Shown here: one piece after another, positions 1 to 64,000 of the stretch
How positions within the stretch are numbered: position 1 is the stretch's first letter
Layout of the letters: every line of letters starts with the position of its first letter
Assembly (NCBI GenBank): GCA_964441745.1
Contig: CAYTYR010000013.1
Coordinates: forward strand, 1-64,000
Direction of reading: 5' to 3'
Length of the DNA stretch: 64,000 nt
Source: an uncultured Clostridia bacterium
GTDB lineage: Bacteria > CAYTYR01 > UBA6262
Position numbers and translations under genes: made by a program
The notes under the pieces: model-generated
The model's database searches: none
Told to the model about the DNA's origin: nothing
The model's input: the letters and a program-made list of their open reading frames with translations, nothing else

Positions 1-4
1 GTCT

Positions 5-133
5 CTACACAACTCCTATATGCTCTTTACTGTCCCTATCGCAAAAAAACCGGGCTTCTGTTAAAGCTGTTGAGGAAAGCCCCAACAACATTAAAAAAAG
101 AAAAAACGCAGCTTTTACTGATTTACTGGTCAT
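5..133 (-). CDS. Small ORF (42 aa) with a signal-peptide-like N-terminus; absent from the ORF track
   Basis: Manual translation MTSKSVKAAFFLFLMLLGLSSTALTEARFFCDRDSKEHIGVV*. AGGTGAGG lies just upstream of the ATG, and a promoter-like motif sits at 197-224. Confidence 0.4.
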   Translation of the reverse strand: MTSKSVKAAFFLFLMLLGLSSTALTEARFFCDRDSKEHIGVV

Positions 134-196
134 GTCCTCACCTATCTGCGTTAATTAAATTTTACTCTATGGCTTGATTTTCTATGTATATATATG

Positions 197-224
197 ATTA
201 TAGCATAGATTCCAGAAAACGCAA
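197..224 (-). promoter_or_regulatory. Sigma70-type promoter (extended -10)
   Basis: TTGCGT-N16-TATAAT with TG at -15/-14. Confidence 0.55.
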
Positions 225-227
225 CTC

Positions 228-261
228 AAAAAAAGACCTGCCCCGACATAATCGGGGCAGG
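228..261 (-). terminator. Intrinsic terminator of the cold-shock gene
   Basis: 10-bp stem CCTGCCCCGA/TCGGGGCAGG with a 5-nt loop, followed closely by T7 on the minus strand. Confidence 0.8.
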
Positions 262-295
262 GATTTCGTTAAAAATCAAATCCGGTCAGGGATTA

Positions 296-496
296 TTATA
301 TTTTAACTACATTTTTGGCCTGTGGGCCTTTAGCGCCATCTTCAACGTCGAACTCAACTGCTTGCCCTTCGGCTAAGCTTTTGAATCCTTCGCCGTTGAT
401 CGCAGAGTAATGTACAAATACATCACCACTGCCGTCTTCTTTTTCAATGAAGCCGTAACCTTTGGCATCATTAAACCATTTAACTTTTCCTTTCAT
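296..496 (-). CDS. cspA: Cold-shock protein (CspA family), 66 aa
   Basis: [17 protein letters not shown] (RNP1) and DVFVHYS (RNP2). Start moved to the ATG at 496, which follows GGAGG. Confidence 0.95.
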
Positions 497-571
497 CAAC
501 AGCCGTTCCTCCTTCTTTCTACATTCTGAAGGCGCTACTCCCACAAAATGGTTTTACATCCTTCAATGCTA

Positions 572-600
572 ATAGTAGCAGAGATTTCTAATTAAGTCAA
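572..600 (-). promoter_or_regulatory. Promoter of the cold-shock gene
   Basis: TTGACT-N17-TACTAT with extended TG. Confidence 0.6.
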
Positions 601-627
601 GCACTTTCTGCTATAAAAAAGTAACTG

Positions 628-724
628 GTGGTTAGTTTTGGAAGTAGGTATGGAAGTAAGTCTCAAGTCTTTGGATCGAAACTCAAGACTAAAAACCTAA
701 GACTAAACATACTTCTTAACCCAA
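628..724. repeat. ~100-bp palindromic repeat, family D (diverged, inverted copy)
   Basis: Colinear with the reverse complement of 38858-38958; shares the core GAAGTAGGTATGGAAGTA. Confidence 0.75.
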
Positions 725-735
725 CACCCTTATAC

Positions 736-2676
736 CTATTTTACTACCTGATTAACTTCCACCACAATTCTCTCTGCAAACTTCTGCCCAACTTCCTGTT
801 CACTGGGTACGGCCGCGGAAATAGTCAGGAAATGAGGACGCTCCTCATCCTTCACCACATATTTCGCTTTAACTATGCCGCTATCATTGGTCACTAATTC
901 TGCTCCAGCCAGGTTCCGGCAAGAAGCAGTAATGGCGCCAATTTGGGTCACCGCATAGGATACGGTTTTATTAGCAGCCGGTTGGCCATTTTCATTGTAT
1001 TGTATGGTAATGGTCACTGTATCGCCATTTTTATATACTGGCTGATCTGTGCTGATGGCTAGTTCTTGCTTGATGATCTCTTCTTTGTTAGCCACATAGA
1101 TAACCAGTGGTTGTTTCGTCACCACTTCCTTGCCATCTTTGGTCGTATAGCGGACTTTAAGATCATATTTGCCATCACTGAGGACACTACTATCCAATTC
1201 CGACCGCCACCAGTTAGCCGTGTTAGTCAGTTCTTGCCAGGTTGCGCCGTCAGTCGAATATTCTACTTTAGCCAGGTTCGGCAGTAATGCTGTCTTGGTA
1301 TAAACCTCAACCGGCGCCATACCCTGTACTTTATTGTTATCACGGGGATTGATCACTAATGCTTCATAGAATTTTTCCATAGCTCCGGCTGCCTTGCGCG
1401 GGGAACCAGCCATATTCACATCATCCGGCATAGCTACGATCCCAAACCATTCTTCCGGCTCGGTTTCTTCATGCCGGTCTTCATCGCCTTCACCCTCATT
1501 GTTTTTCCACCACTCATCGATCCAGGAGAAAATGCAGGCGCCATTACCTTTTTCCGCAATCATGGAGTAGGTATCATTAACAATACCGGTGGCCTGCTCA
1601 TCTTCCGTATTGCCGCCATAACCGAATTTTCCCTCACCGCGCTTAGACATGCTATAACCATATTCTGTGCCGATCAGAGGCTTATCTTTAGCCAATGATC
1701 TCTCCATCCAGCTAAGATAACCGCGATAGCCCATATTCACCACATGAGATTTATCATAGCCATAATGGTTGATGCAAATAAAATCCCAGTTCTTGGTTTC
1801 TAACATATCAGAGCGGGGCCAATTAGCCAAAGAGACATAGGCTCCCGGCTGCAGCTCCTTGATCTTGGCGGTAACCAAGTCATAAAATTCATTGGTTTTC
1901 GCCAAACTGGCTTGGGCGATCTTTCCCGGAGGCGGTTCATTCATCAGCAGATAGCCGATAATATTCCCGTGCTCCCGGTTGATCTTCATTTCGTCTTCTA
2001 CTGTGGACAGGGAATTATTCCAGAAGCTCTGATCGGAAAAATCAGCCAAGGGTGGTACCCAGATGCTCATGCCCTGGATGATCAGGAGGCCATATTTGTG
2101 CGCCAGCTCCATCATATACTCGTCCAGGTCCCGGCCAGACCAGTTGCGGATCGTATTAAATCCGATCTTTTTCATCAGCTGGAAATCTTTTTCCACGACA
2201 TCATAATCCCGGGGATACGGTTTGTTGGGAGAGGTATGCGGACGATAGGGTGCATAGCCGATACCGCACACTATGTATTTTTCACCGTTGACATAAATAT
2301 CATCACCGCGGAATTCGACCTTTTCTTTCGGCAGGTTAATGGTGTCAGGCAGTTTAACCGGTATTTCAGCACTGGCTGCGCCATCCTTGCCGCCTTTGGT
2401 CGCTACTACTTTATAAACTGCTTTGCTCCCGGCGGCCGCCTTCTGATCGACATAGAAAGGATCACGCGCCCGGCCCACAACTTTGCCGTCACGGTATACT
2501 TTATAATAGAAAATATCTTCGATCTGCTCCCACATTAAGTAAACCTTGCCCAAAGCTTCCCAGGAGGGAACGACTTTCAGTTTTTCAATGCTGCCGGCAG
2601 CTCCTTGCGCCCAAACCACTGCCGAACTTAGCATAATCGCGGCTATGAGCAGTAATAAAATGACTCTTTTTTTCAT
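736..2676 (-). CDS. Secreted clan GH-A glycoside hydrolase (GH2-TIM-like) with an N-terminal FN3-like domain and C-terminal Ig-like domains
   Basis: Signal peptide; YKVYRDG FN3-like motif; GFNTIR; LMNEP (acid/base); TEYG (nucleophile); DEWWK and EEWFGI motifs. Confidence 0.8.
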   Translation of the reverse strand: MKKRVILLLLIAAIMLSSAVVWAQGAAGSIEKLKVVPSWEALGKVYLMWEQIEDIFYYKVYRDGKVVGRARDPFYVDQKAAAGSKAVYKVVATKGGKDGAASAEIPVKLPDTINLPKEKVEFRGDDIYVNGEKYIVCGIGYAPYRPHTSPNKPYPRDYDVVEKDFQLMKKIGFNTIRNWSGRDLDEYMMELAHKYGLLIIQGMSIWVPPLADFSDQSFWNNSLSTVEDEMKINREHGNIIGYLLMNEPPPGKIAQASLAKTNEFYDLVTAKIKELQPGAYVSLANWPRSDMLETKNWDFICINHYGYDKSHVVNMGYRGYLSWMERSLAKDKPLIGTEYGYSMSKRGEGKFGYGGNTEDEQATGIVNDTYSMIAEKGNGACIFSWIDEWWKNNEGEGDEDRHEETEPEEWFGIVAMPDDVNMAGSPRKAAGAMEKFYEALVINPRDNNKVQGMAPVEVYTKTALLPNLAKVEYSTDGATWQELTNTANWWRSELDSSVLSDGKYDLKVRYTTKDGKEVVTKQPLVIYVANKEEIIKQELAISTDQPVYKNGDTVTITIQYNENGQPAANKTVSYAVTQIGAITASCRNLAGAELVTNDSGIVKAKYVVKDEERPHFLTISAAVPSEQEVGQKFAERIVVEVNQVVK

Positions 2677-2701
2677 TTTTTATGCACTCCTTTACTCTGT
2701 A

Positions 2702-3934
2702 TTAGTTCTCTGTGTTTTCTTCCTGCGGCCATAGTTCCTGCAGGAGGTAGTAAGCTTTCTTGGGCAGACGCCTATTATTACCCATTTCATCCTGTTCCGG
2801 GTCCAGGGAAATTATGCCCCACCATTCTTCGTTCATATTCATTCCTTCCGGAGCTTTAATATCACAATAGTAGGCTCCGTGGCACCATTGCCCGCTGGTG
2901 TCATGGACTGACCAACTGGACGAATCTGCTTCTGCGGCTTTCCACCATTCATCGTTCCATTCAAACACACAGCCACCCAGGCAGTTGCCAACTCCTCCAG
3001 GATTACCAGGCAAATTCTTTTCAATCTCCAGCCATTGGTTGTTAATAAAAGCTGCTTGCGTTTCCTGGTCTTCTCTTTGTTTGAAAGCGTCAAATGAGTC
3101 ACAGCCAAATTCGCTGAAAATAATCGGCTTACCCCATTTGATCTTTACTTCTTTAAATAAATTCCCGAATGACTTGCCGCGATATACAGTCGCACCCAGT
3201 ACATCAACATTGGGACAATAGCGTTTAGCGGCCTCCACATCAGCTATATCGCCGTTACCCATCATGATCGGATGATCCGGGTCGATCTTCTTAACAGCTT
3301 TAGCCACTTTTTCAATAAACTGGTAATAAATTTTCGCTTTGGCCATCCTTTGCTTGAAAGGATCATTCATTGCTTCGATCGCCTTAGTCGTCCAGGGATT
3401 CACTTTTTGCGGCCCGAAAGAGAAGTTATTTTCATTTCCCAGGCACCACATCAGGATCCCTGGTTCATCCTTGTATTCCTTAACCATCCGGAGAACATCG
3501 TCAATAGTTCTTTTTTGGAAATCTTCATCGGCATAGTTAGCTGAAGGATAGGACCAAAAACCGAGATAATGGGTCATGATGGTGCGTATCTGGAATTCTT
3601 CGTACAGGTCCCGGATCAGCTGTCTGGTTTCTGCAGGATTTTCCCCTTCCTGGTAGATCCTGATGGTATTGGCCCCTAATTCCTTCATCATCGGGCCATC
3701 CACATTGATCCAGGGCTTACCCGTATCTCCCCAAAAGTTATGCTCATAATTCTTGCCAATAGGTATCGGGCTATAACAAACGCCATGCACTATAAAGGGG
3801 TTCCCTTCCACTAACAGTTGATACTCCCCGGTTTTTTTCCGGCTAACACTCACGCGCGGTTCTTTCGCCATCACCGCCGTAACCAGGAATAAACTGGCCA
3901 GCAACAACAGCCATGATCCAGGTACTTTTTTCAC
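2702..3934 (-). CDS. Secreted clan GH-A glycoside hydrolase (GH2-TIM-like)
   Basis: Signal peptide; GVCYSPIP, GANTIRIY, LGNEN, SEFG, DEWWK and NEEWWGI motifs. Confidence 0.85.
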   Translation of the reverse strand: MKKVPGSWLLLLASLFLVTAVMAKEPRVSVSRKKTGEYQLLVEGNPFIVHGVCYSPIPIGKNYEHNFWGDTGKPWINVDGPMMKELGANTIRIYQEGENPAETRQLIRDLYEEFQIRTIMTHYLGFWSYPSANYADEDFQKRTIDDVLRMVKEYKDEPGILMWCLGNENNFSFGPQKVNPWTTKAIEAMNDPFKQRMAKAKIYYQFIEKVAKAVKKIDPDHPIMMGNGDIADVEAAKRYCPNVDVLGATVYRGKSFGNLFKEVKIKWGKPIIFSEFGCDSFDAFKQREDQETQAAFINNQWLEIEKNLPGNPGGVGNCLGGCVFEWNDEWWKAAEADSSSWSVHDTSGQWCHGAYYCDIKAPEGMNMNEEWWGIISLDPEQDEMGNNRRLPKKAYYLLQELWPQEENTEN

Positions 3935-3961
3935 TGCGTCCCCCTCTTTTATTCTCTAATC

Positions 3962-6900
3962 CTATTTAATAACTGCTATTTTGCCTTTTCTTAAAGTTCC
4001 GCCGTCCTTGATCACATATAAGTAGATCCCGCTGGCTATTCTCCGCCCTAATATATTTTCCAGGTCCCAGCTGAAAGGATTATCCGTAATATCGCTGGCA
4101 GAAAAAACCTCGTCCCCGTTCAGGTCATAAATTTTCAATACCGCGTCACTGGACACATTGATAAAATAAACTTTTCTATCTTGGTTTAGTTTGCACGGAT
4201 TGGGATAAACATAGAAACTATTATCTTGGACTATTTCAAATCCGTTATAAAAGACTCCGGATTGGGTATCCGAATTAGTGACCACGACATCCCAAAAGCC
4301 TGGCGTTTTATTCCTGATATCCAGCAGGCCGGAGATCTGTGTTGCCGAATCATAGCTATGTTCTGTGGCCACGATATCCGGCTCGCCAGTCCTGCTTAAT
4401 TTTATTTGACTCCCGTTATAGAAATTTGTTCCGGTGACCTGGACCCTCACCTGCTTCCGGCTATTAGCCAGTGACGGGGAGATCGCACTGACCGTGAGTA
4501 GATAACTGGTTATGGTAATGGGCATATTCCTGGCAGTAGTAAGGTTCCCGCCTGGATTGATCACCACCAGAGACCAATTCCCCGGGGCTACGCCGGTCAG
4601 ATCGAATTCGGCCGTGATCTTAGCAGTACTGATCATGTTAACTGACTCTGCGGTCATATTATCCTGGCCGGAACGCAGCAGCAGAACCTGCGCTCCTGGC
4701 TGGAAACCAGCTCCTTCTATAGTCAGGGTTTGTCTCCCTAAATTATTGCAGGAATCAGGGGAAACGGAAATAACTTCACAGGCAAATGTTTGGACGGCAA
4801 CCAGGGTTTGCGGTTGCACATAAATACTGCCCTGAGACCCGAAACCATAAAAAGTGATCTTCTGCTCCGCTGTTCCAGGATTGTACGCCACATATGTTTT
4901 CGTACCATCTTTACTGAAGACCGAATGATACGGTGTGTCAGCATACCCGCTGGTATCCACCTGGCCTAACTCTTTGAAATTATAGATCCAGTGGTACAGG
5001 AAACTGTACGTATCCCCATCGCTATCAATAGTCACTGTTTCCCGATATTTATTGATCACTGCCTCTGGATCAGCCATGGCTTGAAATTGCCAGATAATAT
5101 TATACCAGCCATTAAAATGTTCTGGGGCACCATTATCAACCAGAAAAGCATCATAAATCCGTTTAACGTAATCCGCATTATATCCAAGGTACAGCATACT
5201 CGCTGTAGCCGGGATCATTTGGATGCCATAAACACATTCGTCATTAACATGATCCCACCAGGTATCATATAGTATCCGGTCATCATGCAGAATCCCTACC
5301 AGCGGATGATTATACGTAGCACTATAGATATCCTGGTCCATATTAAAATAATAATCACGGATTCCGCTATATTCCGTAGTATATCCGTAAATACCCGTAT
5401 CCCGGATAGTGTCATTATTAGTAACCATACCCCACAAGATCAGGGCGGCCCAGGAATTCATCGCTTCTGAAGAAGACTCCTGGTTATTCCCTTTTTCTGA
5501 CTGAGCCAGGCCGTCGCAATATGAATGCCCCAGATAATGGTCAAAATGGCGCATAAATGGGAACATGGTGTCATTCCTGTTCCAGTTGGCATAATCCCGG
5601 ATCAAATATTCGACCATGGGACCGTAATCATCTTTGAAAGAACTGTCATACATACTTAAAATAGCAGCAGCATAAACCAGGTAACCATAATGATAATGAT
5701 GGTCAGTATAATTATAACCGTAAAATTCAGCGGCATAGCCGACCAGCCCGCTCCAGACCTGATCATAATAGAAAAACCTGGTAGTTTCACCTGCTGTATA
5801 CGTAAACCAGTTAACCAGGATAGTTTTGAGGCGACTGACCAGGTAATTCCTGGTCGCCGTATCCTGCAGTTGTTCGGCAATGGGGATCAGGTTAGCTATT
5901 TTAGCGACCTGTTTCCCGTTAAAATAAGTATCAGTCTTGGACAGGGAAGAATTCTTATCCTTGGCTAACAGTGCTGCCAGGTGCGTTTTGTCATAACTGC
6001 CTTTATCCGGCAGAAAAGGTAATACGCCATGGAAGGTATTGACTGTGGCAAAACCGGTCCCGGCCAATATTTTCATTTTACCCGGCAAAACCGTATAATA
6101 ACGCGTTGCGCTAACCGCCGCAGTAGAGTTCTTGTACTGGTGCGGCAGTAAAGCCATTAATGTTTTTGTCTCTGTGCCTTCCTGAGCAACCGTGGTCAGG
6201 GCAAAAGTATTGGTAACCTGCTGGGTAGTTTCATCATAAGACCAGGAAACCTGGCTGTTGGTTACAAAAGCATACGCGTATTGATAATAGTAAGCCAGGA
6301 CCTGCTTATCTGTTTCCCCGCTGTCTTTCGTCATCAAGGCTACAGAAAAATAACGGCTGGCCGCAGGCATGGTGATGCTGATGGTCGTACCGCTAATGGT
6401 GAAACTGCTGCTGGTTGGAGCAAACAGGCCATAATAACTGGAGCCGTATTTAACTCCGATATGGTTAGTATTAACAGTGCCGTCACTTAAAGTATTGCCA
6501 TTGCTGTCAAAAGCAGTAATAGCCCCGGAAAAAATAATTTTCGGGTCGCAGCCCGAAGAATAGGTTAAATAGACAAACGGCAGACCATGCCCGTAAGTAG
6601 CGGAGATAGTTTTAGTTTTATCAGTTGCGTCTGTCCAGAGAGGGCTGACTGTCCAGTCGCTATAAGCCTCAACCAGGACCCCGGTATTGGCGGCAACGGT
6701 CAGTTCCCGGCCGCTGATATCGCCGCCGATCTCCAGATCCTGGACAAAAGGGGCAGTGATACTGTCAGCCGCTGCCGTAACTGCTGGATAACCGATCTGC
6801 AGGCCTGTACTGACTGCATTCATGGCTAATGGATTGGCAAAATGGTAATACGAATATTCAGAACTGATCAAGGAAGAATACCATTTAGTCGTGGGGACAG

Positions 6901-7066
6901 GCCCGGTGATATTAGTGGTTATATATTGGTCCGCAGGCGGTGAAGTCAATGTTGTTGGCAAAGTGTCAGCATAGCTTCCCTTGCCCACCGCAGTGGCCCC
7001 AGCCTGCCCGCCTATACATATCAGCAAACAAAGAACTGCACAAAATTTAGTCTGATAATAGGTCAT
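3962..7066 (-). CDS. GH81 endo-beta-1,3-glucanase with two IPT/Ig-like domains and a C-terminal sorting-type domain
   Basis: PVPTTKWYSS, YTDHHYHYGY and NQESSSEA GH81 motifs; C-terminus VYPNP...LKIYDLNG...SGIYLY...GKIAVIK. Confidence 0.9.
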   Translation of the reverse strand: MTYYQTKFCAVLCLLICIGGQAGATAVGKGSYADTLPTTLTSPPADQYITTNITGPVPTTKWYSSLISSEYSYYHFANPLAMNAVSTGLQIGYPAVTAAADSITAPFVQDLEIGGDISGRELTVAANTGVLVEAYSDWTVSPLWTDATDKTKTISATYGHGLPFVYLTYSSGCDPKIIFSGAITAFDSNGNTLSDGTVNTNHIGVKYGSSYYGLFAPTSSSFTISGTTISITMPAASRYFSVALMTKDSGETDKQVLAYYYQYAYAFVTNSQVSWSYDETTQQVTNTFALTTVAQEGTETKTLMALLPHQYKNSTAAVSATRYYTVLPGKMKILAGTGFATVNTFHGVLPFLPDKGSYDKTHLAALLAKDKNSSLSKTDTYFNGKQVAKIANLIPIAEQLQDTATRNYLVSRLKTILVNWFTYTAGETTRFFYYDQVWSGLVGYAAEFYGYNYTDHHYHYGYLVYAAAILSMYDSSFKDDYGPMVEYLIRDYANWNRNDTMFPFMRHFDHYLGHSYCDGLAQSEKGNNQESSSEAMNSWAALILWGMVTNNDTIRDTGIYGYTTEYSGIRDYYFNMDQDIYSATYNHPLVGILHDDRILYDTWWDHVNDECVYGIQMIPATASMLYLGYNADYVKRIYDAFLVDNGAPEHFNGWYNIIWQFQAMADPEAVINKYRETVTIDSDGDTYSFLYHWIYNFKELGQVDTSGYADTPYHSVFSKDGTKTYVAYNPGTAEQKITFYGFGSQGSIYVQPQTLVAVQTFACEVISVSPDSCNNLGRQTLTIEGAGFQPGAQVLLLRSGQDNMTAESVNMISTAKITAEFDLTGVAPGNWSLVVINPGGNLTTARNMPITITSYLLTVSAISPSLANSRKQVRVQVTGTNFYNGSQIKLSRTGEPDIVATEHSYDSATQISGLLDIRNKTPGFWDVVVTNSDTQSGVFYNGFEIVQDNSFYVYPNPCKLNQDRKVYFINVSSDAVLKIYDLNGDEVFSASDITDNPFSWDLENILGRRIASGIYLYVIKDGGTLRKGKIAVIK

Positions 7067-7138
7067 TGTTTAGGATTTAATAACTCCTGATCCGGTGCCG
7101 GCCTTTCCTTCAGTTATATCTTTATTCTGACCAAATCA

Positions 7139-8365
7139 CTACGGTATCATTTTAATATTTTTAAAATAAACAGTCGATGAAGTAGCACCCCATACGAATT
7201 CGATCGGTATATAAGTTTTAGTCTTATCACAGGTGGTAAACCCGGATAGAGCAAAAGTATAAGTTGTCCAAGTAGTGGTTAAAGTGGCTGTCTTTTTGGT
7301 CTCCAGCCCCAAGTCACCGTCTGTAGTGTCTTTCATGCCAATTTGAATTACTTCACCGCCAACTTCCCCTTTCATATCTACAGACAAGGTAGTATAGCCA
7401 GAATAATCAAAAGCATATTTAATTTCATTAGGATTAAACTCCGTGTTCCAGGGTGTCGGCCACCTGAGGATAAATACTGTACCCCAAGAATTACCCGCAG
7501 GATAGGCACATTTCATATGTGTAGTCATATTGGTAACCCAATCGGTAGCGCCACCGCTGCTGGCAACTCCCATATCATAACCCAGATCACCCTCTGCTGA
7601 TAACTGCTCATTCTCTTCCAGATAAATTGCACCATTAGCTGGAGGAGTCGCAACTAAGGGATAGCTGCTGCCGCCATCAGTGGTAGCAAAAGTATAGTCA
7701 CTGCTGGTACTGGATTTACTGGCGGCATTGGTGCTTTTCACGCGATAATGATATGTTGTACTAGCAGTCAGGTTAGAGAGCGTCACGCTATGACTAGTAG
7801 TGAGGGTGGCCGCTGATTCACTTAGACCATAGGAAGTTGATGTACCATACTCTACCAGGCTGTCAGCAGACTGGTCCGTAGTCCAGGTAATGGTGGCACT
7901 GTCGGCATTAGGAGTGCCGGGACTGACCGCGGAAATAGTTGGAGCTGTGTCATTACTGGGAATAGCATTAGTGACAAAACTAAAACTGCCGTCATCTCCG
8001 GCTTTAGCGGTATTAAGATTAGCATCCCTGCTTTGCACATAGTAATAATAGGTAGTGGCGGCAGTCAAACCGGTAAGATTTATAGAATGCGTTTTCGTCA
8101 TGCTGGCGCCTGTATCTGTTTCATTAATGAATTGGGTCATCTCGCTGCTGCTGGTCCCGAAATACACCTTGGAAGTTGCGACAATATCCGTACTCCAGGT
8201 GATCGTGGCCGTGGTCGTAGTAATGTTTGACTCGGCCACACTGGAAATGACCGGACCGTCAGCTACCAATGCTGTCAACTTATCCTTTTTGGTGCAGGCA
8301 AAAAAGAGCGAAGATAACAATACTATCAGGAGCATTAACGCCGCGGCTTTTTTTGATACTTTCAT
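7139..8365 (-). CDS. Lipoprotein with two FN3-like domains and a C-terminal CBM-like domain
   Basis: Lipobox LFFA-C; two ATITW(S/T)TD...H(S)..L..L...TTY(Y/H)Y repeats; DYSGYTTLSVDMKG...WTTYTF...VYFKNIK. Confidence 0.75.
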   Translation of the reverse strand: MKVSKKAAALMLLIVLLSSLFFACTKKDKLTALVADGPVISSVAESNITTTTATITWSTDIVATSKVYFGTSSSEMTQFINETDTGASMTKTHSINLTGLTAATTYYYYVQSRDANLNTAKAGDDGSFSFVTNAIPSNDTAPTISAVSPGTPNADSATITWTTDQSADSLVEYGTSTSYGLSESAATLTTSHSVTLSNLTASTTYHYRVKSTNAASKSSTSSDYTFATTDGGSSYPLVATPPANGAIYLEENEQLSAEGDLGYDMGVASSGGATDWVTNMTTHMKCAYPAGNSWGTVFILRWPTPWNTEFNPNEIKYAFDYSGYTTLSVDMKGEVGGEVIQIGMKDTTDGDLGLETKKTATLTTTWTTYTFALSGFTTCDKTKTYIPIEFVWGATSSTVYFKNIKMIP

Positions 8366-8401
8366 TGTTCCCTCCCCTAAATAATTAAAATTTATCTAAA
8401 C

Positions 8402-9181
8402 TTACTCGTATTTAATGTCATCCAGGTAGAAAACGATCCCTGACGGATTATCACCGGCTACAGCGACCCAGCAAAATCCGCCATTTATATATGATAGATC
8501 CCTATTTTTTAAGTTAATAGTGTATTTGCGCCATTCTTTTCTTAATACTACCGGCCCAAAATCCACTGAACAAGAATCAGGATAAGTCCCGCTGATCCCG
8601 CCGACCTTGAACTTTTTTATCTTTTCATTGCCCTTGGCGCCGCGCGCCCAGAAGGTGAGTTTGGTTGCGCCGGTCAAATTATACCCGCCTTTTTTTTCAC
8701 CCCAGTTACCGGAGGGATTCTGCCAAAACATGCCCGCCCAGCCGGCTCTTTGTGATTCCCTGGCATTATATTCTATCTTGATGCAGGTCTTGCCAGAATA
8801 AGGTTTTTTCGCATATCCATAATCCAATTTTAGATCTGTATAATCGCCCATCCAGCCGCTCGGAGCATAATGATTGCCGCCACTGGTCTTATCCTGGTAG
8901 ATTAAAAATCCCTTAAAAGCCGGGACTTCAGGGGTAATTTCTTCATCTGGTTTTGTTGCTTCTTCTTTCAATTTTGCTTTGACTTTTCTTTTTACTTTTC
9001 TTTTTGTCTTTGGTTTCACTTTTGGTTTTGCTTTTATTTCCGCTTCTTCAGGGTTCTGGTCTGCAACAATATCAGACAATTCCGGCAGGGCTGTTTCGTC
9101 TTCCTCTTCCGCCCCAGAGCGGAACACAAAAAAATTACACAATAATAAAGAAAATAATATTATTAGTAATGATTTTTTCAT
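8402..9181 (-). CDS. Secreted CBM-like (galactose-binding fold) protein, paralogue 4
   Basis: Signal peptide; charged linker; HYAPSGWMGDY, WQNPSGNWG, LTFWARG and FYLDDIKYE motifs. Confidence 0.75.
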   Translation of the reverse strand: MKKSLLIILFSLLLCNFFVFRSGAEEEDETALPELSDIVADQNPEEAEIKAKPKVKPKTKRKVKRKVKAKLKEEATKPDEEITPEVPAFKGFLIYQDKTSGGNHYAPSGWMGDYTDLKLDYGYAKKPYSGKTCIKIEYNARESQRAGWAGMFWQNPSGNWGEKKGGYNLTGATKLTFWARGAKGNEKIKKFKVGGISGTYPDSCSVDFGPVVLRKEWRKYTINLKNRDLSYINGGFCWVAVAGDNPSGIVFYLDDIKYE

Positions 9182-9197
9182 AAACGCCTTTACTAAC

Positions 9198-9223
9198 AGC
9201 TGCGAACTATGAGCTGCGAGCTA
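9198..9223. repeat. Single heptamer arm (GAGCTGC-type)
   Basis: AGCTGCG-AACTATG-AGCTGCG-AGCTA, 7-nt period. Confidence 0.5.
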
Positions 9224-9233
9224 ATTCACAGGT

Positions 9234-9347
9234 CCCTCTGCTCTGAAGAACGACATAATATTTGCCTCAAAACAGGATGTTGCTATATCTACTATAGAAC
9301 GTCACCATCGTCGGCTTATTTTTATCGTTCCTTCGAGAAGCAGAGGG
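9234..9347. other. 114-nt imperfect rod-like inverted repeat (candidate structured RNA or MITE-like element)
   Basis: CCCTCTGCT/AGCAGAGGG, GAAG-AACGA/TCGTT-C-CTTC, GATGTT/AACGTC and CTATA/TATAG pair in a nested way. Confidence 0.55.
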
Positions 9348-9364
9348 AAACCCGTATTAAACAC

Positions 9365-9447
9365 AAATTCTAAATTCTCCCCTGCTGATTTGTCATAAAA
9401 CCAGACAAATCAAAACGCGGGGACAGGTAAATGACAAATTCTAAATT
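9365..9447. repeat. AAATTCT heptamer arm interrupted by a CCTG-type hairpin element
   Basis: CAAATTCTAAATTC [TCCCCTGCTGATTTGTC...GACAAATC...GCGGGGACAGG] TAAATGACAAATTCTAAATT. Confidence 0.55.
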
Positions 9448-9466
9448 ATGGTTCTTTTCATTTTTA

Positions 9467-10249
9467 TTACTCAAACATAATGTCATCCAGATAAATATTA
9501 AAACCATCTGGATTTTCATCAGCTGAAGTTGCCCAGCAGAAACCACCAGCTATACGGCTGAGGTCTTTGCCGGCCAGGTCGATCTCATACTTTTTCCAGG
9601 CAGTGGTCAGTTTCACCGGACCGATACCAGCTACATCTGTATCGGCATATTCACCCTGGATGCCGCCGACTTTAAATTCATTGATCACTTCATTGCCTTT
9701 TTCACCGCGGGCCCAAAAAGTCAGCTTCTTGGCGCCAGTGAAATTGTATCCGGCATTAGCCGTGCCCCAGTTATTAGCTGGCTGCTGCCAATAGACGCCA
9801 GCCCAGCCAGCCCCATTCTTGCCTTTTGCAGTATAAGAGATCTTTATACAGCTTGGCAGAGAATGCGGATTGACCATTTCCTTGACATTTACTCTCAAGT
9901 CGCCATAATCGCCCATCCAGCCGCTCGGATAAAAGTGATTGAGCTTGGATGCGCCATTCTCGTAAATATAGAATGGGTAGGCTGTGACTTTTTTCGTGCG
10001 CGATGGTTTTTCACCAGGAGCTGACGGACTTTCGTTCGCCGGCTCTGCTTCCACTGCTGCTGTTTCTTCAGCTTCAACAACTTCTTCCACTGCTTTCTTT
10101 GCCGCTGCTTTCTTTTTCGCGACTTTAGCCTTTACCGGCGCTGCATCCTCTTCCTCGATCACTGCCCCGATTACAATTGAGGCTGTTGACAAGAGGGCTA
10201 CGCCCATAAGCAGGACCATCAAACAAATCATCATTTTACGCAGTTTCAT
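9467..10249 (-). CDS. Secreted CBM-like protein, paralogue 3
   Basis: Signal peptide; K/A/E-rich linker; HFYPSGWMGDY, WQQPANNWG and IYLDDIMFE motifs. Confidence 0.75.
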   Translation of the reverse strand: MKLRKMMICLMVLLMGVALLSTASIVIGAVIEEEDAAPVKAKVAKKKAAAKKAVEEVVEAEETAAVEAEPANESPSAPGEKPSRTKKVTAYPFYIYENGASKLNHFYPSGWMGDYGDLRVNVKEMVNPHSLPSCIKISYTAKGKNGAGWAGVYWQQPANNWGTANAGYNFTGAKKLTFWARGEKGNEVINEFKVGGIQGEYADTDVAGIGPVKLTTAWKKYEIDLAGKDLSRIAGGFCWATSADENPDGFNIYLDDIMFE

Positions 10250-10281
10250 TGCTTATCCACCTCCATGTCTATAAATGTGGC

Positions 10282-10965
10282 TTACTCAAACCTGATATCA
10301 TCCAGATAGAAGGTGATGCCTTCTTCCGGGACATCATCACCGCTGGCAGCCCAGAAAAATCCGCCGCTGATATAACTCAGGTCAGCGCCGGTCAGGTCGA
10401 TCTCAAACTTTTTCCACTCCTTGGCCAGGTCAATAGGCCCGATACTGAGCTTGTCGCTGTCAGCATATTCGCCTTCAATACCGCCGACGCCCACTTCTGC
10501 TAATCTTTCTCCGCCTTTTTCACCGCGCGCCCAGAACACCAGTTTCTTGGCTCCGGTCAGATTATAGCCGCCCTTCTTAGAACCCCAATTGTTAGCAGGA
10601 TTCTGCCAGAAGGCGCCCGCCCAGTTAGCGCCCTGACTTCCTCTGGGCACATACTTCCATTGGATACAGGTAGTGCCGCTGTGCGGATTCTGGCTCCACC
10701 GGTCAGTCAAGCGCATATCACCGTAGTCACCCATCCAGCCGCTCGGGGCATAATGGTTATCCGGAGAATTCTTATCCGTATAGACCGGGAATGACTTGAA
10801 TCCTGTTTTAGCGCCATCAGGATTAATGCTTTTACCAATTGGCGCCGCATTAATAACCGGCACTTCCACATTGAACATCTTGCCCTGCGAAAACACAGTG
10901 ATCGCGGAAAAACTGCCCGCCAACACCGCTAAAACTGAAATACTGATGAGAAATACTTTTCTCAT
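10282..10965 (-). CDS. Secreted CBM-like protein, paralogue 2
   Basis: Signal peptide; HYAPSGWMGDY, WQNPANNWG and FYLDDIRFE motifs. Confidence 0.75.
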   Translation of the reverse strand: MRKVFLISISVLAVLAGSFSAITVFSQGKMFNVEVPVINAAPIGKSINPDGAKTGFKSFPVYTDKNSPDNHYAPSGWMGDYGDMRLTDRWSQNPHSGTTCIQWKYVPRGSQGANWAGAFWQNPANNWGSKKGGYNLTGAKKLVFWARGEKGGERLAEVGVGGIEGEYADSDKLSIGPIDLAKEWKKFEIDLTGADLSYISGGFFWAASGDDVPEEGITFYLDDIRFE

Positions 10966-10995
10966 GTTTTTACCTACCCCCTCTTCCTTAAGTTT

Positions 10996-11607
10996 TTACT
11001 CAAACCTGATATCATCAAGATAAAAGGTCATGCCGCCTTCCGGCATATCTTCGCCTTTAGCCACCCAGAAAAAACCGCCGCTGATATATGTTAGGTCGGC
11101 CTCACTTACATTGATCTCATATTTTTTCCATTCCTTAGTAAGCTGAATTGGGCCCTCACTTACCTTGTCTGTATCGGCATATTTCCCGGTAATGCCGCCA
11201 ACCCCTGCTTCGGCAATTATCTCACCACCTTTTTCTCCCCGGGCCCAAAATATTAGTTTTTTAGCTCCGGTTAATTCATATCCGCCTTTTTTTGTACCCC
11301 AATTATTGGCCGGATTCTGCCAATAAACGCCGGACCAGCCGGCATTCTGCGCTCCCTTGGCATTATATTTCCACTGGATGCAAGTAGCGCCGCCATGTGG
11401 ATTTTCTTTCCAGAGATCATTTACTCTCAGGTCACCGTAATCACCCATCCAGCCGCTGGGGATATAATGATTATCACCTGATTTAGCGTCTGTATAGATC
11501 GGGAACATCTTAAAAGCGCCACTGGCCACTGCCACCCCAGCTAACATATATATCCCGCAGACCATTCCGATTATTGCCAGCAGAGCCAATTTTTTCTTTA
11601 ACATCAT
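10996..11607 (-). CDS. Secreted CBM-like protein, paralogue 1
   Basis: Signal peptide; HYIPSGWMGDY, WQNPANNWG and FYLDDIRFE motifs. Confidence 0.75.
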   Translation of the reverse strand: MMLKKKLALLAIIGMVCGIYMLAGVAVASGAFKMFPIYTDAKSGDNHYIPSGWMGDYGDLRVNDLWKENPHGGATCIQWKYNAKGAQNAGWSGVYWQNPANNWGTKKGGYELTGAKKLIFWARGEKGGEIIAEAGVGGITGKYADTDKVSEGPIQLTKEWKKYEINVSEADLTYISGGFFWVAKGEDMPEGGMTFYLDDIRFE

Positions 11608-11630
11608 CCTACCTCCTGATCCACAGTTAA

Positions 11631-12362
11631 TTAGAAAGTATAGCGATACGCTATGCCTAATTGATGCAATCCTTTAGCTTGCAGGTAAAATCCTCTTTCC
11701 GGCAGTCTTGATTCGTCTTCTTCCTCTTCCTCTTCTTCATACTCTTCTTCTTCTTCCTCAGCTGGTTGTTCCTCTTCTTCTTCAACCTCTTCTGCTATTT
11801 GTTTTTTCTGCTTCTTCACTGGTTTAATTGCTTCTTCCTCATCTTCCTCATCTATTGCTTCTTCCTCTTCCGCCTCTTCCTCTTCTATTTCCTCTTCAAC
11901 TTTCACTTTTTTCTTCTTCGGGCTCTTTTTAATTGTACTTTTCTTCTTGCTGGGCCCGCTATCGGCTGAGAAATAGGCGTCAATTACATTACCGACCCAG
12001 ATCGCCGCCGCGGCATAAATAAACATATTGGCTGAATCAACTTTACTGGAATAATCATCGTAAGCAGATCCAGTTCTCTGTTTTTCATAATCCTCATAGG
12101 CGCTGTCGGCGCTGGAATACATCATATAAGCTGTGCCCAGGGCAATTATTTCCGCCCCGGCAAAAATATAACCTTTGGTCGGCTGTTCATTAAAGAACTG
12201 CCCCCAGCCAGGCAGCATCAATGACCGCAAGGCAGCATTGCCCGGAGAAGGAGTATTAAAATTAGACTCTGCTTCCTGCGCCGAAACCGCTGAGATGGAC
12301 ATGAGCATAATTCCGGTCAAAGCTAATACCAAGATCTTTAGAACATACTTGCAGTTGAACAT
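11631..12362 (-). CDS. DUF5683-like membrane/exported protein with a long Glu/Lys-rich insert
   Basis: AALRSLMLPGWGQFFN...KG and IWVGNVIDAY motifs; acidic tract; C-terminal aromatic strand YRYTF. Confidence 0.65.
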   Translation of the reverse strand: MFNCKYVLKILVLALTGIMLMSISAVSAQEAESNFNTPSPGNAALRSLMLPGWGQFFNEQPTKGYIFAGAEIIALGTAYMMYSSADSAYEDYEKQRTGSAYDDYSSKVDSANMFIYAAAAIWVGNVIDAYFSADSGPSKKKSTIKKSPKKKKVKVEEEIEEEEAEEEEAIDEEDEEEAIKPVKKQKKQIAEEVEEEEEQPAEEEEEEYEEEEEEEDESRLPERGFYLQAKGLHQLGIAYRYTF

Positions 12363-12443
12363 GTTTCCCCTCCTCTTTTTCTTGGATCCACGGAACTTTA
12401 TTATGCCCTACTATTAAGACAACCTTGCTGGCGCTTCTGTTCC

Positions 12444-13148
12444 TTATAATTCATATTTAATATCATCAACATAAACTGTGCCGCCACTCCCGTATGGTCC
12501 GCCATTAGCGCCAGCGGGATACTCGATCACTATTTTAAAATAATCTCTTACTGCCTTAAAATCAGCTGCCCTGAAAGCAATGGTGTATGAATGCCAATCC
12601 ATCAGTTCATCGCTGTTCAAGCGGAGATACTGGGTACCGCCCCTGGTTGGTGCGGTGACAGTTTTAGAAACCGGACCTTCAAATTTTACATAGGTATCAC
12701 TATAAATATCAGCCCGGGCCTTGAAAGTGATCTTGGTATAGCCAGCAGATGATAAATCCTTAGCCGGAGTGGCATCATATAGTGACCAGTGGGTAGCTAC
12801 GATCAGGCTCATGCCAGCCCAGTCATGTTCGTTCTTGCCCTTCCAATCCAGGTCCTGGCCGTTCCAGGTATATTTCAGGCACTTAGCGCCTTCGGGAGGA
12901 TTATCGCTGGTATTCTTAAAATCAAGGGTCATGTTATTATCCGGCGGAGACAGGTCAGAAGGAATAAAGGCTACATTGCCGCCAGTAATCAGATCATCGT
13001 CATAAATCTTAAATACGCCGCTCCAGGCGTTCAGGGCCCCTTCACCTGACGGATCAGCTAACCGGTCCATGGGATTTTTCTCACAAGAGACCAGGAACAA
13101 TCCGGCGATGATCATCAATATAATTTTTGCTAAGGTTATTTTTTTCAT
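12444..13148 (-). CDS. Lipoprotein with a CBM-like domain
   Basis: Lipobox LVS-C; WAG...DLSSAGYTKITFKAR...WHSYTI...VYVDDIKYE. Confidence 0.7.
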   Translation of the reverse strand: MKKITLAKIILMIIAGLFLVSCEKNPMDRLADPSGEGALNAWSGVFKIYDDDLITGGNVAFIPSDLSPPDNNMTLDFKNTSDNPPEGAKCLKYTWNGQDLDWKGKNEHDWAGMSLIVATHWSLYDATPAKDLSSAGYTKITFKARADIYSDTYVKFEGPVSKTVTAPTRGGTQYLRLNSDELMDWHSYTIAFRAADFKAVRDYFKIVIEYPAGANGGPYGSGGTVYVDDIKYEL

Positions 13149-15928
13149 TCTGGGTCCACCGTCGTATCTTCTGTCGTATCTTCTATGGACATACCTTGCT
13201 CCGTATCCGCCTCAGGTTCCTTGAGCAGGATGATCTCTACCCGGCGATTCAGGGCCCGGCCGGAATTAGTACGGTTGGAAGCGACTGGTTTAGTTTCACC
13301 ATATCCCTTCTTTTCCATCCGGCCTTTTTCGATCCCTTGTTCTACAAAATAGTTATAAACACTGTTGGCCCGGCGAGCTGATAATTTCTGGTTATATTCT
13401 TCTGCGCCGATCGAATCAGTATAACCTTCGATCAGGATCTGGTTAACCGGATACATAGAAAGCAGTTTGACGACATCAGGCAAAACCTGCAAAGCTTCTT
13501 CCTTTAGTTTGGCCTGATCAAAATCGAACAGTACCGCGGAAGTGATATTCATCACTAAGCCTCTTTCTTCTTCCCTGAGCTCAACCGGAGCTTCGGCCAG
13601 GACTTCCTTGGCTATTTCGATCTGCGGTATTTGCAAGGTCACTGTTTGCGGGTCAGTCTTGACTGATTTGTTGGCTTTATTTACCACTTTAAAAATGACT
13701 TGATAGTCTCCTTCCGGAGCAGTTTCACGGCTGGCCAGGTCTGTGCCATCCCACTCTTTTTCCAGCGGCGGCTGGCCTTTACCGGATAAAGTCTTTACCA
13801 GGTTATTATTCAGATCCAGGATATTGATCTCCCAGGACTTAATTCCTTTATCCGCTGAGGCAGCCAGGGCAAAAACAGCTTCAGGATTATCACCCGTGCC
13901 AGGAGTAAACACCGGGGTTAAGACGGTCAAGCTGGCTAAAGTCCGGGCTCGCTTTTTTCCTTCCACCGCCACTGGTTTTTCTTCCTTCTGTAATCCTACC
14001 AGGGAGCCAAAATGCAGGTTAAAGAAACACCGCCATTCATCAAAAGAGCCCAGCTCCGGATAAATATATTGATTATCCTGCTCCCGGATCCCGACGTATT
14101 CAACGCCCAGGGTAGAGTCAGTAGAAGCAAAAGGCGCGCTTTCCCAGGTCCGGCTGAGAGAAAACTTGTATAACCGGTCATTGGTCCCGCCGAACCGCTG
14201 GTGCCACTCTTCCCAACCCCAGATATCCCGGCCCAGCGTGGCGCTGGCTTTGTAAGGTTTCTTATCCAGCCAGATAGTGCCTAAGAAATAGTTGGTAATT
14301 GGTTTGTTCTCGTCATTATCATTAGTATAAGCCAAAGCGCTGGTCGCCACATCCTGTCCCCATTTCAGGTTGATCCAGAATTTGTAAGTAGGCGCGGGGA
14401 TCAGCCTGATCATCGTATTAAAACTGTGCAAGAACTCTGTGGTCGGCCATTTACCATGCGGCCGGTAATCCCAGAATTCCTTGGTCGGGTCTGATTCGCC
14501 TTCCCAGAGAATATCGTCATCCCGGGTCCGGTAGTACCAACGGTCAGTCGCGGTGGGATACTGGCGTGCCAGGTACTGGAAAGCCAAGGCGATAGTAGCG
14601 TCTTCCTTAGGGTTCATATTCCATTCTTCGAGAATATTCGGCTGCCATAAATATAACCAACTGCTGGGTGTAGGGTCAAAGTTCAGGGTTAATTTATAGA
14701 TATGCGCCTGCCGGTTCTCCATCGTCACCCAAAAAGCATCATTTCTGGCTCGCGGCTTAATCACCCCAGGGCCAGGATCAGCAGCTGTTCCTTCATAGAG
14801 ATAAGGTAAAGGGCCGTAAACGGGTTTTTGGTAGATACCGGTAAAGTCCAGGTTAGTAAAAGCATTGAGCTCTTTCTTTATGCCGCCTGAATATTCATCT
14901 TTATTGCCGGCGCTGGCGCCCAAATGGGCATAGCCAACGCTTATTTCTTCCACAAACGGGATAAACCTGAACCCTATTTTGGTTTTATAGCCCAGCGCGT
15001 CGCTGGTACTGGTCGTCCCGGACTTAATGAGCCGGGAGCCGGTATTGATCGTCGCAGTGCTGTTGGGGATAGCATATGAATTATCGGTACCGGATTCTTC
15101 GACATACAGGAATTCCCGGTCCAGACGGAATGGCTGGTAGAGCAAACCCAGGTCAATAGGCAGAGATTCGGCCAGGTCAATTTTAGTGGTGAGTTCATAA
15201 GCATTCAAATGTTCTTTGGGTTTTTCACCCCAGGAAATACGGGCATTTTTAAAAATAAAAGCATTATTAAAATAACCCCAGCGCCAATTATACTTACCAT
15301 ACGTGGAAGTATGGTCTCCCCAGACCACCTCGGCGCCATGCACCAGTTCCAGCTTGCCGAAATCACCGGCATATTTGAGGTCCAAGCCGCGGGGTACCTG
15401 CCGGCCGGTTATCCGGCGGTAATTATAAACATCAAACTGTTCCGGATAGAGCTGGAACATATCGCCTTCATTTTCCCAGTGGTAATGGCCGAGCCCGCCG
15501 TTCAGCGAAGCCTGGAAACGGTCGCCTTTATAAGCGATCTCTCCTCTCGTCCATTTGATATAGTCTTGGTTATATTTCAACCGGTGTTCATCATTAATAG
15601 GAATATAAAAACGGTCAGCGTAATTGCCGATAGCCAAAATACCCAGCATCATGGTCCAGTTCCTGCTGGGCCGGTAGGAAAAGTCCACGTTTAAGGTCTG
15701 CCCGCCGACATAATGCCACTTATCTTTAGAAACCAGGTCATGCTCATAGAGCTTGGCCAAGTTACTGGAATAAATGCCCCACCCAGGTTGGAGTTTATGC
15801 GCCCAGAACTCAAAGGTTAAATTCCCGTCAATGCGCAGGCTTTTTATTTTTTGCTGTTCCGCCGCCTGGATTGAATTAACCGCTAGCGCTAAAAAAACTG
15901 TAAGAAAAACGATCTTGCTAAAACGCAT
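13145..15928 (-). CDS. Large outer-membrane protein: putative beta-barrel, FlgD-like Ig domain and OmpA-like peptidoglycan-binding domain
   Basis: Signal peptide from the ATG at 15928 (GGAGG upstream); aromatic beta-rich N-terminal ~640 aa; WDGTD...PEGDY; OmpA motifs VLFDFD, EGYTDS, LSARRA and NRRVEI. Confidence 0.75.
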   Translation of the reverse strand: MRFSKIVFLTVFLALAVNSIQAAEQQKIKSLRIDGNLTFEFWAHKLQPGWGIYSSNLAKLYEHDLVSKDKWHYVGGQTLNVDFSYRPSRNWTMMLGILAIGNYADRFYIPINDEHRLKYNQDYIKWTRGEIAYKGDRFQASLNGGLGHYHWENEGDMFQLYPEQFDVYNYRRITGRQVPRGLDLKYAGDFGKLELVHGAEVVWGDHTSTYGKYNWRWGYFNNAFIFKNARISWGEKPKEHLNAYELTTKIDLAESLPIDLGLLYQPFRLDREFLYVEESGTDNSYAIPNSTATINTGSRLIKSGTTSTSDALGYKTKIGFRFIPFVEEISVGYAHLGASAGNKDEYSGGIKKELNAFTNLDFTGIYQKPVYGPLPYLYEGTAADPGPGVIKPRARNDAFWVTMENRQAHIYKLTLNFDPTPSSWLYLWQPNILEEWNMNPKEDATIALAFQYLARQYPTATDRWYYRTRDDDILWEGESDPTKEFWDYRPHGKWPTTEFLHSFNTMIRLIPAPTYKFWINLKWGQDVATSALAYTNDNDENKPITNYFLGTIWLDKKPYKASATLGRDIWGWEEWHQRFGGTNDRLYKFSLSRTWESAPFASTDSTLGVEYVGIREQDNQYIYPELGSFDEWRCFFNLHFGSLVGLQKEEKPVAVEGKKRARTLASLTVLTPVFTPGTGDNPEAVFALAASADKGIKSWEINILDLNNNLVKTLSGKGQPPLEKEWDGTDLASRETAPEGDYQVIFKVVNKANKSVKTDPQTVTLQIPQIEIAKEVLAEAPVELREEERGLVMNITSAVLFDFDQAKLKEEALQVLPDVVKLLSMYPVNQILIEGYTDSIGAEEYNQKLSARRANSVYNYFVEQGIEKGRMEKKGYGETKPVASNRTNSGRALNRRVEIILLKEPEADTEQGMSIEDTTEDTTVDPE

Positions 15929-15961
15929 GCACCCTCCGAACAGTAAATGACACACATAATA

Positions 15962-15990
15962 AATATAACTTAAATATATCCTTCCCGCAA
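15962..15990 (-). promoter_or_regulatory. Putative internal promoter
   Basis: TTGCGG-N17-TATATT. Confidence 0.45.
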
Positions 15991-15993
15991 GCT

Positions 15994-17442
15994 CTATTTC
16001 AGGGCTAATATTTTGCGGTATTTCACTTCGGTACCCTTGGTCCCTTTAGCCTCGACAAAACAAATATAAACACCGTTAGCGACAACAGTCTGATCATCAT
16101 CCTTACCATCCCAGATTACCTGGTATTGGGCATAGGTATCAATGGTTTCTTCTTTCAGCACTTTTACCAGCCTGCCGGCTATATCATAGATCTTTACTTT
16201 GACTGCCGTACCAGGAGCCACGGCAAAAACAACAGTGGTACTGCCGGTATCAGGATTGAACGGATTGGGGTAATTAGTAATTTCAGTGGAAAAAACATTA
16301 TTGCCGGAAACGGTGCTCAATGTATTTGGCGCCCATTTATTTTTTACCCTATCGTATGCCAGGCGCGTGGTTTTGGTATCTGTCCCGGCACTGATAGAGC
16401 ATAATCCCCACCATTCCTCATTCATATTATAGCCGCCGTTGTAATCATAATAAGCGGGATTTGGCCAGGTACCATTAGTATCGTGCACACTGTTAATCGC
16501 GCCCGATTGATTCTTGGACCAGTCATCAGCCCATTGGAACAGACATCCGCCGATAAAAGGCCGGGCCGGATCATCCACCGATAAGTTTAGGTGCAGCTTA
16601 TCCAGCATGCCCTGAATGCAATCAGCCTGGGCCGCTTGATCCTCAGCCTGGGTAATGATATTATACGCATCACAGCCAAACTCCGTGATCACAAAGGGCT
16701 TCGCACTCTTGGCTTGGCAATCAGCAAACATACTGGCAAAAACTTCTGTATTACCACGGTATATCTGCACCGCCCACAGGTCAAGATCAGGCATAGAAGC
16801 ATCATCGGAACTATTGATTGCCGTCCCCAGGTCAGAGATCTCAGAGTCAGCAGTCGTCACGGGATGATAATGCGCTCCCTCTATCTGATGAGCCAGACGG
16901 GCAGAATCATTCACTAATTTATACCAGTCGGAAAGTCTCGGCGTGTCCCCATATTTTTTCACATTCCAGTAATTTATCTCGTTACCGACACACCACATCA
17001 AGACTGCCGGATGATCTTTCCATCTAGTGACATACGTGGTCACATTGTTTAGCACGGTATTGCGGCCGGCATCACTGGCCAAATTATCTGTCCAGCTGAC
17101 TGGTATTGTAATGATCACATATAAACCGTATTCATAGGCTGCATCCAGCATTTTGTCATCAGTAGGTAAATCATGCAAGCGTAAAGTATTGGCGCCCATT
17201 GCCCGGATCAGGGCAAAATCCGCTTTATAAAATTCAGGATGAATGGTCCAATCGTACGTCGAATATCCAGAACCCACCGGCGTATAACCGTAATTCACAC
17301 CCTTGACCGTGAAAGGTTTCCCATCGACAAACATTTGCCGGCCGACAATTTTGACATTAGCCGCAAAAAGGACACCAGTGGTCAGTGTGCAGATGACAGT
17401 GGTCAGCAGTATAAAAATTAAAATCCTGATTCTTTTAAGCAA
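15994..17442 (-). CDS. Secreted clan GH-A glycoside hydrolase with a C-terminal T9SS-type/FlgD sorting domain
   Basis: TTG start after GAGGAG; GANTLR, VGNEI, TEFG and NEEWWGL motifs; tail NYPNPFNP...IYDIAGRLVK...WDGKD...NGVY...KILALK. Confidence 0.85.
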   Translation of the reverse strand: MLKRIRILIFILLTTVICTLTTGVLFAANVKIVGRQMFVDGKPFTVKGVNYGYTPVGSGYSTYDWTIHPEFYKADFALIRAMGANTLRLHDLPTDDKMLDAAYEYGLYVIITIPVSWTDNLASDAGRNTVLNNVTTYVTRWKDHPAVLMWCVGNEINYWNVKKYGDTPRLSDWYKLVNDSARLAHQIEGAHYHPVTTADSEISDLGTAINSSDDASMPDLDLWAVQIYRGNTEVFASMFADCQAKSAKPFVITEFGCDAYNIITQAEDQAAQADCIQGMLDKLHLNLSVDDPARPFIGGCLFQWADDWSKNQSGAINSVHDTNGTWPNPAYYDYNGGYNMNEEWWGLCSISAGTDTKTTRLAYDRVKNKWAPNTLSTVSGNNVFSTEITNYPNPFNPDTGSTTVVFAVAPGTAVKVKIYDIAGRLVKVLKEETIDTYAQYQVIWDGKDDDQTVVANGVYICFVEAKGTKGTEVKYRKILALK

Positions 17443-17457
17443 TTCTTTCTCCTCTTT

Positions 17458-17535
17458 AATCTGTGCCTGTCCCCCCTGCCAGTTTTGCCTCTGCAAAACT
17501 AGGGGGGATAATCATCTTTTGAAATCGGTGTAATC
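17458..17535. repeat. Family C arm (AATCTGTGTAATC-type) split by a 43-nt hairpin insert
   Basis: AATCTGTG[CCTGTCCCCCCTGCCAGTTTTGCCTCTGCAAAACTAGGGGGGA]TAATC...AATCGGTGTAATC. Confidence 0.7.
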
Positions 17536-17543
17536 AAAGCTTC

Positions 17544-18686
17544 TTAGAATAAGAAGCTTGTGGAGATACGGTGCGTATTTTGCAAGTCCTCATGGATAAC
17601 ATAAGCATAATCAATCTCGATAAAGCGCCAGAGGAATGATGCACCCAAACTCAGGTTATGATAAAAACTATGCGCATTATTCAAGTCATTCAGGTTCCAT
17701 CCTGCTCTGACTGCATACTGCTTATTGATCCAGCATTCAACGCCTGGCGCTATCTCCAGGTTCTGGTTACTGTCTGGGGTATAGCCTACATCCAGAGCCC
17801 AATTCACTTCCACCGGGATAGAAAAAGCAGCCGCCTTTTCCAGGTCACCGGCAGCGCCGGTAGCGATCTCCTGCTGATCTGGCGGCGGCGCAGGTATCCA
17901 GCCCTGGCTCAGGTCAAATCCTTCAATAGGGCTGATTCCTGCTGCCTGTTCCATTTGCGGCGTTGACTTGCGAGCTTTGGCTTTTTCCCGGACTTTTTTC
18001 GCCTGCCCGATTTTCGCCTGATGCTTGGTATGCAGGACCAATCCCGTCCTGATCGTCAGGGGAATAGTTTCGCTTACGGTTTGGGAAGAGTCCCAGTAGG
18101 AATCACCTTTTAGTTTAGGGCTGTTCAAGTTTTGTATATCAAGTCCAACCCGTACCCTATCAGTAAGCCAAAGCAGGCCCAGGTCAAAACCTAGCGCTTT
18201 GGCCTTATAGGTATCAAATTTTTGATTGATCATTTTAGCGCTGAGACCTAACGAGAAAATATCGCCAAAAGTTTGTCCATACCCGGCAAACAAAGCGGTA
18301 TTTGCCGCTTTGACTTCGCCAGTCACCTGGCCGACATTATCGGTAGTTTCAATTTTGTTGGTTGCTTGTTGCAGGTAGCCGAAACCGAAAGAAGCGAAAG
18401 AGAGAGGAAGGACCAGTCCAGCGTAATCATAATTGGAATCCAGGCCCAGATTGGCATACATCGCGGTTATTTCAAATTTTTCCTGCCAGGCTAACCTGGC
18501 CGGGTTCCAATAAACAGAACTGGCATCATCGGCCAGCGCCGTGTAAGCGCCGCCCATACCCAGGGCCCGGGCCCCGGCGCCATTATGCAGGAAGGCCGCT
18601 GGTTCGCCCGCCGCAAAGGTAAAATTGGCCGGCAGCAGGCAAATGGCGGATAACAGTAGAATTAGGTAACACTTAAATGTCTTCAC
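17544..18686 (-). CDS. PorV/PorQ (FadL-like) family outer-membrane barrel
   Basis: AAFL..GAGARALGMGGAYTALADDASSVYWNPA; C-terminal IDYAY...THRISTSFLF. Confidence 0.85.
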   Translation of the reverse strand: MKTFKCYLILLLSAICLLPANFTFAAGEPAAFLHNGAGARALGMGGAYTALADDASSVYWNPARLAWQEKFEITAMYANLGLDSNYDYAGLVLPLSFASFGFGYLQQATNKIETTDNVGQVTGEVKAANTALFAGYGQTFGDIFSLGLSAKMINQKFDTYKAKALGFDLGLLWLTDRVRVGLDIQNLNSPKLKGDSYWDSSQTVSETIPLTIRTGLVLHTKHQAKIGQAKKVREKAKARKSTPQMEQAAGISPIEGFDLSQGWIPAPPPDQQEIATGAAGDLEKAAAFSIPVEVNWALDVGYTPDSNQNLEIAPGVECWINKQYAVRAGWNLNDLNNAHSFYHNLSLGASFLWRFIEIDYAYVIHEDLQNTHRISTSFLF

Positions 18687-18718
18687 TTTATCTCCAAAGC
18701 AGAGATATTATCTTTATG

Positions 18719-18747
18719 ATTTTAGCACTTTTGATGATTAAAGTAAA
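18719..18747 (-). promoter_or_regulatory. Promoter of the porV-like/glycanase cluster
   Basis: TTTACT-N17-TAAAAT with extended TG. Confidence 0.5.
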
Positions 18748-18957
18748 CTATATTTTACCGATAAAAACACTCAAGGAAACGATATCCGCCTTGAGCTATC
18801 CCTTCCGTGACTTTTTATTCAGTTGTGGGGTTCTATCTAACATATAGCACGCGTTCTAAATCTTGCAAGTGATTTCTTGAAAAGCAATTTTGATTTTTCC
18901 AAACTCTATTTGGGAAAATCAGCAGGGGAAAACTTCTAACTCAAAACTGTTCCTGAG

Positions 18958-20094
18958 TTAGCCTTTCACCGCGCCGGCGGTCAGGCCGGAAATAATATGT
19001 TTCTGCATCATTAAATAAACAATAATCACCGGTATAGCCGTAATGATGACTCCAGCCATCAAATAATTCCACTGGGTCTTATAGGTTCCCTGGAAAGCCA
19101 GTAACCCGGCCTGTATCGGCATCTTACTGCTGTCAGAGAAAACGATCACCGCAAAAAGGAATTCTTTCCAGACGCTTAAAGCCCCGAAAATACCGGTCAC
19201 CGCCAGGATCGGGCGGGAAAGCGGCAGGATAATGCGGAAATAGATTCCGAGCCGGCTGCAGCCGTCAATGCGTGCCGCATCTTCCAGGTCCACTGGAATC
19301 GCCTCAAAAAAAGAACGCATCAGGAAAATAGTATAAGGCAGGCCGCTGGCAATCTGCGGCAAAATATATCCAGTGCGTGTATCCAACAAATTAATATTGG
19401 TCAAGATCAATTCCAGCAGTTTTTTAGGCTCGCCAGGATTCTTGGAAACCACAAAAGCATAGCCAGCCCCCGCTGTTAACAGCACGCCCAAGGCCAGGTA
19501 CATCATCTTGCGGAAAGAACCGGCAGTCACGATCAGCAGGGAAGCGATAGCGATCAAGACCACAAATAGGTATATCGGAAAATTTTGTAATAATAGATAT
19601 ACAGTAATAAAGATCGTGGGTAAAGGCATGACCAGGCTGGCCAAGAATAGATAGAAAATAAACTCTTTGCCGGGGAAACGCAGACGGGCGAACGCATACG
19701 AAGCCATCGACGAGAAAAGCAGCATAAAGAACACTACTGTGAGCATGTAAAAGAAGCTATTCATGAAATATTTGCTGAAATTGCCCTGTTTCCAGGCTTC
19801 TTTATAATTTCCCCATTGGATCGGCGCTGGCGGGATCAGACTGCGCAAAAGACGTCCGGTGGATTTAAGACGATTAGTGATCTTAGCGCTGGTACTTACA
19901 GGCACATTGGCATCGGTTATGGTATTCTGCTCATCAACCTGGTCACTGATCTGGTAAATCCCCTCAAAGGTGCGCAAGGAAGTGGAGACACCCCAAAGCA
20001 CCGGAAAGATCACCCAGGCCGCAAAGACCAGCAGGACCAGCTGAAACACGACATTAGTAAATATTTTTTTAAATTTTCCCGTACTTTTCTTCAT
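18958..20094 (-). CDS. Carbohydrate ABC transporter permease (MalG-type) with insertions
   Basis: SYAFARLRFPG; EAA loop LEDAARIDG; QKHIISGLTAGAVKG. Confidence 0.92.
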   Translation of the reverse strand: MKKSTGKFKKIFTNVVFQLVLLVFAAWVIFPVLWGVSTSLRTFEGIYQISDQVDEQNTITDANVPVSTSAKITNRLKSTGRLLRSLIPPAPIQWGNYKEAWKQGNFSKYFMNSFFYMLTVVFFMLLFSSMASYAFARLRFPGKEFIFYLFLASLVMPLPTIFITVYLLLQNFPIYLFVVLIAIASLLIVTAGSFRKMMYLALGVLLTAGAGYAFVVSKNPGEPKKLLELILTNINLLDTRTGYILPQIASGLPYTIFLMRSFFEAIPVDLEDAARIDGCSRLGIYFRIILPLSRPILAVTGIFGALSVWKEFLFAVIVFSDSSKMPIQAGLLAFQGTYKTQWNYLMAGVIITAIPVIIVYLMMQKHIISGLTAGAVKG

Positions 20095-20120
20095 GTATTC
20101 TTCGTCCCTTAACCAAAAAT

Positions 20121-20174
20121 AATCTGTGTAATCCCTGTCCGCCTCTGGCGGATCTTTTAAAAATCGGTGTAATC
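20121..20174. repeat. Family C arm carrying a CCTG-type REP-like palindrome
   Basis: AATCTGTGTAATC-CCTGTCCGCCTCTGGCGGA-TCTTTTAAA-AATCGGTGTAATC. Confidence 0.7.
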
Positions 20175-20179
20175 AGGAT

Positions 20180-21067
20180 TTACCAATCCACCAGCCATTT
20201 TTTGATCTGCAATTGCAACAGTGAAATGATGAATAATATTACTCCTAATAATACGCCCAGGGTCGTCGCATAACCCCACATGCCGTTCTGGAAGGCTTGC
20301 ATATACATTTGGTTTACTGGCACTTCTGTCGCGCCGGCAGGTCCTCCGCCAGTCATGACATAGATCAAATCAAATTGCTGCATGGCCCCGAGGATGGTTA
20401 AAATTGACACGCTGACAATAATAGGTAATAACAACGGAAATGTGATTTTCCAGAATTCCTGGAAATTGTTAGCGCCGTCAATACGCGCCGCTTCATAAAT
20501 ATCCCTTTCAATCCCCTGCAAGGCAGCCAGGAACATGACAAACCCCCAACCGAAGCTGGCCCAGATATTAACCATAGCTACTGTCGGCAAGGCGGTTTGC
20601 CGCGTACCCAGCCAGGGCAAGGCCCAGCTATCTAATCCTATATTTTTCAGGAAAATATTCAAAATCCCCATATTTGGTTCCAGGATCCATTTCCAGAGGA
20701 AAGCAATGACTACAAAAGACAACATCGGGGGAATAAAGAAAACTACGCGGTAGAATTTGGCGCCCTTTAGCTCTTTATCTACGATCCAGGCGAGCAACAG
20801 GGCCAAACCATTTTGAACGGTAATACCCATCAAAGCCAGGAAAGCGGCATTTTTAATGGGTTTCCAGAAATCCGGTGACTGGAACAGGGCCTTTTTGTAA
20901 TTAGACAGGCCGACAAACTGCATTTCATTAATCCCGTCCCAGGAATAGAACGTGATCAGGAAATTCTTGATAAACGGATAGATGACGAAAACACCGAAAA
21001 AGATCAAGGCTGGCAAGACAAAAAACATATACATTATTTCCCGGCGTTTCCATGGACGTTTAAGCAT
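20180..21067 (-). CDS. Carbohydrate ABC transporter permease (MalF-type)
   Basis: FVGLSNY, YEAARIDGA and MTGGGP motifs; ATG at 21067 after GAGGT. Confidence 0.92.
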   Translation of the reverse strand: MLKRPWKRREIMYMFFVLPALIFFGVFVIYPFIKNFLITFYSWDGINEMQFVGLSNYKKALFQSPDFWKPIKNAAFLALMGITVQNGLALLLAWIVDKELKGAKFYRVVFFIPPMLSFVVIAFLWKWILEPNMGILNIFLKNIGLDSWALPWLGTRQTALPTVAMVNIWASFGWGFVMFLAALQGIERDIYEAARIDGANNFQEFWKITFPLLLPIIVSVSILTILGAMQQFDLIYVMTGGGPAGATEVPVNQMYMQAFQNGMWGYATTLGVLLGVILFIISLLQLQIKKWLVDW

Positions 21068-21084
21068 GCAAAACCTCAATGTAT

Positions 21085-21129
21085 CAGCGGACAGCGGACA
21101 GTTTTTAGCGTATAGCGTTTAGCGTATAG
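21085..21129. repeat. Family A heptamer arm downstream of the four-helix-bundle gene (contains its stop codon)
   Basis: CAGCGGA CAGCGGA CAGTTTT TAGCGTA TAGCGTT TAGCGTA TAG. Confidence 0.85.
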
Positions 21130-21475
21130 GATTGATCATTTTATAAAGCATCGAGCCGACTTCCTTACGCAACTGCTCTAACTCACTATACTCAGGTAAT
21201 TCTAAGTATTTTAAGTCCTTTGCTAATAATAATTGTGTTTCAAACTCTGCCAGCGAACTATAGGCAATACTTAAGAATTGTCGATATTCATTTCTATGTT
21301 GCCTGGCATAACCTTCAGCTATATTTGACGGGATAGATACCGCGGCCCTTCTTATTTGTGAAGTTAATCCGTAGAGTTCATCTTTAGGAAACCGCGAAGT
21401 CACTTTATATGTTTCCAAAGTTAGCTTATAAGATTTCTGCCAGACTATCAAGTCCCTGAAACTTGTCGTTTTCAT
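21119..21475 (-). CDS. Four-helix-bundle protein (23S rRNA IVP / bAvd-like family)
   Basis: FRDLIVWQKS, FPKDELYGLTSQIRRAAVSIPSNIAEG and FLSIAYSSLAE motifs. Confidence 0.93.
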   Translation of the reverse strand: MKTTSFRDLIVWQKSYKLTLETYKVTSRFPKDELYGLTSQIRRAAVSIPSNIAEGYARQHRNEYRQFLSIAYSSLAEFETQLLLAKDLKYLELPEYSELEQLRKEVGSMLYKMINPIR

Positions 21476-21480
21476 CCTTG

Positions 21481-21517
21481 GCTTTTCTATCCGCTATACG
21501 CTACCCGCTATACGCTA
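21481..21517. repeat. Family A heptamer arm upstream of the four-helix-bundle gene (inverted relative to 21085-21129)
   Basis: GCTTTTCTA TCCGCTA TACGCTA CCCGCTA TACGCTA. Confidence 0.85.
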
Positions 21518-21520
21518 TTT

Positions 21521-22810
21521 TTACTCTTCGTATCTCTTACGGATGCGCTCATATTCTTCATCCAGGAACTTGCAAACTTGTTCCGGGGTTTTTTCATTTA
21601 AAATAATAGATTGGATCTCCACATTGACTTTGCTGAGGATCTCGCCCCACAGCGGCGGATTCTGGAACCGGCCATAATAAAGACTGCTCATCCACGGGAC
21701 GAATTTGGCCAATTTAGCGCCGGCCTTCATCTCTTTGCGCGCCGTCAGGTTTACCGGTATATTCTGGCTGGTTTCAGCGTACATTAACTGGGGAACCTTG
21801 CTGGTCAGGAACTTGACAAATTTAACCGCTGCTTCCTTGTTTTTACCATTAGCATTAACGGCAATAGCTGCCCCCGGCCCGCCAGGCAATAAGCACTGGT
21901 TAGCGGCATCAGCCGGCTGGGGAGGATAAAAAACGTCAAAATCCTGGAATTTTGGCGCAGTCTGTTTCCACACGCCGATCTCCCAGGATCCAAACCAGAA
22001 CATTCCCACTTTATTCTGCGGGAAAATATCTTCGCCATTGATCCCGCCGGTGATTCCCCGCATATACATTTTGGCATCGCGCATATCCGCGAAGATCTTA
22101 AAGCTCTTCACCACCCGGGGATCACTAAACTTGACCCGGCCAAAGGTCAAATCGGTAAATCCTTTCGTGCCTAAATAGGCAAAAGCGTAATTCATCCAGA
22201 AAGTATGGTTTTCCCATTGCTGGCCATAAAAATTAGCCACAAAGGGATCAATCCCGGCTGCTCTCAATTTACTGCCGGCAGCGATAAAATCAGTCCAGGT
22301 TTTAGGGACAGCTTTGATCCCTGCTTTTTCAAACAATTTAGTATTATAAAAAATAGCCATGCAATTGGCATCCACCGGCAGACCGTATAAACCGGCTTTT
22401 TTCACGCCATACACCGGCAGGTCTTCAGCCGTAAAGGTAAAACCACGCAGGTAGTTCTCAGGGATGGAGCTTTTCCATTCCTGATCCAGATATGGGGTCA
22501 GATCCAGGAAATGGCCGCCGCGGACATAGGCGGCATAATTAGTAATATTCAAGGTAATCGTCACCAGGTCAGGCAAGGCCTTGCCGCGGGTGGCGGCGCT
22601 CAATCTCCGGTCATAAGCTTCCGGAGGCCCATAATTCTGCACATCTACCTGGATCCCGGTCTGCTTTTCAAAATCGATCGCGATCTTTTTTAAAACCGCG
22701 TCCCGGTCAGTAAAATAATGCCAATAAACCAGTTTGACCGGTTCAGCAAAAAGCGCTGAAACAGACATTACCAGACTTAAAAGCGCGATCAGCCCTGCAA
22801 GTTTTTTCAT
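21521..22810 (-). CDS. Sugar ABC transporter extracellular solute-binding protein (family 1)
   Basis: Signal peptide; LVYWHY, LPDL, LYGLP...AIFYNTKLFEKAG, PKTW and GMFWFGSW motifs. Confidence 0.9.
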   Translation of the reverse strand: MKKLAGLIALLSLVMSVSALFAEPVKLVYWHYFTDRDAVLKKIAIDFEKQTGIQVDVQNYGPPEAYDRRLSAATRGKALPDLVTITLNITNYAAYVRGGHFLDLTPYLDQEWKSSIPENYLRGFTFTAEDLPVYGVKKAGLYGLPVDANCMAIFYNTKLFEKAGIKAVPKTWTDFIAAGSKLRAAGIDPFVANFYGQQWENHTFWMNYAFAYLGTKGFTDLTFGRVKFSDPRVVKSFKIFADMRDAKMYMRGITGGINGEDIFPQNKVGMFWFGSWEIGVWKQTAPKFQDFDVFYPPQPADAANQCLLPGGPGAAIAVNANGKNKEAAVKFVKFLTSKVPQLMYAETSQNIPVNLTARKEMKAGAKLAKFVPWMSSLYYGRFQNPPLWGEILSKVNVEIQSIILNEKTPEQVCKFLDEEYERIRKRYEE

Positions 22811-22877
22811 GATATTATCTCCTTTAATATCAACCTGTCATTCCCTGATGGGTTGCTGGTCCTTAAAATATTAGCTG

Positions 22878-22912
22878 AAAAAAAAGGAGAAGCGATTTAT
22901 TCGCTTCTCCTT
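22878..22912 (-). terminator. Intrinsic terminator after the CBM11-like gene
   Basis: Stem AAGGAGAAGCGA/TCGCTTCTCCTT running into T8 on the minus strand. Confidence 0.8.
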
Positions 22913-22917
22913 ATATG

Positions 22918-23559
22918 CTATTTTGTCTTTGTTGTTAATTCAACCTTATCAAAACTCCACTCACCCTCGTTCTTGGGGCGCGGCTCAAACTGATAAGTCA
23001 TGATCGGAAAATCAAGAGTCTTATTTTTTGCCGCGTTATTAGGCTGCCAGTCAGTTCTTACTTCAAACGATTTGAAAGGGATGATCACCTGTTTCCAGAC
23101 ATCGCTGTCATCTTTCACCAAGTACCGGAAATACTCTTTTTTAGAGTCAATAATATCCAGCGCCAGCTGTTTTCCGGAGTTAGTGCCTTTCATCCAGAAA
23201 CTGAACGCATTATATTTATCCCATTTTATATCCTGGGGTCTTACCTTCCAGGCCCCAGCGCCTTTGACATCTATATTATAGCCCCTGGCTATCCAGATCC
23301 AGCCGCCAGGCATGGCAAAAAACACTACTTTGAGAGACTGCTTGCCCTCCACTTTATCAGCATCATCGGCATATACTTCCACTGAAGAACCGCCGCCTGA
23401 GCCATAATCAACGTTACCGCTCATTGAGCCGGAGGTAATCCCAGCCGGAATGATCTCACCCTCAAAACCATCCAGCAACAGCGAATCTGCCGCGAAACTA
23501 TTAACTGCACCAAGACTGAGCATTAACATTATTACTAAGCTTGCCAACAACTTATGCAT
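22918..23559 (-). CDS. Secreted CBM11-like carbohydrate-binding protein
   Basis: Signal peptide; LLLDGFEG, WDKYNAFSFWMKG, WKQVIIPFKSF..R.DWQP and LDFPI motifs. Confidence 0.75.
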   Translation of the reverse strand: MHKLLASLVIMLMLSLGAVNSFAADSLLLDGFEGEIIPAGITSGSMSGNVDYGSGGGSSVEVYADDADKVEGKQSLKVVFFAMPGGWIWIARGYNIDVKGAGAWKVRPQDIKWDKYNAFSFWMKGTNSGKQLALDIIDSKKEYFRYLVKDDSDVWKQVIIPFKSFEVRTDWQPNNAAKNKTLDFPIMTYQFEPRPKNEGEWSFDKVELTTKTK

Positions 23560-23712
23560 ACTTTCCTCCTGTCCTGATTTTAATCATTGCCAAAATCAAA
23601 TATACTTCCTGATCCTCTTAATAGTTTAGACTGCTTAAACGATTAAAAGTTCCCAAACTATTTTTAACTTTAGTAATGATTAAATTTCAAAGAACTTTTC
23701 TTTTAAATTACA

Positions 23713-23744
23713 GGGTCTTTCCCCAGAAACCTGGGGAAAGACCC
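23713..23744. terminator. Perfect 14-bp hairpin (terminator of the TonB receptor gene or a 5-prime leader stem)
   Basis: GGGTCTTTCCCCAG-AAAC-CTGGGGAAAGACCC; no strong U tract. Confidence 0.55.
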
Positions 23745-23759
23745 CGCTTAACTTACTTA

Positions 23760-23788
23760 ATAATACACTAAATCTTTTACTTTGTCAA
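23760..23788 (-). promoter_or_regulatory. Promoter
   Basis: TTGACA-N17-TATTAT. Confidence 0.6.
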
Positions 23789-23792
23789 GCAA

Positions 23793-25973
23793 TTACCAGA
23801 GGTAGCTGACCTTAGCTTCGAAATACTGGGGATTAACCTGTTGCCAGTGTCCCGGGTCCATCGAACTGCTGCTGCCATAAACGGCATTGGTCAGGTTCTT
23901 ACCAAGAACGGTCAGGTTCAGGTTCTTTATCCCAACATTTCTAGCTGTGGCTGACAGATCAAGTTCGCCGCCGGTGGACCAAGAATATCCGGACCAACCA
24001 GCTTCATTCGCGTCGTTGCTGCCACGGTTCTGCATCTTCGCGTGGATCTTGTAGATACCAGATACACTGTAATTCTCAGTGATATCATAGTACGCGCCAG
24101 CAGACATATTCCATCTCGGCACAGCAGTTTTATTGAAGTCTGCATCGGTTTCTGTATCGATCACGCCTGATCCGCTTAACAGGTTAGCCGGAGCATTGGT
24201 GATGCGGTTCTTCAGCAACTGGCTGCCGGAAACAAATCCGCCGAAGTTTGACCAGTCGTAGGAAATATTTGCTTCAATACCGCGTACCTGGTGATCGCCT
24301 ACATTGTAGAAACCACGGAGCTGACCAAGGGAAGCATCAACTGCCGGCCAGCTGGTACCTGTGTACACAAAGTTAGCAAAGTCATACAGGATTTCCTGAT
24401 AATAGCTGGCCAGGACTTTCATGTTCTTTACCGGCCGCATATCAACCACGAATTCTGTGGACTCAGCAGTGGTGCACTTCTGGGTACCTCTTAAGGCGAT
24501 GTTGGTCTGTTCAGAGTATCTTTCGAAAGTATTCAACCGGGTAAAGCCCTGTTGGTAGATGCCTTTCAAGAAGAGGTTCTCTATCGGGCTGTACACAACG
24601 GCTGCTTTCGGGAAGAATTTGTGCATCTTTTCTCTGGCATCGCGGAACTGGTTTCCAGGATTGAATTCGCCGACATAACGTCCGCCGCCAGTGATGCTGA
24701 GGTTGTCCAGCAATTGGTACTTAGCATCGAGATAACCTTCAGCCGCGGCAATGTCATTGCCCATTTCGGTAAAGGTGGGCAAAAATTCCGGTGGATCATA
24801 CTGAAAAGCAGAACCTGGGACATTGGGATCCCAATTTCTAGTCTCCGGGTTCCAGGTAACTGACGCGCCTGATCCCTGCGCTGACCATACGCCAACCTGG
24901 GCACCGAGCACGACGCTCAGTTCTTCAGTCGGGTTCATCAAGACGTTGGTATCAAGTTCCCATCTCTTCTCAGTCTTCATTTCATAAGAATCGGTAGGAT
25001 CAGTTGCTTTTAGATGGAACACATCATACATCTGGTAGAAATTATTGAACCTGAGGGTGGTGGTCCAGTCCGTGTTTTTCCAAAATTCAGGCTTTTTGAC
25101 AATAATGTTGACATCGTCAGCATAATTTTCAATGCCCTTTACACGATTAGAATCTGCGTCGTTTACATACTCACGGGTAACTCTTTCTTCCAAACGACGA
25201 TAAGCGAGGGTGAAATCCTTATAGGTCATGTTCGCGAATATCTGGTAATCAGGCAGAGGATTGGTCCAAGCATGGGCATCCATCGCTCTAAAACCGTATC
25301 CACCCCATTCTTCCACGAATCTCTTCGCACCTTTATAATAGGCGGTGTTCACTAACAATTGATAAGAAAGGTCATCACTCGGCTTTTGCGCCATATTCAG
25401 GTTGTAACGAGCCATACCATATTTACCGACTACTACACTGGTATTTACGCCCGTAAACTGCGCCGCACCTTTATGCACGATATTGATGGTGCCTTCCGTG
25501 CCTTGGCCGCCCCACACTGAAGTGTTGGGCCCCTTCACGATTTCGATTCTCTCGACATCGTCAAAAGAGTTCGGCCAGTTGTTTTCGCCCAGGCCCAAGA
25601 AGGTAGGCATCAGCATGCCGTCATACAGGAACAATACCTTGTCATTGGCATAACCAGATACGCCTCTCAGCACCAAGACTTCATCGGCTCCCTTAAATGT
25701 ATGCCAACCACCTTCGATAACCTCAAAAAGGTCATTGACGTTCCTGATGGCATATCTTTCAAGGAACTTCCCGGAAAGGACAGTTACGTTAGCAGCTGCT
25801 TCGTACGTTTTTTCTGTACGTTTGGTAACACCGCTGACCATATCTTCACCGAAGAGGGCCAACTCGGTTACAGCTGCTTCTTCCGCCATTACTGGCACAA
25901 CTAAACTGATCATGATAGCTAAAATAAATAAAGGACGAACTAAATTTTTTAACGCTTTATGCAATTCCATCAT
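23793..25973 (-). CDS. TonB-dependent receptor
   Basis: Plug motifs AANVTVL, LRG, VLFLYDG and VERIEIVKGP..SVWG..GTINIV; C-terminal KNLTN...VSYLW. Confidence 0.88.
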   Translation of the reverse strand: MMELHKALKNLVRPLFILAIMISLVVPVMAEEAAVTELALFGEDMVSGVTKRTEKTYEAAANVTVLSGKFLERYAIRNVNDLFEVIEGGWHTFKGADEVLVLRGVSGYANDKVLFLYDGMLMPTFLGLGENNWPNSFDDVERIEIVKGPNTSVWGGQGTEGTINIVHKGAAQFTGVNTSVVVGKYGMARYNLNMAQKPSDDLSYQLLVNTAYYKGAKRFVEEWGGYGFRAMDAHAWTNPLPDYQIFANMTYKDFTLAYRRLEERVTREYVNDADSNRVKGIENYADDVNIIVKKPEFWKNTDWTTTLRFNNFYQMYDVFHLKATDPTDSYEMKTEKRWELDTNVLMNPTEELSVVLGAQVGVWSAQGSGASVTWNPETRNWDPNVPGSAFQYDPPEFLPTFTEMGNDIAAAEGYLDAKYQLLDNLSITGGGRYVGEFNPGNQFRDAREKMHKFFPKAAVVYSPIENLFLKGIYQQGFTRLNTFERYSEQTNIALRGTQKCTTAESTEFVVDMRPVKNMKVLASYYQEILYDFANFVYTGTSWPAVDASLGQLRGFYNVGDHQVRGIEANISYDWSNFGGFVSGSQLLKNRITNAPANLLSGSGVIDTETDADFNKTAVPRWNMSAGAYYDITENYSVSGIYKIHAKMQNRGSNDANEAGWSGYSWSTGGELDLSATARNVGIKNLNLTVLGKNLTNAVYGSSSSMDPGHWQQVNPQYFEAKVSYLW

Positions 25974-26094
25974 TTACACCCCTTTCTAAATTTGATTTTC
26001 GGCAAAACTGTTTATGTTCAGCAGCTCACCTCCTTCTGTTATGTTAAATCCGTCTCTTCCTATATATAATAAGAGATTATTTTTAGGCTATTTC

Positions 26095-26123
26095 ATTATA
26101 GCACTATCAAAAATTCTTGTAAA
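26095..26123 (-). promoter_or_regulatory. Promoter of the TonB receptor gene
   Basis: TTTACA-N17-TATAAT with extended TG. Confidence 0.65.
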
Positions 26124-26144
26124 GCAAAAAATTATTAAAAACGA

Positions 26145-28217
26145 TTAAGACAGCTTAAATTTGCTGGCTGAATCCTTCAGGCTCTCCGCGATCTCTTTCA
26201 GGTTTTCGATCGAAGTGGAAATCTCCTCAAAAGTGGCGACTTGTTCTTCGCTCGAAGCGCTGGCTTCCTCAGCGCTGGCCGCTGTTTCCTCAGAGCTAGC
26301 GGCTATATCCTCGATCTGCCCGGCAATATTCTTGGCGGCCTGGCTGATATCCTTAAAGCTCTTGCCGGCATCAGTGGTGACATTCGCTGATTCACCGACA
26401 TCTTTGGCCACTATTTCTACGGCTGTGACAGCTTTATTAGTTTCTGTTTGCACCTCGTTGATAAGCCGCGCGATCTCGCTCGCGCTTTGGGCCGAGCCTT
26501 CAGCTAATTTCCTGACTTCATCCGCGACCACGGCAAAACCGCGGCCAGCCTCCCCGGCCCTGGCTGCTTCAATCGCGGCATTCAGGGAAAGCAGGTTGGT
26601 CTGATCCGCTACCTTAGTTATATAATTAATGATCTCACCGATCTGCATGGAACGCTTGCCCAAGTTTTTGATCAACTCCGCAGATTGATAAGCGCTCTCC
26701 TTGGAATGAGACACTTTGGCAATGACCCCGCTGATATTCTCATCACCGGTTTCAGCGGTCTTAGCCGCTTTTTGCGCTACAGTGGCTACGGTCTGCGTAG
26801 TATCAGATATCTTGGTAATGGATACGGATATCTGGCTGACATTGGAAGCCATCTGCGAGATAGCTTCGCTGGAAGTCCGGGACAAGGAAGCCATTTCATT
26901 GGCCCGGGAATGGATCTGGTTGGAAGATTCCTGTATTTGCGAGATCAGGTCACGCAATCCGGTGATCATGGAGGAAAGCGCGTTGCCGAATAAGTCCTTG
27001 GTGGAACGAGGCTTAATAGCGGTGGTCAAATTGCCGCGGGATATGTCCTGGGTAATATTGGCCATTTCCTGCAGATATTCCACAATTTGCTTAAAGGAAG
27101 TGCCTAAGACGTCAGATTGCGACCGCACCCTGATACTGCCGCTGATGTTGCCTTGTGAAATTTCCTGGGCTAACTGGCTCATTTCCTGGAAATAGCTGAC
27201 CATTTCCTTAAAGGCCACTCCTAAGATATCCTTGTCGCTGCGCGGATGAATATTGCCGCTAATATTACCTTGGGAGATATTCTGGGCCAGCTCGGCCATT
27301 TCCTGCAAATAGGTCACCATTTCTTTAAAAGCATTACCTAACACATCCCGCTCTGACCGCGGCGGGATATCTGTGCTCAGTTCACCCTGGGCGACCAAAT
27401 TGGCATTTTTCGCCATCTCCTCAATATACCTGACCATCTGGTTGAAAGCCCGTCCCAGGTCGCCGATCTCATCATTGGATTTGATCTGCAATTCTTCTTC
27501 TATTTCACCCTGGGAAATCTTCTGGATCTTATAGATCACTTGTTTTAATGGATTTAAGGTATAACGAGAGGCCATAATAATAAGGGCTATGCCAATTAAT
27601 ATTATAATTAAGGTAAAGAGCATTATCAGATATTTTATTTTGCGCAACTCATCGCTAATGCCAGTGGTATTCATGGTGATCTGCACAACGCCGATAATTT
27701 CCTTCTTCACTTCCGCGGACCCGGATTTTTCAGACCGACCGGCGCCCAATCCCATCATGGATTCCAGATCCGACCCCACGCCAGAACCTGCCGACTGGGT
27801 CACCTTGCTGACCACGGGAACAGTAATAACAATAGTTTTGCTATCCGGTTTCTGGTAGGACACTTCCTTAGTTTCCAGGGCTTTTTTCTCAATGTCTGAT
27901 TCTACGGCCTGGTCGATCTTAGTTGACACGCTATGGGATAAGAACCGCCCATCCTTATTAATAATACTAGCCGTGGCCACATCTTTTTCTTTCATCGCGC
28001 TTTCGACAAAATTCCCCAAACTGGTCCGGTCTTCCGCCAGGATACTGAACTGGCAGTTATTGGCAATACCGTTAGCGATCGTTTCTCCTCTTTTTTCCAA
28101 GGCATTCAGCAATAATGTACTCTCGTGATTAATCAGGTACGTACTAAAAAATAAGGCAATCAGCACGATCAGCCCGGCGGTGAACATGATAAGCTTATTT
28201 TGTAGATTCAGTACCAC
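26145..28217 (-). CDS. Methyl-accepting chemotaxis protein with a periplasmic sensor domain and a poly-HAMP array
   Basis: Two TM helices; one HAMP plus four 39-aa repeats; hairpin tip [34 protein letters not shown]. Confidence 0.93.
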
Positions 28218-28283
28218 TTTTTTGTCTCCCTTTTTTAAAGTTAGTCTTCGCTTTGCTCAGTACTAACCGAAATTCCTACCCTA

Positions 28284-29228
28284 TTAATTATATGTTTCCA
28301 CTGCCCGTTTGGTCACATCAGAACTGATCTTAATGCCCAGAGCCCCGGCAGTCTTACTATTGATGGCCAGGTTCAAATTACGCGGATATGCCAGCGGCGG
28401 CAATTCTCCAGTTCCGCCCTTGGCTAATATATCACCGGCCATCGCCCCGGATTGCCGGCCGATATCTTCATAATCAAGCACCGGAGAGGCTATCGCTCCT
28501 ACTTTGACCAGGAAGGAAGCAAATCCGAAGACAGCGACACTGCCTTGCTGGCACTGGTTCATAATGAAGGGGATGGTATCTTTGGTCGCAACGGTGGGAT
28601 CCAGTATCAGCCAAAAAACCTGTATCTTGCCAACCATATCCTTGATGGCTTTGACCACATCCGGCGAAGCAGACACAGAAGTGGCCACAACTGATAAACC
28701 ATAATTACCGGCAACGCTTTTAGCTTCAGTGGCAATGGATTGGCTATAGGTAGGATCATAAATGATCCCAATGCTTTTGGCATTAGGAATGATTTCTTTG
28801 ATCGTCTCTAACGATTGTTTGACCGGAACATCGAGGGCCACGCCGGTGACATTAGCTTTAAGGACCTTTTGCTTGGCAGGACTAAGGACCATGGAAAAAA
28901 CAATAGGTTTATTGCTGACCTTTTCCGAAGCAGCTTTCACTGCTTCAGTGCCAATCGCGTAAATCAAATCAAAACTACCCAGGTTTCCAGGGATCCCAGC
29001 CAAATCAGAGTACGTTATTTTGAGATTACTGCCTTCGGCGTATCCCTTACTTCTCATCTCTTTCTTAAATCCCTCCAAAGCCATATTATACTGGGGCAGG
29101 TTCTGGCTCTTGATAATAATGATATTTTCAGCTAAAGAAAAAGATTGGAACAACAAGAGGATTAAAACAGAAAGGATGAACGGGGAAAAGATTTTTTTTA
29201 CCATTTGTTTTTTTGTCACCATCACCAT
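28284..29228 (-). CDS. ABC-type substrate-binding protein (ABC_sub_bind-like) with no adjacent permease
   Basis: Signal peptide; AIGTEA, PIVFSMVLSP, NVTGV, IGIIYDP, DYEDIGRQSG and LAINSKTA motifs. Confidence 0.8.
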   Translation of the reverse strand: MVMVTKKQMVKKIFSPFILSVLILLLFQSFSLAENIIIIKSQNLPQYNMALEGFKKEMRSKGYAEGSNLKITYSDLAGIPGNLGSFDLIYAIGTEAVKAASEKVSNKPIVFSMVLSPAKQKVLKANVTGVALDVPVKQSLETIKEIIPNAKSIGIIYDPTYSQSIATEAKSVAGNYGLSVVATSVSASPDVVKAIKDMVGKIQVFWLILDPTVATKDTIPFIMNQCQQGSVAVFGFASFLVKVGAIASPVLDYEDIGRQSGAMAGDILAKGGTGELPPLAYPRNLNLAINSKTAGALGIKISSDVTKRAVETYN

Positions 29229-29408
29229 ATTTTCTCTCTTATTTTATTTTATAGAGCTGCTTATGGCTCTCTCCTTGGCCAAGAATGCTAAAAAAAACCT
29301 TTTTGACTACACCCTAAAAAGAGTTTGTTTAACATTCTCCAGACAACAAAATATAGTGTGGTTCAAAAATTCTACACATTATGTTGTGTAATTCACTCTC
29401 CCGCAATT

Positions 29409-29437
29409 ATTGTATATAATATCAATATATTTGTCAA
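29409..29437 (-). promoter_or_regulatory. Promoter of the SBP-MCP operon
   Basis: TTGACA-N17-TACAAT. Confidence 0.65.
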
Positions 29438-29455
29438 CAAAAATATTTTAAAAAC

Positions 29456-29501
29456 GATTACACAGATTAGAAAAGATCCGCCTGAGGCGGACAGGGATTA
29501 C
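29456..29501. repeat. Family C arm plus CCTG-type palindrome, overlapping the MGMT 3-prime end
   Basis: Reverse complement GTAATC-CCTGTCCGCCTCAGGCGGA-TCTTTTCT-AATCTGTGTAATC is nearly identical to 20128-20174. Confidence 0.75.
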
Positions 29502-29796
29502 CTGACAAAATTATTTTTTGCTTCTTTTCGGTTGAAAGAAGCCTGATTTTCTGAGCAATGCCGCCGGCAAATCCGCCAATACTTCCGTCGCTGCAAATCA
29601 CCCGGTGACACGGTACCGACGGAGCAAAAGGATTTTTATGCAGGGCGTTCCCTACGGCGCGGCAGGCACGGGGGTGACCGATCTTTTTTGCGATCCAGGC
29701 ATAGGACCTGGTCTCACCCCTGGGGATAGTTTTACACGCCGCGTAAACCTTTTTTTCAAACTCCGTTATTTTTCTTTTTTTTATTTTATTCTTCAT
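29467..29796 (-). CDS. Single-domain O6-methylguanine-DNA methyltransferase (MGMT family)
   Basis: IPRGETRSY, RAVGNA and active-site PCHRV motifs. Confidence 0.9.
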   Translation of the reverse strand: MKNKIKKRKITEFEKKVYAACKTIPRGETRSYAWIAKKIGHPRACRAVGNALHKNPFAPSVPCHRVICSDGSIGGFAGGIAQKIRLLSTEKKQKIILSGNPCPPQADLF

Positions 29797-29828
29797 CTTC
29801 TTTTACCACTTACCACTCTACCACTGTT

Positions 29829-30623
29829 TTATTGCAGCTTCCTATACTTCGGCCCCTTGGATATATCAGAAAGAAATATATTACCTTGTTCATCAGTATA
29901 AATAAAAAGCGGTTTTTGTATGCTGATCGGACGGTTGGCATAATATTGCCAGTAGGTCAGCACAGCAATAATATATCTTTTTGTTTCGCGGAACGGCGGT
30001 ATCCCGTTATACTTTTTCACTGCGTCAGGACCGGCATTATAAGCGGCTAACGCTAATTTGATATCGCCAAAATTACGCAATTGTTCTGCCAAGTAGCGGG
30101 TTCCCCCTTCGATATTCTGACGCGGACTGTAAATATCAAAGACGCCAAGACATTCCGCTGTCTTTGGCATTAATTGCATTAATCCTTTGGCCCCTTTATG
30201 GGAAACACAGTACTGGTCAAAATCACTTTCCGCTTTGATGACTGCTTTGATCAGGGCCGGTTCAAGGTTGTGCTTTTTAGCGAAAAGCGCGATCAAATCG
30301 TCGAAATTGACAATATCCCGGGGAGAGATCTTTTTCTTAGCTTTAGCGGTTGGCTTTTTTTGCTCCCGCGGAGAAACAGTTCGGCCTGAGGGGACATAAT
30401 CCTTGATCTCATTCTGGTAGAAATTAAGCTCTCCGCCTTTGACCCTGAAAATATAGCTATCGCTATTTTTTTCCACTAAAACCCCATAAAAAGTGTTGCC
30501 ATTCTTCAACATGACCTTGTATTCCCGCCCATCGGCGTAGAGAGGTGAAGGAGTGGTAAAGTGGTAAAGTGGTAACGCAAAAACCACGCTTATTAACAAA
30601 CGCGTTTTCCATTTAAGCTTCAT
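29829..30623 (-). CDS. Lytic transglycosylase (SLT domain)
   Basis: AVIKAES, GLMQLMP and ALAAYNAG motifs. Confidence 0.92.
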   Translation of the reverse strand: MKLKWKTRLLISVVFALPLYHFTTPSPLYADGREYKVMLKNGNTFYGVLVEKNSDSYIFRVKGGELNFYQNEIKDYVPSGRTVSPREQKKPTAKAKKKISPRDIVNFDDLIALFAKKHNLEPALIKAVIKAESDFDQYCVSHKGAKGLMQLMPKTAECLGVFDIYSPRQNIEGGTRYLAEQLRNFGDIKLALAAYNAGPDAVKKYNGIPPFRETKRYIIAVLTYWQYYANRPISIQKPLFIYTDEQGNIFLSDISKGPKYRKLQ

Positions 30624-30626
30624 TAC

Positions 30627-31922
30627 TCATCCTTTCTCTTTCAGTGTCTTACTGCGTAACAAGCGGTGATAGGAAATGGCAAAACGGTGCGCTTCATCGC
30701 GAATCTGCCTGACCAACTGTAAAGCCGGTGAACGCCGGTCCAGAGCCAGCGGTTCAGGTTGTCCCGGTAAAAATATTTTTTCTTCACGCTTGGCAATACT
30801 GGCCAGGGGAATTTGTTTATCCAGTTCCCGTAATTCCCTTACCGCCTGGGATAATTGCCCTTTACCGCCGTCGATCAGGATCAGGTCAGGTTTTTTTTCA
30901 TGACGCTCGATCAAGCCGCGATAGCGGCGGCGTAAAACTTCTCCTAACATAGCATAGTCATCTATGCCTGAAATGCTTTTTATCCGGAACCTTCGGTACT
31001 CCTGTGCAGCCGGCTGCCCGTCAAGAAAAGTCACCATTGAACCAACAGCCAGCTTGCCGCTGATATTGGAAATATCAAAAGCTTCGATGCGCCGGGGCAA
31101 GCGCGGTAATCCCAATTCTTTTTGCAGCAGCGGCAGCATTTGCTGCTGGGGCAGCTCCGGCAAATGGCTCTTTAATAAAGCGGCCGGGTCAACTTGCCGG
31201 AAATTGATACGTGCCAGTATCTCTTCAATAAATCGTTTTTCCTGGTATACTCGTTGTGCTTGTTCATATTCCATGGTCTGGCTATGAGCAGCTAATTGCC
31301 GGTCCAAATGCTGAAGTAATTGCTGGGGCCGGTTCCGCAGGAACAAGTCTACTTCACGGAGAATATCCAGGTACTTTTCCCGGCAGATCTGCGCGGTACA
31401 AGGCGCTGAACACCGTTTTAAATGGTAATAAAAACATGCTTTAGCCGGCAATTTCACCTGTTTACAGCAGCGCAGGGGAAAATATTTCCGCACCGCCCTT
31501 AAGATCTGGCGTAAATGGCTCCCATCCGGATATGGCCCGTAATATTTAGCGCCATCTTTACGGACGATCCTGGTCACCAACAAGCGCGGCCATTGCTCCT
31601 TCATGGTGATTTTTAAGTATGGGTAACTTTTATCATCACGGTACATGACATTGTAGCGGGGACGATAGCGCTTGATCAACTCAAATTCTAAAAGTAACGC
31701 GGCTTTTTCTGATCTGGTCGGTATATAGTCAATAGCCGCGATATGAGAGACCAGGGCTTGTACCTTAGGGGAAAAACCCCGTCCCTGGAAATAACTGCTG
31801 ACCCTTTTTTTTAAGCTGGCGGCTTTGCCCACATAAATAATTTCACCGCGGCGGTTCTTCATCAGGTACACACCGCTCTGGTCGGGCAGGCGCTTAATTT
31901 TTTCCAGCAAAGGCTCAGTCAT
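30627..31922 (-). CDS. uvrC: Excinuclease UvrC, short form lacking the C-terminal HhH domain
   Basis: GVY..IYVGKA GIY-YIG domain; Cys-rich segment; FDISN, DGGKGQ and RDEAHRFA motifs. Confidence 0.88.
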   Translation of the reverse strand: MTEPLLEKIKRLPDQSGVYLMKNRRGEIIYVGKAASLKKRVSSYFQGRGFSPKVQALVSHIAAIDYIPTRSEKAALLLEFELIKRYRPRYNVMYRDDKSYPYLKITMKEQWPRLLVTRIVRKDGAKYYGPYPDGSHLRQILRAVRKYFPLRCCKQVKLPAKACFYYHLKRCSAPCTAQICREKYLDILREVDLFLRNRPQQLLQHLDRQLAAHSQTMEYEQAQRVYQEKRFIEEILARINFRQVDPAALLKSHLPELPQQQMLPLLQKELGLPRLPRRIEAFDISNISGKLAVGSMVTFLDGQPAAQEYRRFRIKSISGIDDYAMLGEVLRRRYRGLIERHEKKPDLILIDGGKGQLSQAVRELRELDKQIPLASIAKREEKIFLPGQPEPLALDRRSPALQLVRQIRDEAHRFAISYHRLLRSKTLKEKG

Positions 31923-31942
31923 AAAGATCCAACTTCGGGTTT

Positions 31943-32015
31943 CAGCGTATAGCGGGTAGCGTGTAGCGTATAGATTTTGTTTTTCTATCCGCTTTACGCT
32001 CTACGCTTAACGCTA
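31943..32015. repeat. Family A heptamer palindrome, empty copy (overlaps the murJ stop)
   Basis: (YAGCGNN)4-TAG-ATTTTGTTTTT-CTA-TCCGCT...ACGCTA. Confidence 0.85.
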
Positions 32016-33505
32016 ACAAAATTCTGCACATATTTTAATTCTTCAATCTTTAGCAAATAAGCCATACCTATATATATCAGAAGACCCAGGGCTAAAGCAA
32101 TAATAATCCATTGCCTGGTGAAAAAGCAAACCACACCCATGACTGCGGATGCCAACAAGACTTTCTGCATAGTCACCCAGATCTGTCTTGCTCCCAACGC
32201 CCCGATCCTCTGCCGCAAAATATAGACTAAAGCAGCCATATTAAAGGCAGCTGAGATACTGGTCGCCAAGGCTAATCCGCCAACTCGCAGGAATCGCATC
32301 AGGATGATATTTAAGACCGTATTTAAAATCATCGCGGCAATAGCTATTTTAACCGGAGTTTTCGTATCCTGTAACGCATAAAAAGCCGAAGCCGCGATCT
32401 TCGCCCCAGCGAAGAAAATTAATCCCAGGGCATAAAAGGTTAAGGCCAACGCGGTTAAGACTGTCCCCTCGGACTGGAAAGACCCATGTTCGAACAATAA
32501 CTTGATGATCGGCTGTCCTAAGACGATCAGGCCTATTGTTGAAGGGATCAGGGTAAACATGGTCATCCGGATACTTACGGAAAATGTCTGTTTCAGCTGG
32601 GGCAGATCCTGTTTCGCGGCAGACAGGCTCATCGCCGGTAAGGCTACCGTCGCTACAGATATGCCAAAAAGGGCTAGCGGCAATTGATAAATCCGGTTAG
32701 CGTAATATAAAGCCATGATACTGCCGTCTTGCAGGAAACTGGCACAAATCTGGTCAACAAACACATTCATTTGTCTTACCCCGCTGCCGATCGCCACCGG
32801 CAAGATCAATACACCGATCCTTTTGATCTCCGGAGTAATGAGGAAAATTATTTTATGCAAGAACCCATTTTTAACCAGGGCCGGAATCTGCCAGAGGAAT
32901 TGGAACAATCCACCGATCAATACTCCCCAGGCTAATCCTTCTGCCGGCACTTTCATTAAAGGGACTAACCAGAGCACAGCAACTATTTCAAAAACAGATA
33001 ACATCATCGGCGCCACTGCCGGAATGAAAAAGACCTGCAGGGAATTTAACACGCCCATAGCTAAAGCCGAGAGGCTGATAAAAGCAATGAACGGGAACAT
33101 GATCCGGGTAAGTTTAACGGCCAAGGCCAATTGTTCGGGCTTATCCCACCAACCCCAGGCCACCAGCCGGACAATAGCCGGAGCAAAGATCATACCCAGC
33201 AGGGTCACCCCAGACAGAATAACCAGCAGGATCCCCAGGCAAGCGCTAGAGAGTGCAGCTGCTTCATTCTTGCCTTTTTTCACCAGGCATTCACTGAACA
33301 CCGGGATAAACCCGCTGGATAAAGATCCTTCTCCCAGCAGATCGCGCAGCAAGTTGGGGATCCGGAAAGCTAAATAGAAGGTATCTGCCGCCCAGCCATT
33401 GCCGATCCGGCTGGCTACCAGCATATCCCGCAAATAGCCCAGGATCCGGGATAAAAGTGTCGCGCCAGACACAGCGCCGATAGATTTGGCAATTTTAGTG
33501 GACAT
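31994..33505 (-). CDS. murJ: Lipid II flippase MurJ
   Basis: SRILGYLRD, AFRIPNLLR..GEG, YYANRIYQLP and FYALQDTKTP motifs. Confidence 0.96.
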   Translation of the reverse strand: MSTKIAKSIGAVSGATLLSRILGYLRDMLVASRIGNGWAADTFYLAFRIPNLLRDLLGEGSLSSGFIPVFSECLVKKGKNEAAALSSACLGILLVILSGVTLLGMIFAPAIVRLVAWGWWDKPEQLALAVKLTRIMFPFIAFISLSALAMGVLNSLQVFFIPAVAPMMLSVFEIVAVLWLVPLMKVPAEGLAWGVLIGGLFQFLWQIPALVKNGFLHKIIFLITPEIKRIGVLILPVAIGSGVRQMNVFVDQICASFLQDGSIMALYYANRIYQLPLALFGISVATVALPAMSLSAAKQDLPQLKQTFSVSIRMTMFTLIPSTIGLIVLGQPIIKLLFEHGSFQSEGTVLTALALTFYALGLIFFAGAKIAASAFYALQDTKTPVKIAIAAMILNTVLNIILMRFLRVGGLALATSISAAFNMAALVYILRQRIGALGARQIWVTMQKVLLASAVMGVVCFFTRQWIIIALALGLLIYIGMAYLLKIEELKYVQNFVSVKRRA

Positions 33506-33517
33506 AATATTTAACCC

Positions 33518-33546
33518 TTGACAATCTCTAATAAATATGCTAATTT
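33518..33546 (+). promoter_or_regulatory. rpsT promoter
   Basis: TTGACA-N17-TAATTT with extended TG. Confidence 0.6.
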
Positions 33547-33566
33547 AATTAAATTAATCCAGTTTT

Positions 33567-33622
33567 AATCTGTGCGAAGTCCCCAGTGCCAGATTTGCGC
33601 AGCAAATCTACAGCGGATAATC
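33567..33622. repeat. Family C unit split by a 43-nt hairpin insert, in the rpsT leader
   Basis: AATCTGTG[CGAAGTCCCCAGTGCCAGATTTGCGCAGCAAATCTACAGCGGA]TAATC. Confidence 0.6.
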
Positions 33623-33646
33623 GTTTTTCAAAGGAGGAAATACCGC

Positions 33647-33928
33647 ATGACCAAACTAAAAATGGGCCGGCATACTTCGGCGATCAAAGAATCACGCCAG
33701 AATATCGTCCATCACGGCGCTAACACCAAGATTAAGAACCAGATCAAGAAACTGATCAAAGATGTCAACGCAGCCATCGCCAAGAAAGACCAGGCTGTCG
33801 CTAAAAGCGCCATGCTGAAAGCTTTTGCCGCCTTGGATAAAGCAGCCAAGAAGAACATCCTGCATAAAAATAACGCGAACCGCAAAAAATCAAGAATGGC
33901 CCTGAAATTAAAAGCTTTAGCGGCATAG
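33647..33928 (+). CDS. rpsT: 30S ribosomal protein S20
   Basis: SAIKE.RQ and LDKAAKKNILHKNNANRKKSR motifs; AGGAGG before the ATG at 33647. Confidence 0.95.
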   Translation: MTKLKMGRHTSAIKESRQNIVHHGANTKIKNQIKKLIKDVNAAIAKKDQAVAKSAMLKAFAALDKAAKKNILHKNNANRKKSRMALKLKALAA

Positions 33929-34906
33929 ATCGATCAATAAATGCTCTAAAACCCAAAGCGGGTACTGATTACTGCTTTTAAGAGCTTTATCAGTATCCGC
34001 TATTTTTTTATGCTTCTTTAATAATTCTGCCAAATTGAACCGCGGCAAACTGGCTTTAAATTCATTTTGATCGTCAGATTTTCTGATATTGAACTTTTTC
34101 ATGATCTCATCGACGCTAGCCTGCCGTGATTGCATTTCCTTGGCCACGATCAATTTCCGCCAGACTTGGGAGATGAGCCATAAAGCGTATGTTTCACCTT
34201 TGCCTTCGGCAACTATATGCTGTAAAGACAGCAAAGCCCTTTCCAGATTACGGGAGGCCAAAGAACGCTCCAGGCGCTTATCATTTTCGGTAAACATCCT
34301 GAATATATTTTTTTGCGCTTCGGCCAGAGTGATCGTTTTCTGATCCGGAACAGCGATCACCAGTTTAGCGATCTCTGAAGAGAGATTAGCCAGTTCCGGG
34401 CCTACCGACTCTATTAAAAAATCTATCACCTCAGACTCAACTGCTTTTTGCTGGCTGCGGAATTTTTGGGCAATCCATTTTTTTAAATCACTTTTGAATA
34501 ACGGCCAGAAAACCACTTCAAATTCCTTAAGCGCCGTATAAAACTTGTTTTTACGGTTACGGTAGTCCAGTTCTCCGGCTACCAGCGCCAGGCAAGTCGT
34601 GGGATTAGGATGCTCCAGGTAATCCTGAAGTTTATCTTTATCACCCAGTTTTTCAATCTCCTGGACTACCACCAACCGGCGGTCAGACAAGAATGGTAAA
34701 GACTGGGCTTCGTCTAAAATTGCCCTGGCTGAAGTTTCCTTGCCATACAAAAGAGCGTAGTTAAAATCTTTTTGATCATCAGTTACCAGATTCTGGTACA
34801 GCGCCTGTACTGCTTCTTTTTTGAGAAATTCTTCGTCCCCGGAAAAGAAATAAACCGGCGCGATTTTCTTCTTATTGATCTGTTGCAGCAAATCCTGATA
34901 CTTCAT
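33917..34906 (-). CDS. holA: DNA polymerase III delta subunit
   Basis: PVYFFSGDEEFL, SLPFLSDRRLVVV and SEIAKL motifs; leuS-lptE-holA-rpsT synteny. Confidence 0.92.
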   Translation of the reverse strand: MKYQDLLQQINKKKIAPVYFFSGDEEFLKKEAVQALYQNLVTDDQKDFNYALLYGKETSARAILDEAQSLPFLSDRRLVVVQEIEKLGDKDKLQDYLEHPNPTTCLALVAGELDYRNRKNKFYTALKEFEVVFWPLFKSDLKKWIAQKFRSQQKAVESEVIDFLIESVGPELANLSSEIAKLVIAVPDQKTITLAEAQKNIFRMFTENDKRLERSLASRNLERALLSLQHIVAEGKGETYALWLISQVWRKLIVAKEMQSRQASVDEIMKKFNIRKSDDQNEFKASLPRFNLAELLKKHKKIADTDKALKSSNQYPLWVLEHLLIDLCR

Positions 34907-34919
34907 GGTTTTCTTTCCT

Positions 34920-34950
34920 CTATACGCTATCCGCTACACGCTATACGCTA
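34920..34950. repeat. Family A single arm directly upstream of the holA start
   Basis: CTA TACGCTA TCCGCTA CACGCTA TACGCTA. Confidence 0.8.
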
Positions 34951-34953
34951 GTT

Positions 34954-35472
34954 TTACCACCAACCAATGATCGTCCGTTTGACTATATCCCGGGATAATA
35001 AGTCTGTCACCGCTTCCTGCGCGTCAGTTTCTGTTTCTACCAGTTGTCCAGCTTTAGCCGTGACGTAATAGGTATAATCTTCATGGATATTACTTTCGGT
35101 CCACATCGTCGTACCCTGGACCTGGTCCTGGAAAGTGACATCCACCCCGATAAATAATTTATATTGTTCAATTACGCTTTGGGCATCATAGCTGACTGGT
35201 TCCAAGCTATAACGGACGATCACTCCGGTTAATAAGGCGTCTGCTTCTTCCGCTTTCACGATCTCCAACCGGCCGTCACGGAGAAACTCTTCGATCACTT
35301 TTTTAGTCAGCATATCTTCAATGCCATACTGCACGATATTATTACTGAAATTATTAACCGCAATCTTTTTTATATACGTCGGCAATACCGACACCGGCGG
35401 CTTACCGCAAGCAGTTAGGCTTAGCATGATCACGAATATCGCGATGATAACAAGTTTAAATTTTGGAATCAC
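34954..35472 (-). CDS. lptE: LptE-family lipoprotein
   Basis: Lipobox LTA-C; ADALLTG; located between leuS and holA. Confidence 0.85.
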   Translation of the reverse strand: MIPKFKLVIIAIFVIMLSLTACGKPPVSVLPTYIKKIAVNNFSNNIVQYGIEDMLTKKVIEEFLRDGRLEIVKAEEADALLTGVIVRYSLEPVSYDAQSVIEQYKLFIGVDVTFQDQVQGTTMWTESNIHEDYTYYVTAKAGQLVETETDAQEAVTDLLSRDIVKRTIIGWW

Positions 35473-35529
35473 GATTTCCTCCTTAAGAATGTTTAATTTT
35501 GAGTCATCTACCTTAACTCAAAACTGCTT

Positions 35530-37989
35530 CTAAGCTACTACTATATTTACCAGTTTATTCGGGACATAGACGATCTTAATGATCTTTTTGCCGCTGACCT
35601 GCGCTTTAACTTTTTCATCTTCAGCGGCCAGCCGCTTCACTTCTTCCTCTAACAAACCAGGCCGCATTGAGACGCGACCGCGCACTTTACCATTGACTTG
35701 CACAACGATCTCGATGGCATCTTCCACGATCGCGCTTTCATCATAAGCCGGCCAGGGCAAAGAGATCAGGATTTCCTCGTGGCCTAAACGCTGCCACATT
35801 TCTGCGGCAATATGAGGCGTGAACGGGGAAATCAGGATAACTACTTTTTCCGCGGCTTTCCGGATATCTCCTGCCGAAACTTGTGGCTCCAGGTCATGGA
35901 TAGTATTGACCAATTCCATCAGGGAGGCAATAGCGGTATTAAAACCGAATTCTTTTTCCAGGTCATTGGTGACTTTTTTAATAGTAGTCTGGACCTTACG
36001 ATTCAAGTCACGGATCGCTTGTGCATTGACCTGGTTATGCGCTCCGGCGCCCTCTGTCACCCGCTCCACCAGCCGCCAGATCCTGGTCAGGAACCGCCAA
36101 GCTCCTTCCACTCCGGTATCACTATATTCCAGGTCTTTTTCCGGAGGAGAAGCAAACAGGATAAACAGGCGCATAGTATCAGCGCCGTATTTTTCGATAA
36201 TATGGTCAGGGTCAACAATATTGCCTTTGGATTTACTCATCGCCGTGCCGCCCAGGGTCACCATGCCCTGGTTTAGCAGGTTAGTAAAAGGTTCGTCCCC
36301 TTTGAGTAATCCCATATCGCGCATGACCCGATGAAAAAACCGGGAATAAATAAGATGCATGCAGGCATGCTCAGCCCCACCAATATATTGGTCCACCGGC
36401 AGCCAGTAATCGGCTTTCTCCCGGCTAAATGGCAGTTTTTCATTATGCGCATCGCAATAACGGGCAAAATACCAGCTGGAATCGACAAAAGTATCCATGG
36501 TATCGGTTTCCCGTCTTGCCGGCCCCTTACATTTTGGACAAGTAGTATTGACGAATTCAGCTACCTGTGACAACGGGGACTCACCTTTACCGGTAAATTC
36601 CACATTTTTAGGCAAGACCACTGGCAGATCCTTTTCGGAAACAGGAACCAGACCGCACTTTTCACAATAAACTACCGGGATCGGCGTTCCCCAGAATCGC
36701 TGACGGGAGATCAGCCAGTCACGGAAACGGTAATTAACCACTTTTTTGCCTTTTTTCTCCTGCGCCAGAAAAGCGGTAACTTTATCCATACCTTCTTTAG
36801 AAGGAATACCGTTAAACTGGCCGGAATTGATCATCAGTCCTTCATCAATATACGCTTCTTTTAAACCGCCGGCTGTCGGTTGGCCATCTTTGCTGATCAC
36901 TTCTTTGACCGGCAGTTTATATTCTTGGGCAAACGCAAAATCACGGGTATCATGGGCTGGCACAGCCATCACTGCCCCGGTACCATATTCCAGCAAGACA
37001 TAATTAGCGATCCAGATCGGCGCTTTATCATTAGTCACTGGATTTAGGCAATACGCCCCGATAAACATACCCTCTTTCTTGGCTTCATCAGAGGCGCGCA
37101 GGATCTTATTCTGCTTTTTTACTTTATCCGCGAACGCGCGTACTTCCCCGGCCAATTTTGTTCCAGTGGTCAACTCTTCAACCAAAGGATGTTCAGGCGC
37201 CAGGACCATATAGGTGACGCCGCCTAAGGTATCCGGCCGGGTAGTGAATACTTTGATCACCTGGTCCCGCCCGACTAAGGGAAAATCGATCTCAGCGCCA
37301 TAACTTTTACCGATCCAGTTTTCCTGCATGGCTAGTACTTTTGAGGCCCAGCCAGCTTTGATCAATTGGTGCCCTGACAGCAGTTCTTCAGTATAAGCGG
37401 TAGTTTTAAAATACCATTGCTCCAGTTCTTTCTGATGCACTTCATGATCACAGCGCCAGCACAGTCCCTGTTCGACTTGTTCATTAGCCAGCACTGTTTC
37501 GCACGAGGGACAGAAATTAACCAGGGATTTTTTCCGGTAGACCAGTCCTTTTTCCATCAGTTTAATAAAAAACCATTGGTTCCATTTATAATAATCCGGA
37601 TTACAGGTGGCAAATTCCCGGGACCAGTCATAGCCAATACCCATTTTCTTCAGCTGGCCAGACATATAGGCAATATTTTCCTTGGTCCATTTCTCCGGGT
37701 GGATCTTGTTTTTAATAGCGGCATTCTCCGCCGGCAAGCCAAAAGCATCCCACCCGATCGGGTGCAGGACATTATAACCTCTCATCTTCCGGTAACGGTT
37801 GATCAGGTCACCCAACGTATAATTACGCACATGCCCCATATGCAGGCGGCCGCTGGGATACGGGAACATTTCCAGGATATAAAATTTTTGCTTATTCTTG
37901 TCTTCCTGGGCCTGAAAAAGCTGGTGGTCAGCCCAATATTTCTGCCATTTTGCTTCTATTTCCTGAGGATGATACGTTTGTTCCACCAT
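35530..37989 (-). CDS. leuS: Leucine--tRNA ligase
   Basis: [25 protein letters not shown] and MSKS motifs. Confidence 0.98.
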
Positions 37990-38001
37990 TTAAAATTCCT
38001 T

Positions 38002-38084
38002 TGGCGAATAGCGTTTAGCGGGTAGCGTATAGTAATTAATTCTTTCGCTCTTCCTATACGCTCTACGCTATACGCTTCACGCTA
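38002..38084. repeat. Family A heptamer palindrome, empty copy with a longer spacer
   Basis: TGGCGAA TAGCGTT TAGCGGG TAGCGTA TAG-spacer-CTA TACGCTC TACGCTA TACGCTT CACGCTA. Confidence 0.85.
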
Positions 38085-38087
38085 GTT

Positions 38088-38828
38088 TCAAGATTTGACC
38101 ATATAAATCAGAAATTCCTTATTTCCGGCTGGACCGATCAATGGCGACTCGGTCAAACCCTTTACTTCCATAGCATTGATCTGGGCAAATATCGTGATCC
38201 GATCGATGATCTTTTGGTGCATGGCTGGATCCCGTACTACCCCGCCTTTGCCTACATTTTTTGGACCAGCTTCAAACTGCGGTTTGATCAAAGCGATGAT
38301 CTCACCTTCCTGCTTGATCAACCTATATACCGTAGGCAGGACCCTTTCCAGAGAGATGAAACTTACATCAATGGTCGCCAGGTCCGGAACCTCCGGTATT
38401 ATATTTTTCTCGCAATACCGGATATTAGTCTCTTCAATATTAATTACCCGCGGATCAAAACGTAATTTTACATCCAGTTGGCCGTGTCCGACATCGATGC
38501 AATATACTTTTTTGGCCCCGTGCTTTAGCAGGCAGTCAGTAAATCCGCCGGTAGATGCCCCGACATCCAGGCAGGTTTTGTCTCTTAATTTAATATTAAA
38601 AGCTTTAAGCGCTTTTTCCAGTTTATGTCCGCCACGGGAAACATACATGAGCGGATGCTTGATATCTATTTCTGATTCAACTGAAAACATGGTGGATGCT
38701 TTAATACAAGTGTTACCGTTTACTAAAACCTCGCCAGCCATGATCAAAGCTTGTGCCTTTTCACGGCTTTCAGTCACTTCCCTGGTCACCATCAGTTGAT
38801 CCAACCTCATCTTACCAGCATGTGCCAT
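38088..38828 (-). CDS. tlyA: TlyA family rRNA methyltransferase
   Basis: S4 domain; YVSRGGHKL, DVGASTGGFTD and LIKPQFE motifs. Confidence 0.96.
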   Translation of the reverse strand: MAHAGKMRLDQLMVTREVTESREKAQALIMAGEVLVNGNTCIKASTMFSVESEIDIKHPLMYVSRGGHKLEKALKAFNIKLRDKTCLDVGASTGGFTDCLLKHGAKKVYCIDVGHGQLDVKLRFDPRVINIEETNIRYCEKNIIPEVPDLATIDVSFISLERVLPTVYRLIKQEGEIIALIKPQFEAGPKNVGKGGVVRDPAMHQKIIDRITIFAQINAMEVKGLTESPLIGPAGNKEFLIYMVKS

Positions 38829-38857
38829 TGATCGATCCTTAATATAGTTAATGGGTA

Positions 38858-38958
38858 TAGGTTTTGGAAGTAAGTTTGGTCTAAAGTCTATGGGTGTTGG
38901 GCTCTAAACCACAAACTTTAGACCTACTTCCATACCTACTTCTAAAACCAACAACTTA
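38858..38958. repeat. Family D 101-bp palindromic repeat
   Basis: 7 mismatches in 101 nt against 40839-40939 (manual alignment). Confidence 0.9.
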
Positions 38959-40809
38959 TTTCTTATCCAGGAACTCTTTCGTTGTCTGATAGATGCCTTT
39001 GCCGGTTAACCCGTACTTATCACGGAGTATTTGCATACTGCCGTGCTCGATGAATTGGTCAGGGAATCCGATATTCTTCACTCTCACCCCGTTTTCACTT
39101 AATAGCTCGGTCACGGCGCTGCCAAATCCGCCAGCTACTACATTTTCTTCAACCGTTACCAGACATTTTACCTTCTTAGCCAAAGAAACGATCAATTTTT
39201 CATCCAGAGGATTGGCAAAACGGGCATTCACTACGGTTGCGGCGAGCTTATCTTTCAATAACAACTCTGCAGCTTCCAATGCCGGTTGGACCATGGTCCC
39301 GATCGCGATGATCGCTACATCCTCACCCTCTTGTAATATTTCAGCTTTGCCGATCTCCAGCTTTTTAAATTCTTTATCCAGCTTGGTCCCCACTCCCTGG
39401 CCCCGTGGATAGCGAATAGCCACAGGCCCTTTATAAGCGAGAGCCGTATTGATCATGTGCTGTAATTCATTTTCATCTTTTGGCGACATGACTACAAGAT
39501 TTGGCACAATGCGCAAAAAAGAAAGATCAAACAAACCGTGATGAGTTGGGCCATCTTCCCCGACCACTCCGGCCCGGTCCAGGATAAACACTACCGGTAA
39601 ATTCTGTAGGGCAATATCATGGATCACCTGGTCATAAGCCCGCTGCATAAAAGTTGAATAAATAGAGACGACGGGCCTAAAACCGCTGGCCGCCAATCCG
39701 CCGGCGAATACCACAGCGTGCCCCTCAGCGATCCCGACATCAAAAAAACGGGTAGGGAACTCGGCCGCAAAATAGTTTAATCCTGTGCCATCGCTCATCG
39801 CCGCGGTGATACCGATGATCTTGTCATTTTCCCGGGCCAGCCGCACGATCGTCTTGCCAAAGACTTCGGTATAAGAGGTCCCTTTGCTCTTTCCTTCTGA
39901 ATCACCGGTAATGATATTAAACGCACCGATACCATGGAATTTCGTCGGTTCTTTTTCTGCCGGCTTATAGCCTTTGCCCTTTTTGGTCACTACATGAATG
40001 CAGACTGGTCCGGTCATACCCTTGACTGTTTTAAAAACTTCATTTAAGTGCTCAAGATCATGTCCTTCAAAAGGCCCGAGATAGGCAAAACCCATTTCTT
40101 CAAATAACATACCCGGGAAAAGCAAGACTCTAACTCTCTTGGCAATAGTCGTCATGCGCACACCCATGACCGATATCCTGGTCAGGAAACGCTCCGCTTT
40201 CTTAGTCAGTTTTTTATAGAGCCCGCCAGTAATGATCTTGGTCAAATATCCGGCAAAAGCGCCAATTTTACGCGAAATGAACATTTCATTATCATTCAGG
40301 ACAACGATCATGTCCTTATTTATGTGACCGGCATTGTTCATTCCTTCAAAAGACAATCCCCCGGTCATAGAGCCATCGCCAACCACAGCGATCACTTTGT
40401 AATTGTCTTTACGCAGGTCCCTGGCTACAGCCATACCCAAAGCCGCGCTGATGGCCGTAGAGGCGTGACCGACGACAAAAGTATCATATTCGCTTTCTTC
40501 CGGTTTAGGAAAACCACTGATACCGCCATACTGCCGTAAGGTATGAAACTTGTCACGCCGGCCAGTCAATAGTTTATGGGCATAGGCCTGATGGCCCACA
40601 TCCCAGACTATTTTATCCTGCGGCGTATTAAAAGTATAATGCAAAGCAATAGTCAACTCTACTGCCCCCAGGCTGGAAGCTAAATGCCCGCCCGTCTGAG
40701 AAACAGTCTCAATGATCTTGGTCCTGATCTCCTCGGCTAATTGCGGCAGTAATTCTTTCTTGATCATTTTTAGATCTGCCGGTTTATCGATCTTATCCAG
40801 AATACTCAT
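38956..40809 (-). CDS. dxs: 1-deoxy-D-xylulose-5-phosphate synthase
   Basis: GGHLASSLG, DVGHQAY, GDGS..G..NDN and YSTFMQRAYDQ motifs. Confidence 0.98.
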   Translation of the reverse strand: MSILDKIDKPADLKMIKKELLPQLAEEIRTKIIETVSQTGGHLASSLGAVELTIALHYTFNTPQDKIVWDVGHQAYAHKLLTGRRDKFHTLRQYGGISGFPKPEESEYDTFVVGHASTAISAALGMAVARDLRKDNYKVIAVVGDGSMTGGLSFEGMNNAGHINKDMIVVLNDNEMFISRKIGAFAGYLTKIITGGLYKKLTKKAERFLTRISVMGVRMTTIAKRVRVLLFPGMLFEEMGFAYLGPFEGHDLEHLNEVFKTVKGMTGPVCIHVVTKKGKGYKPAEKEPTKFHGIGAFNIITGDSEGKSKGTSYTEVFGKTIVRLARENDKIIGITAAMSDGTGLNYFAAEFPTRFFDVGIAEGHAVVFAGGLAASGFRPVVSIYSTFMQRAYDQVIHDIALQNLPVVFILDRAGVVGEDGPTHHGLFDLSFLRIVPNLVVMSPKDENELQHMINTALAYKGPVAIRYPRGQGVGTKLDKEFKKLEIGKAEILQEGEDVAIIAIGTMVQPALEAAELLLKDKLAATVVNARFANPLDEKLIVSLAKKVKCLVTVEENVVAGGFGSAVTELLSENGVRVKNIGFPDQFIEHGSMQILRDKYGLTGKGIYQTTKEFLDKK

Positions 40810-40838
40810 TTTTATCCTCAGTTATTAGGAACTAGGTG

Positions 40839-40939
40839 TAGGTTTTGGAAGTAAGTTTGGTCTGAGGTCTATAGATGTTAGGCTCTAAACCATAAACCTT
40901 AGACCTACTTCCATACCTACTTCTAAAACCAACAACTTA
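40839..40939. repeat. Family D 101-bp palindromic repeat
   Basis: Direct copy of 38858-38958. Confidence 0.9.
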
Positions 40940-40946
40940 CTGCTTT

Positions 40947-41897
40947 TTAGTACTCTCTTTCCACGATATAATCAGCCAGCGCTTCCAGTATATATTTTTT
41001 TCGGCCAAAAGAAGCTAACGCTTTCTTTGCTTCAGTGACCAATCTGGCTGCTTCTTTTTGCGACCATTCCAAGCCATATAACGAGACATAGGTTAGCTTC
41101 TTGTTCTGCAGGTCACTGCCTTTTTTCCCTAATTTTTTCTTATCCCCAATGACATCCAGGACATCATCCATGATCTGGAAAGCTAAACCGATCTTTTCGG
41201 CATATAGGGACAAGGCTTTAAGCTGCCACTGGGAAACCCCGGCTAAGATCGCGCCGGCTAAGAGGCTGGCTTTGATCAGGGCTACGGTTTTATGGTCATG
41301 GATATAGAGCAAGGCTCGTTTTTTATCTTCTATTTTTTCCTTGATGCGCTCAGAGCTTTGATGGGTATCTACTAATTGCCCGCCGATCATTCCTTGGATC
41401 CCGGCTTCAGCCGAGACCAGAGCTATTACTTTTAGAACCTTCTCCTTACTAACACCCTTGACCGCGGCATTTACCGCTAATAAACCAAACGCTTCGGTTA
41501 ACAGCGCGTCACCAGCCAGGATGGCTACATCCTCGCCGAATTTTTTATGGCTGGTCAGCATTCCCCGGCGATAATCGTCATTATCCATCGCCGGCAGGTC
41601 ATCATGGATCAGCGAATAAGTATGAATATATTCCAAGGCGCAGGCAGTAGGCATTACCTTCTTTTCCGCCCCGCCGCAAATCCTGGCGCCCTCCAGCGCC
41701 AGGAAAGGCCGCAGGCGTTTGCCGCCGGCAAAAATACTGTAGCGCATGGCCTGATATATTAAAGGCGGGTATTGTTCTGTTAAATATTTATTAAGAGCCT
41801 CATTAATAATCAAAGCTTTTTCATGCAGGTATTTTTTTAAGTTGATCCTTCGACTCAGCTCAGGGCTAGAATTAGAACAACTCGGTCCCATCTTCAT
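40947..41897 (-). CDS. ispA: Polyprenyl (farnesyl) diphosphate synthase; start codon uncertain
   Basis: [20 protein letters not shown] and FQIMDDVLD motifs. Confidence 0.93.
41847..41868. repeat. REP-like element (TTCGAC...GCTCA family)
   Basis: CCTTCGACTCAGCTCAGGGCTA; related copies at 28246-28265 and 50008-50064. Confidence 0.6.
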
Positions 41898-42150
41898 CTT
41901 CTTCTTTCTTCTTGAAGGGTTTCTTTTCCAACTGCCCTTCCTTATTCTTCATTAACACTTCAATTTTCTGTTCTGCCTCTTCCAGCTTGCCGGAGCACAG
42001 CCGGGACAACTTGATCCCCTCTTCAAATATCTTCAGGCTCTCATCCAAGGCCAGCTCTCCCTCTTCCAGCTGGGAAACGATCTTCTCCAGCCGCTCCAGT
42101 GCGTCTTCAAACTTTATTTTCTCATTTCCTTCTTCTTTCACTTTAACCAT
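41872..42150 (-). CDS. xseB: Exodeoxyribonuclease VII small subunit
   Basis: [15 protein letters not shown]...LDESL..FEEG; GGAGG before the ATG at 42150. Confidence 0.95.
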
Positions 42151-42243
42151 AAATCCTCCAGAAGTAGTGTGCCAGTCAGTACGAGAAACAGTTGCCTGTA
42201 AGAACAAAAAGCAGTAAGAGCGCTATGTTGAAAAACAAGAATA

Positions 42244-42585
42244 TTAATCCATCTCTTCTAATATTTTTTTAATATCTATCTTCAAAACAGGCAAACGTTC
42301 TTTTACCACCTTCCAAACTATTTCATAATCCACTCCAAAATAAAAGTGGATAATTTTGTCACGCATCTTTGCCAAATCGCTCCAAGGAATCTCTTTATGT
42401 TTTGCCCTTATTTCTCTTGGAATATTCTTGGCCGCTTCACCAATAATTTCAAGTTGCCTTACCACTGCGCTTGAAGTTTTGTCATCGGCTACAAAATCTT
42501 TATAACCCATCTTGCCCACAAATCTTTCAATTTTCAGAATGCCAGCCAATATATCTTCAATGAACAACTTATAATCTCTCTTCAT
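42244..42585 (-). CDS. HEPN (DUF86/HepT-like) toxin
   Basis: LEIIGEA; RX4HXY motif RDKIIHFY. Confidence 0.9.
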   Translation of the reverse strand: MKRDYKLFIEDILAGILKIERFVGKMGYKDFVADDKTSSAVVRQLEIIGEAAKNIPREIRAKHKEIPWSDLAKMRDKIIHFYFGVDYEIVWKVVKERLPVLKIDIKKILEEMD

Positions 42586-42878
42586 AGATAAACCACCTCG
42601 TGAAAAATTCTTCGCCTAAGCTCCGGCCGCACCACTTGCTTTCTTACCAAATCCACTTTTCGCTTAAGGATTTTCTCTAAATACCGTTCCAGATTCACGA
42701 ACTCCAAAAGGTCAGGCAATACATAAAAATCAACAAGAATATCCACATCGCTCCCTTTTGCCTGCTCTCCTCTCGCAAAAGAGCCAAATACTCCTATAGT
42801 TTTTACATTATATTGTTCTTTCAAAAGTTTTTTATTTTTCCGAATGATCCGTTCGACATCTTCCCTTGCCTTCGCCAT
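42582..42878 (-). CDS. Minimal nucleotidyltransferase (MntA-like) antitoxin
   Basis: GVFGSFARG...SDVDILVD and RKVDLV motifs; 4-nt overlap with the HEPN gene. Confidence 0.9.
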   Translation of the reverse strand: MAKAREDVERIIRKNKKLLKEQYNVKTIGVFGSFARGEQAKGSDVDILVDFYVLPDLLEFVNLERYLEKILKRKVDLVRKQVVRPELRRRIFHEVVYL

Positions 42879-42896
42879 CTCTTACCTCCAAGCATT

Positions 42897-43624
42897 TTAT
42901 TCCTCAATAAAATAATCAGAATCTATTCTTTTAATATCGTATGATACAATTTTCGTCACTCCAATATCATAATCAATCATTAACTGTGTCAACTGTTCGC
43001 CGTCAATTAAAATTATTTTTTTATCTATCCCTTTTACATATTCTACAGCATCTTTTGAAAAATCAGCAGTTGTAATAAACACTCCCTTTCTTGCTCTTTG
43101 TCCTTCCAATGCTCCAGCGAACTTCATAATTTCTGGTCGTCCAATGGTATTGTCCCATCTTTTAGCCTGAATATAGATCATATCCAGTCCAAGTTTATCT
43201 TCTTTGATAATACCGTCTATACCTCCCTCTCCCATAGCTGCTAATAATTCTACTAGTCGTTCAAAAAAAAGGGGGAGAACAATCTTTCACCTGTTTTAAC
43301 AGTTCTACTGCAATCTCATCTCGTATTTTTTGCTAACCGTATTGCAAAGTTTCTTCTGGCGTCTTATCACTAATATCTTCACTATTATTTTCGCTTCGGC
43401 CGATAGTCTAAAACAGCAGCTTTTTTAAGATAAAATATTGCCCGCCCCACTCTATTTTCAATTATTGTCTGCTGCCCGCTTGGAAGCAATTTTCTTTGCT
43501 CTTTTTCTGTTAACTCAAATTGATCTGCCAATTTTCCAATAATTTCTTGTCTGTGATATTCCCTCTGATCAGCTACCTGTTTAAGCAAAGGCAGCCTAAT
43601 ACTTTGATAATCTGGAATAGTCAT
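42897..43624 (-). pseudogene. mrr: Degraded Mrr type IV restriction endonuclease
   Basis: Mrr N-terminal MTIPDYQ..LPLL and catalytic GGIDGIIKEDKLGLD.IYIQAKRW; in-frame TAG at 43333-43335; frameshift at the A8 run 43263-43270; apparent internal deletions. Confidence 0.85.
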
Positions 43625-43678
43625 ATATTCCTCCAAATTTTTTACACGCGAGACTAAATTGTAACTGTTCTCAAAAAA

Positions 43679-44956
43679 TTAGTTATCAATCTTTACTTCT
43701 TTTACCGTACTAAATATCTCACCCTGGAAAAGCTTGATCTTGATATCGTCTTTAACCTTAATTTCCTTAGTTGAATTAATGATTTTGCCCGACAGCGCGT
43801 ACACGATCGAATACCCGCGCTCCAACACTCCCAGCGGGCTAAACGCATTCAGTTGTCCCGCTAAATACGACATTTTCTCTTTTTTCCGGTCAAAATAATG
43901 CTCAAAACGCACCAACAGCATATTTTCCATCTCTTTGAATTTATTACGATATACTTCAAACAGATGACTGGATTTCTGGGCAATTCTTTCCAGCAATTCA
44001 TCCACATGCTGCTGCATTTCTTCCAGCCGTTCCAGCGGCCGGGTCAATACCGGCGAGGTAATAGCATGCTCTACCCGGAGTTTATAATTATCCACGACAT
44101 GCGTAAAATAACTTACCAGCCGATCTTGGGCATTTTGTACCCGGTCGATCAGGATTTTCTTTTCTTTCACTACCAGTTCCGCGGCATTACTTGGTGTCGC
44201 TGCCCGCAGATCAGCCACAAAATCAGCGATAGTCACATCATACTCATGTCCCACCGCGCTAATGACCGGAATATGTGAGGCATAGATAGCCCGAGCCACG
44301 ATCTCTTCATTAAACGCCCACAGGTCTTCAATACTACCGCCACCCCGGCCTACGATCATGGCATCCAAATCAGGATAAAATTGATTTAGATCATTAATTG
44401 CCTGGGCGATCTGGTTTTTGGCATCATCTCCCTGGACCTGCGCTGGATAGATCAGTATTTCCAGATTGCTATAGCGGTCAGTTAATATCTTTAACATATC
44501 GCGGATAGCCGCACCGGTAAGAGAAGTGACAATTCCTATCTTTTGCGGCAGGACCGGGATCGGTTTCTTATGCGCTTGATCAAAAAATCCTTCTTGTTTC
44601 AATTTTGCTTTTAACTGTTCAAAAGCCAGGGCCAAAGCGCCCAGTCCGGCTGGTTCCATCTGGGAAATAACGATCTGGTATTTCCCGCCCTGGACATAAA
44701 TACTGACCTTGCCGCGGACGATTACCTTAAGGCCGTCTTCAACCTTGAATTTCAAGTTCACCGCGGCAAAGCGGAACATCACTGCGCCGATCTGCCCGCT
44801 TTCATCTTTTAAGACAAAATAAAGATGCCCGCTGGCATTCGGCCGGTAATTGGAGATCTCCCCTTCCAGCCAAATATCGGGAAACTCTGCCTCCAGCCGT
44901 TCTTTCAGCAGATTATTCAACTCGCTTACTTTAAAAACATATCTTTCCTGCCGCAT
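43679..44956 (-). CDS. xseA: Exodeoxyribonuclease VII large subunit
   Basis: GEISNY..SGHLYF.LKD, RGGGSIEDLWAFNEE and SAVGHE motifs. Confidence 0.97.
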   Translation of the reverse strand: MRQERYVFKVSELNNLLKERLEAEFPDIWLEGEISNYRPNASGHLYFVLKDESGQIGAVMFRFAAVNLKFKVEDGLKVIVRGKVSIYVQGGKYQIVISQMEPAGLGALALAFEQLKAKLKQEGFFDQAHKKPIPVLPQKIGIVTSLTGAAIRDMLKILTDRYSNLEILIYPAQVQGDDAKNQIAQAINDLNQFYPDLDAMIVGRGGGSIEDLWAFNEEIVARAIYASHIPVISAVGHEYDVTIADFVADLRAATPSNAAELVVKEKKILIDRVQNAQDRLVSYFTHVVDNYKLRVEHAITSPVLTRPLERLEEMQQHVDELLERIAQKSSHLFEVYRNKFKEMENMLLVRFEHYFDRKKEKMSYLAGQLNAFSPLGVLERGYSIVYALSGKIINSTKEIKVKDDIKIKLFQGEIFSTVKEVKIDN

Positions 44957-44959
44957 AAT

Positions 44960-45529
44960 TTATTCGCCTGTAATCTTATTAAGTTTCTCTTCAACATGCA
45001 TTTTTTTGCTTTTTTGCCTTAATTCTTTCTCCTTAAAATTCTTTTTATTTTTATTTATCTTCAGTAATTGCTGCACATCATAAATATCCAAAGGCCCGCC
45101 GGCTCTTAATTTCATAACTATTAACTCTTCCGCTTTAATGACCGGGATACTTGTCTTACCCATTTTTACTTCGATTGTGGCTCGGGCAAATTCTTCTTCC
45201 CATGTTTTTGTGGCAATGATCAACTGGGCTGAAACTTTTTCCAAACGAACCGGAATCTGTAAATCCAATAACAAACCTATAGGGTCGGCATAATCACCTT
45301 TATGAACAGTAAACTTAATTTTATGCTTTTTTAAAATATTTTCAAATTCCAATAAAGCAGACTCTCGTTTCACTAAACTTACTAAAAAATCAATATCCTT
45401 CGTAGCCCTTACTATACCCCAGGCAGATACCGCCAGGCCGCCAATAAGCGCATAGGAAGTTACAATATTTTTTCCCTCTGCCTCTTTCATTATAGAGTTT
45501 ATTTTATCAAACGCTTTATCAAACATCAC
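44960..45529 (-). CDS. Nucleotidyltransferase-fold protein (MenT1/DUF6036-like putative toxin)
   Basis: YALIGGLAV...RATKDIDFLV and EELIVMKL..G.PLD motifs. Confidence 0.75.
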   Translation of the reverse strand: MMFDKAFDKINSIMKEAEGKNIVTSYALIGGLAVSAWGIVRATKDIDFLVSLVKRESALLEFENILKKHKIKFTVHKGDYADPIGLLLDLQIPVRLEKVSAQLIIATKTWEEEFARATIEVKMGKTSIPVIKAEELIVMKLRAGGPLDIYDVQQLLKINKNKKNFKEKELRQKSKKMHVEEKLNKITGE

Positions 45530-45684
45530 TAAATCCTTTTTTTGGCCAGGTTTTCACGCAAAGCCAGGCAGATATCCGACAACTCCATCGCTAAATAAAG
45601 CCTCTCTTTAAGACTCAACTTAGCCGTTTCGTCCATTTCTTTCTGCCGCAATTCTTCTCTCACATTACCCTTTTTTTGTTTCAT
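45529..45684 (-). CDS. Small helical protein (51 aa), putative antitoxin; absent from the ORF track
   Basis: MKQKKGNVREELRQKEMDETAKLSLKERLYLAMELSDICLALRENLAKKRI*; its stop overlaps the downstream start (TAGTG). Confidence 0.7.
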   Translation of the reverse strand: MKQKKGNVREELRQKEMDETAKLSLKERLYLAMELSDICLALRENLAKKRI

Positions 45685-45686
45685 TG

Positions 45687-45944
45687 TTAAATTGAATAAC
45701 TCTCCTTTAAAAAGTCAAAATAAGCTTTCTCCTTGGAATTCTCCCAAGCATAACAAGTTTGTCTTTTTGCAATAGGCATAGTTTTAAATTCTTCGTCTCT
45801 TTTAGCAACATCCATTGCTATCCAATTTGCCAATTCATTAACAATTCTAGCATTCATTATATAAACAACTCCATATTTCTTGCCAAGAGATAGATAATAC
45901 CCAAACCAATATAAATCATTAAAAATAGAAGCGTCAAGAAACAT
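45687..45944 (-). CDS. Hypothetical protein, AT-rich
   Basis: Fills the gap in the operon direction; AAGG before the ATG; no motif recognised. Confidence 0.45.
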   Translation of the reverse strand: MFLDASIFNDLYWFGYYLSLGKKYGVVYIMNARIVNELANWIAMDVAKRDEEFKTMPIAKRQTCYAWENSKEKAYFDFLKESYSI

Positions 45945-45968
45945 ACCTTTTTCCTAATTACCATAGAA

Positions 45969-46832
45969 TTATTTGGCTCCTTTTTGCCTGGCTAATTTTT
46001 CCGCCAGCAGGGTATTTCTCAGCAGCATCGCCCTGGTCATCGGCCCAACTCCGCCTGGCACAGGCGTGATCGCCGCCACTTTCTGCGCTACAGTGTCAAA
46101 ATCAACATCTCCGACCAGTTTTTCACCCTCTCTGTTCTGGCCGACATCAATGATGATCTGCCCCTTGGAAACCATATCCCCAGTCAAAAATTTAGCCTTG
46201 CCGATAGCTACCACAATGATATCCGCGTCACGGGTGATCTTTGGCAGGTTCAATGTCCGGGAATGGCAAATCGTCACTGTAGCGTGTTCACTGAGCAACA
46301 ACATAGCCAGCGGCTTGCCAACAATATTGGAACGGCCGATCACGACTGCTTTTTTCCCCTTCAGTTCAACTTTTTCATTTTTCAGCATTTCCATTATACC
46401 CGCCGGCGTACAGGGCAGAAAACGGGGAATACCCAGGAACATGTTGCCGACATTTATTGGATGGAAGCAATCCACATCCTTTTCCGGCGAGATCAGTTCC
46501 AGCATGGCCTTTTCGTTCATTCCTGACGGTAAAGGCAATTGCAGCAAGATGCCATGGATCCTTGGATCTTGATTTAAGCGGATAATAAGTTTTTTAAGGT
46601 CCTCTTCAGTAGTCACAGACGGCAATAAATGTTCTTCCGTGTAAAAACCTACTTTAATGCAGTCATTCTTTTTATTGCGGACATAGATTTGGCTGGCCGG
46701 ATCATCCCCTACCAGAATAACTGCCAGGCCTGGAGGCGAGATACCTTTTTCTACCATGTTTTTGACATTCTGCGCTATTTCGGCCCGGATGGCGCCGGCT
46801 ATGGCTTTGCCGTCAATGATATTTGCCGTCAT
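45969..46832 (-). CDS. folD: Methylenetetrahydrofolate dehydrogenase/cyclohydrolase
   Basis: HGILLQLPLP, KDVD, PCTP, GRSNIVGKP and TPVPGGVGPMT motifs. Confidence 0.97.
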   Translation of the reverse strand: MTANIIDGKAIAGAIRAEIAQNVKNMVEKGISPPGLAVILVGDDPASQIYVRNKKNDCIKVGFYTEEHLLPSVTTEEDLKKLIIRLNQDPRIHGILLQLPLPSGMNEKAMLELISPEKDVDCFHPINVGNMFLGIPRFLPCTPAGIMEMLKNEKVELKGKKAVVIGRSNIVGKPLAMLLLSEHATVTICHSRTLNLPKITRDADIIVVAIGKAKFLTGDMVSKGQIIIDVGQNREGEKLVGDVDFDTVAQKVAAITPVPGGVGPMTRAMLLRNTLLAEKLARQKGAK

Positions 46833-46852
46833 TTTACACCTCGCTCTTACTG

Positions 46853-47629
46853 TTACATCTTTATTTGCAGTCTTTGTATGGACAAGGCTTTGCCTGATTT
46901 TTCGTCAATTTCGATCAGTACCCCATTGAACCAGATATCCTTGTCGCTGACTTCAAAACGGATCGGCATCTGCATTAAGAACCGCTGGAGAATGATCTCC
47001 TTCTTAATACCGATCACTGAATCAAATGGCCCGGTCATACCCACATCCGTAAGGTAGGCGGTCCCTTCAGGAAGGATCTTCTCATCAGCAGTCTGAATGT
47101 GCGTATGGGTGCCAATGACCGCGCTCACTTTACCGTCCAGGTACCAGCCCATGGCCACTTTTTCACTGGTTGCTTCAGCATGAATATCCACGATAATCAC
47201 CGGTGTTTCCTTTTTCAACTCTGTAATCACTTTATCAGCTGAACGGAACGGGCAATCATTGGGCGGCATAAAAATCCGGCCAATTAAATTAAGGACTCCA
47301 ACTTTAAAACCTGTGGCCGTAGTGACCAGCATCGCTCCCCGGCCAGGCACTCCGGGAGCATAATTCGCCGGGCGGACAATGGCCTCGTCATCAATTACAT
47401 CCAGTATTTCCTTTTTATCCCAGGTATGATTCCCCATGGTGATGACATCAACACCGAGGTGAAAAAGATCCCGGGCAATACTCGGCGTCAGGCCCATGCC
47501 ATGAGCGGCATTTTCCCCATTGGCTATGACCAGATCAACCTGCTCCTTTGTTTTTAGCGCAGGTAATATCCGAGCCACGGCCTCGCGGCCACCCTGCCCC
47601 ATGATATCGGCGATGAATAGTACTTTCAT
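46853..47629 (-). CDS. ymdB: YmdB-family metallophosphoesterase
   Basis: NGENAAHG, MGNHTWD, DIHAEATSEK and GTHTH motifs; follows rny. Confidence 0.95.
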   Translation of the reverse strand: MKVLFIADIMGQGGREAVARILPALKTKEQVDLVIANGENAAHGMGLTPSIARDLFHLGVDVITMGNHTWDKKEILDVIDDEAIVRPANYAPGVPGRGAMLVTTATGFKVGVLNLIGRIFMPPNDCPFRSADKVITELKKETPVIIVDIHAEATSEKVAMGWYLDGKVSAVIGTHTHIQTADEKILPEGTAYLTDVGMTGPFDSVIGIKKEIILQRFLMQMPIRFEVSDKDIWFNGVLIEIDEKSGKALSIQRLQIKM

Positions 47630-47638
47630 AAAAACTCC

Positions 47639-47708
47639 GCTTATGGCTTATAGCAAAAGCATTTTCGGTTTAGTCTTTACCATAGGCTATATGCCATTAG
47701 CCATTTGC
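47639..47708. repeat. Heptamer palindrome, family E
   Basis: GCTTATG GCTTATA GC...CCATAGG CTATATG CCATTAG CCATTTG C. Confidence 0.6.
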
Positions 47709-47713
47709 GCTTT

Positions 47714-49270
47714 TTATTTGGCTGTCTCCACGACCCGCATTTCCCTGATCAAAGTGACTTTGATCTGGCCTGGATATTCTAATTCCTTTTCAATTTTCTT
47801 TACTATATCCCTGGCCAACTGCGCGGCTTGCACGTCATCGATATTCTCCGCATCTACCATGACCCGGACTTCACGGCCGGCCTGGATGGCATAACATTTT
47901 TCCACGCCTTTGAATGACTCAGCCAGTGTTTCCAGCTTCTCCAAACGTTTAATATAATTCTCCAGGGTTTCCCGCCTGGCTCCGGGACGCGAAGCGCTGA
48001 CCGCGTCAGCCGCTGCGACCAATACTGCTTCTACGCTGGCTGCCTGGCTATCGCCATGGTGCGACAAAATAGCATCCAGGACCTTGGCTGATTCGCCATA
48101 CTTGCGGGCCAGATCCACACCGATTTGGGCGTGTGTCCCTTCTACTTCATGATCAACAGATTTGCCGATATCATGGAATAATCCGGCGCGCTTGGCCTGG
48201 GTCACATCCACACCCAGTTCAGCCGCCATAATACCGGCGATATAAGCTACTTCCTTGGAATGTTGCAGAACATTTTGGCCGTAGCTGGTGCGGAATTTCA
48301 ACCGCCCGAGTAATTTGATCATTTCCGGATGCGCGTTGGTAATACCCAATTCAAAGCAAGCTTCTTCTCCGGTTTCTTTAATGGTCTGGTCCATTTCCTG
48401 CTTGGCTTTATTGACTTCTTCTTCTATCCGCGCGGGATGGATCCGGCCATCAGAGATCAGTTTTTGCAAGGCGATCCGGCTAATTTCTCTTCTTACCCCG
48501 TCAAACGAAGAAAGGGTAATAGCTTCCGGTGTATCATCGATGATCAGGTCAACGCCGGTAGCTGCTTCAAAAGCGCGGATATTCCGGCCTTCGCGCCCGA
48601 TCACGCGGCCTTTCATTTCATCATTGGGCAAAGCTACGGTAGCGATAGTGGTTTCAATCGTAAATTCCGGCGCGTACCGCTGGATTGCCTGGGCTAAAAC
48701 TTCCCGGGATTTTTTAGAAGCGGTTTCTTTGGCTTCTTCCTCGATATTGCGCATTAAGATCGCCGCATCCCGTTTCGCTTCTTCCTGCATACTGTCGATC
48801 AGCAGTTTTTTGGCCGCCTCAGCGCTTAAACCCGAGATCCGCTCCAATACCTGCCTCTGTTCCTGCGCCAGATGCGCTAACTTTGTTTCTTCTTCCTGCA
48901 AAGACTTTTCTTTGACCTGTACTTGCCGTTCCCGGTTCAGGCTTTCTCTTTCCCTTTTGTCGATCAATTCAAGTTTATGGTCTAGATTTTCCTCTTTTTG
49001 GATTAAACGTCGTTCCAAGCGCTGCAGTTCCTGCCGGCGTTCGTGAGTTTCGCGTTCAAACTCCGTCCGGGCACGATACATTTCATCTTTAATCTGCAAC
49101 AGGCCTTCTTTTTTCTCGGCCTCAGCCAGTCTTTTCGCATCGGCAATGATCTTTTTGGCTTCATTTTCCGCCGTATTGACTTTGGACTTGGCATATATTA
49201 CTCTGATCAAAAACCCGACGGCTAATCCTACTAGGAGGGCGATCGCTACAAAGTTCCAAGCATTTTGCAT
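47714..49270 (-). CDS. rny: Ribonuclease Y
   Basis: N-terminal TM helix; coiled coil; KH motif [15 protein letters not shown] motif HDIGK. Confidence 0.98.
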
Positions 49271-49298
49271 ACTTTCCCCCCAAATTTACTTCAAATTT

Positions 49299-49337
49299 GC
49301 CCCCCTGTTTAGATTTGCGAAGGCAAATCTAGGGGGG
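49299..49337. repeat. Hairpin element related to the 43-nt inserts
   Basis: CCCCCCTG..TAGATTTGC-GAAG-GCAAATCTAGGGGGG. Confidence 0.65.
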
Positions 49338-49347
49338 TCTCTTGTTC

Positions 49348-49926
49348 TTAGCTAAATTCCAAGACCCTTCTTTCAGTAACAATTTTGTGCATATTTACAT
49401 CATGTACCATACAAGGCACTCCTTGGGCCAGCTGTCTCTCAAAAGCTATGCCTATTAATACTGCGGTATCCTTGATCTCTTGCAGGAACCGGTCATAATA
49501 ACCGGCTCCAAAACCTAAACGTATTCCGTTTTTCCGGTCAAAACATACTCCTGGCACAACCACCAGGTCAATTTCCGTTTTAGGTGTGATCCTCCTTTTA
49601 GAGTGTGTGGGTTCTAAAATTCCAAAACTTCCCCTAGTCAAGTCTTTGTTAAAGTTATCAATTTCATATACTGCCAAGTTACGCTTACTTTTTATTTTCG
49701 GCACCACCACCTTCTTTTTTTGCTGTATAGCTTCCTTGATCATGTTGTGCGTTGCGGCTTCCTTGCCAAATGACACATAGAACATCACGGTTTTAGCCTT
49801 TTTAAACTCCGGCAATTGAAACAACAACTTTTTTATTTTATTGCTTTTGCTCCTGACCTCTGCGCGGCTCAATATTTTCCTGGCCGCCAGTTTTTTCTGA
49901 CGCAGGCTGTTTTTTATCTTTTCCAT
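49348..49926 (-). CDS. 5-formyltetrahydrofolate cyclo-ligase
   Basis: FGILEP, DLVVVPG and RLGFGAGYYDRFL motifs. Confidence 0.95.
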   Translation of the reverse strand: MEKIKNSLRQKKLAARKILSRAEVRSKSNKIKKLLFQLPEFKKAKTVMFYVSFGKEAATHNMIKEAIQQKKKVVVPKIKSKRNLAVYEIDNFNKDLTRGSFGILEPTHSKRRITPKTEIDLVVVPGVCFDRKNGIRLGFGAGYYDRFLQEIKDTAVLIGIAFERQLAQGVPCMVHDVNMHKIVTERRVLEFS

Positions 49927-50007
49927 CTTTTAACTCATTCTTCCAAATTAGCTCAATGAATATATCAACACACAAGGTTCCCCGCAATTATTCCGTCGTC
50001 AAGCGAG

Positions 50008-50100
50008 ATGGTTCGACAGGCTCACCATTGTACTATTTATTAAGTCCTGAGCTTGTCGAAGGACGAGATTTCGCGGATTACTAAACTAATTACGCGGATT
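50008..50100. repeat. Inverted REP-like dimer followed by a family C arm
   Basis: TTCGACAGGCTCA...TGAGCTTGTCGAA, then GATTTCGCGGATT...AATTACGCGGATT. Confidence 0.65.
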
Positions 50101-50108
50101 GCAAATCT

Positions 50109-51413
50109 CTAATCTTTTTTTAGCCGCTCTTTGATCTTTTTCTCAAACCCGATATCTTTTGGCTGGTAATACTTTTTCTTTTTAGGCAGGTATTCCTGCG
50201 CCACATATCCACCGGGAAAATCATGAGGATACTTGTATCCTTGTCCATGCCCTAACTGCTCCCGGTCCATATTCGCATCCTTAAGATGACCCGGGACCTC
50301 CAATAATTCACCATTTTCAATATCCCCCAAAGCCTGTTCAATTCCCAGGTAACTGGCATTGCTTTTTGGCGCGCAGGCCACATATACGGCTGCTTGCGCC
50401 AATGGGATCCGGCCTTCCGGCATGCCGATCAGCTCCACGATCTGAAAAGCTGAATTCGCTATGACCAGAGCCAAGGGGTCGGCATTGCCTACATCTTCAG
50501 CGGCGCAAATCGCTATCCGCCGGGCAATGAACCGCGGATCTTCACCGCCATACACCATTTTGGCTAACCAATAGAGAGCAGCGTCAGGGTCACTGCCCCG
50601 CATACTCTTGATAAAAGCGGATATCGTGTCATAATGCTGGTCATCTTTTTTGTCATACACAATAGCTTTCTTCTGGATCGATTCCTCGGCTATAGCCAGG
50701 TCAATACTGATCGCGCCTTTTTTACTAGGCTTGGTAGATAAGACTGCCAATTCCAGGGCATTAAGCATTTTCCGCGCATCACCATTGGCAATTTTTATTA
50801 AGTGGCTGACTGCCTCTGGTTCTATCTTAATGTCTAATCTGCCAAAACCACGTTCCTCATCCTGCAAGGCTTTTCCCAGGATAAAAGTCAGATCCTCCTC
50901 TTGTAAGCCTTTGAATTCAAAAACCTGGGAACGTGAAACCAGTGCGGCATTAACATAAAAAAAAGGGTTTTCAGTGGTAATGCCGATCAGGACCAGGTTC
51001 CCTTTTTCCACATCCGGCAAGAGGGCGTCCTGCTGGCTGCGGTTAAAATGGTGTATTTCGTCAACCAGTAAGATAGTCTTCTGCGCGGAAATTGCCCAAC
51101 GTTGTTCTGCCTGCTTGGAAATTTTGCGTAATTCGTCTACCCCGCTGGTTACCGCGTTGATTTCCTGGAAAACACCGCCAGTCTGATGCGCGATCACTTT
51201 GGCCAGGGCGCTTTTGCCGCAGCCAGGAGGGCCAAAAAGGATAATGGAACCTGTTTTATCCAGCTCGATCACCCGCCTGAGCAGTTTTCCCTTACCGAGT
51301 ATCTTTTCCTGCCCGACAAATTCTTCCAAAGTACGTGGAGCCATCCGGGCGGCGAGTGGCATCCTGTTCAGATCAATTTTCTTATCCTTTGCAAATAAAT
51401 CATCCATATTCAT
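50109..51413 (-). CDS. rarA: Replication-associated recombination protein A (RarA/MgsA)
   Basis: PLAARMAP, GPPGCGKS, DEIHHF and HYDTISAFIKSMRGSDPDA motifs. Confidence 0.96.
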   Translation of the reverse strand: MNMDDLFAKDKKIDLNRMPLAARMAPRTLEEFVGQEKILGKGKLLRRVIELDKTGSIILFGPPGCGKSALAKVIAHQTGGVFQEINAVTSGVDELRKISKQAEQRWAISAQKTILLVDEIHHFNRSQQDALLPDVEKGNLVLIGITTENPFFYVNAALVSRSQVFEFKGLQEEDLTFILGKALQDEERGFGRLDIKIEPEAVSHLIKIANGDARKMLNALELAVLSTKPSKKGAISIDLAIAEESIQKKAIVYDKKDDQHYDTISAFIKSMRGSDPDAALYWLAKMVYGGEDPRFIARRIAICAAEDVGNADPLALVIANSAFQIVELIGMPEGRIPLAQAAVYVACAPKSNASYLGIEQALGDIENGELLEVPGHLKDANMDREQLGHGQGYKYPHDFPGGYVAQEYLPKKKKYYQPKDIGFEKKIKERLKKD

Positions 51414-51437
51414 TAGCCCTAAATTATTAATAAAAAA

Positions 51438-51586
51438 CCCCACCTCTGCCGTGTGTCCCTGCATTTTAGCCCAGCAATTCTAAGTGGGTTTCCTGTTTGA
51501 AGCACCAAGGTGCAGCAAAACGCAGAACCCCTTATACTAGGTATCGGGTTAAAAAACGCCCAGGACATCACCAACAAGGTAGGGAA
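51438..51586 (-). ncRNA. ssrS: 6S RNA (SsrS)
   Basis: Directly downstream of zapA; termini pair (CCCUACCU-UGUUGGUG-AUGUCCU with GGGACA-CACGGCA-GAGGUGGGG); central bubble; followed by a U tract. Confidence 0.75.
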
Positions 51587-51631
51587 TTATTTTCAATTTT
51601 ATTTTATCTAAAACGGTAATGCTTAAAAGTT

Positions 51632-51922
51632 TCATTTAATACCTTCTTCCAACATGCCAACTAACTCTTCAGTCTTGTTTTTTACCGTGTCTTCAATTTC
51701 TTTATTTTTCTGGCGCAATTCAAATATTTCATTCGCCAAGTCAATAGCCGCGTAAAAAGACACTTTCAAGGAGCTGACAAAAGGAGTGTTTTGGGATATT
51801 TTCTTGATGCGCCCATCTACATATTCTGCCAATTCTTGCACATATTCCGGACTTTTATCGGTACGGATGGATAGTTCCACGTTTTGGATGGTTACCGTTA
51901 CTTCGCTTTTTGGCTCCGCCAT
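51632..51922 (-). CDS. zapA: Cell division protein ZapA
   Basis: VTVTI..EYVQELAEYVDGRI...AAIDLANE; pheT-zapB-zapA-6S synteny. Confidence 0.9.
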   Translation of the reverse strand: MAEPKSEVTVTIQNVELSIRTDKSPEYVQELAEYVDGRIKKISQNTPFVSSLKVSFYAAIDLANEIFELRQKNKEIEDTVKNKTEELVGMLEEGIK

Positions 51923-51924
51923 GG

Positions 51925-52170
51925 TTATTCCTCATCATCCTTTTCAAACTTTAGCGCATTTAGCTTGTACAGTATCTTTTCTATCTTCAATTTTAGAACT
52001 TCTTGCTTCTTTTGTAAAGCAAAATTTTCCTTTTTTAGGTCCTCCAGCATGGCCCCGCTTTCCTGCATCGCTTTTAACCTGGCCCGTAAGCTGTCATTTT
52101 CCCGACGCAGATCACTGATCAGTTCGAGAGCCTTGCTGACCTCTTTTTCCAGGGTAGTGAAACTCTTCAT
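51925..52170 (-). CDS. ZapB-like coiled-coil protein
   Basis: Continuous coiled coil upstream of zapA; the longer N-terminus in the track is repeat sequence. Confidence 0.7.
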   Translation of the reverse strand: MKSFTTLEKEVSKALELISDLRRENDSLRARLKAMQESGAMLEDLKKENFALQKKQEVLKLKIEKILYKLNALKFEKDDEE

Positions 52171-52179
52171 AGTTAAAAC

Positions 52180-52261
52180 AATTACGCGGATTTCCGTAAG
52201 TCGATTACGCGGATAAAACAAGCTCTAATCTGCGTAATCTGTATCTCTAATTCGCGTAATC
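52180..52261. repeat. Complete family C palindrome (two 13-nt units per arm)
   Basis: AATTACGCGGATT...GATTACGCGGATA-spacer-AATCTGCGTAATC...AATTCGCGTAATC. Confidence 0.8.
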
Positions 52262-52267
52262 CCTCCC

Positions 52268-54637
52268 TTATCTGGCTTTAGCGCCAAGCTCTACGGTAAC
52301 TTTTTGGATTAGTGCCTGGTGCAGTTTGTTCACTTCTTCATCCTGCAAAGTACGGTCATCTGCCTGGTATAACATGGTATAGGCATAACTCTTGTGCCCG
52401 GCTTCTACTTTCTCTCCCTGATAAACATCAAACAGGCTGATCTCTTTGACCAGCGGATTAGCCATTTCCCAAAGCGTTTTCATTACCGCCTCGTGAGACA
52501 CTTCCTGGGTTAATAACAAGGCCAGGTCACGCCTGATACCAGGAAGCTTGGGAATAGGCTGGTATTGCCGGCGCTCGGCTGATAACATCAACGCTTTAGT
52601 AAGATCGAGCTCGCCTAGATACACCTCTTGTTCTAAACCGTATTTATTCCTGACTTTTGCCGCTAAACGTCCGAATACACCCAGTTTTTCCCCGCCACTG
52701 CTTATCTCCAGGCACAAAGCAGGATTATACAACGGATCCTGACTGCTTTTAAATTCAACATTGATGATCCCGCATGCTTTCAGTAATCCCGAGAGCACTC
52801 CTTTGAGCAAGAAAATATCTGCCTTCTTTATTCCGCATACTAACAGCCCCAGCATATTTACTTCGTGGGCATAGGTCTCTTTTCCTTTACCCAGAAAAAC
52901 GCGGCCTTGCTCAAAGATCTTGACCTGGTTATTTCCATGATTTATGTTCCAAACGACATTATTCAACAGGCCGCATACCAAGGTGGTACGCATGATCGTC
53001 GCATCTTCCGTCAGGGGATTAGTAATCCTGATAAACTGGTCCCCCGCTGTCGACCGGCCGATATTGGCATAATCTTTTTCGCCAATAAAACTATAGCTGA
53101 CTATTTCAGCAAAACCTGATTGCTGCAAATAGGCGGCTGTCTTTTGGCTATAATCCCATTCTTTATTATTGCTGCTTCTAATGGTTTGTCCCTTAGGTAA
53201 AGCAGCCGGTATCTCTTCATACCCGTTGATCCGGGCGATCTCTTCGATCACGTCAATTTCCCTGGTAATATCATTGCGCCAGGTTGGCACAACCACATGC
53301 AAACTTTCAGTTCCGGTATTTTCCGTAAACATGAATCCCAGGTTTTTTAATATTTTCTTCGTATGGGCAAAAGAGATCTGTACCCCTAATATTTTATTAA
53401 CGCGCTCCTGGCGCACCGTGATCTTGGGCTGTTTAATTTTCTGGGGATATGCATCCACAATACCTTTGGCTGCCTGCCCGCCGGCCAGGTCCTGTATTAA
53501 CTGGGCAATACGATTAAGAGCCGGTTCTATGTTTTCCACATCAACACCACGTTCAAACCGGTAACTGGCATCAGTATTAAGTCCGATGGTTTTAGCTGTT
53601 TTCCTGATGCTGACCGGATTGAAATAGGCGCTTTCCAGCACCACCGCGGTTGTTTTTTCTTTCACGCTGGAAAATTCACCGCCCATGATCCCGGCCAAAG
53701 CCACTGGCTTACTGGCATCAGCGATCACCAGCATTTTGCTGTTCAATTTTCTGGTCACCCCGTCTAAGGTGACCAGCTCTTCTGCTTCTTTCGCCCGGCG
53801 CACTACGATCTTTTCATCTTCCAGCAAGGCGGCGTCAAAAGCATGCAAAGGATGCCCCAGCTCTAACAGCACATAGTTCGTGATATCGACGACATTATTA
53901 ATCGGCCGCAAGCCGCAGTTACGCAGGCGGTTCTGCATCCAGAGAGGGCTCGCTTTAACCATCACATTCATCAAGTAGCGGGCAGTATAGCGCGGACACA
54001 GATCCGGGTCCTTGATCTCCACCGTGACAAATCTTTCCACTTTATCTATCGGTTCTTTGACCTTGGCTTGGGGTAATTTCACTTTCTGGTTGAGTACTGC
54101 CGCCAATTCTCTCGCCAAACCAAGGACACTCAAGGCATCACCGCGGTTGGGAGTTGGTTCAACTTCCAGAATATAATCGTCAAGCTCCAGAATAGTATTA
54201 ATATCTTCTCCCAGCGGTGTTTCCGGTGGCAGGATCATAATTCCGCCATGACTATCGGAAAGCTCCAATTCACGCTCGGAGCACATCATGCCAAATGATT
54301 TCTGGCCGCGGATCTCGGCAGCGGTTATTTCTTTTCCTCCCGGCAATACAGCGCCAACCTGGGCTAAAGCTACTTTATCCCCGGCCTTAAAATTCTTGGC
54401 GCCGCAAACAATATCTAATGTTTCTTTACCGTTAAAAACCCGGCAAAAAACCAGTTTATCGGCATTAGGATGCGGGTTCACTTCTTTCACTTCCGCCGTG
54501 ACTACTTTCCTGATCCCTTTGTCCAAGCTATTGACAGCCGTTACCTCGATCCCGGCCATCGTCACTTTTTCCGCTATCTCTTTTGGCGAGAGGCTTACCT
54601 CAATGAATTCTTTTAACCACTTGTACGATACTTTCAC
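52268..54637 (-). CDS. pheT: Phenylalanine--tRNA ligase beta subunit
   Basis: HPNADKL, TPNRGD.LS, SYRFERGVD and RRDLAL motifs. Confidence 0.97.
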   Translation of the reverse strand: MKVSYKWLKEFIEVSLSPKEIAEKVTMAGIEVTAVNSLDKGIRKVVTAEVKEVNPHPNADKLVFCRVFNGKETLDIVCGAKNFKAGDKVALAQVGAVLPGGKEITAAEIRGQKSFGMMCSERELELSDSHGGIMILPPETPLGEDINTILELDDYILEVEPTPNRGDALSVLGLARELAAVLNQKVKLPQAKVKEPIDKVERFVTVEIKDPDLCPRYTARYLMNVMVKASPLWMQNRLRNCGLRPINNVVDITNYVLLELGHPLHAFDAALLEDEKIVVRRAKEAEELVTLDGVTRKLNSKMLVIADASKPVALAGIMGGEFSSVKEKTTAVVLESAYFNPVSIRKTAKTIGLNTDASYRFERGVDVENIEPALNRIAQLIQDLAGGQAAKGIVDAYPQKIKQPKITVRQERVNKILGVQISFAHTKKILKNLGFMFTENTGTESLHVVVPTWRNDITREIDVIEEIARINGYEEIPAALPKGQTIRSSNNKEWDYSQKTAAYLQQSGFAEIVSYSFIGEKDYANIGRSTAGDQFIRITNPLTEDATIMRTTLVCGLLNNVVWNINHGNNQVKIFEQGRVFLGKGKETYAHEVNMLGLLVCGIKKADIFLLKGVLSGLLKACGIINVEFKSSQDPLYNPALCLEISSGGEKLGVFGRLAAKVRNKYGLEQEVYLGELDLTKALMLSAERRQYQPIPKLPGIRRDLALLLTQEVSHEAVMKTLWEMANPLVKEISLFDVYQGEKVEAGHKSYAYTMLYQADDRTLQDEEVNKLHQALIQKVTVELGAKAR

Positions 54638-54656
54638 GATAAACTCCTGTTTAAGT

Positions 54657-54768
54657 ACAATTCTAAATTCTAAATGCTATCACTTCGTTTATGCTAAATT
54701 AATGTAAAGATCTTATCTCTATTTAGAATAAGTTCCGCAGGAACGATGTAATTTGTAATTTAGAATTG
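54657..54768. repeat. AAATTCT heptamer palindrome (family B), overlapping the pheS stop
   Basis: CAATTCTAAATTCTAAATGCT ... ATTTAGAAT ... ATTTGTAATTTAGAATTG. Confidence 0.55.
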
Positions 54769-55788
54769 CTTTAGAAATCTAAGATCGTTCTCATAGAACA
54801 ACCCGATATTATCAATGCCGTGTTTCAGCATGGCGATCCGTTCCACGCCCATGCCGAAAGCGAATCCAGAATATTTTTCCGGGTCATATTTCACAAATTT
54901 AAACACAGCCGGATCGATCATGCCTGCGCCCAGGATCTCGATCCAACCGCTGTTCTTGCAGATCCGGCACCCGGCGCCTTTACAGGCAAAACAGCTCATA
55001 TCCATTTCCGCGCTGGGTTCGGTAAAAGGGAAAAAACTCGGACGGAACCTGGTAGACTGTTGTTCCCCGAACATTTCTTTGATAAACAGGGTCAGGACAC
55101 CTTTCAGGTCGGCAAACGTTACGCCTTCATCGACCAGGAATCCTTCTACCTGGTGGAACATGGGAGAATGGGAAACATCAGCGTCATGCCGGAAAACCTT
55201 GCCTGGCACGACTATTTTTACCGGCGGCTTCTGTTGCTCCATCACCCTGACCTGTACTGGTGAGGTCTGGGTGCGCAGCAGCGCTTTATCTTCGATGAAA
55301 AAAGTATCCTGCATATCCCGGGCCGGATGTTCCGGCGGGAAGTTCAGGGCTTCAAAATTGTAATAGTCTGTTTCGATCTCCGGGCCTTGCGCCACGGCAA
55401 AATTTAGCCGCTGAAATATTCCGCAGATCTCGGTCATGACCTGGGTGATAGGATGGATACTGCCTGTGTCGAGACGAGACCCAGGCAAAGTTAAGTCCAC
55501 TGTCAGCCTGCTTTGTGAGGCTAATTCCGCTTTTTCCTTGAGCTCTGATTGTTTGCTGCTAATTTTTTCTTCCAGGCGGGTTTTTATTTCGTTGGATAAT
55601 TTGCCGATCAAAGGACGGACGGCAGCGTCAATGTCACCCAAACCGCGCAGGATAGAGGTCAATTCCCCTTTTTTGCCTAAATATTTTACTCTTAAATCCT
55701 CTATTCCTTCTGGCGCCGCTTGTTCAAGCTCTTGTCCAGCTTGCTTTTCCAGCTCTTCCAATTTGCCTTTCAGCTCTTCCAATCCCAT
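54760..55788 (-). CDS. pheS: Phenylalanine--tRNA ligase alpha subunit
   Basis: HPARDMQDTF, FRPSFFPFTEPS and GFAFGMGVERI motifs. Confidence 0.98.
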   Translation of the reverse strand: MGLEELKGKLEELEKQAGQELEQAAPEGIEDLRVKYLGKKGELTSILRGLGDIDAAVRPLIGKLSNEIKTRLEEKISSKQSELKEKAELASQSRLTVDLTLPGSRLDTGSIHPITQVMTEICGIFQRLNFAVAQGPEIETDYYNFEALNFPPEHPARDMQDTFFIEDKALLRTQTSPVQVRVMEQQKPPVKIVVPGKVFRHDADVSHSPMFHQVEGFLVDEGVTFADLKGVLTLFIKEMFGEQQSTRFRPSFFPFTEPSAEMDMSCFACKGAGCRICKNSGWIEILGAGMIDPAVFKFVKYDPEKYSGFAFGMGVERIAMLKHGIDNIGLFYENDLRFLKQF

Positions 55789-55808
55789 TATATCCTCTTT
55801 TGTATTTT

Positions 55809-55846
55809 CTATACGCTATACGCTATACGCCATCCGCTATACGCTG
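55809..55846. repeat. Family A single arm encoding the last codons and stop of the methyltransferase
   Basis: CTA TACGCTA TACGCTA TACGCCA TCCGCTA TACGCTG. Confidence 0.85.
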
Positions 55847-56623
55847 TATTTTTGCTTTTTCCACAACCTGGTACATAATGATCCCGGCCGCTACCGCTAC
55901 ATTCAATGAATCTACACCCTTACGCTGGGGGATCCTGATCGCTTCATCAATTTTTTCTGCTATCTCTTTGGACATTCCGGCCCCTTCATTACCAAAGATC
56001 AGGGCTAAAGGCAATGACCATGAAACTTCATAATAGTTCTTGGAACCGCGCACATCGCAAGCCAAAGTCCTGATCTTCCTGGAGCGCAGTTTATCGATTA
56101 AATTCAATAGATTATCTACCTTCACTACCGGCAGCCGCAATAATGAACCCATGGTGGCCCGCACTACTTTGGGATTATACTGGTCAACGGTTTCCTTGCC
56201 CAAAATAATTCCGGTGACGCCGGCGGCTTCTGCTGTCCTGATAATCGACCCCAGGTTACCCGGGTCTTGTATCCCGTCTAATATTACTAAGAACGGTTTA
56301 GGAGCCTCTAGCAACTCTGCCAGCCGGTGTTCTGTTATGTTGACCACCGCCAGAATCCCGGCCGGGGTTTCACAATCTGATACCGCCGCTAATTCTGGCG
56401 GCAAGATTTTAGTCATCTCTATCTTATGTTTCTCCAGATTTTGCATTAACAGCTGGCCGCGGCGATTAGCTTGAAGTTCTTCGGTGTAAACTACTTTAAA
56501 ACGCTGGGCTGGGGATTTAAGCAGTTCCTCAACCGCCCGTACGCCTTCCATGATAAAAGCGTTATTTTCAGCGCGTCCTTTTTTCTGGTGTAATGATTTT
56601 ATGTAAGACAGGATACTCTTCAT
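55823..56623 (-). CDS. TrmH/SpoU family RNA methyltransferase
   Basis: DPGNLGSIIRTA, GNEGAG and SLNVAVA motifs. Confidence 0.95.
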   Translation of the reverse strand: MKSILSYIKSLHQKKGRAENNAFIMEGVRAVEELLKSPAQRFKVVYTEELQANRRGQLLMQNLEKHKIEMTKILPPELAAVSDCETPAGILAVVNITEHRLAELLEAPKPFLVILDGIQDPGNLGSIIRTAEAAGVTGIILGKETVDQYNPKVVRATMGSLLRLPVVKVDNLLNLIDKLRSRKIRTLACDVRGSKNYYEVSWSLPLALIFGNEGAGMSKEIAEKIDEAIRIPQRKGVDSLNVAVAAGIIMYQVVEKAKIQRIADGV

Positions 56624-56625
56624 TA

Positions 56626-56919
56626 CTATTCGCCAACCATTTTATCCAAATGCTCTTTGGCCAAGGTGTAATTCGCGTTCAATTCCAGGCATTTCAGGTA
56701 CATTTCCTTAGCCTTACCTGGCTCATTCTTAGCTTCATAGATAATACCCAGGTTATAATAAACATCAGCATTCTTGGGATTGTATGTTTGCGCTTTGACA
56801 AATTCACTGATCGCGGCATCGTATTTACCGCTCAGAAAATAAAATTTCCCCAGGTCGATTACGCTTTCTTCGTCTTCTTTAGTCAAACAAGCCCGGGGGA
56901 CTTTCTTCTTATCAACCAT
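56626..56919 (-). CDS. Small TPR protein
   Basis: Two TPR motifs (LGKFYF..G.YDAA; YYNLGIIY..A..MY). Confidence 0.8.
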   Translation of the reverse strand: MVDKKKVPRACLTKEDEESVIDLGKFYFLSGKYDAAISEFVKAQTYNPKNADVYYNLGIIYEAKNEPGKAKEMYLKCLELNANYTLAKEHLDKMVGE

Positions 56920-56924
56920 AAAAA

Positions 56925-57614
56925 TTATTCCACTCCTCTGAATTTATTAATATCCTTGTCCGCTCCGACCACCACGAGAATATCACCGCTCTCGATCTCA
57001 TCTTCCGGGAAAGGAGTAATATTCACGTCTTCTTTAAACTGGGTCTCTCCGGAATCAGTCACTTCCGGCGTTTTGCGCTTGATGGCAATGATCGTGACCT
57101 TATATGTTTTCCGGATGTCCAGTAATTTCAAGGTTTTGCCGGCAAAAGATTTTGGGGAGACTATTTCCACAATACTATAATCAGGAGAAAGCTCGATATA
57201 TTCATAAATATTTGGCGAGATCAGGCTCTCTGCTACTTTAGCGCCGATATCCCTTTCCGGGAAAATCACCCGGTCCACACCGATTTTGCGCAGAACTTTG
57301 CCATGCAAGCTATTGAGCGCTTTGGTGACGATCATTTTCACGCCCATTTCCCGCAACAACAGGCTGATCATAATACTGGCTTCCATGCTATCGCCAACAC
57401 TGACAATAGCTACATCAATATTTTTAATGTCCAGTGATTTCAGGACTTTCTCGTCACTGGCATCGGCTTTGACCGCATAAGTCACTTTTTCACTGACATC
57501 CTGAATACGTTCTTCATCTTTGTCAATAACCAAGACTTGCCCGCCTTTTTCCGCCAGGGTCAACGCTACACTACGGCCAAAATTTCCCAATCCGATCACG
57601 GCAAATTGTTTCAT
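56925..57614 (-). CDS. ktrA: Ktr/Trk potassium uptake RCK subunit
   Basis: VIGLGNFG and FPERDIG motifs; TrkA-C domain. Confidence 0.9.
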   Translation of the reverse strand: MKQFAVIGLGNFGRSVALTLAEKGGQVLVIDKDEERIQDVSEKVTYAVKADASDEKVLKSLDIKNIDVAIVSVGDSMEASIMISLLLREMGVKMIVTKALNSLHGKVLRKIGVDRVIFPERDIGAKVAESLISPNIYEYIELSPDYSIVEIVSPKSFAGKTLKLLDIRKTYKVTIIAIKRKTPEVTDSGETQFKEDVNITPFPEDEIESGDILVVVGADKDINKFRGVE

Positions 57615-57624
57615 TGTTTTTCTC

Positions 57625-58953
57625 CTATCCGATCAAGACTTTTTCTTCGGCATTCGTATATAATTCCTGTCCCTTTTTTTCCATCACGGCCATCCCCAGG
57701 GTCAGCGGGCCGACCCGGCCAAAATACATGGTGACAGCGATCAAGAGCTTGCCCAAGCCGGAAAAATAGCCAGACAAACTGATGGACCCGCTTGGCGCCG
57801 CGGACAATCCGACCGTACCAAAAGCGCTGACCACCTCAAACAAAATACGCAGGAAATCCTGTTTCTCAATTATGGACAAGCCCATAGTGACCAAGACCAC
57901 CAGTAATATGGCGATTATCGGCAGGACAAAAGACTTGCGCACTATTTCCCCGGGCATCTTGCGGTTATAAATATTAACATTGTATTTCCCGCGCAAAGTA
58001 TAATGCACACTGGCAATCATGATGCCAAACGTGGTAGTTTTAATACCCCCGCCGGTACCGCCGGGTGAAGCTCCAATAAACATGAGTATAATAACAAAAA
58101 ATAAGGTGGCTGGCTGCATCAAACCATAAGTGACTGTATTAAAACCAGCGGTCCGGGGAGTTACTGCCTGGAAATAACTGACCAGGATTTTTTTACCCAG
58201 TGGTAAATTAGCTAAAATAGCCGCATTTTTATATTCCAGGATAAAAATAACCAAAGTCCCGAGCAGCAGCAAGATCCCGGTAATTTTCAAAGCCAGCCGG
58301 GTATGGATAGATAGCTTCTGTCTTTGGCGATAGCTTTGTAATTCACTGATGACGATAAAGCCCAGGCCGCCAATAATGATCAGGGAAGTGATCATCAGGT
58401 TAACGACTACATCAGTGGAATAACGGGAAAGGTTACTGGAAAAGGTACTGAACCCGGCATTGCAGAAAGCGCTGACACTGTGGAACAAGGCATGGCCAAA
58501 GGCTTCTTTGACCGGAAACTCCCGGCTCCAATGGATAGTTAAGAGAAGAGTGGCAAAACCTTCGATCAATAAAGTAATTTTTACGATATACTTGATGAAA
58601 CTACCCAGGTCAGCCAGGCTATATTGGTTCACGCCTTCCTGTATATTTAATTTGTCTTTGATGTTTAATTGTTTGTTAAAAAGCAGGAACATCATAGTCG
58701 CCAGGGTAATATATCCCAGCCCGCCTATTTGGATCAAAAGCAGTATAATGCTTTTCCCCCATAGTGAAAAATGGGTAGATGTATTCACCGTGACCAGCCC
58801 TGTGACACAGATCGCGCTGGTCGAAGTGAACAAGGCATCAATAAAATGAGTGGCTTCCCCCTTGGCATTGGCAAACGGCATAGTCAACAATAAAGCCCCG
58901 AGCAAGATCAAAGAAGCAAACCCGATCGCTAAAACTTTATGTGGGGTAAACAT
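57625..58953 (-). CDS. ktrB: Ktr/Trk potassium uptake membrane subunit
   Basis: SAICVTGL, SAFCNAGF, RTAGF, GGTGGGIK and SAFGTVGLS motifs. Confidence 0.93.
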   Translation of the reverse strand: MFTPHKVLAIGFASLILLGALLLTMPFANAKGEATHFIDALFTSTSAICVTGLVTVNTSTHFSLWGKSIILLLIQIGGLGYITLATMMFLLFNKQLNIKDKLNIQEGVNQYSLADLGSFIKYIVKITLLIEGFATLLLTIHWSREFPVKEAFGHALFHSVSAFCNAGFSTFSSNLSRYSTDVVVNLMITSLIIIGGLGFIVISELQSYRQRQKLSIHTRLALKITGILLLLGTLVIFILEYKNAAILANLPLGKKILVSYFQAVTPRTAGFNTVTYGLMQPATLFFVIILMFIGASPGGTGGGIKTTTFGIMIASVHYTLRGKYNVNIYNRKMPGEIVRKSFVLPIIAILLVVLVTMGLSIIEKQDFLRILFEVVSAFGTVGLSAAPSGSISLSGYFSGLGKLLIAVTMYFGRVGPLTLGMAVMEKKGQELYTNAEEKVLIG

Positions 58954-58989
58954 GTATTATTTCACCCTACCCTTCTTGAGCCAGCGGAC

Positions 58990-59349
58990 TTAAACTGCTA
59001 ATTGCTGCTTGGCCACTTCCACCAGAGCGGTAAAAGCTTTGGCATCATTTACTGCCAGGTCAGCCAGAATTTTCCGGTCAATACCCACCTGTGCCTTTTT
59101 CAAGCCATTCATCAAACGGTTATACGATAAGCCATTAATGCGGGCCGCGGCATTGATCCTGATGATCCAGAGCGCGCGAAAATCTCTCTTTTTTGCCCGC
59201 CGGTCACGGTAAGCATAATCCAAACTTTTATCTACCTGCTCTGTAGCATGACGGTAGAGCTTGGATTTTCCCATCCGGTACCCTTTGGCCCTTTTAAATA
59301 TTTTCTTTTTCCACGCACGCGTGGTCTTGCCGCTTTTTACTCTTGACAT
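58990..59349 (-). CDS. rplT: 50S ribosomal protein L20
   Basis: MSRVK and [22 protein letters not shown] motifs. Confidence 0.98.
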
Positions 59350-59369
59350 AATTAATCCTCCAAATTTTT

Positions 59370-59449
59370 CGGCGTATAGCGTGTAGCGTTTAGCGTATAG
59401 ATTTTGCTTTTCTATCCGCTCTACGCTCTACGCTCTACGCTTGACGCTA
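59370..59449. repeat. Family A heptamer palindrome, empty copy between rpmI and rplT
   Basis: CGGCGTA TAGCGTG TAGCGTT TAGCGTA TAG-ATTTTGCTTTT-CTA TCCGCTC TACGCTC TACGCTC TACGCTT GACGCTA. Confidence 0.9.
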
Positions 59450-59451
59450 TT

Positions 59452-59649
59452 CTAAGCGTACGGCATTAATTTTTTAACCATTTTTGTATCAGTTAAATTA
59501 AGCATTCCGCTTTTGCGCAAGGTTCTTAATTTCTTGGTTTTCTTTTTCGTCAAAATATGACGGGCATGCGATTTTTTGTACCTGATCTTGCCGGTACCTG
59601 ATATACGGAAACGTTTCTTAGCCCCGCTATGGCTTTTTATTTTTGGCAT
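59452..59649 (-). CDS. rpmI: 50S ribosomal protein L35
   Basis: MPKIKSHSGAKKRF..GTGK and HILTKK motifs. Confidence 0.98.
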   Translation of the reverse strand: MPKIKSHSGAKKRFRISGTGKIRYKKSHARHILTKKKTKKLRTLRKSGMLNLTDTKMVKKLMPYA

Positions 59650-59673
59650 GTAATGCTCCTTATTTGATTTTAC

Positions 59674-60189
59674 TTATTTTTTTGCTGGCCCCAGCAACAT
59701 GAACATGGTATTTCCTTCCATTTTTGGATTCTGTTCAATAGTTGCGGTAAGGGCAAAACGTTCTTCAATGTTCTTCATAATGCCCACTCCCAGGTCCATA
59801 TGGGCCATTTCCCTGCCCCTGAACTGCATAGCGATCTTTACTTTGTCGCCTTCGGCCAGGAATTCTTCCGTATGGCGCAATTTTACATCCAGGTCATGGA
59901 GACCAATTTTTGGCCGGATCTTTATTTCCTTAACATGGATCACTTTATGGCTTTTCTTGGCCTTTTTTTCTTTCTTTTCCTGTTCATACCGATATTTGCT
60001 GTAATCCATTATTTTGCAAACCGGCGGTGTCGATTGGCCGGATATTTCTACCAGGTCTAACCCTTTTTCTGCTGCCAAGCTCATGGCTTGGGCTAGCGCC
60101 ACTATGCCCATGGGCTGTCCGGCATCATCGATCAACCTTACTTCATTAGCTCTGATCCGTTCATTGATCCTTAACTCTTCTCTAGCGAT
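59674..60189 (-). CDS. infC: Translation initiation factor IF-3, AUC start
   Basis: The frame extends 18 codons upstream of the track start (IAREELRINERIRANEVR) to an ATC 7 nt after GAGGAG; LDLVEI..PPVCKIMDY and FRGRE motifs. Confidence 0.93.
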   Translation of the reverse strand: MAREELRINERIRANEVRLIDDAGQPMGIVALAQAMSLAAEKGLDLVEISGQSTPPVCKIMDYSKYRYEQEKKEKKAKKSHKVIHVKEIKIRPKIGLHDLDVKLRHTEEFLAEGDKVKIAMQFRGREMAHMDLGVGIMKNIEERFALTATIEQNPKMEGNTMFMLLGPAKK

Positions 60190-60224
60190 AACGACTCTCC
60201 TCTCTGAATGGCCTAGCCACTCAT

Positions 60225-60368
60225 TAAAAAATAATCGCTGATGCCCCCACCGTAAAGGGAACTATTATCAGCGATAAAATAGAAGATTATCATATGATAA
60301 CCTTTTGGCTTATAGCGCAGCATTACTGCACTAACCATACGGTGAGAAGTTATTAGCTTCTTCTTTCA
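60225..60368 (-). ncRNA. Ribosomal protein L20 leader with terminator hairpin
   Basis: AGAAGCUAAUAACUUCUCACC resembles the Firmicutes L20 leader; AUCGCUGAU...AUCAGCGAU is followed by UAUUUUUU; lies upstream of infC-rpmI-rplT. Confidence 0.7.
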
Positions 60369-60376
60369 TAGGTTAG

Positions 60377-60405
60377 CTTATATCATATTCCCCGGGCCTT
60401 GTCAA
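60377..60405 (-). promoter_or_regulatory. infC operon promoter
   Basis: TTGACA-N17-TATAAG with extended TG; the -35 box overlaps the dnaE stop. Confidence 0.7.
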
Positions 60406-63400
60406 GACATAAATTGCACTGAGCCCTTACCGAGCAAGCTCTCTATTTCCTGTTGAAACGTCACCATTGCGCTGACGCGCATAGTACTGTCCGGAGAGAC
60501 TACTACTTCACCAGTATGAGGGGTCTGCAAATGCAGGTATACGGGGCAGATACCCGGATATTTAGCCATAGTTGCTTTGAGTTTAGCCAGGTAATCCTGT
60601 TCCAGGCCAACAGTCTTAATATGTATGTGGATGGATTGGGTTAACCGTTCCCGGGCTTGTTCCAGGGGTATGATCCGATCCAGTATCACCTGGGTTTCAG
60701 CCCGTCTTTTATCCAGCTGCCCGCAAACGATCACTGTTTGGTCAGTTTTGATCAAGCTATTAATACCTGGGTTATTGTAGTTATCAGGAAAAACTACTAC
60801 CGGGATCTCGCCTTTCAGATCTTCCAGTACAAAGACCGCCATTTTCTCATTTTTCTTGGTAAAAAGCATTTTGACTTTTTTAATGATCCCGCCTACCCTG
60901 ATCGGTTGTTTTTCAGGGATATTGGCCACGGCCAGCAGATCAGTGGTAGTATACATCTGGAGTTCTTCAGCAAAACGAGCTAAAGGATGGCCGGTCATAT
61001 AGAAACCGAGGACTTCCCTTTCACCTTCCAGTAATTTGTTTTCATGCCATTCTTTATGATGGAATTCCCCTGTCTCTGCCCGGGTCTCTTCCACCGGCAG
61101 GTCATCCAGAAACGAGGTCTGGCCACTAATGATATCCTGTTGGAGCACTGCGGCTTTTTGTATTACCTTTTCCAGGGTATCGAACATTTCCATCCTGGTG
61201 GATCCTAATTGGTCCAGGGCGCCGCATTTGATCAAACTCTCCACTACCCGCTTATTAACGGCATGCAGATCAACTTTTTTACAAAAATCATAAAAACTGG
61301 TAAAAGGACCTTCTTTTTGCCTGGCTTTGACCAGAGAGTCAATAGCGCCCTCACCGACATTTTTTACCGCGGCCAAACCAAACCGGATACTTTCTCCCTC
61401 AACTTTAAAATTGGCAAAACTGAAATTTACATGAGGCGGGCCAATAGTAATGCCCAGATCTTTAGCTTCTTCGATATACAACACTATATCATCCTGGTTG
61501 CCTATTTCGCTGGTCAGTAAGGCGCTCATGAATTCCAGGGGATAATGTGCTTTTAAATAGGCTGTCTGGTAGGCAAGGTAGGCATAAGCTGCCGCATGAG
61601 ATTTGTTAAATCCATAACCGCCAAACTGGGCCATCAGGTCAAAGAGTTTTGTGGCTTTTTCTGTCTTGATCTTGTTCTTTTGCGCCCCTTCCAGAAAATG
61701 TTTGCGCTCTTTTTCTATAGCTTCCGGGTTCTTTTTACCCATCGCCCGCCTTAAGATATCCGCTTGCCCGGCGCTAAAGCCGGCCACGGCCATGGCTATT
61801 TGCATTACCTGCTCCTGGTAGACGATGACGCCATAAGTTTCTTTCAGGATCGGTTCCAGCATTGATAAGTCATATTTAACCGGGATTTTTCCGTGCTTGC
61901 GTCCGACAAAATCATCCAACATCCCGCTGCCCATCGGCCCAGGGCGGTACAGCGCGATCAACGCAATAATATCTTCCATGCTGGTGGGCTGGATTTTGCG
62001 CACCAAGTCACGCATGCCACTGGAATCAAGCTGGAAGATACCCAGGGTTTGGCCGCGGCTCAATAATTCATAGGTTTGCTTATCGTCTAAAGGTATTTTG
62101 TTGATATCAATTTTGACCTGGCGGTCCGCAGCTAATGTTTTACAGGCCGAGTCAATGACTGTCAGCGTCCTCAAACCCAGGAAATCTACTTTCAACAAAC
62201 CCATAATATCAGCCAGTGTTTTACCGTCATACTGGGTGGTCACTTGCCCTTTGGAGTTTTTGCTCAATGGCACATAATTAGTCAATTCGTCCTTCGTGAT
62301 CACGATCCCGGCCGCATGCTTGGATGAATGCCTGGTTAAACCTTCTAAAGTGTACGCCACCTGGAACAGTTGTTTAAGTTCAGGACTGGAACTCATGCTC
62401 TTTTTTAGGTCTGCATTCTGGTTGGCTGCATCAGTCAGGGTCATCCCCGGATCATTAGGGATCAATTTAGCTAAACGATCGGCCTCATCCAGGGAAATAT
62501 TCATTACCCTGGCGACATCCCGCACTACCAGTTTTGCGCCCAGCGTACCAAAAGTGATGATCTGGGCGACATTTTTTTCTCCATATTTGTTGCGGACATA
62601 ATTAATAACCTCTTCGCGTCCGTCATCACTGAAGTCAATATCCAGGTCAGGCATACTAACCCGGTCCGGATTCAAGAAACGTTCAAACAGCAGGCCATAC
62701 CGCAGCGGATCAATATCAGTGATCGCCAGGCTATAAGCGACTAAACTGCCGGCGCCGCTGCCCCGTCCCGGGCCTACCGGGATACCATGTGTCTTGGCAT
62801 AATGGATAAAATCCCAGACGATCAAAAAATACGCTGAATAGCCCATCTTTTTAATAACGCTGAGCTCGTAATCTATTCTTTTTAATATTTCCGGCGTTAC
62901 TTGGTCATAACGCTTTTTTAAACCATCTTTGCATAGTTTCTCCAGGTAAGTGTCCAAGTCATAACCATTTGGCACGGCAAAGGCGGGCAAAGACACCTGG
63001 GAAAAGTTCAGTTCCAGATGGCACTGGTCAGCAATAACCAGAGTGTTTTTACAAGCCTGCGGCACTTCGGCAAAAAGTCTCTCCATTTCCTGAGGCGATT
63101 TAAAGTAGAATTCATTGGTAGAAAGATGCATCCTATCCTCATCGGTGATCCTTTTGCCGGTACCGATGCACATGAGCACTTCATGGGCAAACGAATCTTC
63201 TTTGCGCAAATAATGTATATCATTGGTGGCCACCAGGCCGACTTTTTCACGCTGGGCCAGGGCAGCCAGCTGTTTTCCTACCTTATGTTCTTCTTCTAAG
63301 CCATGATCCATTATTTCCAGATAGAAATTACCGTCTCCAAATATCTGTTTATATTCAAATAAAGCCATCCTGGCTTGTTCCTCATTATCTTGCAGCAAAC

Positions 63401-63845
63401 TATTGGAGATCTCCCCTTTCAGGCAGCCGCTCATGGCGATCAGGCCTTTGCTGTACTTGGCTAAGACCTCCTTATCGACACGCGGGCGGTAATAGAACCC
63501 TTCCAAAAAGGAAATAGTGCTCAATTCTAAGAGATTTTTGTATCCTTGCAGGTCTTTAGCCAGGAGGGTAAGATGAAAGGCTGCTTCACCGATACCATTG
63601 CTGCTGCGGTCAAAGCGGGATTTAGGAGCAACATACATTTCACTGCCAATGATCGGCTTAATACCGTTCTTCATTGCTTCTTTATAGAACAGCACTGCCC
63701 CGAAAAGGTTCCCATGGTCAGTAATAGCTACTGCCGGCTGGTTCATAGCGCCGGCAGTCTTGACTAACTTCTCGATACTGATGGCCCCATCCAGGAGGCT
63801 ATACTCTGTGTGATTGTGCAAATGGACAAAATCAGCTTTTTTCAT
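60402..63845 (-). CDS. dnaE: DNA polymerase III alpha subunit
   Basis: PHP domain HLHNHTEYSLLDG; GRGSGAGS, PDLDIDF and GYGFNKSHA motifs. Confidence 0.98.
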   Translation of the reverse strand: MKKADFVHLHNHTEYSLLDGAISIEKLVKTAGAMNQPAVAITDHGNLFGAVLFYKEAMKNGIKPIIGSEMYVAPKSRFDRSSNGIGEAAFHLTLLAKDLQGYKNLLELSTISFLEGFYYRPRVDKEVLAKYSKGLIAMSGCLKGEISNSLLQDNEEQARMALFEYKQIFGDGNFYLEIMDHGLEEEHKVGKQLAALAQREKVGLVATNDIHYLRKEDSFAHEVLMCIGTGKRITDEDRMHLSTNEFYFKSPQEMERLFAEVPQACKNTLVIADQCHLELNFSQVSLPAFAVPNGYDLDTYLEKLCKDGLKKRYDQVTPEILKRIDYELSVIKKMGYSAYFLIVWDFIHYAKTHGIPVGPGRGSGAGSLVAYSLAITDIDPLRYGLLFERFLNPDRVSMPDLDIDFSDDGREEVINYVRNKYGEKNVAQIITFGTLGAKLVVRDVARVMNISLDEADRLAKLIPNDPGMTLTDAANQNADLKKSMSSSPELKQLFQVAYTLEGLTRHSSKHAAGIVITKDELTNYVPLSKNSKGQVTTQYDGKTLADIMGLLKVDFLGLRTLTVIDSACKTLAADRQVKIDINKIPLDDKQTYELLSRGQTLGIFQLDSSGMRDLVRKIQPTSMEDIIALIALYRPGPMGSGMLDDFVGRKHGKIPVKYDLSMLEPILKETYGVIVYQEQVMQIAMAVAGFSAGQADILRRAMGKKNPEAIEKERKHFLEGAQKNKIKTEKATKLFDLMAQFGGYGFNKSHAAAYAYLAYQTAYLKAHYPLEFMSALLTSEIGNQDDIVLYIEEAKDLGITIGPPHVNFSFANFKVEGESIRFGLAAVKNVGEGAIDSLVKARQKEGPFTSFYDFCKKVDLHAVNKRVVESLIKCGALDQLGSTRMEMFDTLEKVIQKAAVLQQDIISGQTSFLDDLPVEETRAETGEFHHKEWHENKLLEGEREVLGFYMTGHPLARFAEELQMYTTTDLLAVANIPEKQPIRVGGIIKKVKMLFTKKNEKMAVFVLEDLKGEIPVVVFPDNYNNPGINSLIKTDQTVIVCGQLDKRRAETQVILDRIIPLEQARERLTQSIHIHIKTVGLEQDYLAKLKATMAKYPGICPVYLHLQTPHTGEVVVSPDSTMRVSAMVTFQQEIESLLGKGSVQFMS

Positions 63846-64000
63846 TGTTTATTGCCGATCATTGCTTCAGCCGACGAGATCTGGGCCAAACGCTGTCCGG
63901 CCTGTTTAGCTGTCTTATTGACCGGATTGATCATCATGGCTTTCTGATAACTGTCTTTGGCCTTTTCCATGTCCCCGGCACCCTCACAAGCCAGTCCCAG
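63842..64000 (-). CDS. C-terminal fragment of a TPR-like protein (cut by the window edge)
   Basis: LGLACEGAGDMEKAKDSYQKAMMINP...KQ*; its TGA overlaps the dnaE ATG. Confidence 0.65.
   Translation of the reverse strand: MGLACEGAGDMEKAKDSYQKAMMINPVNKTAKQAGQRLAQISSAEAMIGNKQ

Follow-up and report, generated by a model that had tools for sequence, protein, structure and literature searches.

A putative beta-glucan utilisation cluster with a predicted plug-less outer-membrane barrel and CBM-like modules

We analysed a 64-kb stretch of DNA (the window), in which positions 736..29228 contained 21 ORFs carrying the domains named in the preliminary description (Pfam, NCBIfam). All 21 lie on the minus strand, as does every ORF retained as a gene in the window and every feature given below, so co-orientation is uninformative about the cluster. 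The carbohydrate genes are all located within 736-25973 and none was found in the remaining ~35 kb of the window, a clustering beyond chance. They include one GH81 gene, three genes for clan GH-A enzymes, one for a CBM11 protein and six for proteins of an unnamed domain, here called CBMx; the cluster also contains a barrel-Ig-OmpA protein, a PorV/PorQ-family protein, a sugar ABC importer lacking its ATPase, a TonB receptor and a chemoreceptor. We found no SusC in the cluster (Pfam, NCBIfam), and no SusD, ABC ATPase, regulator or cytoplasmic glycosidase or phosphorylase among the 49 window ORFs scanned. The gene list, the lack of a SusC/SusD architecture and the other absences (the cytoplasmic glucosidase included) reported in the preliminary description were borne out. 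No core T9SS genes, no SprA, PorU or PorK-N and no TonB-ExbBD were found in the window. Two genes within 736..29228 stand apart: that for a PF04392/TrpX-like binding protein at 28284-29228, next to the MCP, is not a sugar-transport gene, and the ABC operon is interrupted by a four-helix 'IVS' gene (21119-21475) that is unrelated. Consensus promoter-like and terminator-like sites were found across the cluster, which suggests several transcription units and not one operon.

GH-A enzyme 1 (736..2676) has a signal peptide, an FN3-like N-terminus, a TIM barrel and an Ig-like C-terminus. It matched Pfam Glyco_hydro_2_C (1.5e-9) and, over residues 117-542, PDB 9fz9 ('GH2 catalytic domain-containing protein', 1.3e-42), an entry for which no paper was located, and it is a long-branch outlier in the GH-A tree. 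GH-A enzyme 2 (2702..3934) is GH158-like, with a signal peptide and without a C-terminal sorting domain. Its top PDB match is the GH158(Pro) structure 9oro (2.2e-11), and the glutamates of its GNE and SEFG motifs align with both catalytic Glu of 9oro as given in the accessible part of that report (PMC13195107). The GH81 endo-beta-1,3-glucanase homologue (3962..7066; Pfam Glyco_hydro81C 199.8 bits; PDB 6fop, E 4e-153, residues 28-740) carries a pair of TIG/CoaZ repeats together with a C-terminal domain of T9SS type A. A domain of that type also ends GH-A enzyme 3 (15994..17496; Glyco_hydro_2_C 6.8e-20), of which the true ORF start is probably later than 17496; this enzyme is 29% identical to enzyme 2 and forms a separate clade of its own in the GH-A tree. 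The T9SS domains (TIGR04183, cut-off 23) scored 34.4 bits in GH81 and 26.7 bits in GH-A enzyme 3. Judged from sequence, the cluster would be glycan-catabolic and aimed at beta-glucan. The beta-1,3-glucan target named at first is plausible, because GH81 occurs together with the GH158-like enzyme 2, whose two motif glutamates align with the catalytic pair of GH158(Pro) as far as that source describes it.

The gene at 13145..15928 encodes a large outer-membrane beta-barrel (residues ~30-645) followed by a FlgD-type Ig domain and an OmpA peptidoglycan-binding domain (Pfam, 82.8 bits); the start at 15928 agrees with a 927-aa database copy. No sequence match to the barrel part was found in Pfam or PDB. 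Its N-terminal 650 aa were modelled by AF2 (pLDDT 86.0, pTM 0.83) as an uncharacterised, plug-less outer-membrane barrel, new here, of ~620 aa with 29 strand elements of at least 6 residues, in which the first strand directly follows the signal peptide and the Plug domain is absent. Every match listed by Foldseek was an outer-membrane barrel, with low TM-scores (0.21-0.41), and the chitoporin structures 7vtz and 7vu2 were among them. Language-model look-alikes of a barrel homologue included the Msp outer sheath protein and Porin_4, which are leads only. In 21 of the 33 long distant homologues (at least 758 aa) a GH158-like GH-A TIM-barrel is fused N-terminally to the barrel, and GH-A enzyme 2 is 30-37% identical over ~400 aa to this domain in all 19 fusion proteins tested (E 3e-80 to 6e-55). 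By the topology rule of outer-membrane barrels, an enzyme preceding a C-terminal barrel lies in the periplasm.

Between GH81 and the barrel gene, the cluster is occupied mainly by CBMx proteins. Four tandem paralogues, a (8402..9181, with a signal peptide and a Lys/Glu/Pro-rich linker before the CBMx domain), b (9467..10249), c (10282..10965) and d (10996..11607), share 48-53% mutual identity. Paralogue d, the one modelled, gave a beta-sandwich (AF2 pLDDT 89.0, pTM 0.79) with 121 Foldseek matches at E<=1e-3, of which the best in PDB was CBM30 (E 3e-7, TMt 0.57-0.65), then CBM11 (E 4-5e-6). CBMx therefore models as a CBM30/CBM11-like beta-sandwich, new here, and is taken as a CBM because of this fold, a single fusion to GH17 and weak Pfam matches to CBM30; hhalign did not detect a relation to CBM11 (probability 1.5%). 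Two lipoproteins complete the set. One, at 7139..8365, is an FN3-FN3 protein (Pur_ac_phosph_N/fn3 Pfam matches, Cys after the signal peptide in the translation) whose C-terminus is CBMx-like, being distantly related to the CBMx profile (hhalign probability 73.5%, E 3e-5). The other, of CBMx type (12444..13148; CBMx HMM 169 bits), has a lipobox Cys that is kept in every one of the 13 orthologues aligned, and its gene start overlaps the barrel gene stop by 4 nt. Between paralogue d and this lipoprotein lies a DUF5683 protein (11631..12362; Pfam 28.4 bits) with a signal peptide, two hydrophobic helices and a Lys/Glu-rich tail ending in aromatic-x-F. Together with a stand-alone CBM11 protein (22918..23559; CBM_11 73.3 bits, cut-off 27), which has its own promoter-like and terminator-like sites, the four paralogues and two lipoproteins confirm the earlier count of seven CBM-like proteins, two of them lipoproteins.

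The PorV/PorQ-family outer-membrane protein (17544..18686) scored 152.2 bits against NF033709 (cut-off 90) and fell below the PorV and PorQ equivalog cut-offs of NCBIfam; a conserved promoter-like block lies upstream of its gene. The importer is of CUT1 type (Pfam, NCBIfam) and is composed of a MalG-like permease (18958-20094), a MalF/GlcT-like permease (20180-21079) and a sugar-type solute-binding protein, SBP_bac_1 (21521..22810; Pfam 133.4 bits). The TonB-dependent receptor (23793..25973), with Plug and barrel Pfam domains, is not of SusC type: no SusC/RagA model was among 13 NCBIfam matches, and the receptor matched no glycan-type model. We infer its link to the system from position only. 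The chemoreceptor is an MCP (sCache_4, HAMP, MCPsignal) which, with the adjoining PF04392 protein, spans 26145..29228 (Pfam, NCBIfam) and has a promoter-like site at 29437-29409. These two are probably a separate sensing pair. The MCP was in no related locus retrieved; only L001 extends to that side, and its sequence stops within the TonB receptor. The earlier claim of complete sensing is not supported, the MCP being paired with a non-sugar protein.

With the barrel profile we found 14 related loci (14 confirmed of 36 pattern matches), mostly named Elusimicrobiota. CBMx accompanies the barrel in all 14 and the CBMx lipoprotein in 13, the contig of the 14th ending first. GH158-like GH-A enzymes were found in 10/14 loci, often directly beside the barrel, DUF5683 orthologues in 8/14, and the binding protein with two permeases in 5/14; sugar ABC importers appear again in the divergent loci L009-L011, and L009 has extra GH94 and GH5 genes. 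As a separate observation, CBM11, CBM30, GH5 and GH94 point no less to mixed-linkage or beta-1,4 glucans than to beta-1,3. GH81 (in four close relatives), the TonB receptor (recurring in L001 and absent from the divergent loci) and CBM11 were found only in close relatives, whose barrels are 80-85% identical, and their synteny is expected anyway because those relatives are close. Parts of the cluster do recur, mostly in Elusimicrobiota-named genomes. The conserved core differs from the membership first stressed: judged by the loci compared, the barrel, the CBMx lipoprotein and CBMx form it, sometimes joined by DUF5683, together with GH158-like enzymes and the ABC importer. GH81, the TonB receptor and the chemoreceptor either were added in this lineage or are not linked to it.

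The related loci also bear on where CBMx works. In five of them CBMx and an OmpA peptidoglycan-binding domain lie on one polypeptide (CBMx-Ig-OmpA) without a membrane-spanning part; the three complete loci with an OmpA-less barrel are all among these five. The anchor thus switches between barrel and CBMx, and CBMx is therefore probably a periplasmic rather than a surface binder. Of the surface digestion proposed earlier, what is left is the part of the two enzymes with T9SS C-terminal domains. According to the accessible part of a sorting study, Elusimicrobia cells adhere to cellulose particles (PMC7031533), and such adhesion would fit surface binders better than periplasmic ones.

We consider it somewhat more probable than not that the cluster is a beta-glucan (here beta-1,3) uptake and utilisation system of an Elusimicrobiota-type diderm, built on a barrel that works without TonB, on binding modules in the periplasm and on glucanases. 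We infer its working as follows, every localisation and every activity included. GH81 and GH-A enzyme 3 would be exported, aided by the adjacent PorV/PorQ-family protein, and would cut the polymer outside the cell. Fragments would cross the outer membrane via the large plug-less barrel, tethered to peptidoglycan through its own OmpA domain, with the TonB receptor as a possible further route. In the periplasm they would reach GH-A enzymes 1 and 2, where the CBM30/CBM11-like CBMx array (four soluble paralogues and two lipoproteins) may hold the chains, and the CUT1-type binding protein and two permeases would import the products with an ATPase encoded elsewhere. The conserved heart of such a system would be the barrel, the CBMx lipoprotein, CBMx and the GH158-like enzyme, to which GH81, CBM11, the TonB receptor and the PorV-like protein would be clade-specific additions.

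An unlikely reading, yet the best surviving of the others, is a mosaic in which GH81, GH-A and the ABC importer serve beta-glucan catabolism and the barrel-OmpA protein, CBMx and DUF5683 make up a module of general envelope function (for example a major porin, or a tether between outer membrane and peptidoglycan), the two merely adjoining in some genomes. Loci L008, L012 and L013 have the core without recognisable GH or sugar importer genes within +/-10 kb, and in L012 and L013 it adjoins type II secretion/pilus-type genes and an autotransporter, so the core may have a more general role in the envelope. The mobile OmpA anchors and the porin-like leads from the language model also point this way. 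CBMx itself is 55-60% identical to Omnitrophota-named proteins, in which it is very abundant and mostly present as one or two bare domains; this conservation is unusually high for a CBM. It is spread over 2206 clusters at similar length and 1290 longer ones, and 117 of 120 listed long forms are plain tandems. Its conservation and abundance fit a structural ligand and a nutrient equally well. Against the mosaic stand the enzyme-barrel fusions, the GH-A genes in most loci, the importers in the divergent loci, and the CBM30/CBM11-like fold of CBMx with its one GH17 fusion, a metagenomic protein in which a GH17 fragment is joined to four CBMx domains.

In synthase-dependent exopolysaccharide systems (BcsC/BcsZ, PgaA/PgaB) an outer-membrane barrel works alongside a hydrolase in the periplasm. 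By analogy, the barrel, periplasmic GH-A enzymes and glucan-binding modules might export or remodel a self-made periplasmic or extracellular beta-glucan, a reading which suits the fusion order, with the enzyme beneath the barrel, and a probably periplasmic CBMx. We regard it as improbable: no glycosyltransferase or synthase was found among the window ORFs and the scanned locus ORFs, and the importer-type SBP with permeases, the GH94 phosphorylase of L009 and the exported GH81 and GH-A enzymes indicate catabolism. The complete PUL-like module first described, with CBM-like proteins and enzymes at the cell surface, import by the TonB receptor and glycan sensing by the chemoreceptor, draws on gene adjacency, the two lipoproteins, the matching positions of the TonB receptor and CBM11 in L001 and the cellulose binding reported in the accessible part of the sorting study, but is likewise improbable in view of the CBMx-OmpA fusions, the probably separate MCP pair with its own promoter-like site, the divergent loci lacking the receptor and the absence of any glycan-type model for it. 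As a whole, the preliminary interpretation is partly supported.

Returning to the favoured uptake system, the closest known counterparts are the Bacteroides beta(1,3)-glucan utilisation loci (1,3GUL), which in B. uniformis contain GH16_3, GH158 and GH3 with SusC/SusD, SGBP-B and HTCS (PMC7157763). As far as the accessible part of that source describes them, both combine clustered beta-1,3-glucanases, among them a GH158-type clan GH-A enzyme, with non-catalytic proteins that bind glycan, a transporter in the outer membrane and a route of uptake, whereas the cluster here lacks a SusC-type transporter, SusD, HTCS and GH3, has GH81 instead of GH16 as endo-enzyme, uses binding proteins of a different fold family that are probably periplasmic, would take up sugars across the inner membrane via an ABC importer, and has a plug-less barrel as the outer-membrane component conserved with the enzymes. 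From the sequences, the cluster could thus represent beta-glucan digestion and import without the Bacteroides-type uptake pair, with an uncharacterised large barrel and a big sugar-binding-like family that recur together in relatives.

Sugar porins of Proteobacteria include maltoporin with the mal regulon, and chitoporin, which works with chitinolytic enzymes of the periplasm and an ABC importer. Our cluster resembles them in its predicted TonB-independent outer-membrane barrel, proposed periplasmic processing, SBP and ABC importer, but the barrel here is much larger (~620 aa), has no PDB sequence relative, carries an Ig-OmpA tail, is accompanied by arrays of CBM-like modules and, in other phyla, is fused to the glucanase itself. 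The 'CUT loci' of Xanthomonas and others are TonB-receptor carbohydrate loci without SusD. They likewise place the receptor beside glycoside hydrolases and an inner-membrane sugar transporter, but here the receptor stands outside the conserved core and the cluster has no regulator. The type A sorting domains on two hydrolases next to a PorV/PorQ-family barrel recall T9SS cargo and the PorV shuttle of Bacteroidota, whereas the nearest relatives here are named Elusimicrobiota and the equivalog cut-offs are unmet. A barrel followed by a periplasmic OmpA_C domain is also the order of OmpA/OprF-type proteins, but our barrel is several times their size and shares no sequence relationship with theirs, and the OmpA module can sit on the partner CBMx protein instead.

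One non-coding feature, a long conserved hairpin between CBMx b and a (9226..9360) that may be part of the system, matched no Rfam family. It is 91.5-95.4% identical in nucleotides to L001-L004, against 68-89% for the neighbouring genes, and folds with 52 pairs at -52.1 kcal/mol (z -5.39).

Twenty-one open reading frames (ORFs) were found within 736–29228, and their Pfam and NCBIfam domains bore out the gene list of the preliminary description. Read along the minus strand, on which all of them lie, the cluster begins with a PF04392/TrpX-like binding protein (28284–29228; Pfam, NCBIfam), an MCP with sCache_4, HAMP and signalling domains (26145–28217; Pfam, NCBIfam), a TonB-dependent receptor with Plug and barrel domains (23793–25973), a stand-alone CBM11 protein (22918–23559; Pfam CBM_11) and an SBP_bac_1 binding protein (21521–22810; Pfam). 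A four-helix 'IVS' protein unrelated to the rest (21119–21475) precedes two MalF/MalG-type permeases (20180–21079 and 18958–20094; Pfam, NCBIfam), a PorV/PorQ-family protein (17544–18686; NCBIfam), GH-A enzyme 3 with a T9SS-type tail (15994–17496), a barrel-Ig-OmpA protein (13145–15928), a lipoprotein carrying an unnamed domain here called CBMx (12444–13148) and a DUF5683 protein (11631–12362). These are followed by four tandem CBMx paralogues, in the order d, c, b and a (10996–11607, 10282–10965, 9467–10249 and 8402–9181), an FN3-FN3-CBMx-like lipoprotein (7139–8365), a GH81 protein with a T9SS-type tail (3962–7066), GH-A enzyme 2 (2702–3934) and GH-A enzyme 1 (736–2676). The co-orientation of the cluster, also described before, is real but uninformative, since the minus strand holds all the ORFs that were retained as genes across the 64-kb window. 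The ~35 kb outside the cluster contain housekeeping functions and a few defence-type genes, with no carbohydrate gene, ABC ATPase, regulator or phosphorylase.

The first ~650 residues of the 13145–15928 protein had no Pfam match. Pfam searches of all 15 members of the barrel alignment (E≤5) gave no recurrent family, and the family profile found no relative among PDB sequences at E≤10. Through AlphaFold modelling with a 46-sequence alignment (pLDDT 86.0, pTM 0.83), we obtained a nearly all-beta structure with 29 strand elements of at least 6 residues, the first beginning at residue 30, right behind the signal peptide. All listed Foldseek matches were outer-membrane barrels, at TM of just 0.21–0.41, and included TonB transporters, chitoporins, OccK/OprD porins, SusC, ushers and MtrB. 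TonB-dependent transporters topped the list, yet their TM was 0.29–0.37, and the protein showed neither a Plug match in Pfam nor the N-terminal plug that TonB transporters have inside a 22-strand barrel. Because the model is nearly all beta and its listed matches are all outer-membrane barrels, this N-terminal part is, as modelled, a large barrel of the outer membrane that has no plug domain and represents a new family by sequence. Behind it come an Ig domain of the FlgD type and a peptidoglycan-binding OmpA domain; in the usual outer-membrane topology, an Ig and OmpA tail behind a barrel is periplasmic. Two simpler barrel tests were set aside: a single-sequence count of amphipathic strands did not separate the barrel from soluble proteins, and an alignment-based scan gave 33 period-2 segments, a result to be expected of beta-sandwiches as well; the model superseded both.

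The barrel family had 32 clear members in the 90% identity collection, the named ones mostly Elusimicrobia or Endomicrobiia, and 240 representatives in the 50% library at E≤1e-3. Feature look-alikes of two homologues in the ESM Atlas were DUF6029, Msp and Porin_4, which serve as leads only. The barrel was also homologous to the C-terminal half of ~1040-aa proteins with an N-terminal GH-A domain, including a 'glycoside hydrolase family protein' named from Dokdonia donghaensis (24% identity, E 4e-20). Among 33 long representatives, Pfam identified Glyco_hydro_2_C in 20, only Glyco_hydro_72 in one, CBM_4_9 in one and no domain in 11. Enzyme 2 of the window matched all 19 fusions tested (30–37% identity, E 3e-80 to 6e-55). 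The fusions would put the GH158-like enzyme at the periplasmic mouth of the barrel, which favours the barrel as a dedicated entry route.

The GH81 protein matched Pfam Glyco_hydro81C with 199.8 bits (cut-off 25.6) and aligned in full length with solved enzymes, at E 4e-153 to PDB 6fop across residues 28–740 and ~1e-112 to the Bacillus halodurans GH81 (BH0236) structures. It contains the DHH-aromatic-HYGY and E-S-S-S-E motifs, both aligned to 6fop, which we take to be the acidic, catalytic active-site motifs of GH81. Its membership of GH81 is secure by sequence, and endo-beta-1,3-glucanase activity is predicted.

The closest solved relative of enzyme 2 is GH158(Pro) 9oro (phmmer 2.2e-11). GH158(Pro) is reported to be a clan GH-A (beta/alpha)8 barrel with Glu143 and Glu229 as acid/base and nucleophile glutamates (PMC13195107). 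The glutamates of the GNE and SEFG motifs in enzyme 2 align with both of these catalytic residues of 9oro, whose chain numbering is offset by 8, in our own count, from that of the report (PMC13195107). Enzyme 2 is far nearer to the barrel-fusion proteins (up to 3e-80) than to 9oro. Enzyme 3, 29% identical to enzyme 2, matched 9oro at 4.7e-6 and gave weak matches to GH2 and GH158 structures; a 6pal match was found at 1.1e-3 in the phmmer searches of enzymes 2 and 3 for GH158 membership. Enzyme 1 is, by its sequence, a member of a different family from enzyme 2, with PDB 9fz9 as its best match (1.3e-42), for which no paper was found. In a tree of 27 GH-A domains, an 'enzyme 3' clade with support 96/93 joined the window with L001, L003, L004, L006 and L007, which are among 14 related loci found with the barrel profile, an 'enzyme 2' group joined the fusion proteins with moderate support (88/79), and enzyme 1 was a long-branch outlier. 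The type A sorting domain TIGR04183 (cut-off 23) was found in GH81 (34.4 bits) and enzyme 3 (26.7 bits); enzymes 1 and 2 have a signal peptide without a sorting domain.

The CBM11 protein (Pfam CBM_11, 73.3 bits against a cut-off of 27) is the sole protein of the cluster that belongs to a named CBM family. The four CBMx paralogues share a domain of ~165 residues, pairwise 48–53% identical, and neither they nor the CBMx lipoprotein, which matched the family HMM with 169 bits, had a Pfam match at E≤0.01. The paralogue DNA repeats are just 62–71% alike, so the duplications are old. The C-terminus of the FN3-containing lipoprotein is distantly related to CBMx (hhalign probability 73.5%). Searching 90% identity clusters, we found 2206 short relatives of 111–356 aa (E≤1e-3) and 1290 longer ones, more than 3,000 in total. 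None of the 120 short clusters listed came with a precomputed Pfam domain; all named ones were 'hypothetical', and many were labelled Omnitrophota or Elusimicrobia. The 120 longer ones listed comprised 117 two-domain tandems, two four-domain proteins and one five-domain protein; one of the 120 had an N-terminal GH17 fragment and four CBMx domains.

An AlphaFold model of paralogue d is a beta-sandwich (pLDDT 89.0, pTM 0.79). Its best PDB matches in Foldseek were CBM30 (1wmx and 2c24, E 3e-7) and CBM11 (6r3m and 1v0a, 4–5e-6), followed in order by CBM8, CBM29, CBM22 and CBM4. By sequence, the CBMx profile found nothing in PDB at E≤10, hhalign with the CBM11 protein gave a probability of 1.5%, and multi-domain relatives had weak CBM30 matches in Pfam, the best at 31.4 bits against a cut-off of 27. 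The confident model and its best matches support the term 'CBM-like' by fold. The modelling thus supports CBMx as CBM30/CBM11-like by fold, not by sequence membership, with putative carbohydrate binding.

Species-representative genomes were scanned with the barrel profile, and features of the resulting 14 loci, four of them near-identical in layout by descent, were mapped by blastp and HMMs. Most are named Elusimicrobiota; some are labelled Clostridia or Caldiserica. The barrel, one per locus, and CBMx were present in all 14 loci, and the CBMx lipoprotein lay directly or closely downstream of the barrel in 13 of them (the last contig ends first); its lipobox cysteine was invariant in 13/13 aligned sequences. 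GH-A enzymes were found in ten loci, DUF5683 in eight, the binding protein with two permeases in five (L001, L004 and L009–L011), GH81 in four (L001–L004), PorV-like proteins in four, CBM11 in two and the TonB receptor in one of the 14. The four GH81 loci are close relatives, with barrels 80–85% identical. The closest locus to the window is L001, filed at NCBI as unclassified Elusimicrobiota (barrel domain 87% identical by tblastn), and the presumed taxonomy of the window follows from this locus.

The Ig-OmpA module is exchanged between proteins of these loci. The barrel of L006, L007 and L009 lacks a terminal OmpA domain, and these loci encode a CBMx-Ig-OmpA protein; L010 and L011 have both this form and the OmpA-bearing barrel. 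Since the CBMx-OmpA protein has a signal peptide or lipobox and no part able to span the outer membrane, its CBMx domain should lie in the periplasm alongside the peptidoglycan-binding domain. Gene neighbourhood, gene fusion and domain swapping, which are independent kinds of evidence, all link two uncharacterised families, the large barrel and the CBM30/11-like module, to GH158-like putative beta-1,3-glucanases.

The records of L004–L007 and L009 are titled Clostridia or Caldiserica, yet their OmpA-anchored barrels, PorV-like proteins and lipoproteins are syntenic with those of Elusimicrobiota loci. Such outer-membrane genes fit these labels poorly, so the labels are probably binning or classification errors.

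Considering these features together, the cluster probably works as follows. GH81 and enzyme 3, whose type A sorting domains score above the NCBIfam cut-off, would be exported and cleave the polymer outside the cell. Fragments would pass in via the plug-less barrel, possibly also via the TonB receptor, and would be shortened in the periplasm by enzymes 1 and 2 together with the CBMx array, whose tether may be a lipid, a long linker rich in Lys, Glu and Pro or, in other genomes, OmpA. Import of the products would then fall to the binding protein and the permeases. The specificity for beta-1,3-glucan is suggested by GH81 and by the GH158 likeness. At 39–8549 of L009, a GH94 (a phosphorylase family) and a GH5 gene lie beside an ABC importer, a GH-A enzyme and the barrel, so the core of barrel, CBMx lipoprotein and CBMx may serve different beta-glucans in different lineages; given CBM11, the CBM30-like folds and these GH5 and GH94 genes, the substrate of the core outside this lineage may also be a beta-1,4 or mixed-linkage glucan.

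We tentatively propose a previously undescribed, TonB-independent machine for the uptake of glucan chains, made up of the barrel with the CBMx lipoprotein coupled to it, the array of periplasmic CBMx proteins and the GH158-like enzyme; this is a possibility that we would not yet call probable. A chain would thread the barrel and be caught in the periplasm by peptidoglycan-tethered CBM-like modules, and a glucanase at the barrel exit, which Flavobacteriia-type proteins have fused to the barrel, would cleave it, with inward movement driven by binding and hydrolysis and not by TonB energy. If true, SusCD and simple sugar porins would be joined by a third way of capturing polysaccharide at the outer membrane, and this would give a function to a domain family of thousands of protein clusters, whose named members are mostly Omnitrophota or Elusimicrobiota.

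The core may instead be a general envelope module, which we regard as unlikely. Three loci (L008, L012 and L013) contain the core with no recognisable GH or importer genes, and such a role would also suit the OmpA anchors and a CBMx family that is both highly conserved and abundant; the GH-A/barrel fusions and the CBM fold of CBMx speak against it. In L012 and L013 the core adjoins type II secretion/pilus-type genes and an autotransporter. A 923-aa protein upstream of the barrel in L012 had no PDB or Pfam match, and NCBIfam returned nothing for GH94, GH5 and the uncharacterised locus proteins.

The SBP_bac_1 binding protein and the two MalF/MalG-type permeases (Pfam, NCBIfam) constitute a CUT1 importer with no ATPase subunit in the window; CUT1 importers commonly use shared ATPases encoded elsewhere. 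Export or remodelling of a self-made glucan, which the fusion topology would fit by its likeness to exopolysaccharide systems, is quite improbable: importers and a phosphorylase are present, and no synthase was found among the ORFs of the window or those scanned in the related loci.

As was claimed in the preliminary description, the cluster has no SusC/SusD architecture: Pfam identified no SusD family at E≤0.01 in the 26 ORFs of 736–34906, and the 13 NCBIfam matches of the TonB receptor included no SusC/RagA model, only Plug and barrel domains being present. The PorV/PorQ-family protein scored 152.2 with the subfamily model (cut-off 90), 59.5 with the PorV equivalog (250) and 76.6 with PorQ (220), and no core T9SS genes (SprA, PorU, PorK–N) were found in the window. 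The proposed chemosensing of glycan found no support. The MCP with its sCache_4 sensor is directly downstream of the gene for the periplasmic PF04392 (TrpX-like) binding protein, ahead of which lies a separate promoter-like site, and the two look like a binding-protein-assisted chemoreceptor pair, for which a glycan ligand is unlikely. The surface model with chemosensing is very doubtful, its MCP being paired with a non-sugar binding protein and not seen in the related loci examined, although Elusimicrobia cells are reported to bind cellulose particles, which is compatible with surface binders (PMC7031533).

The putative beta-glucan utilisation cluster resembles two known kinds of system in function only. 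One is the Bacteroides 1,3GUL (PMC7157763), and the other the sugar-porin/ABC systems. With SusC and SusD absent and a barrel from no known porin family, the cluster belongs to neither kind. Literature searches on Elusimicrobia with GH81, T9SS or laminarin found no such locus, which is weak evidence since neither the barrel family nor the CBMx family has a name that a search could use.

'Selfish' periplasmic uptake is reported in phyla without SusCD. To our knowledge, how polysaccharide fragments cross the outer membrane in non-Bacteroidota diderms is largely unknown, and the cluster is a concrete, testable candidate for this transit outside Bacteroidota. We regard it as a glycan utilisation locus, and there is a real chance that its outer-membrane component represents a new type of uptake device. 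It would point to the use of beta-glucan by Elusimicrobiota of groundwater and sediment, which are poorly known, and would give a first functional handle on CBMx, a very common Omnitrophota protein family.

A consensus scan, which is weak evidence, found strong promoter-like sites upstream of three genes, those for the PF04392 protein, the TonB receptor and CBM11; the CBM11 gene also has a terminator-like hairpin of 12 pairs on its 3′ side. Given such sites within the cluster, several transcription units are likely. A ~170-nt block 5′ of the PorV-like gene (window 18719–18850, minus strand) is nearly invariant among the window, L001 and L004 and contains a short conserved hairpin as well as a match to an extended −10-type promoter (TTTACT, 17 nt, TG-n-TAAAAT); a transcription unit from the PorV-like gene through enzyme 1 likely starts here.

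Between CBMx b and CBMx a, a non-coding block of ~135 nt (9226–9360, minus strand) is 91.5–95.4% identical to L001–L004, while its flanking genes are just 68–89% identical. It folds as a single long imperfect hairpin (52 pairs, −52.1 kcal/mol, z −5.39), with no Rfam match and no further copy in the window or the 14 loci; a covariance model recovered just its five training copies. It has two compensatory pairs, and variation is too low for covariation. Lying ahead of the CBMx a, GH81 and GH-A genes, the hairpin could serve them as a cis-regulatory leader or as a processing site.

The core DUF5683 proteins (window 11631–12362; L001, L004, L008, L009, L012 and L013) have a signal peptide and two hydrophobic helices. 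Their C-terminal aromatic-x-aromatic-x-F-type motif resembles the C-terminal signal of outer-membrane proteins and, in the clade of the window, is preceded by a long Lys- then Glu-rich spacer. That DUF5683 docks onto the barrel is only a guess.

The 'IVS' gene (21119–21475, minus strand) is of the 23S-rRNA-IVS/four-helix-bundle (bAvd-like) type and lies between the binding-protein and permease genes. L001 has no such gene inside its ABC importer and L004 has a 78-aa relative elsewhere (4442–4678); by this comparison it looks like a small inserted passenger gene. Outside the cluster, a low-GC stretch at 42000–46000 (0.374 at 42001–44000) contains HepT-like, Mrr-type restriction endonuclease and AbiEii-type genes, inserted between the genes of the small and large subunits of exonuclease VII. 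A 6S RNA gene is located at 51433–51588 on the minus strand (Rfam RF00013, 64 bits), the sole Rfam match in the window at the gathering score.

Follow-up and report, generated by a model that had tools for sequence, protein, structure and literature searches.

Why does a gene for a small four-helix-bundle protein stand at the centre of a heptamer palindrome inside an ABC-transporter operon, when the same palindrome occurs elsewhere without the gene? A sequence-only reading of the 64-kb stretch of DNA analysed here (the window) had placed the gene within the operon between inverted TAGCGNN arms, a description whose coordinates and strings proved exact on checking, and had taken the arrangement for a candidate new system. 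The gene belongs to PF05635, which is among the larger bacterial families without known function and is known mainly from the ORFs of rRNA intervening sequences (IVSs) and from its kinship with the retroelement protein Avd. We read the locus as a selfish palindromic cassette of the IVS type, located not in an rRNA gene but in an mRNA operon and accompanied by gene-less derivatives, and we put the probability of this reading at roughly 0.55.

A PF05635 gene bracketed by heptamer arms

Read along the transcript, the filled site and its neighbours are as follows.

21521 to 22810, minus strand: upstream host gene, a carbohydrate-type ABC-transporter substrate-binding protein
21487 to 21517, minus strand: upstream (5') arm, about 4.5 TAGCGNN units on the transcribed strand (sequence reading; base-paired to the downstream arm in the predicted fold)
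21476 to 21486, minus strand: A-rich spacer and purine-rich ribosome-binding-like stretch right before the ATG (sequence reading)
21119 to 21475, minus strand: PF05635 / TIGR02436 four-helix-bundle gene, 118 aa (profile search)
21104 to 21129, minus strand: downstream (3') arm of inverted heptamers, into which the ORF's end extends (sequence, repeat finder and RNA fold)
21085 to 21101, minus strand: extra variant heptamer run, CAGCGGA, 2.4 copies on the plus strand, outside the downstream arm
20180 to 21079 and 18958 to 20094, minus strand: downstream host genes, two ABC-transporter permeases

Tandem Repeats Finder assigns the upstream arm (21487-21517) a period of 7 and 4.6 copies, and upstream of the substrate-binding-protein gene lie a promoter-like site (22841-22814) and a terminator-like site (22912-22884). 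The filled site reads as 17 nt at 21113-21129, then 351 nt (21130-21480), then 15 nt at 21481-21495. The last 11 nt of the ORF, which encode P-I-R and the stop, fall within the downstream arm, whose first heptamers supply the final three codons and the stop. Because these codons sit in the arm, and because the P-I-R terminus is near-invariant across 38 homologues from several phyla (alignment A1, 67-74% identity), gene and arms, judged from their sequences, behave as one unit. The sole close relative, L001, whose protein is 93% identical, is likewise filled at the orthologous site and lacks the variant CAGCGGA run (21085-21101) there. Orthologous loci had been proposed as places where filled, empty and absent states would vary; at the ABC operon the comparison could be made, and with L001, the only close relative, also filled, no gain or loss is seen at the window's own filled site.

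The protein itself matches PF05635 (E 2.3e-41, 140.7 bits against a cut-off of 33.8, residues 7-111), TIGR02436 (E 3.7e-39, 133.3 bits, cut-off 24) and NF008911 (145.4 bits, cut-off 137), as well as a solved relative, 2GSC (XCC0516 of Xanthomonas; E 2.9e-21). A profile built from alignment A1 also matches the solved 2RLD, and the PDB entries 2GSC and 2RLD contain five chains each. Two Avd models match below their cut-offs, NF033474 at E 4.5e-10 (39.8 bits, cut-off 80) and PF22296 at E 3.2e-8 (34.5 bits, cut-off 40). A full HMMER scan of the PF05635 family (E up to 0.001) gives 24,323 clusters at 50% identity; in 118 longer homologues the domain is joined to very mixed partners, and the gene is present in 27 plasmid records, mostly cyanobacterial; cyanobacterial plasmids include genes labelled 'S23 ribosomal protein'.

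Other copies of the repeat in the window

The other sites in the window are these.

59372 to 59448, minus strand: empty hairpin between rpmI and rplT; junctions identical to the filled site, 17 + 15 nt
31943 to 32014, minus strand: empty hairpin between murJ and uvrC, with the end of the murJ frame in its upstream arm
38002 to 38084, minus strand: empty hairpin between tlyA and leuS; loop longer and more diverged
34916 to 34950, minus strand: single arm, TAGCGNN on the transcribed strand, then A-rich leader and holA start codon
55809 to 55845, minus strand: single arm, TAGCGNN on the transcribed strand, then A-rich leader and pheS start codon

The 17-nt and 15-nt junction strings recur at 59384-59400 and 59406-59420, 5 nt apart, bearing out to the base the earlier claim of identical junctions at 59384-59420, and the empty hairpin at 59372-59448 matches the filled site without the 351 nt. 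The further empty copies (31943, 38002) and single arms (about 34920, and 55809) that the sequence-only reading had listed are all present. The A-rich spacer that it saw on the transcribed strand throughout is found at every one of the six sites but 38002-38084, where the spacer is A/G-rich and longer. Before the holA and pheS starts, arm and A-rich leader are arranged as they are before the ATG of the four-helix gene. The pattern TAGCGNNTAGCG matches 16 times in the window against 0.09 expected (0 of 100 shuffles reach 16), and a three-unit pattern with one mismatch allowed matches 22 times against 0.14 expected, always within the six sites. An extra two-unit match at 3219, inside an ORF, is probably due to chance. 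Each of the six sites stands between co-directional minus-strand genes: substrate-binding protein and permease, uvrC and murJ, lptE and holA, leuS and tlyA, rlmB and pheS, rpmI and rplT.

No transposase, integrase or reverse transcriptase was matched among the window's 57 ORFs of at least 70 aa (NCBIfam profiles were scanned on all 57, Pfam on 16 of the 57), in agreement with the earlier statement that none lies nearby, and none of the 57 is a Y1 (IS200/IS605-like) RAYT transposase flanked by repeats. The three empty hairpins have MITE-like traits, namely terminal inverted repeats, a length of 72-83 nt, no coding content and several copies; a transposase-encoding parent is absent from the window, and the filled copy encodes the PF05635 protein only. 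In the hairpin junctions that were read, whose ends the tandem units blur and for which there is no unoccupied target to compare, no direct duplication is seen. At the gathering threshold the hairpins match no Rfam family, and E values up to 1 add three chance hits far below threshold. An Rfam scan of the window finds no rRNA gene; the filled site is the spacer between the ABC substrate-binding and permease genes.

Predicted RNA folds

Folded as RNA, the empty hairpins have energies of -31 to -33 kcal/mol, with z from -4.9 to -5.9 and not one of 200 shuffles equally good. At the filled site the whole gene is enclosed by a stem of about 25 bp in which the arms pair (z -3.5; 0 of 100 shuffles); the single arms give a z of about 0 and no structure. 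The stems of the empty hairpins consist of 4-5-bp helices interrupted by 2x2 loops, and with such broken helices these hairpins may be poor substrates for RNase III. A role as intrinsic terminators was considered and rejected, because the stems are not trailed by a T-run: on the transcribed strand a run of A comes after the stem at 59372-59448, and not one of the 38 terminator-like sites between 20500 and 38500 matches the position of a hairpin or arm. The comparison of sense-strand G.U mismatches with the mirror A.C type, aimed at RNA-level versus DNA-level constraint, gave 109 against 113 in 71 arm pairs and is non-discriminating; since G.U does not exceed A.C, no RNA-only constraint can be detected on the transcribed strand.

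Bracketing across phyla

The genome scan yielded 582 relatives, of which the best 80 loci, from more than 20 phyla, were kept; of 84 tblastn hits, 80 had flanks of sufficient length for scoring. The score aligns the upstream flank with the reverse complement of the downstream flank; the threshold was at least 28, and 578 ORFs of 90-300 aa from the same loci served as controls. As the sequence-only reading had needed to suppose, four-helix genes elsewhere do carry arms: in these best 80 loci of the 582 relatives, 56 of 80 PF05635 genes reach the threshold against 12 of 578 control ORFs, while 24 of the 80 fall below it, and the medians are 33.5 and 16 (Mann-Whitney p 8e-41). On these alignments, bracketing by inverted repeats is general across phyla. 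A strict period-7 detector (15 of 21 matches, both flanks) had caught 27 of 81 cassettes, 17 of them with inverted consensus; it is blind to 8-nt units and degenerate arrays, and the flank-against-flank alignment with controls was therefore used instead.

The median arm, over 71 well-aligned arm pairs, is 35 nt long, with a unit period of 7 in 29 pairs, 8 in 13, 6 in one, 9 in one and unclear in 27. Within 140 nt of PF05635 genes the density of period-7 arrays is 0.87 per kb, as against 0.107 per kb elsewhere. The core letters of the units are 92.6% complementary and the spacer letters vary. At the two most variable phases complementarity is 61.6% against 44.6% under a register-aware null (sd 2.3; 0 of 500; 40 cassettes), and about 38% of the variable arm positions are unpaired; a simple slid-register control (41.7%) is biased, the aligner itself picking the register, and was redone as the register-aware permutation.

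Of 84 PF05635 genes, 49 have both neighbours co-directional and two have both opposite; the gaps are about 70 nt. In 11 of the 22 loci that have an arm array and another array, the latter matches the resident arm at six or more of the seven positions. The window's link between filled and empty sites is genuine, and it recurs at L015, in another phylum, where one filled and two empty hairpins with a heptamer unlike TAGCGNN lie in 18 kb. On the alpha and gamma plasmids of Nostoc PCC 7120, copies of the gene share a segment beside an ISL3 transposase remnant, and their arrays are not inverted.

Cassettes inside pglX

In two loci, L012 and L034, the whole cassette lies inside a BREX pglX gene whose frame stays open and is read through. 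Aligned with the solved PglX 8C45, the L034 protein falls into two blocks separated by about 156 aa, against 17 aa in the reference; the L012 pglX contains an additional 23-aa insert encoded by an empty hairpin, which L034 and 8C45 lack. Since the cassette interrupts pglX relative to 8C45, and since the hairpin is found in one of two pglX homologues, these cases are, at the level of protein alignment, direct evidence of insertion. In-frame insertion into coding sequence was seen in two of 84 cassettes; the window's own copies are intergenic.

Arms, protein tree and position

Two paralogues in one locus bear different arms (L006, L011), and sister pairs that span phyla share theirs (L012/L034, L021/L039). 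Mapped onto the protein tree, the arm label requires 22 changes, where the lowest of 500 shuffles needs 29, so the repeat unit, whose sequence varies with lineage, tracks the tree, and the co-variation of four-helix clades with the unit that had been put forward for checking is found. The tree (118 columns; 7 of 75 inner branches starred; 6 of 84 sequences omitted as short or interrupted) was used for these label-clustering counts only, because it is poorly resolved. Arms thus appear to follow the gene, not the host. In L002/L010 and L007/L009 the cassette occupies what is, judging by the flanks, apparently the same site, and because such orthologous positions appear stable, movement, if any, is slow.

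A proposed selfish cassette and its rivals

The element that we propose would be a unit of upstream tandem 7-nt array, short A-rich leader, PF05635 ORF and inverted array, with five or six conserved and two variable letters in each repeat and three to five repeats in each arm. It would be transcribed by read-through from the host operon, given that its neighbours are co-directional and leave almost no other spacer, and in the transcript the arms are predicted by folding to pair as a stem of about 25-35 bp enclosing the ORF, with a presumed functional role. In the rRNA homologues RNase III cuts this stem and frees the cassette RNA; by analogy, a cut in an operon transcript would simply separate the cistrons, so that insertion may cost the host little. 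The Avd-like protein may bind the tandem units, thereby protecting, processing or copying the element, and the empty hairpins would be gene-less derivatives of the cassette. Because cassettes and hairpins have been inserted at unrelated places (operon spacers, the pglX coding sequence and, from the literature, rRNA helices) and cross phyla with their arms intact, we regard them as selfish DNA, mobile now or in the past. As no recombinase is encoded in the cassette, the cutting and joining steps would have to come from host or unlinked enzymes; with neither a recombinase nor a target-site duplication identified, the data trace no route of movement. Overall, the PF05635 cassette is probably selfish and movable, while its mode of movement and the function of its protein are matters that we infer.

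One might instead see here an immobile host regulatory system, in which the protein is a trans-acting nucleic-acid-binding factor and the heptamers are its cis sites, punctuating operons for processing, stability or translation, with autoregulation and with arrays that change by slippage. Such a system would suit the two single arms, both of which carry TAGCGNN on the transcribed strand and are followed at once by an A-rich leader and a start codon, in parallel with the forward TAACTGA repeats described upstream of Beggiatoaceae starts (PMC4679880). It would also suit the location of all six window sites within housekeeping operons, the apparently stable orthologous positions (L001; L002/L010; L007/L009) and the complementarity of the core letters beside variable spacer letters. 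It sits poorly, however, with a cassette inside the pglX coding sequence and a hairpin in one of two homologous pglX genes, with further cassettes inside rRNA genes and between cas genes, with differently armed paralogues in a single locus and with arms kept across phyla; the Coxiella copy, moreover, appears dispensable and decaying in the account given in PMC4990558. The patterns of insertion and of arms are more in keeping with selfish DNA than with a designed regulon, and we consider the regulatory explanation unlikely.

Another account would make the hairpins an independent family of REP or MITE type, moved by an unlinked enzyme, with the four-helix gene as mere cargo of unrelated function. 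Empty sites in the window do outnumber filled ones by 3 to 1, with two single arms in addition, the cassette encodes no enzyme, many intergenic palindrome families are described as moved in trans (PMC10969869), and the Nostoc gene lies beside a transposase remnant common to both plasmids. Against this stand the arm that forms part of the coding sequence, with an end near-invariant in homologues from several phyla, and the unit sequence, which tracks the protein tree and differs between paralogues in one locus; the ratio of 56 in 80 family genes to 12 in 578 control ORFs, in turn, argues that ordinary genes are not captured by hairpins in this way. We hold the cargo account to be quite unlikely. 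Very improbable, in our view, is an orphan Avd of a diversity-generating retroelement, with the repeats as its remnants: Avd and PF05635 are taken to be homologous (PMC10053308) and NF033474 and PF22296 match weakly, but both matches fall under curated cut-offs, no reverse transcriptase is found among the 57 window ORFs, and the repeats take the form of tandem 7-nt units instead of a template/variable repeat pair.

The selfish IVS-type cassette can also be given a much wider form, which as a whole we find doubtful and offer tentatively. PF05635 proteins would then be sequence-specific partners of tandem 7-8-nt arrays, jointly forming a large, cross-phylum class of mobile cassettes without transposase; each paralogue would recognise its own unit, one ring subunit per unit; and the class would have spread into hairpin loops, spacers, rRNA helices and coding sequences, leaving gene-less hairpins and single arms behind.

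Implications

If bracketing by inverted arrays of tandem 7-8-nt units is the rule, and gene-less copies are spread through the same genomes, then rRNA IVSs, unexplained heptamers and the stray 'S23 ribosomal protein' genes that sit in operons and cas loci become one system. On the wider form just sketched, STRR of cyanobacteria, TAACTGA of Beggiatoaceae and GGGAATC of Xanthomonas would be footprints of that system, and the kinship with Avd would hint at copying via a nucleic-acid intermediate. Many homologue contigs are just 0.5-1.5 kb long, and the repeat arms would suggest why these genes break metagenome assemblies. For annotation there is a practical warning: peptides encoded by the repeats, and read-through fusions in pglX or other host genes, would stem from these elements.

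Comparison with known systems

Tandem heptamer arrays have been described in their own right: TAACTGA in Beggiatoaceae, cyanobacteria and Bacteroidetes, GGGAATC in Xanthomonas, with 70-75 convergent inverted pairs, and GGGGA(C/T)T and STRR in Nostoc and Calothrix (PMC4679880, PMC4692102). Translational control was proposed for the forward TAACTGA repeats upstream of Beggiatoaceae start codons (PMC4679880), and horizontal spread was suggested for the patchy cross-phylum distribution, with 'no mechanism evident' (PMC4679880, PMC4692102); term searches of the two papers turn up no mention of a linked gene. Like ours, these are intergenic tandem heptamers that often point to the next start codon, and their host groups overlap those rich in PF05635 (Xanthomonas with XCC0516; cyanobacterial plasmids), whereas their unit sequences are unlike TAGCGNN.

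The Correia/NEMIS MITEs of Neisseria and the REP palindromes are likewise short, multicopy intergenic palindromes co-transcribed with flanking genes. RNase III is described as cutting the inverted repeats of Correia elements in mRNAs (PMC10969869). MITEs, however, derive from transposase-encoding IS elements, have target-site duplications and are bounded by unique inverted repeats, whereas the only linked gene in the window encodes a 118-aa helical bundle, no duplication is seen at the junctions read, and the arms are built of tandem 7-8-nt units. Rickettsia palindromic elements lie in frame in protein genes and are translated with the host protein (PMC10969869), which recalls the L012 hairpin and the L012 and L034 cassettes read through by pglX; they differ in measuring about 150 bp, in being confined to Rickettsia, and in having neither tandem heptamers nor a gene of their own.

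Avd is a pentamer that binds reverse transcriptase and RNA. The window protein shares with it a homologous four-helix bundle and weak profile matches, and differs in falling below the Avd cut-offs and in having no reverse transcriptase among the window ORFs.

The closest relatives are the IVSs in 23S rRNA of Leptospira and Coxiella, after whose ORFs PF05635 is named. In Coxiella, three tandem heptamers of unit GACAGAT, with one more degenerate, lie upstream of the ORF and differ in copy number between strains, and a 28-bp stem is cleaved by RNase III in vitro, with RACE-mapped ends and a cut at the first repeat (PMC4990558, 2016). The same report regards rRNA IVSs as selfish and horizontally transferred, credits the mobile-element proposal for IVS and ORF to Ralph and McClelland 1993, judges the Coxiella ORF probably unexpressed and decaying, and describes short ORF-less IVSs (PMC4990558), which a preprint on CPR bacteria describes as well. 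We found no literature linking PF05635 genes in general to tandem-repeat arms, the Coxiella description covering one element. The differences are that the cassette of the window lies in a protein-coding operon spacer instead of an rRNA helix, that further operons of its genome contain several gene-less copies as well as single arms, that its unit is TAGCGNN instead of GACAGAT, and that RNase III cleavage is known for Coxiella, whereas for the window cassette a stem is predicted by folding. Shared features are a PF05635 ORF enclosed by terminal inverted repeats that pair as a long stem, tandem heptamers right in front of the ORF, in Coxiella as in our cassette with its roughly 4.5 units, and ORF-less short forms that parallel the window's empty hairpins. 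The sequence-only reading, which knew of no described mechanism and spoke of a new system, thus overstated the novelty of the locus: with PF05635 proteins already held between inverted repeats in the Coxiella and Leptospira IVSs, and with the Coxiella IVS as precedent, the architecture is not new in kind.

An inverted-repeat cassette and its gene-less copies

In the operon of a carbohydrate ABC transporter, the cassette at 21085-21517 separates the gene for the substrate-binding protein from the first permease gene, and re-reading the sequence found the description of gene, arms and junctions given by the sequence-only reading correct to the base. That reading had also noted copies without the gene, and the window indeed holds three empty hairpins (gene-less arm pairs) and two single arms.

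Features of the cassette and of its gene-less copies (arms, leader and variant run read directly from the sequence; copies from the window census)
21119-21475, minus strand: four-helix-bundle gene, 118-aa ORF (PF05635, E 2.3e-41; TIGR02436, E 3.7e-39)
21487-21517, transcribed (minus) strand: upstream arm, about 4.5 TAGCGNN units
between upstream arm and gene, minus strand: A-rich leader, 11 nt
21104-21129: downstream arm, inverted units
21085-21101: short run of variant heptamers past the downstream arm
21113-21129 and 21481-21495: junction strings of the filled site (17 nt and 15 nt), enclosing 351 nt
59384-59400 and 59406-59420: the same 17-nt and 15-nt strings 5 nt apart, empty hairpin between rpmI and rplT
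31943-32014: empty hairpin between murJ and uvrC
38002-38084: empty hairpin between tlyA and leuS
34916-34950: single arm between lptE and holA
55809-55845: single arm between rlmB and pheS

The gene runs into its own downstream arm: its last three codons (P-I-R) and its stop coincide with the initial heptamers of that arm as read on the transcribed strand. Across an alignment of 38 homologues (67-74% identity) this C-terminus is nearly invariant; the sources label some of these homologues Omnitrophota or Planctomycetota, and a few homologues carry C-terminal extensions resembling translated heptamers. Because the gene ends inside the arm and its end scarcely varies, arm and gene have travelled together through the history of the subfamily.

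The census is far from random: TAGCGNNTAGCG occurs 16 times in the window against 0.09 expected, and the three-unit pattern with one mismatch 22 times against 0.14, confined to the six sites. When aligned, the filled site minus its 351 nt equals the empty hairpins. The remaining five sites are likewise spacers of co-directional housekeeping genes, and the minus strand carries 55 of the 57 window ORFs of at least 70 aa. Profile scans of these 57 matched no transposase, integrase or reverse transcriptase, in agreement with the sequence-only reading. None of 38 terminator-like sites in 20500-38500 overlaps the hairpins or arms of that stretch, and Rfam holds no family for the hairpins. The murJ frame enters the upstream arm of its hairpin (31994-32014) and stops within it; in three consecutive 7-nt units, read on the transcribed strand, TAG falls once in each frame, so that an arm terminates translation from any incoming frame.

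Folded as RNA, the three empty hairpins reach -31 to -33 kcal/mol (z -4.9 to -5.9; 0 of 200 shuffles equally stable), with helices of 4-5 bp separated by 2x2 loops. At the filled site, base pairing between the arms (12 + 9 + 4 bp) closes around the entire gene (z -3.5), and the single arms show no structure. Across 40 cassettes, the two most variable unit phases are complementary in 61.6% of paired units, compared with 44.6% under a register-aware permutation null (sd 2.3; 0 of 500 permutations reach the observed value), and 38% of positions at these phases are unpaired. Arm pairs hold 109 sense-strand G.U mismatches and 113 of the mirror type, hence no G.U excess, and the data do not show a constraint acting on the transcript alone.

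Arms accompany the gene across bacteria

The arrangement is general across phyla. A genome-collection scan with the family alignment, which detected 582 relatives and from which the best 80 loci were kept (more than 20 phyla; 84 family genes with the window), found inverted runs of short tandem units bracketing nearly every family gene. The unit varies by lineage: TAGCGNN or CAGCGNN, TAGGGNN, TAGCCAN, CTGAGTNN, AGGTTCAA, AGGCACAA and others. When the 150 nt upstream were aligned with the reverse complement of the 150 nt downstream, the threshold score of 28 was reached by 56 of 80 scorable family genes (median 33.5) and by 12 of 578 controls (median 16; p 8e-41), the controls being ORFs of 90-300 aa taken from those loci. 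Among 71 well-aligned arm pairs (median arm length 35 nt), the period is 7 in 29, 8 in 13, 6 in one, 9 in one and unclear in 27. Period-7 arrays are about eightfold denser within 140 nt of family genes (0.87 per kb) than elsewhere in the loci (0.107). In 22 loci the detector picked up a further array besides the arm array, and in 11 of these the further array agreed with the arm unit at 6 or more of 7 positions, a match that by a hand estimate a random pair would reach about 2% of the time. In one Planctomycetota locus, 18 kb contain a filled TAGGGNN hairpin and two empty ones, an arrangement that mirrors the window with another unit.

Both neighbours are co-directional for 49 of the 84 family genes and both opposite for 2, at median gaps of 70 and 72 nt that barely exceed the arms, and we infer that the cassette is expressed by read-through from its host operon. 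Many homologues lie on contigs of just 0.5-1.5 kb, as would be seen if the repeats interrupt assembly.

The arms follow the gene and not the host. Paralogues a few kb apart carry different arms in two loci (L006 and L011), while the same unit is kept in cross-phylum sister pairs (L012 of Verrucomicrobiota with L034 of Nitrosomonas, and L021 with L039). In a tree of 78 proteins, which is poorly resolved, the arm label requires 22 changes, compared with at least 29 in 500 shuffles, and the phylum label 28, compared with at least 35 (53 rows). Since labels cluster through relatedness alone, the result shows co-inheritance of arm and gene, not co-evolution.

Insertion into coding sequence

The cassette has also entered coding sequence, and here insertion is seen directly. 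In L034 (9130-12393) and L012 (6891-9203), a long ORF encoding a BREX PglX/BrxX-type methyltransferase spans the entire cassette in another frame, reading through it as a G/S/D-rich insert of about 140 aa, with two overlapping genes as the result. Residues 46-273 and 430-533 of the L034 protein align with 68-285 and 303-407 of the solved PglX structure 8C45, placing about 156 residues where the reference has 17. A stop-free alternative sense frame occurs in these two of 84 cassettes only, the others having 1-14 stops; the host frame has therefore been held open by selection. Within the L012 pglX, an in-frame empty hairpin of the L012/L034 arm unit (8410-8485) encodes 23 residues missing from both L034 and 8C45. 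The gene-less hairpin is a presence/absence difference within homologous pglX genes. In L012, pglX is followed by a 1002-aa ORF (9200-12208) that weakly matches the reverse-transcriptase model RVT_1 (E 1.8e-7).

In 118 longer homologues the domain is fused to very mixed partners, among them methyltransferases, DnaE, an ABC permease, Cas6 and, in 15, the type IV pilin N-terminal methylation domain PF07963. Such a mixture is what one would expect if the cassette had inserted at scattered places and then been read through, and the recurrence of PF07963 suggests a favoured neighbourhood.

Stability of the sites

A single close relative, L001, whose protein is 93% identical, allowed the comparison at the ABC operon that the sequence-only reading had proposed, and the site is filled there too, with changed numbers of arm units. 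Several orthologous cassette positions appear stable in related loci, and together these observations count against recent mobility here. No target duplication was seen at the element junctions. The alpha and gamma plasmids of Nostoc sp. PCC 7120 (L081 and L082, each 2250-3150) both encode one and the same four-helix protein, beside the 3' end of a gene for an ISL3 transposase. CTCTGCC heptamers come after it, with a one-unit difference between the two plasmids, and these arms are not inverted.

Other features of the window

Three TTACCAC units and three reverse-complement units form an inverted pair (29803-29825 and 30552-30575, about 730 nt apart) around a lytic-transglycosylase gene, the upstream array lying within the part of the gene that codes for the signal peptide. 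The geometry is that of the cassette, but the repeats belong to a second, unrelated family and the enclosed gene is another one. Between xseB and xseA (42244-43636) sit a HepT/MntA toxin-antitoxin pair and an Mrr restriction endonuclease that is divided over two ORFs, Mrr_N and Mrr_cat; together they look like a small defence islet inserted in the exonuclease VII pair. A 6S RNA gene (51433-51588, minus strand; Rfam RF00013, 64 bits) directly precedes a gene for replication-associated recombination protein A (RarA-type AAA ATPase). Markers of type IX secretion also occur, namely a PorV-family protein and Por_Secre_tail domains. The RNase Y of the window is 98% identical to a protein labelled only 'MAG: bacterium', and its other matches, from mixed phyla, reach at most 67% identity.

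Discussion

Overall, we believe that the window holds a cassette of the intervening sequence (IVS) type that lies outside rRNA, along with gene-less derivatives of it, a reading to which we give a probability of roughly 0.55. By homology, RNase III would excise the cassette from the operon transcript. The protein, for its part, may bind the tandem units, a prediction drawn from their conserved core letters and variable spacers, the three to five units per arm, the five chains in each of two solved relatives, and kinship with the DGR accessory protein Avd. The sequence-only reading, a candidate new mobile cassette system, is partly supported: insertion into pglX and the empty-hairpin family speak for it, no recombinase was seen among the window ORFs, and the kind itself is known from IVS. 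The family, which takes its name from the ORF of 23S rRNA intervening sequences, comprises 24,323 clusters at 50% identity. Because it is so large, and heptamer repeats have so far had no explanation, the generalisation has real reach.

Parts of this picture have precedents. In the account of Warrier et al. (2016, PMC4990558), the Coxiella IVS is termed a selfish element, with three tandem heptamers and one degenerate copy upstream of its ORF, in strain-variable number; the 5' cut falls where the first repeat begins. In the authors' view the ORF is unexpressed and decaying, and they cite a 1993 proposal in which the IVS is a mobile element and its ORF has a role in mobility. Family genes are noted between cas genes (PMC3936711) and, in a preprint, in rRNA insertions of CPR bacteria. 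Heptamer arrays are described, with no associated gene, from intergenic regions of Beggiatoaceae, cyanobacteria and Bacteroidetes (PMC4679880), and, with 70-75 convergent pairs among them, from Xanthomonas and Nostoc (PMC4692102). Correia repeats undergo RNase III cleavage and Rickettsia palindromic elements lie in frame, as reviewed in PMC10969869. No statement of a general link between family genes and tandem-repeat arms turned up in full-text searches of largely open-access articles. Compared with the rRNA intervening sequences, the window cassette is IVS-like but sits in an operon, outside rRNA, and is accompanied by a family of empty hairpins.
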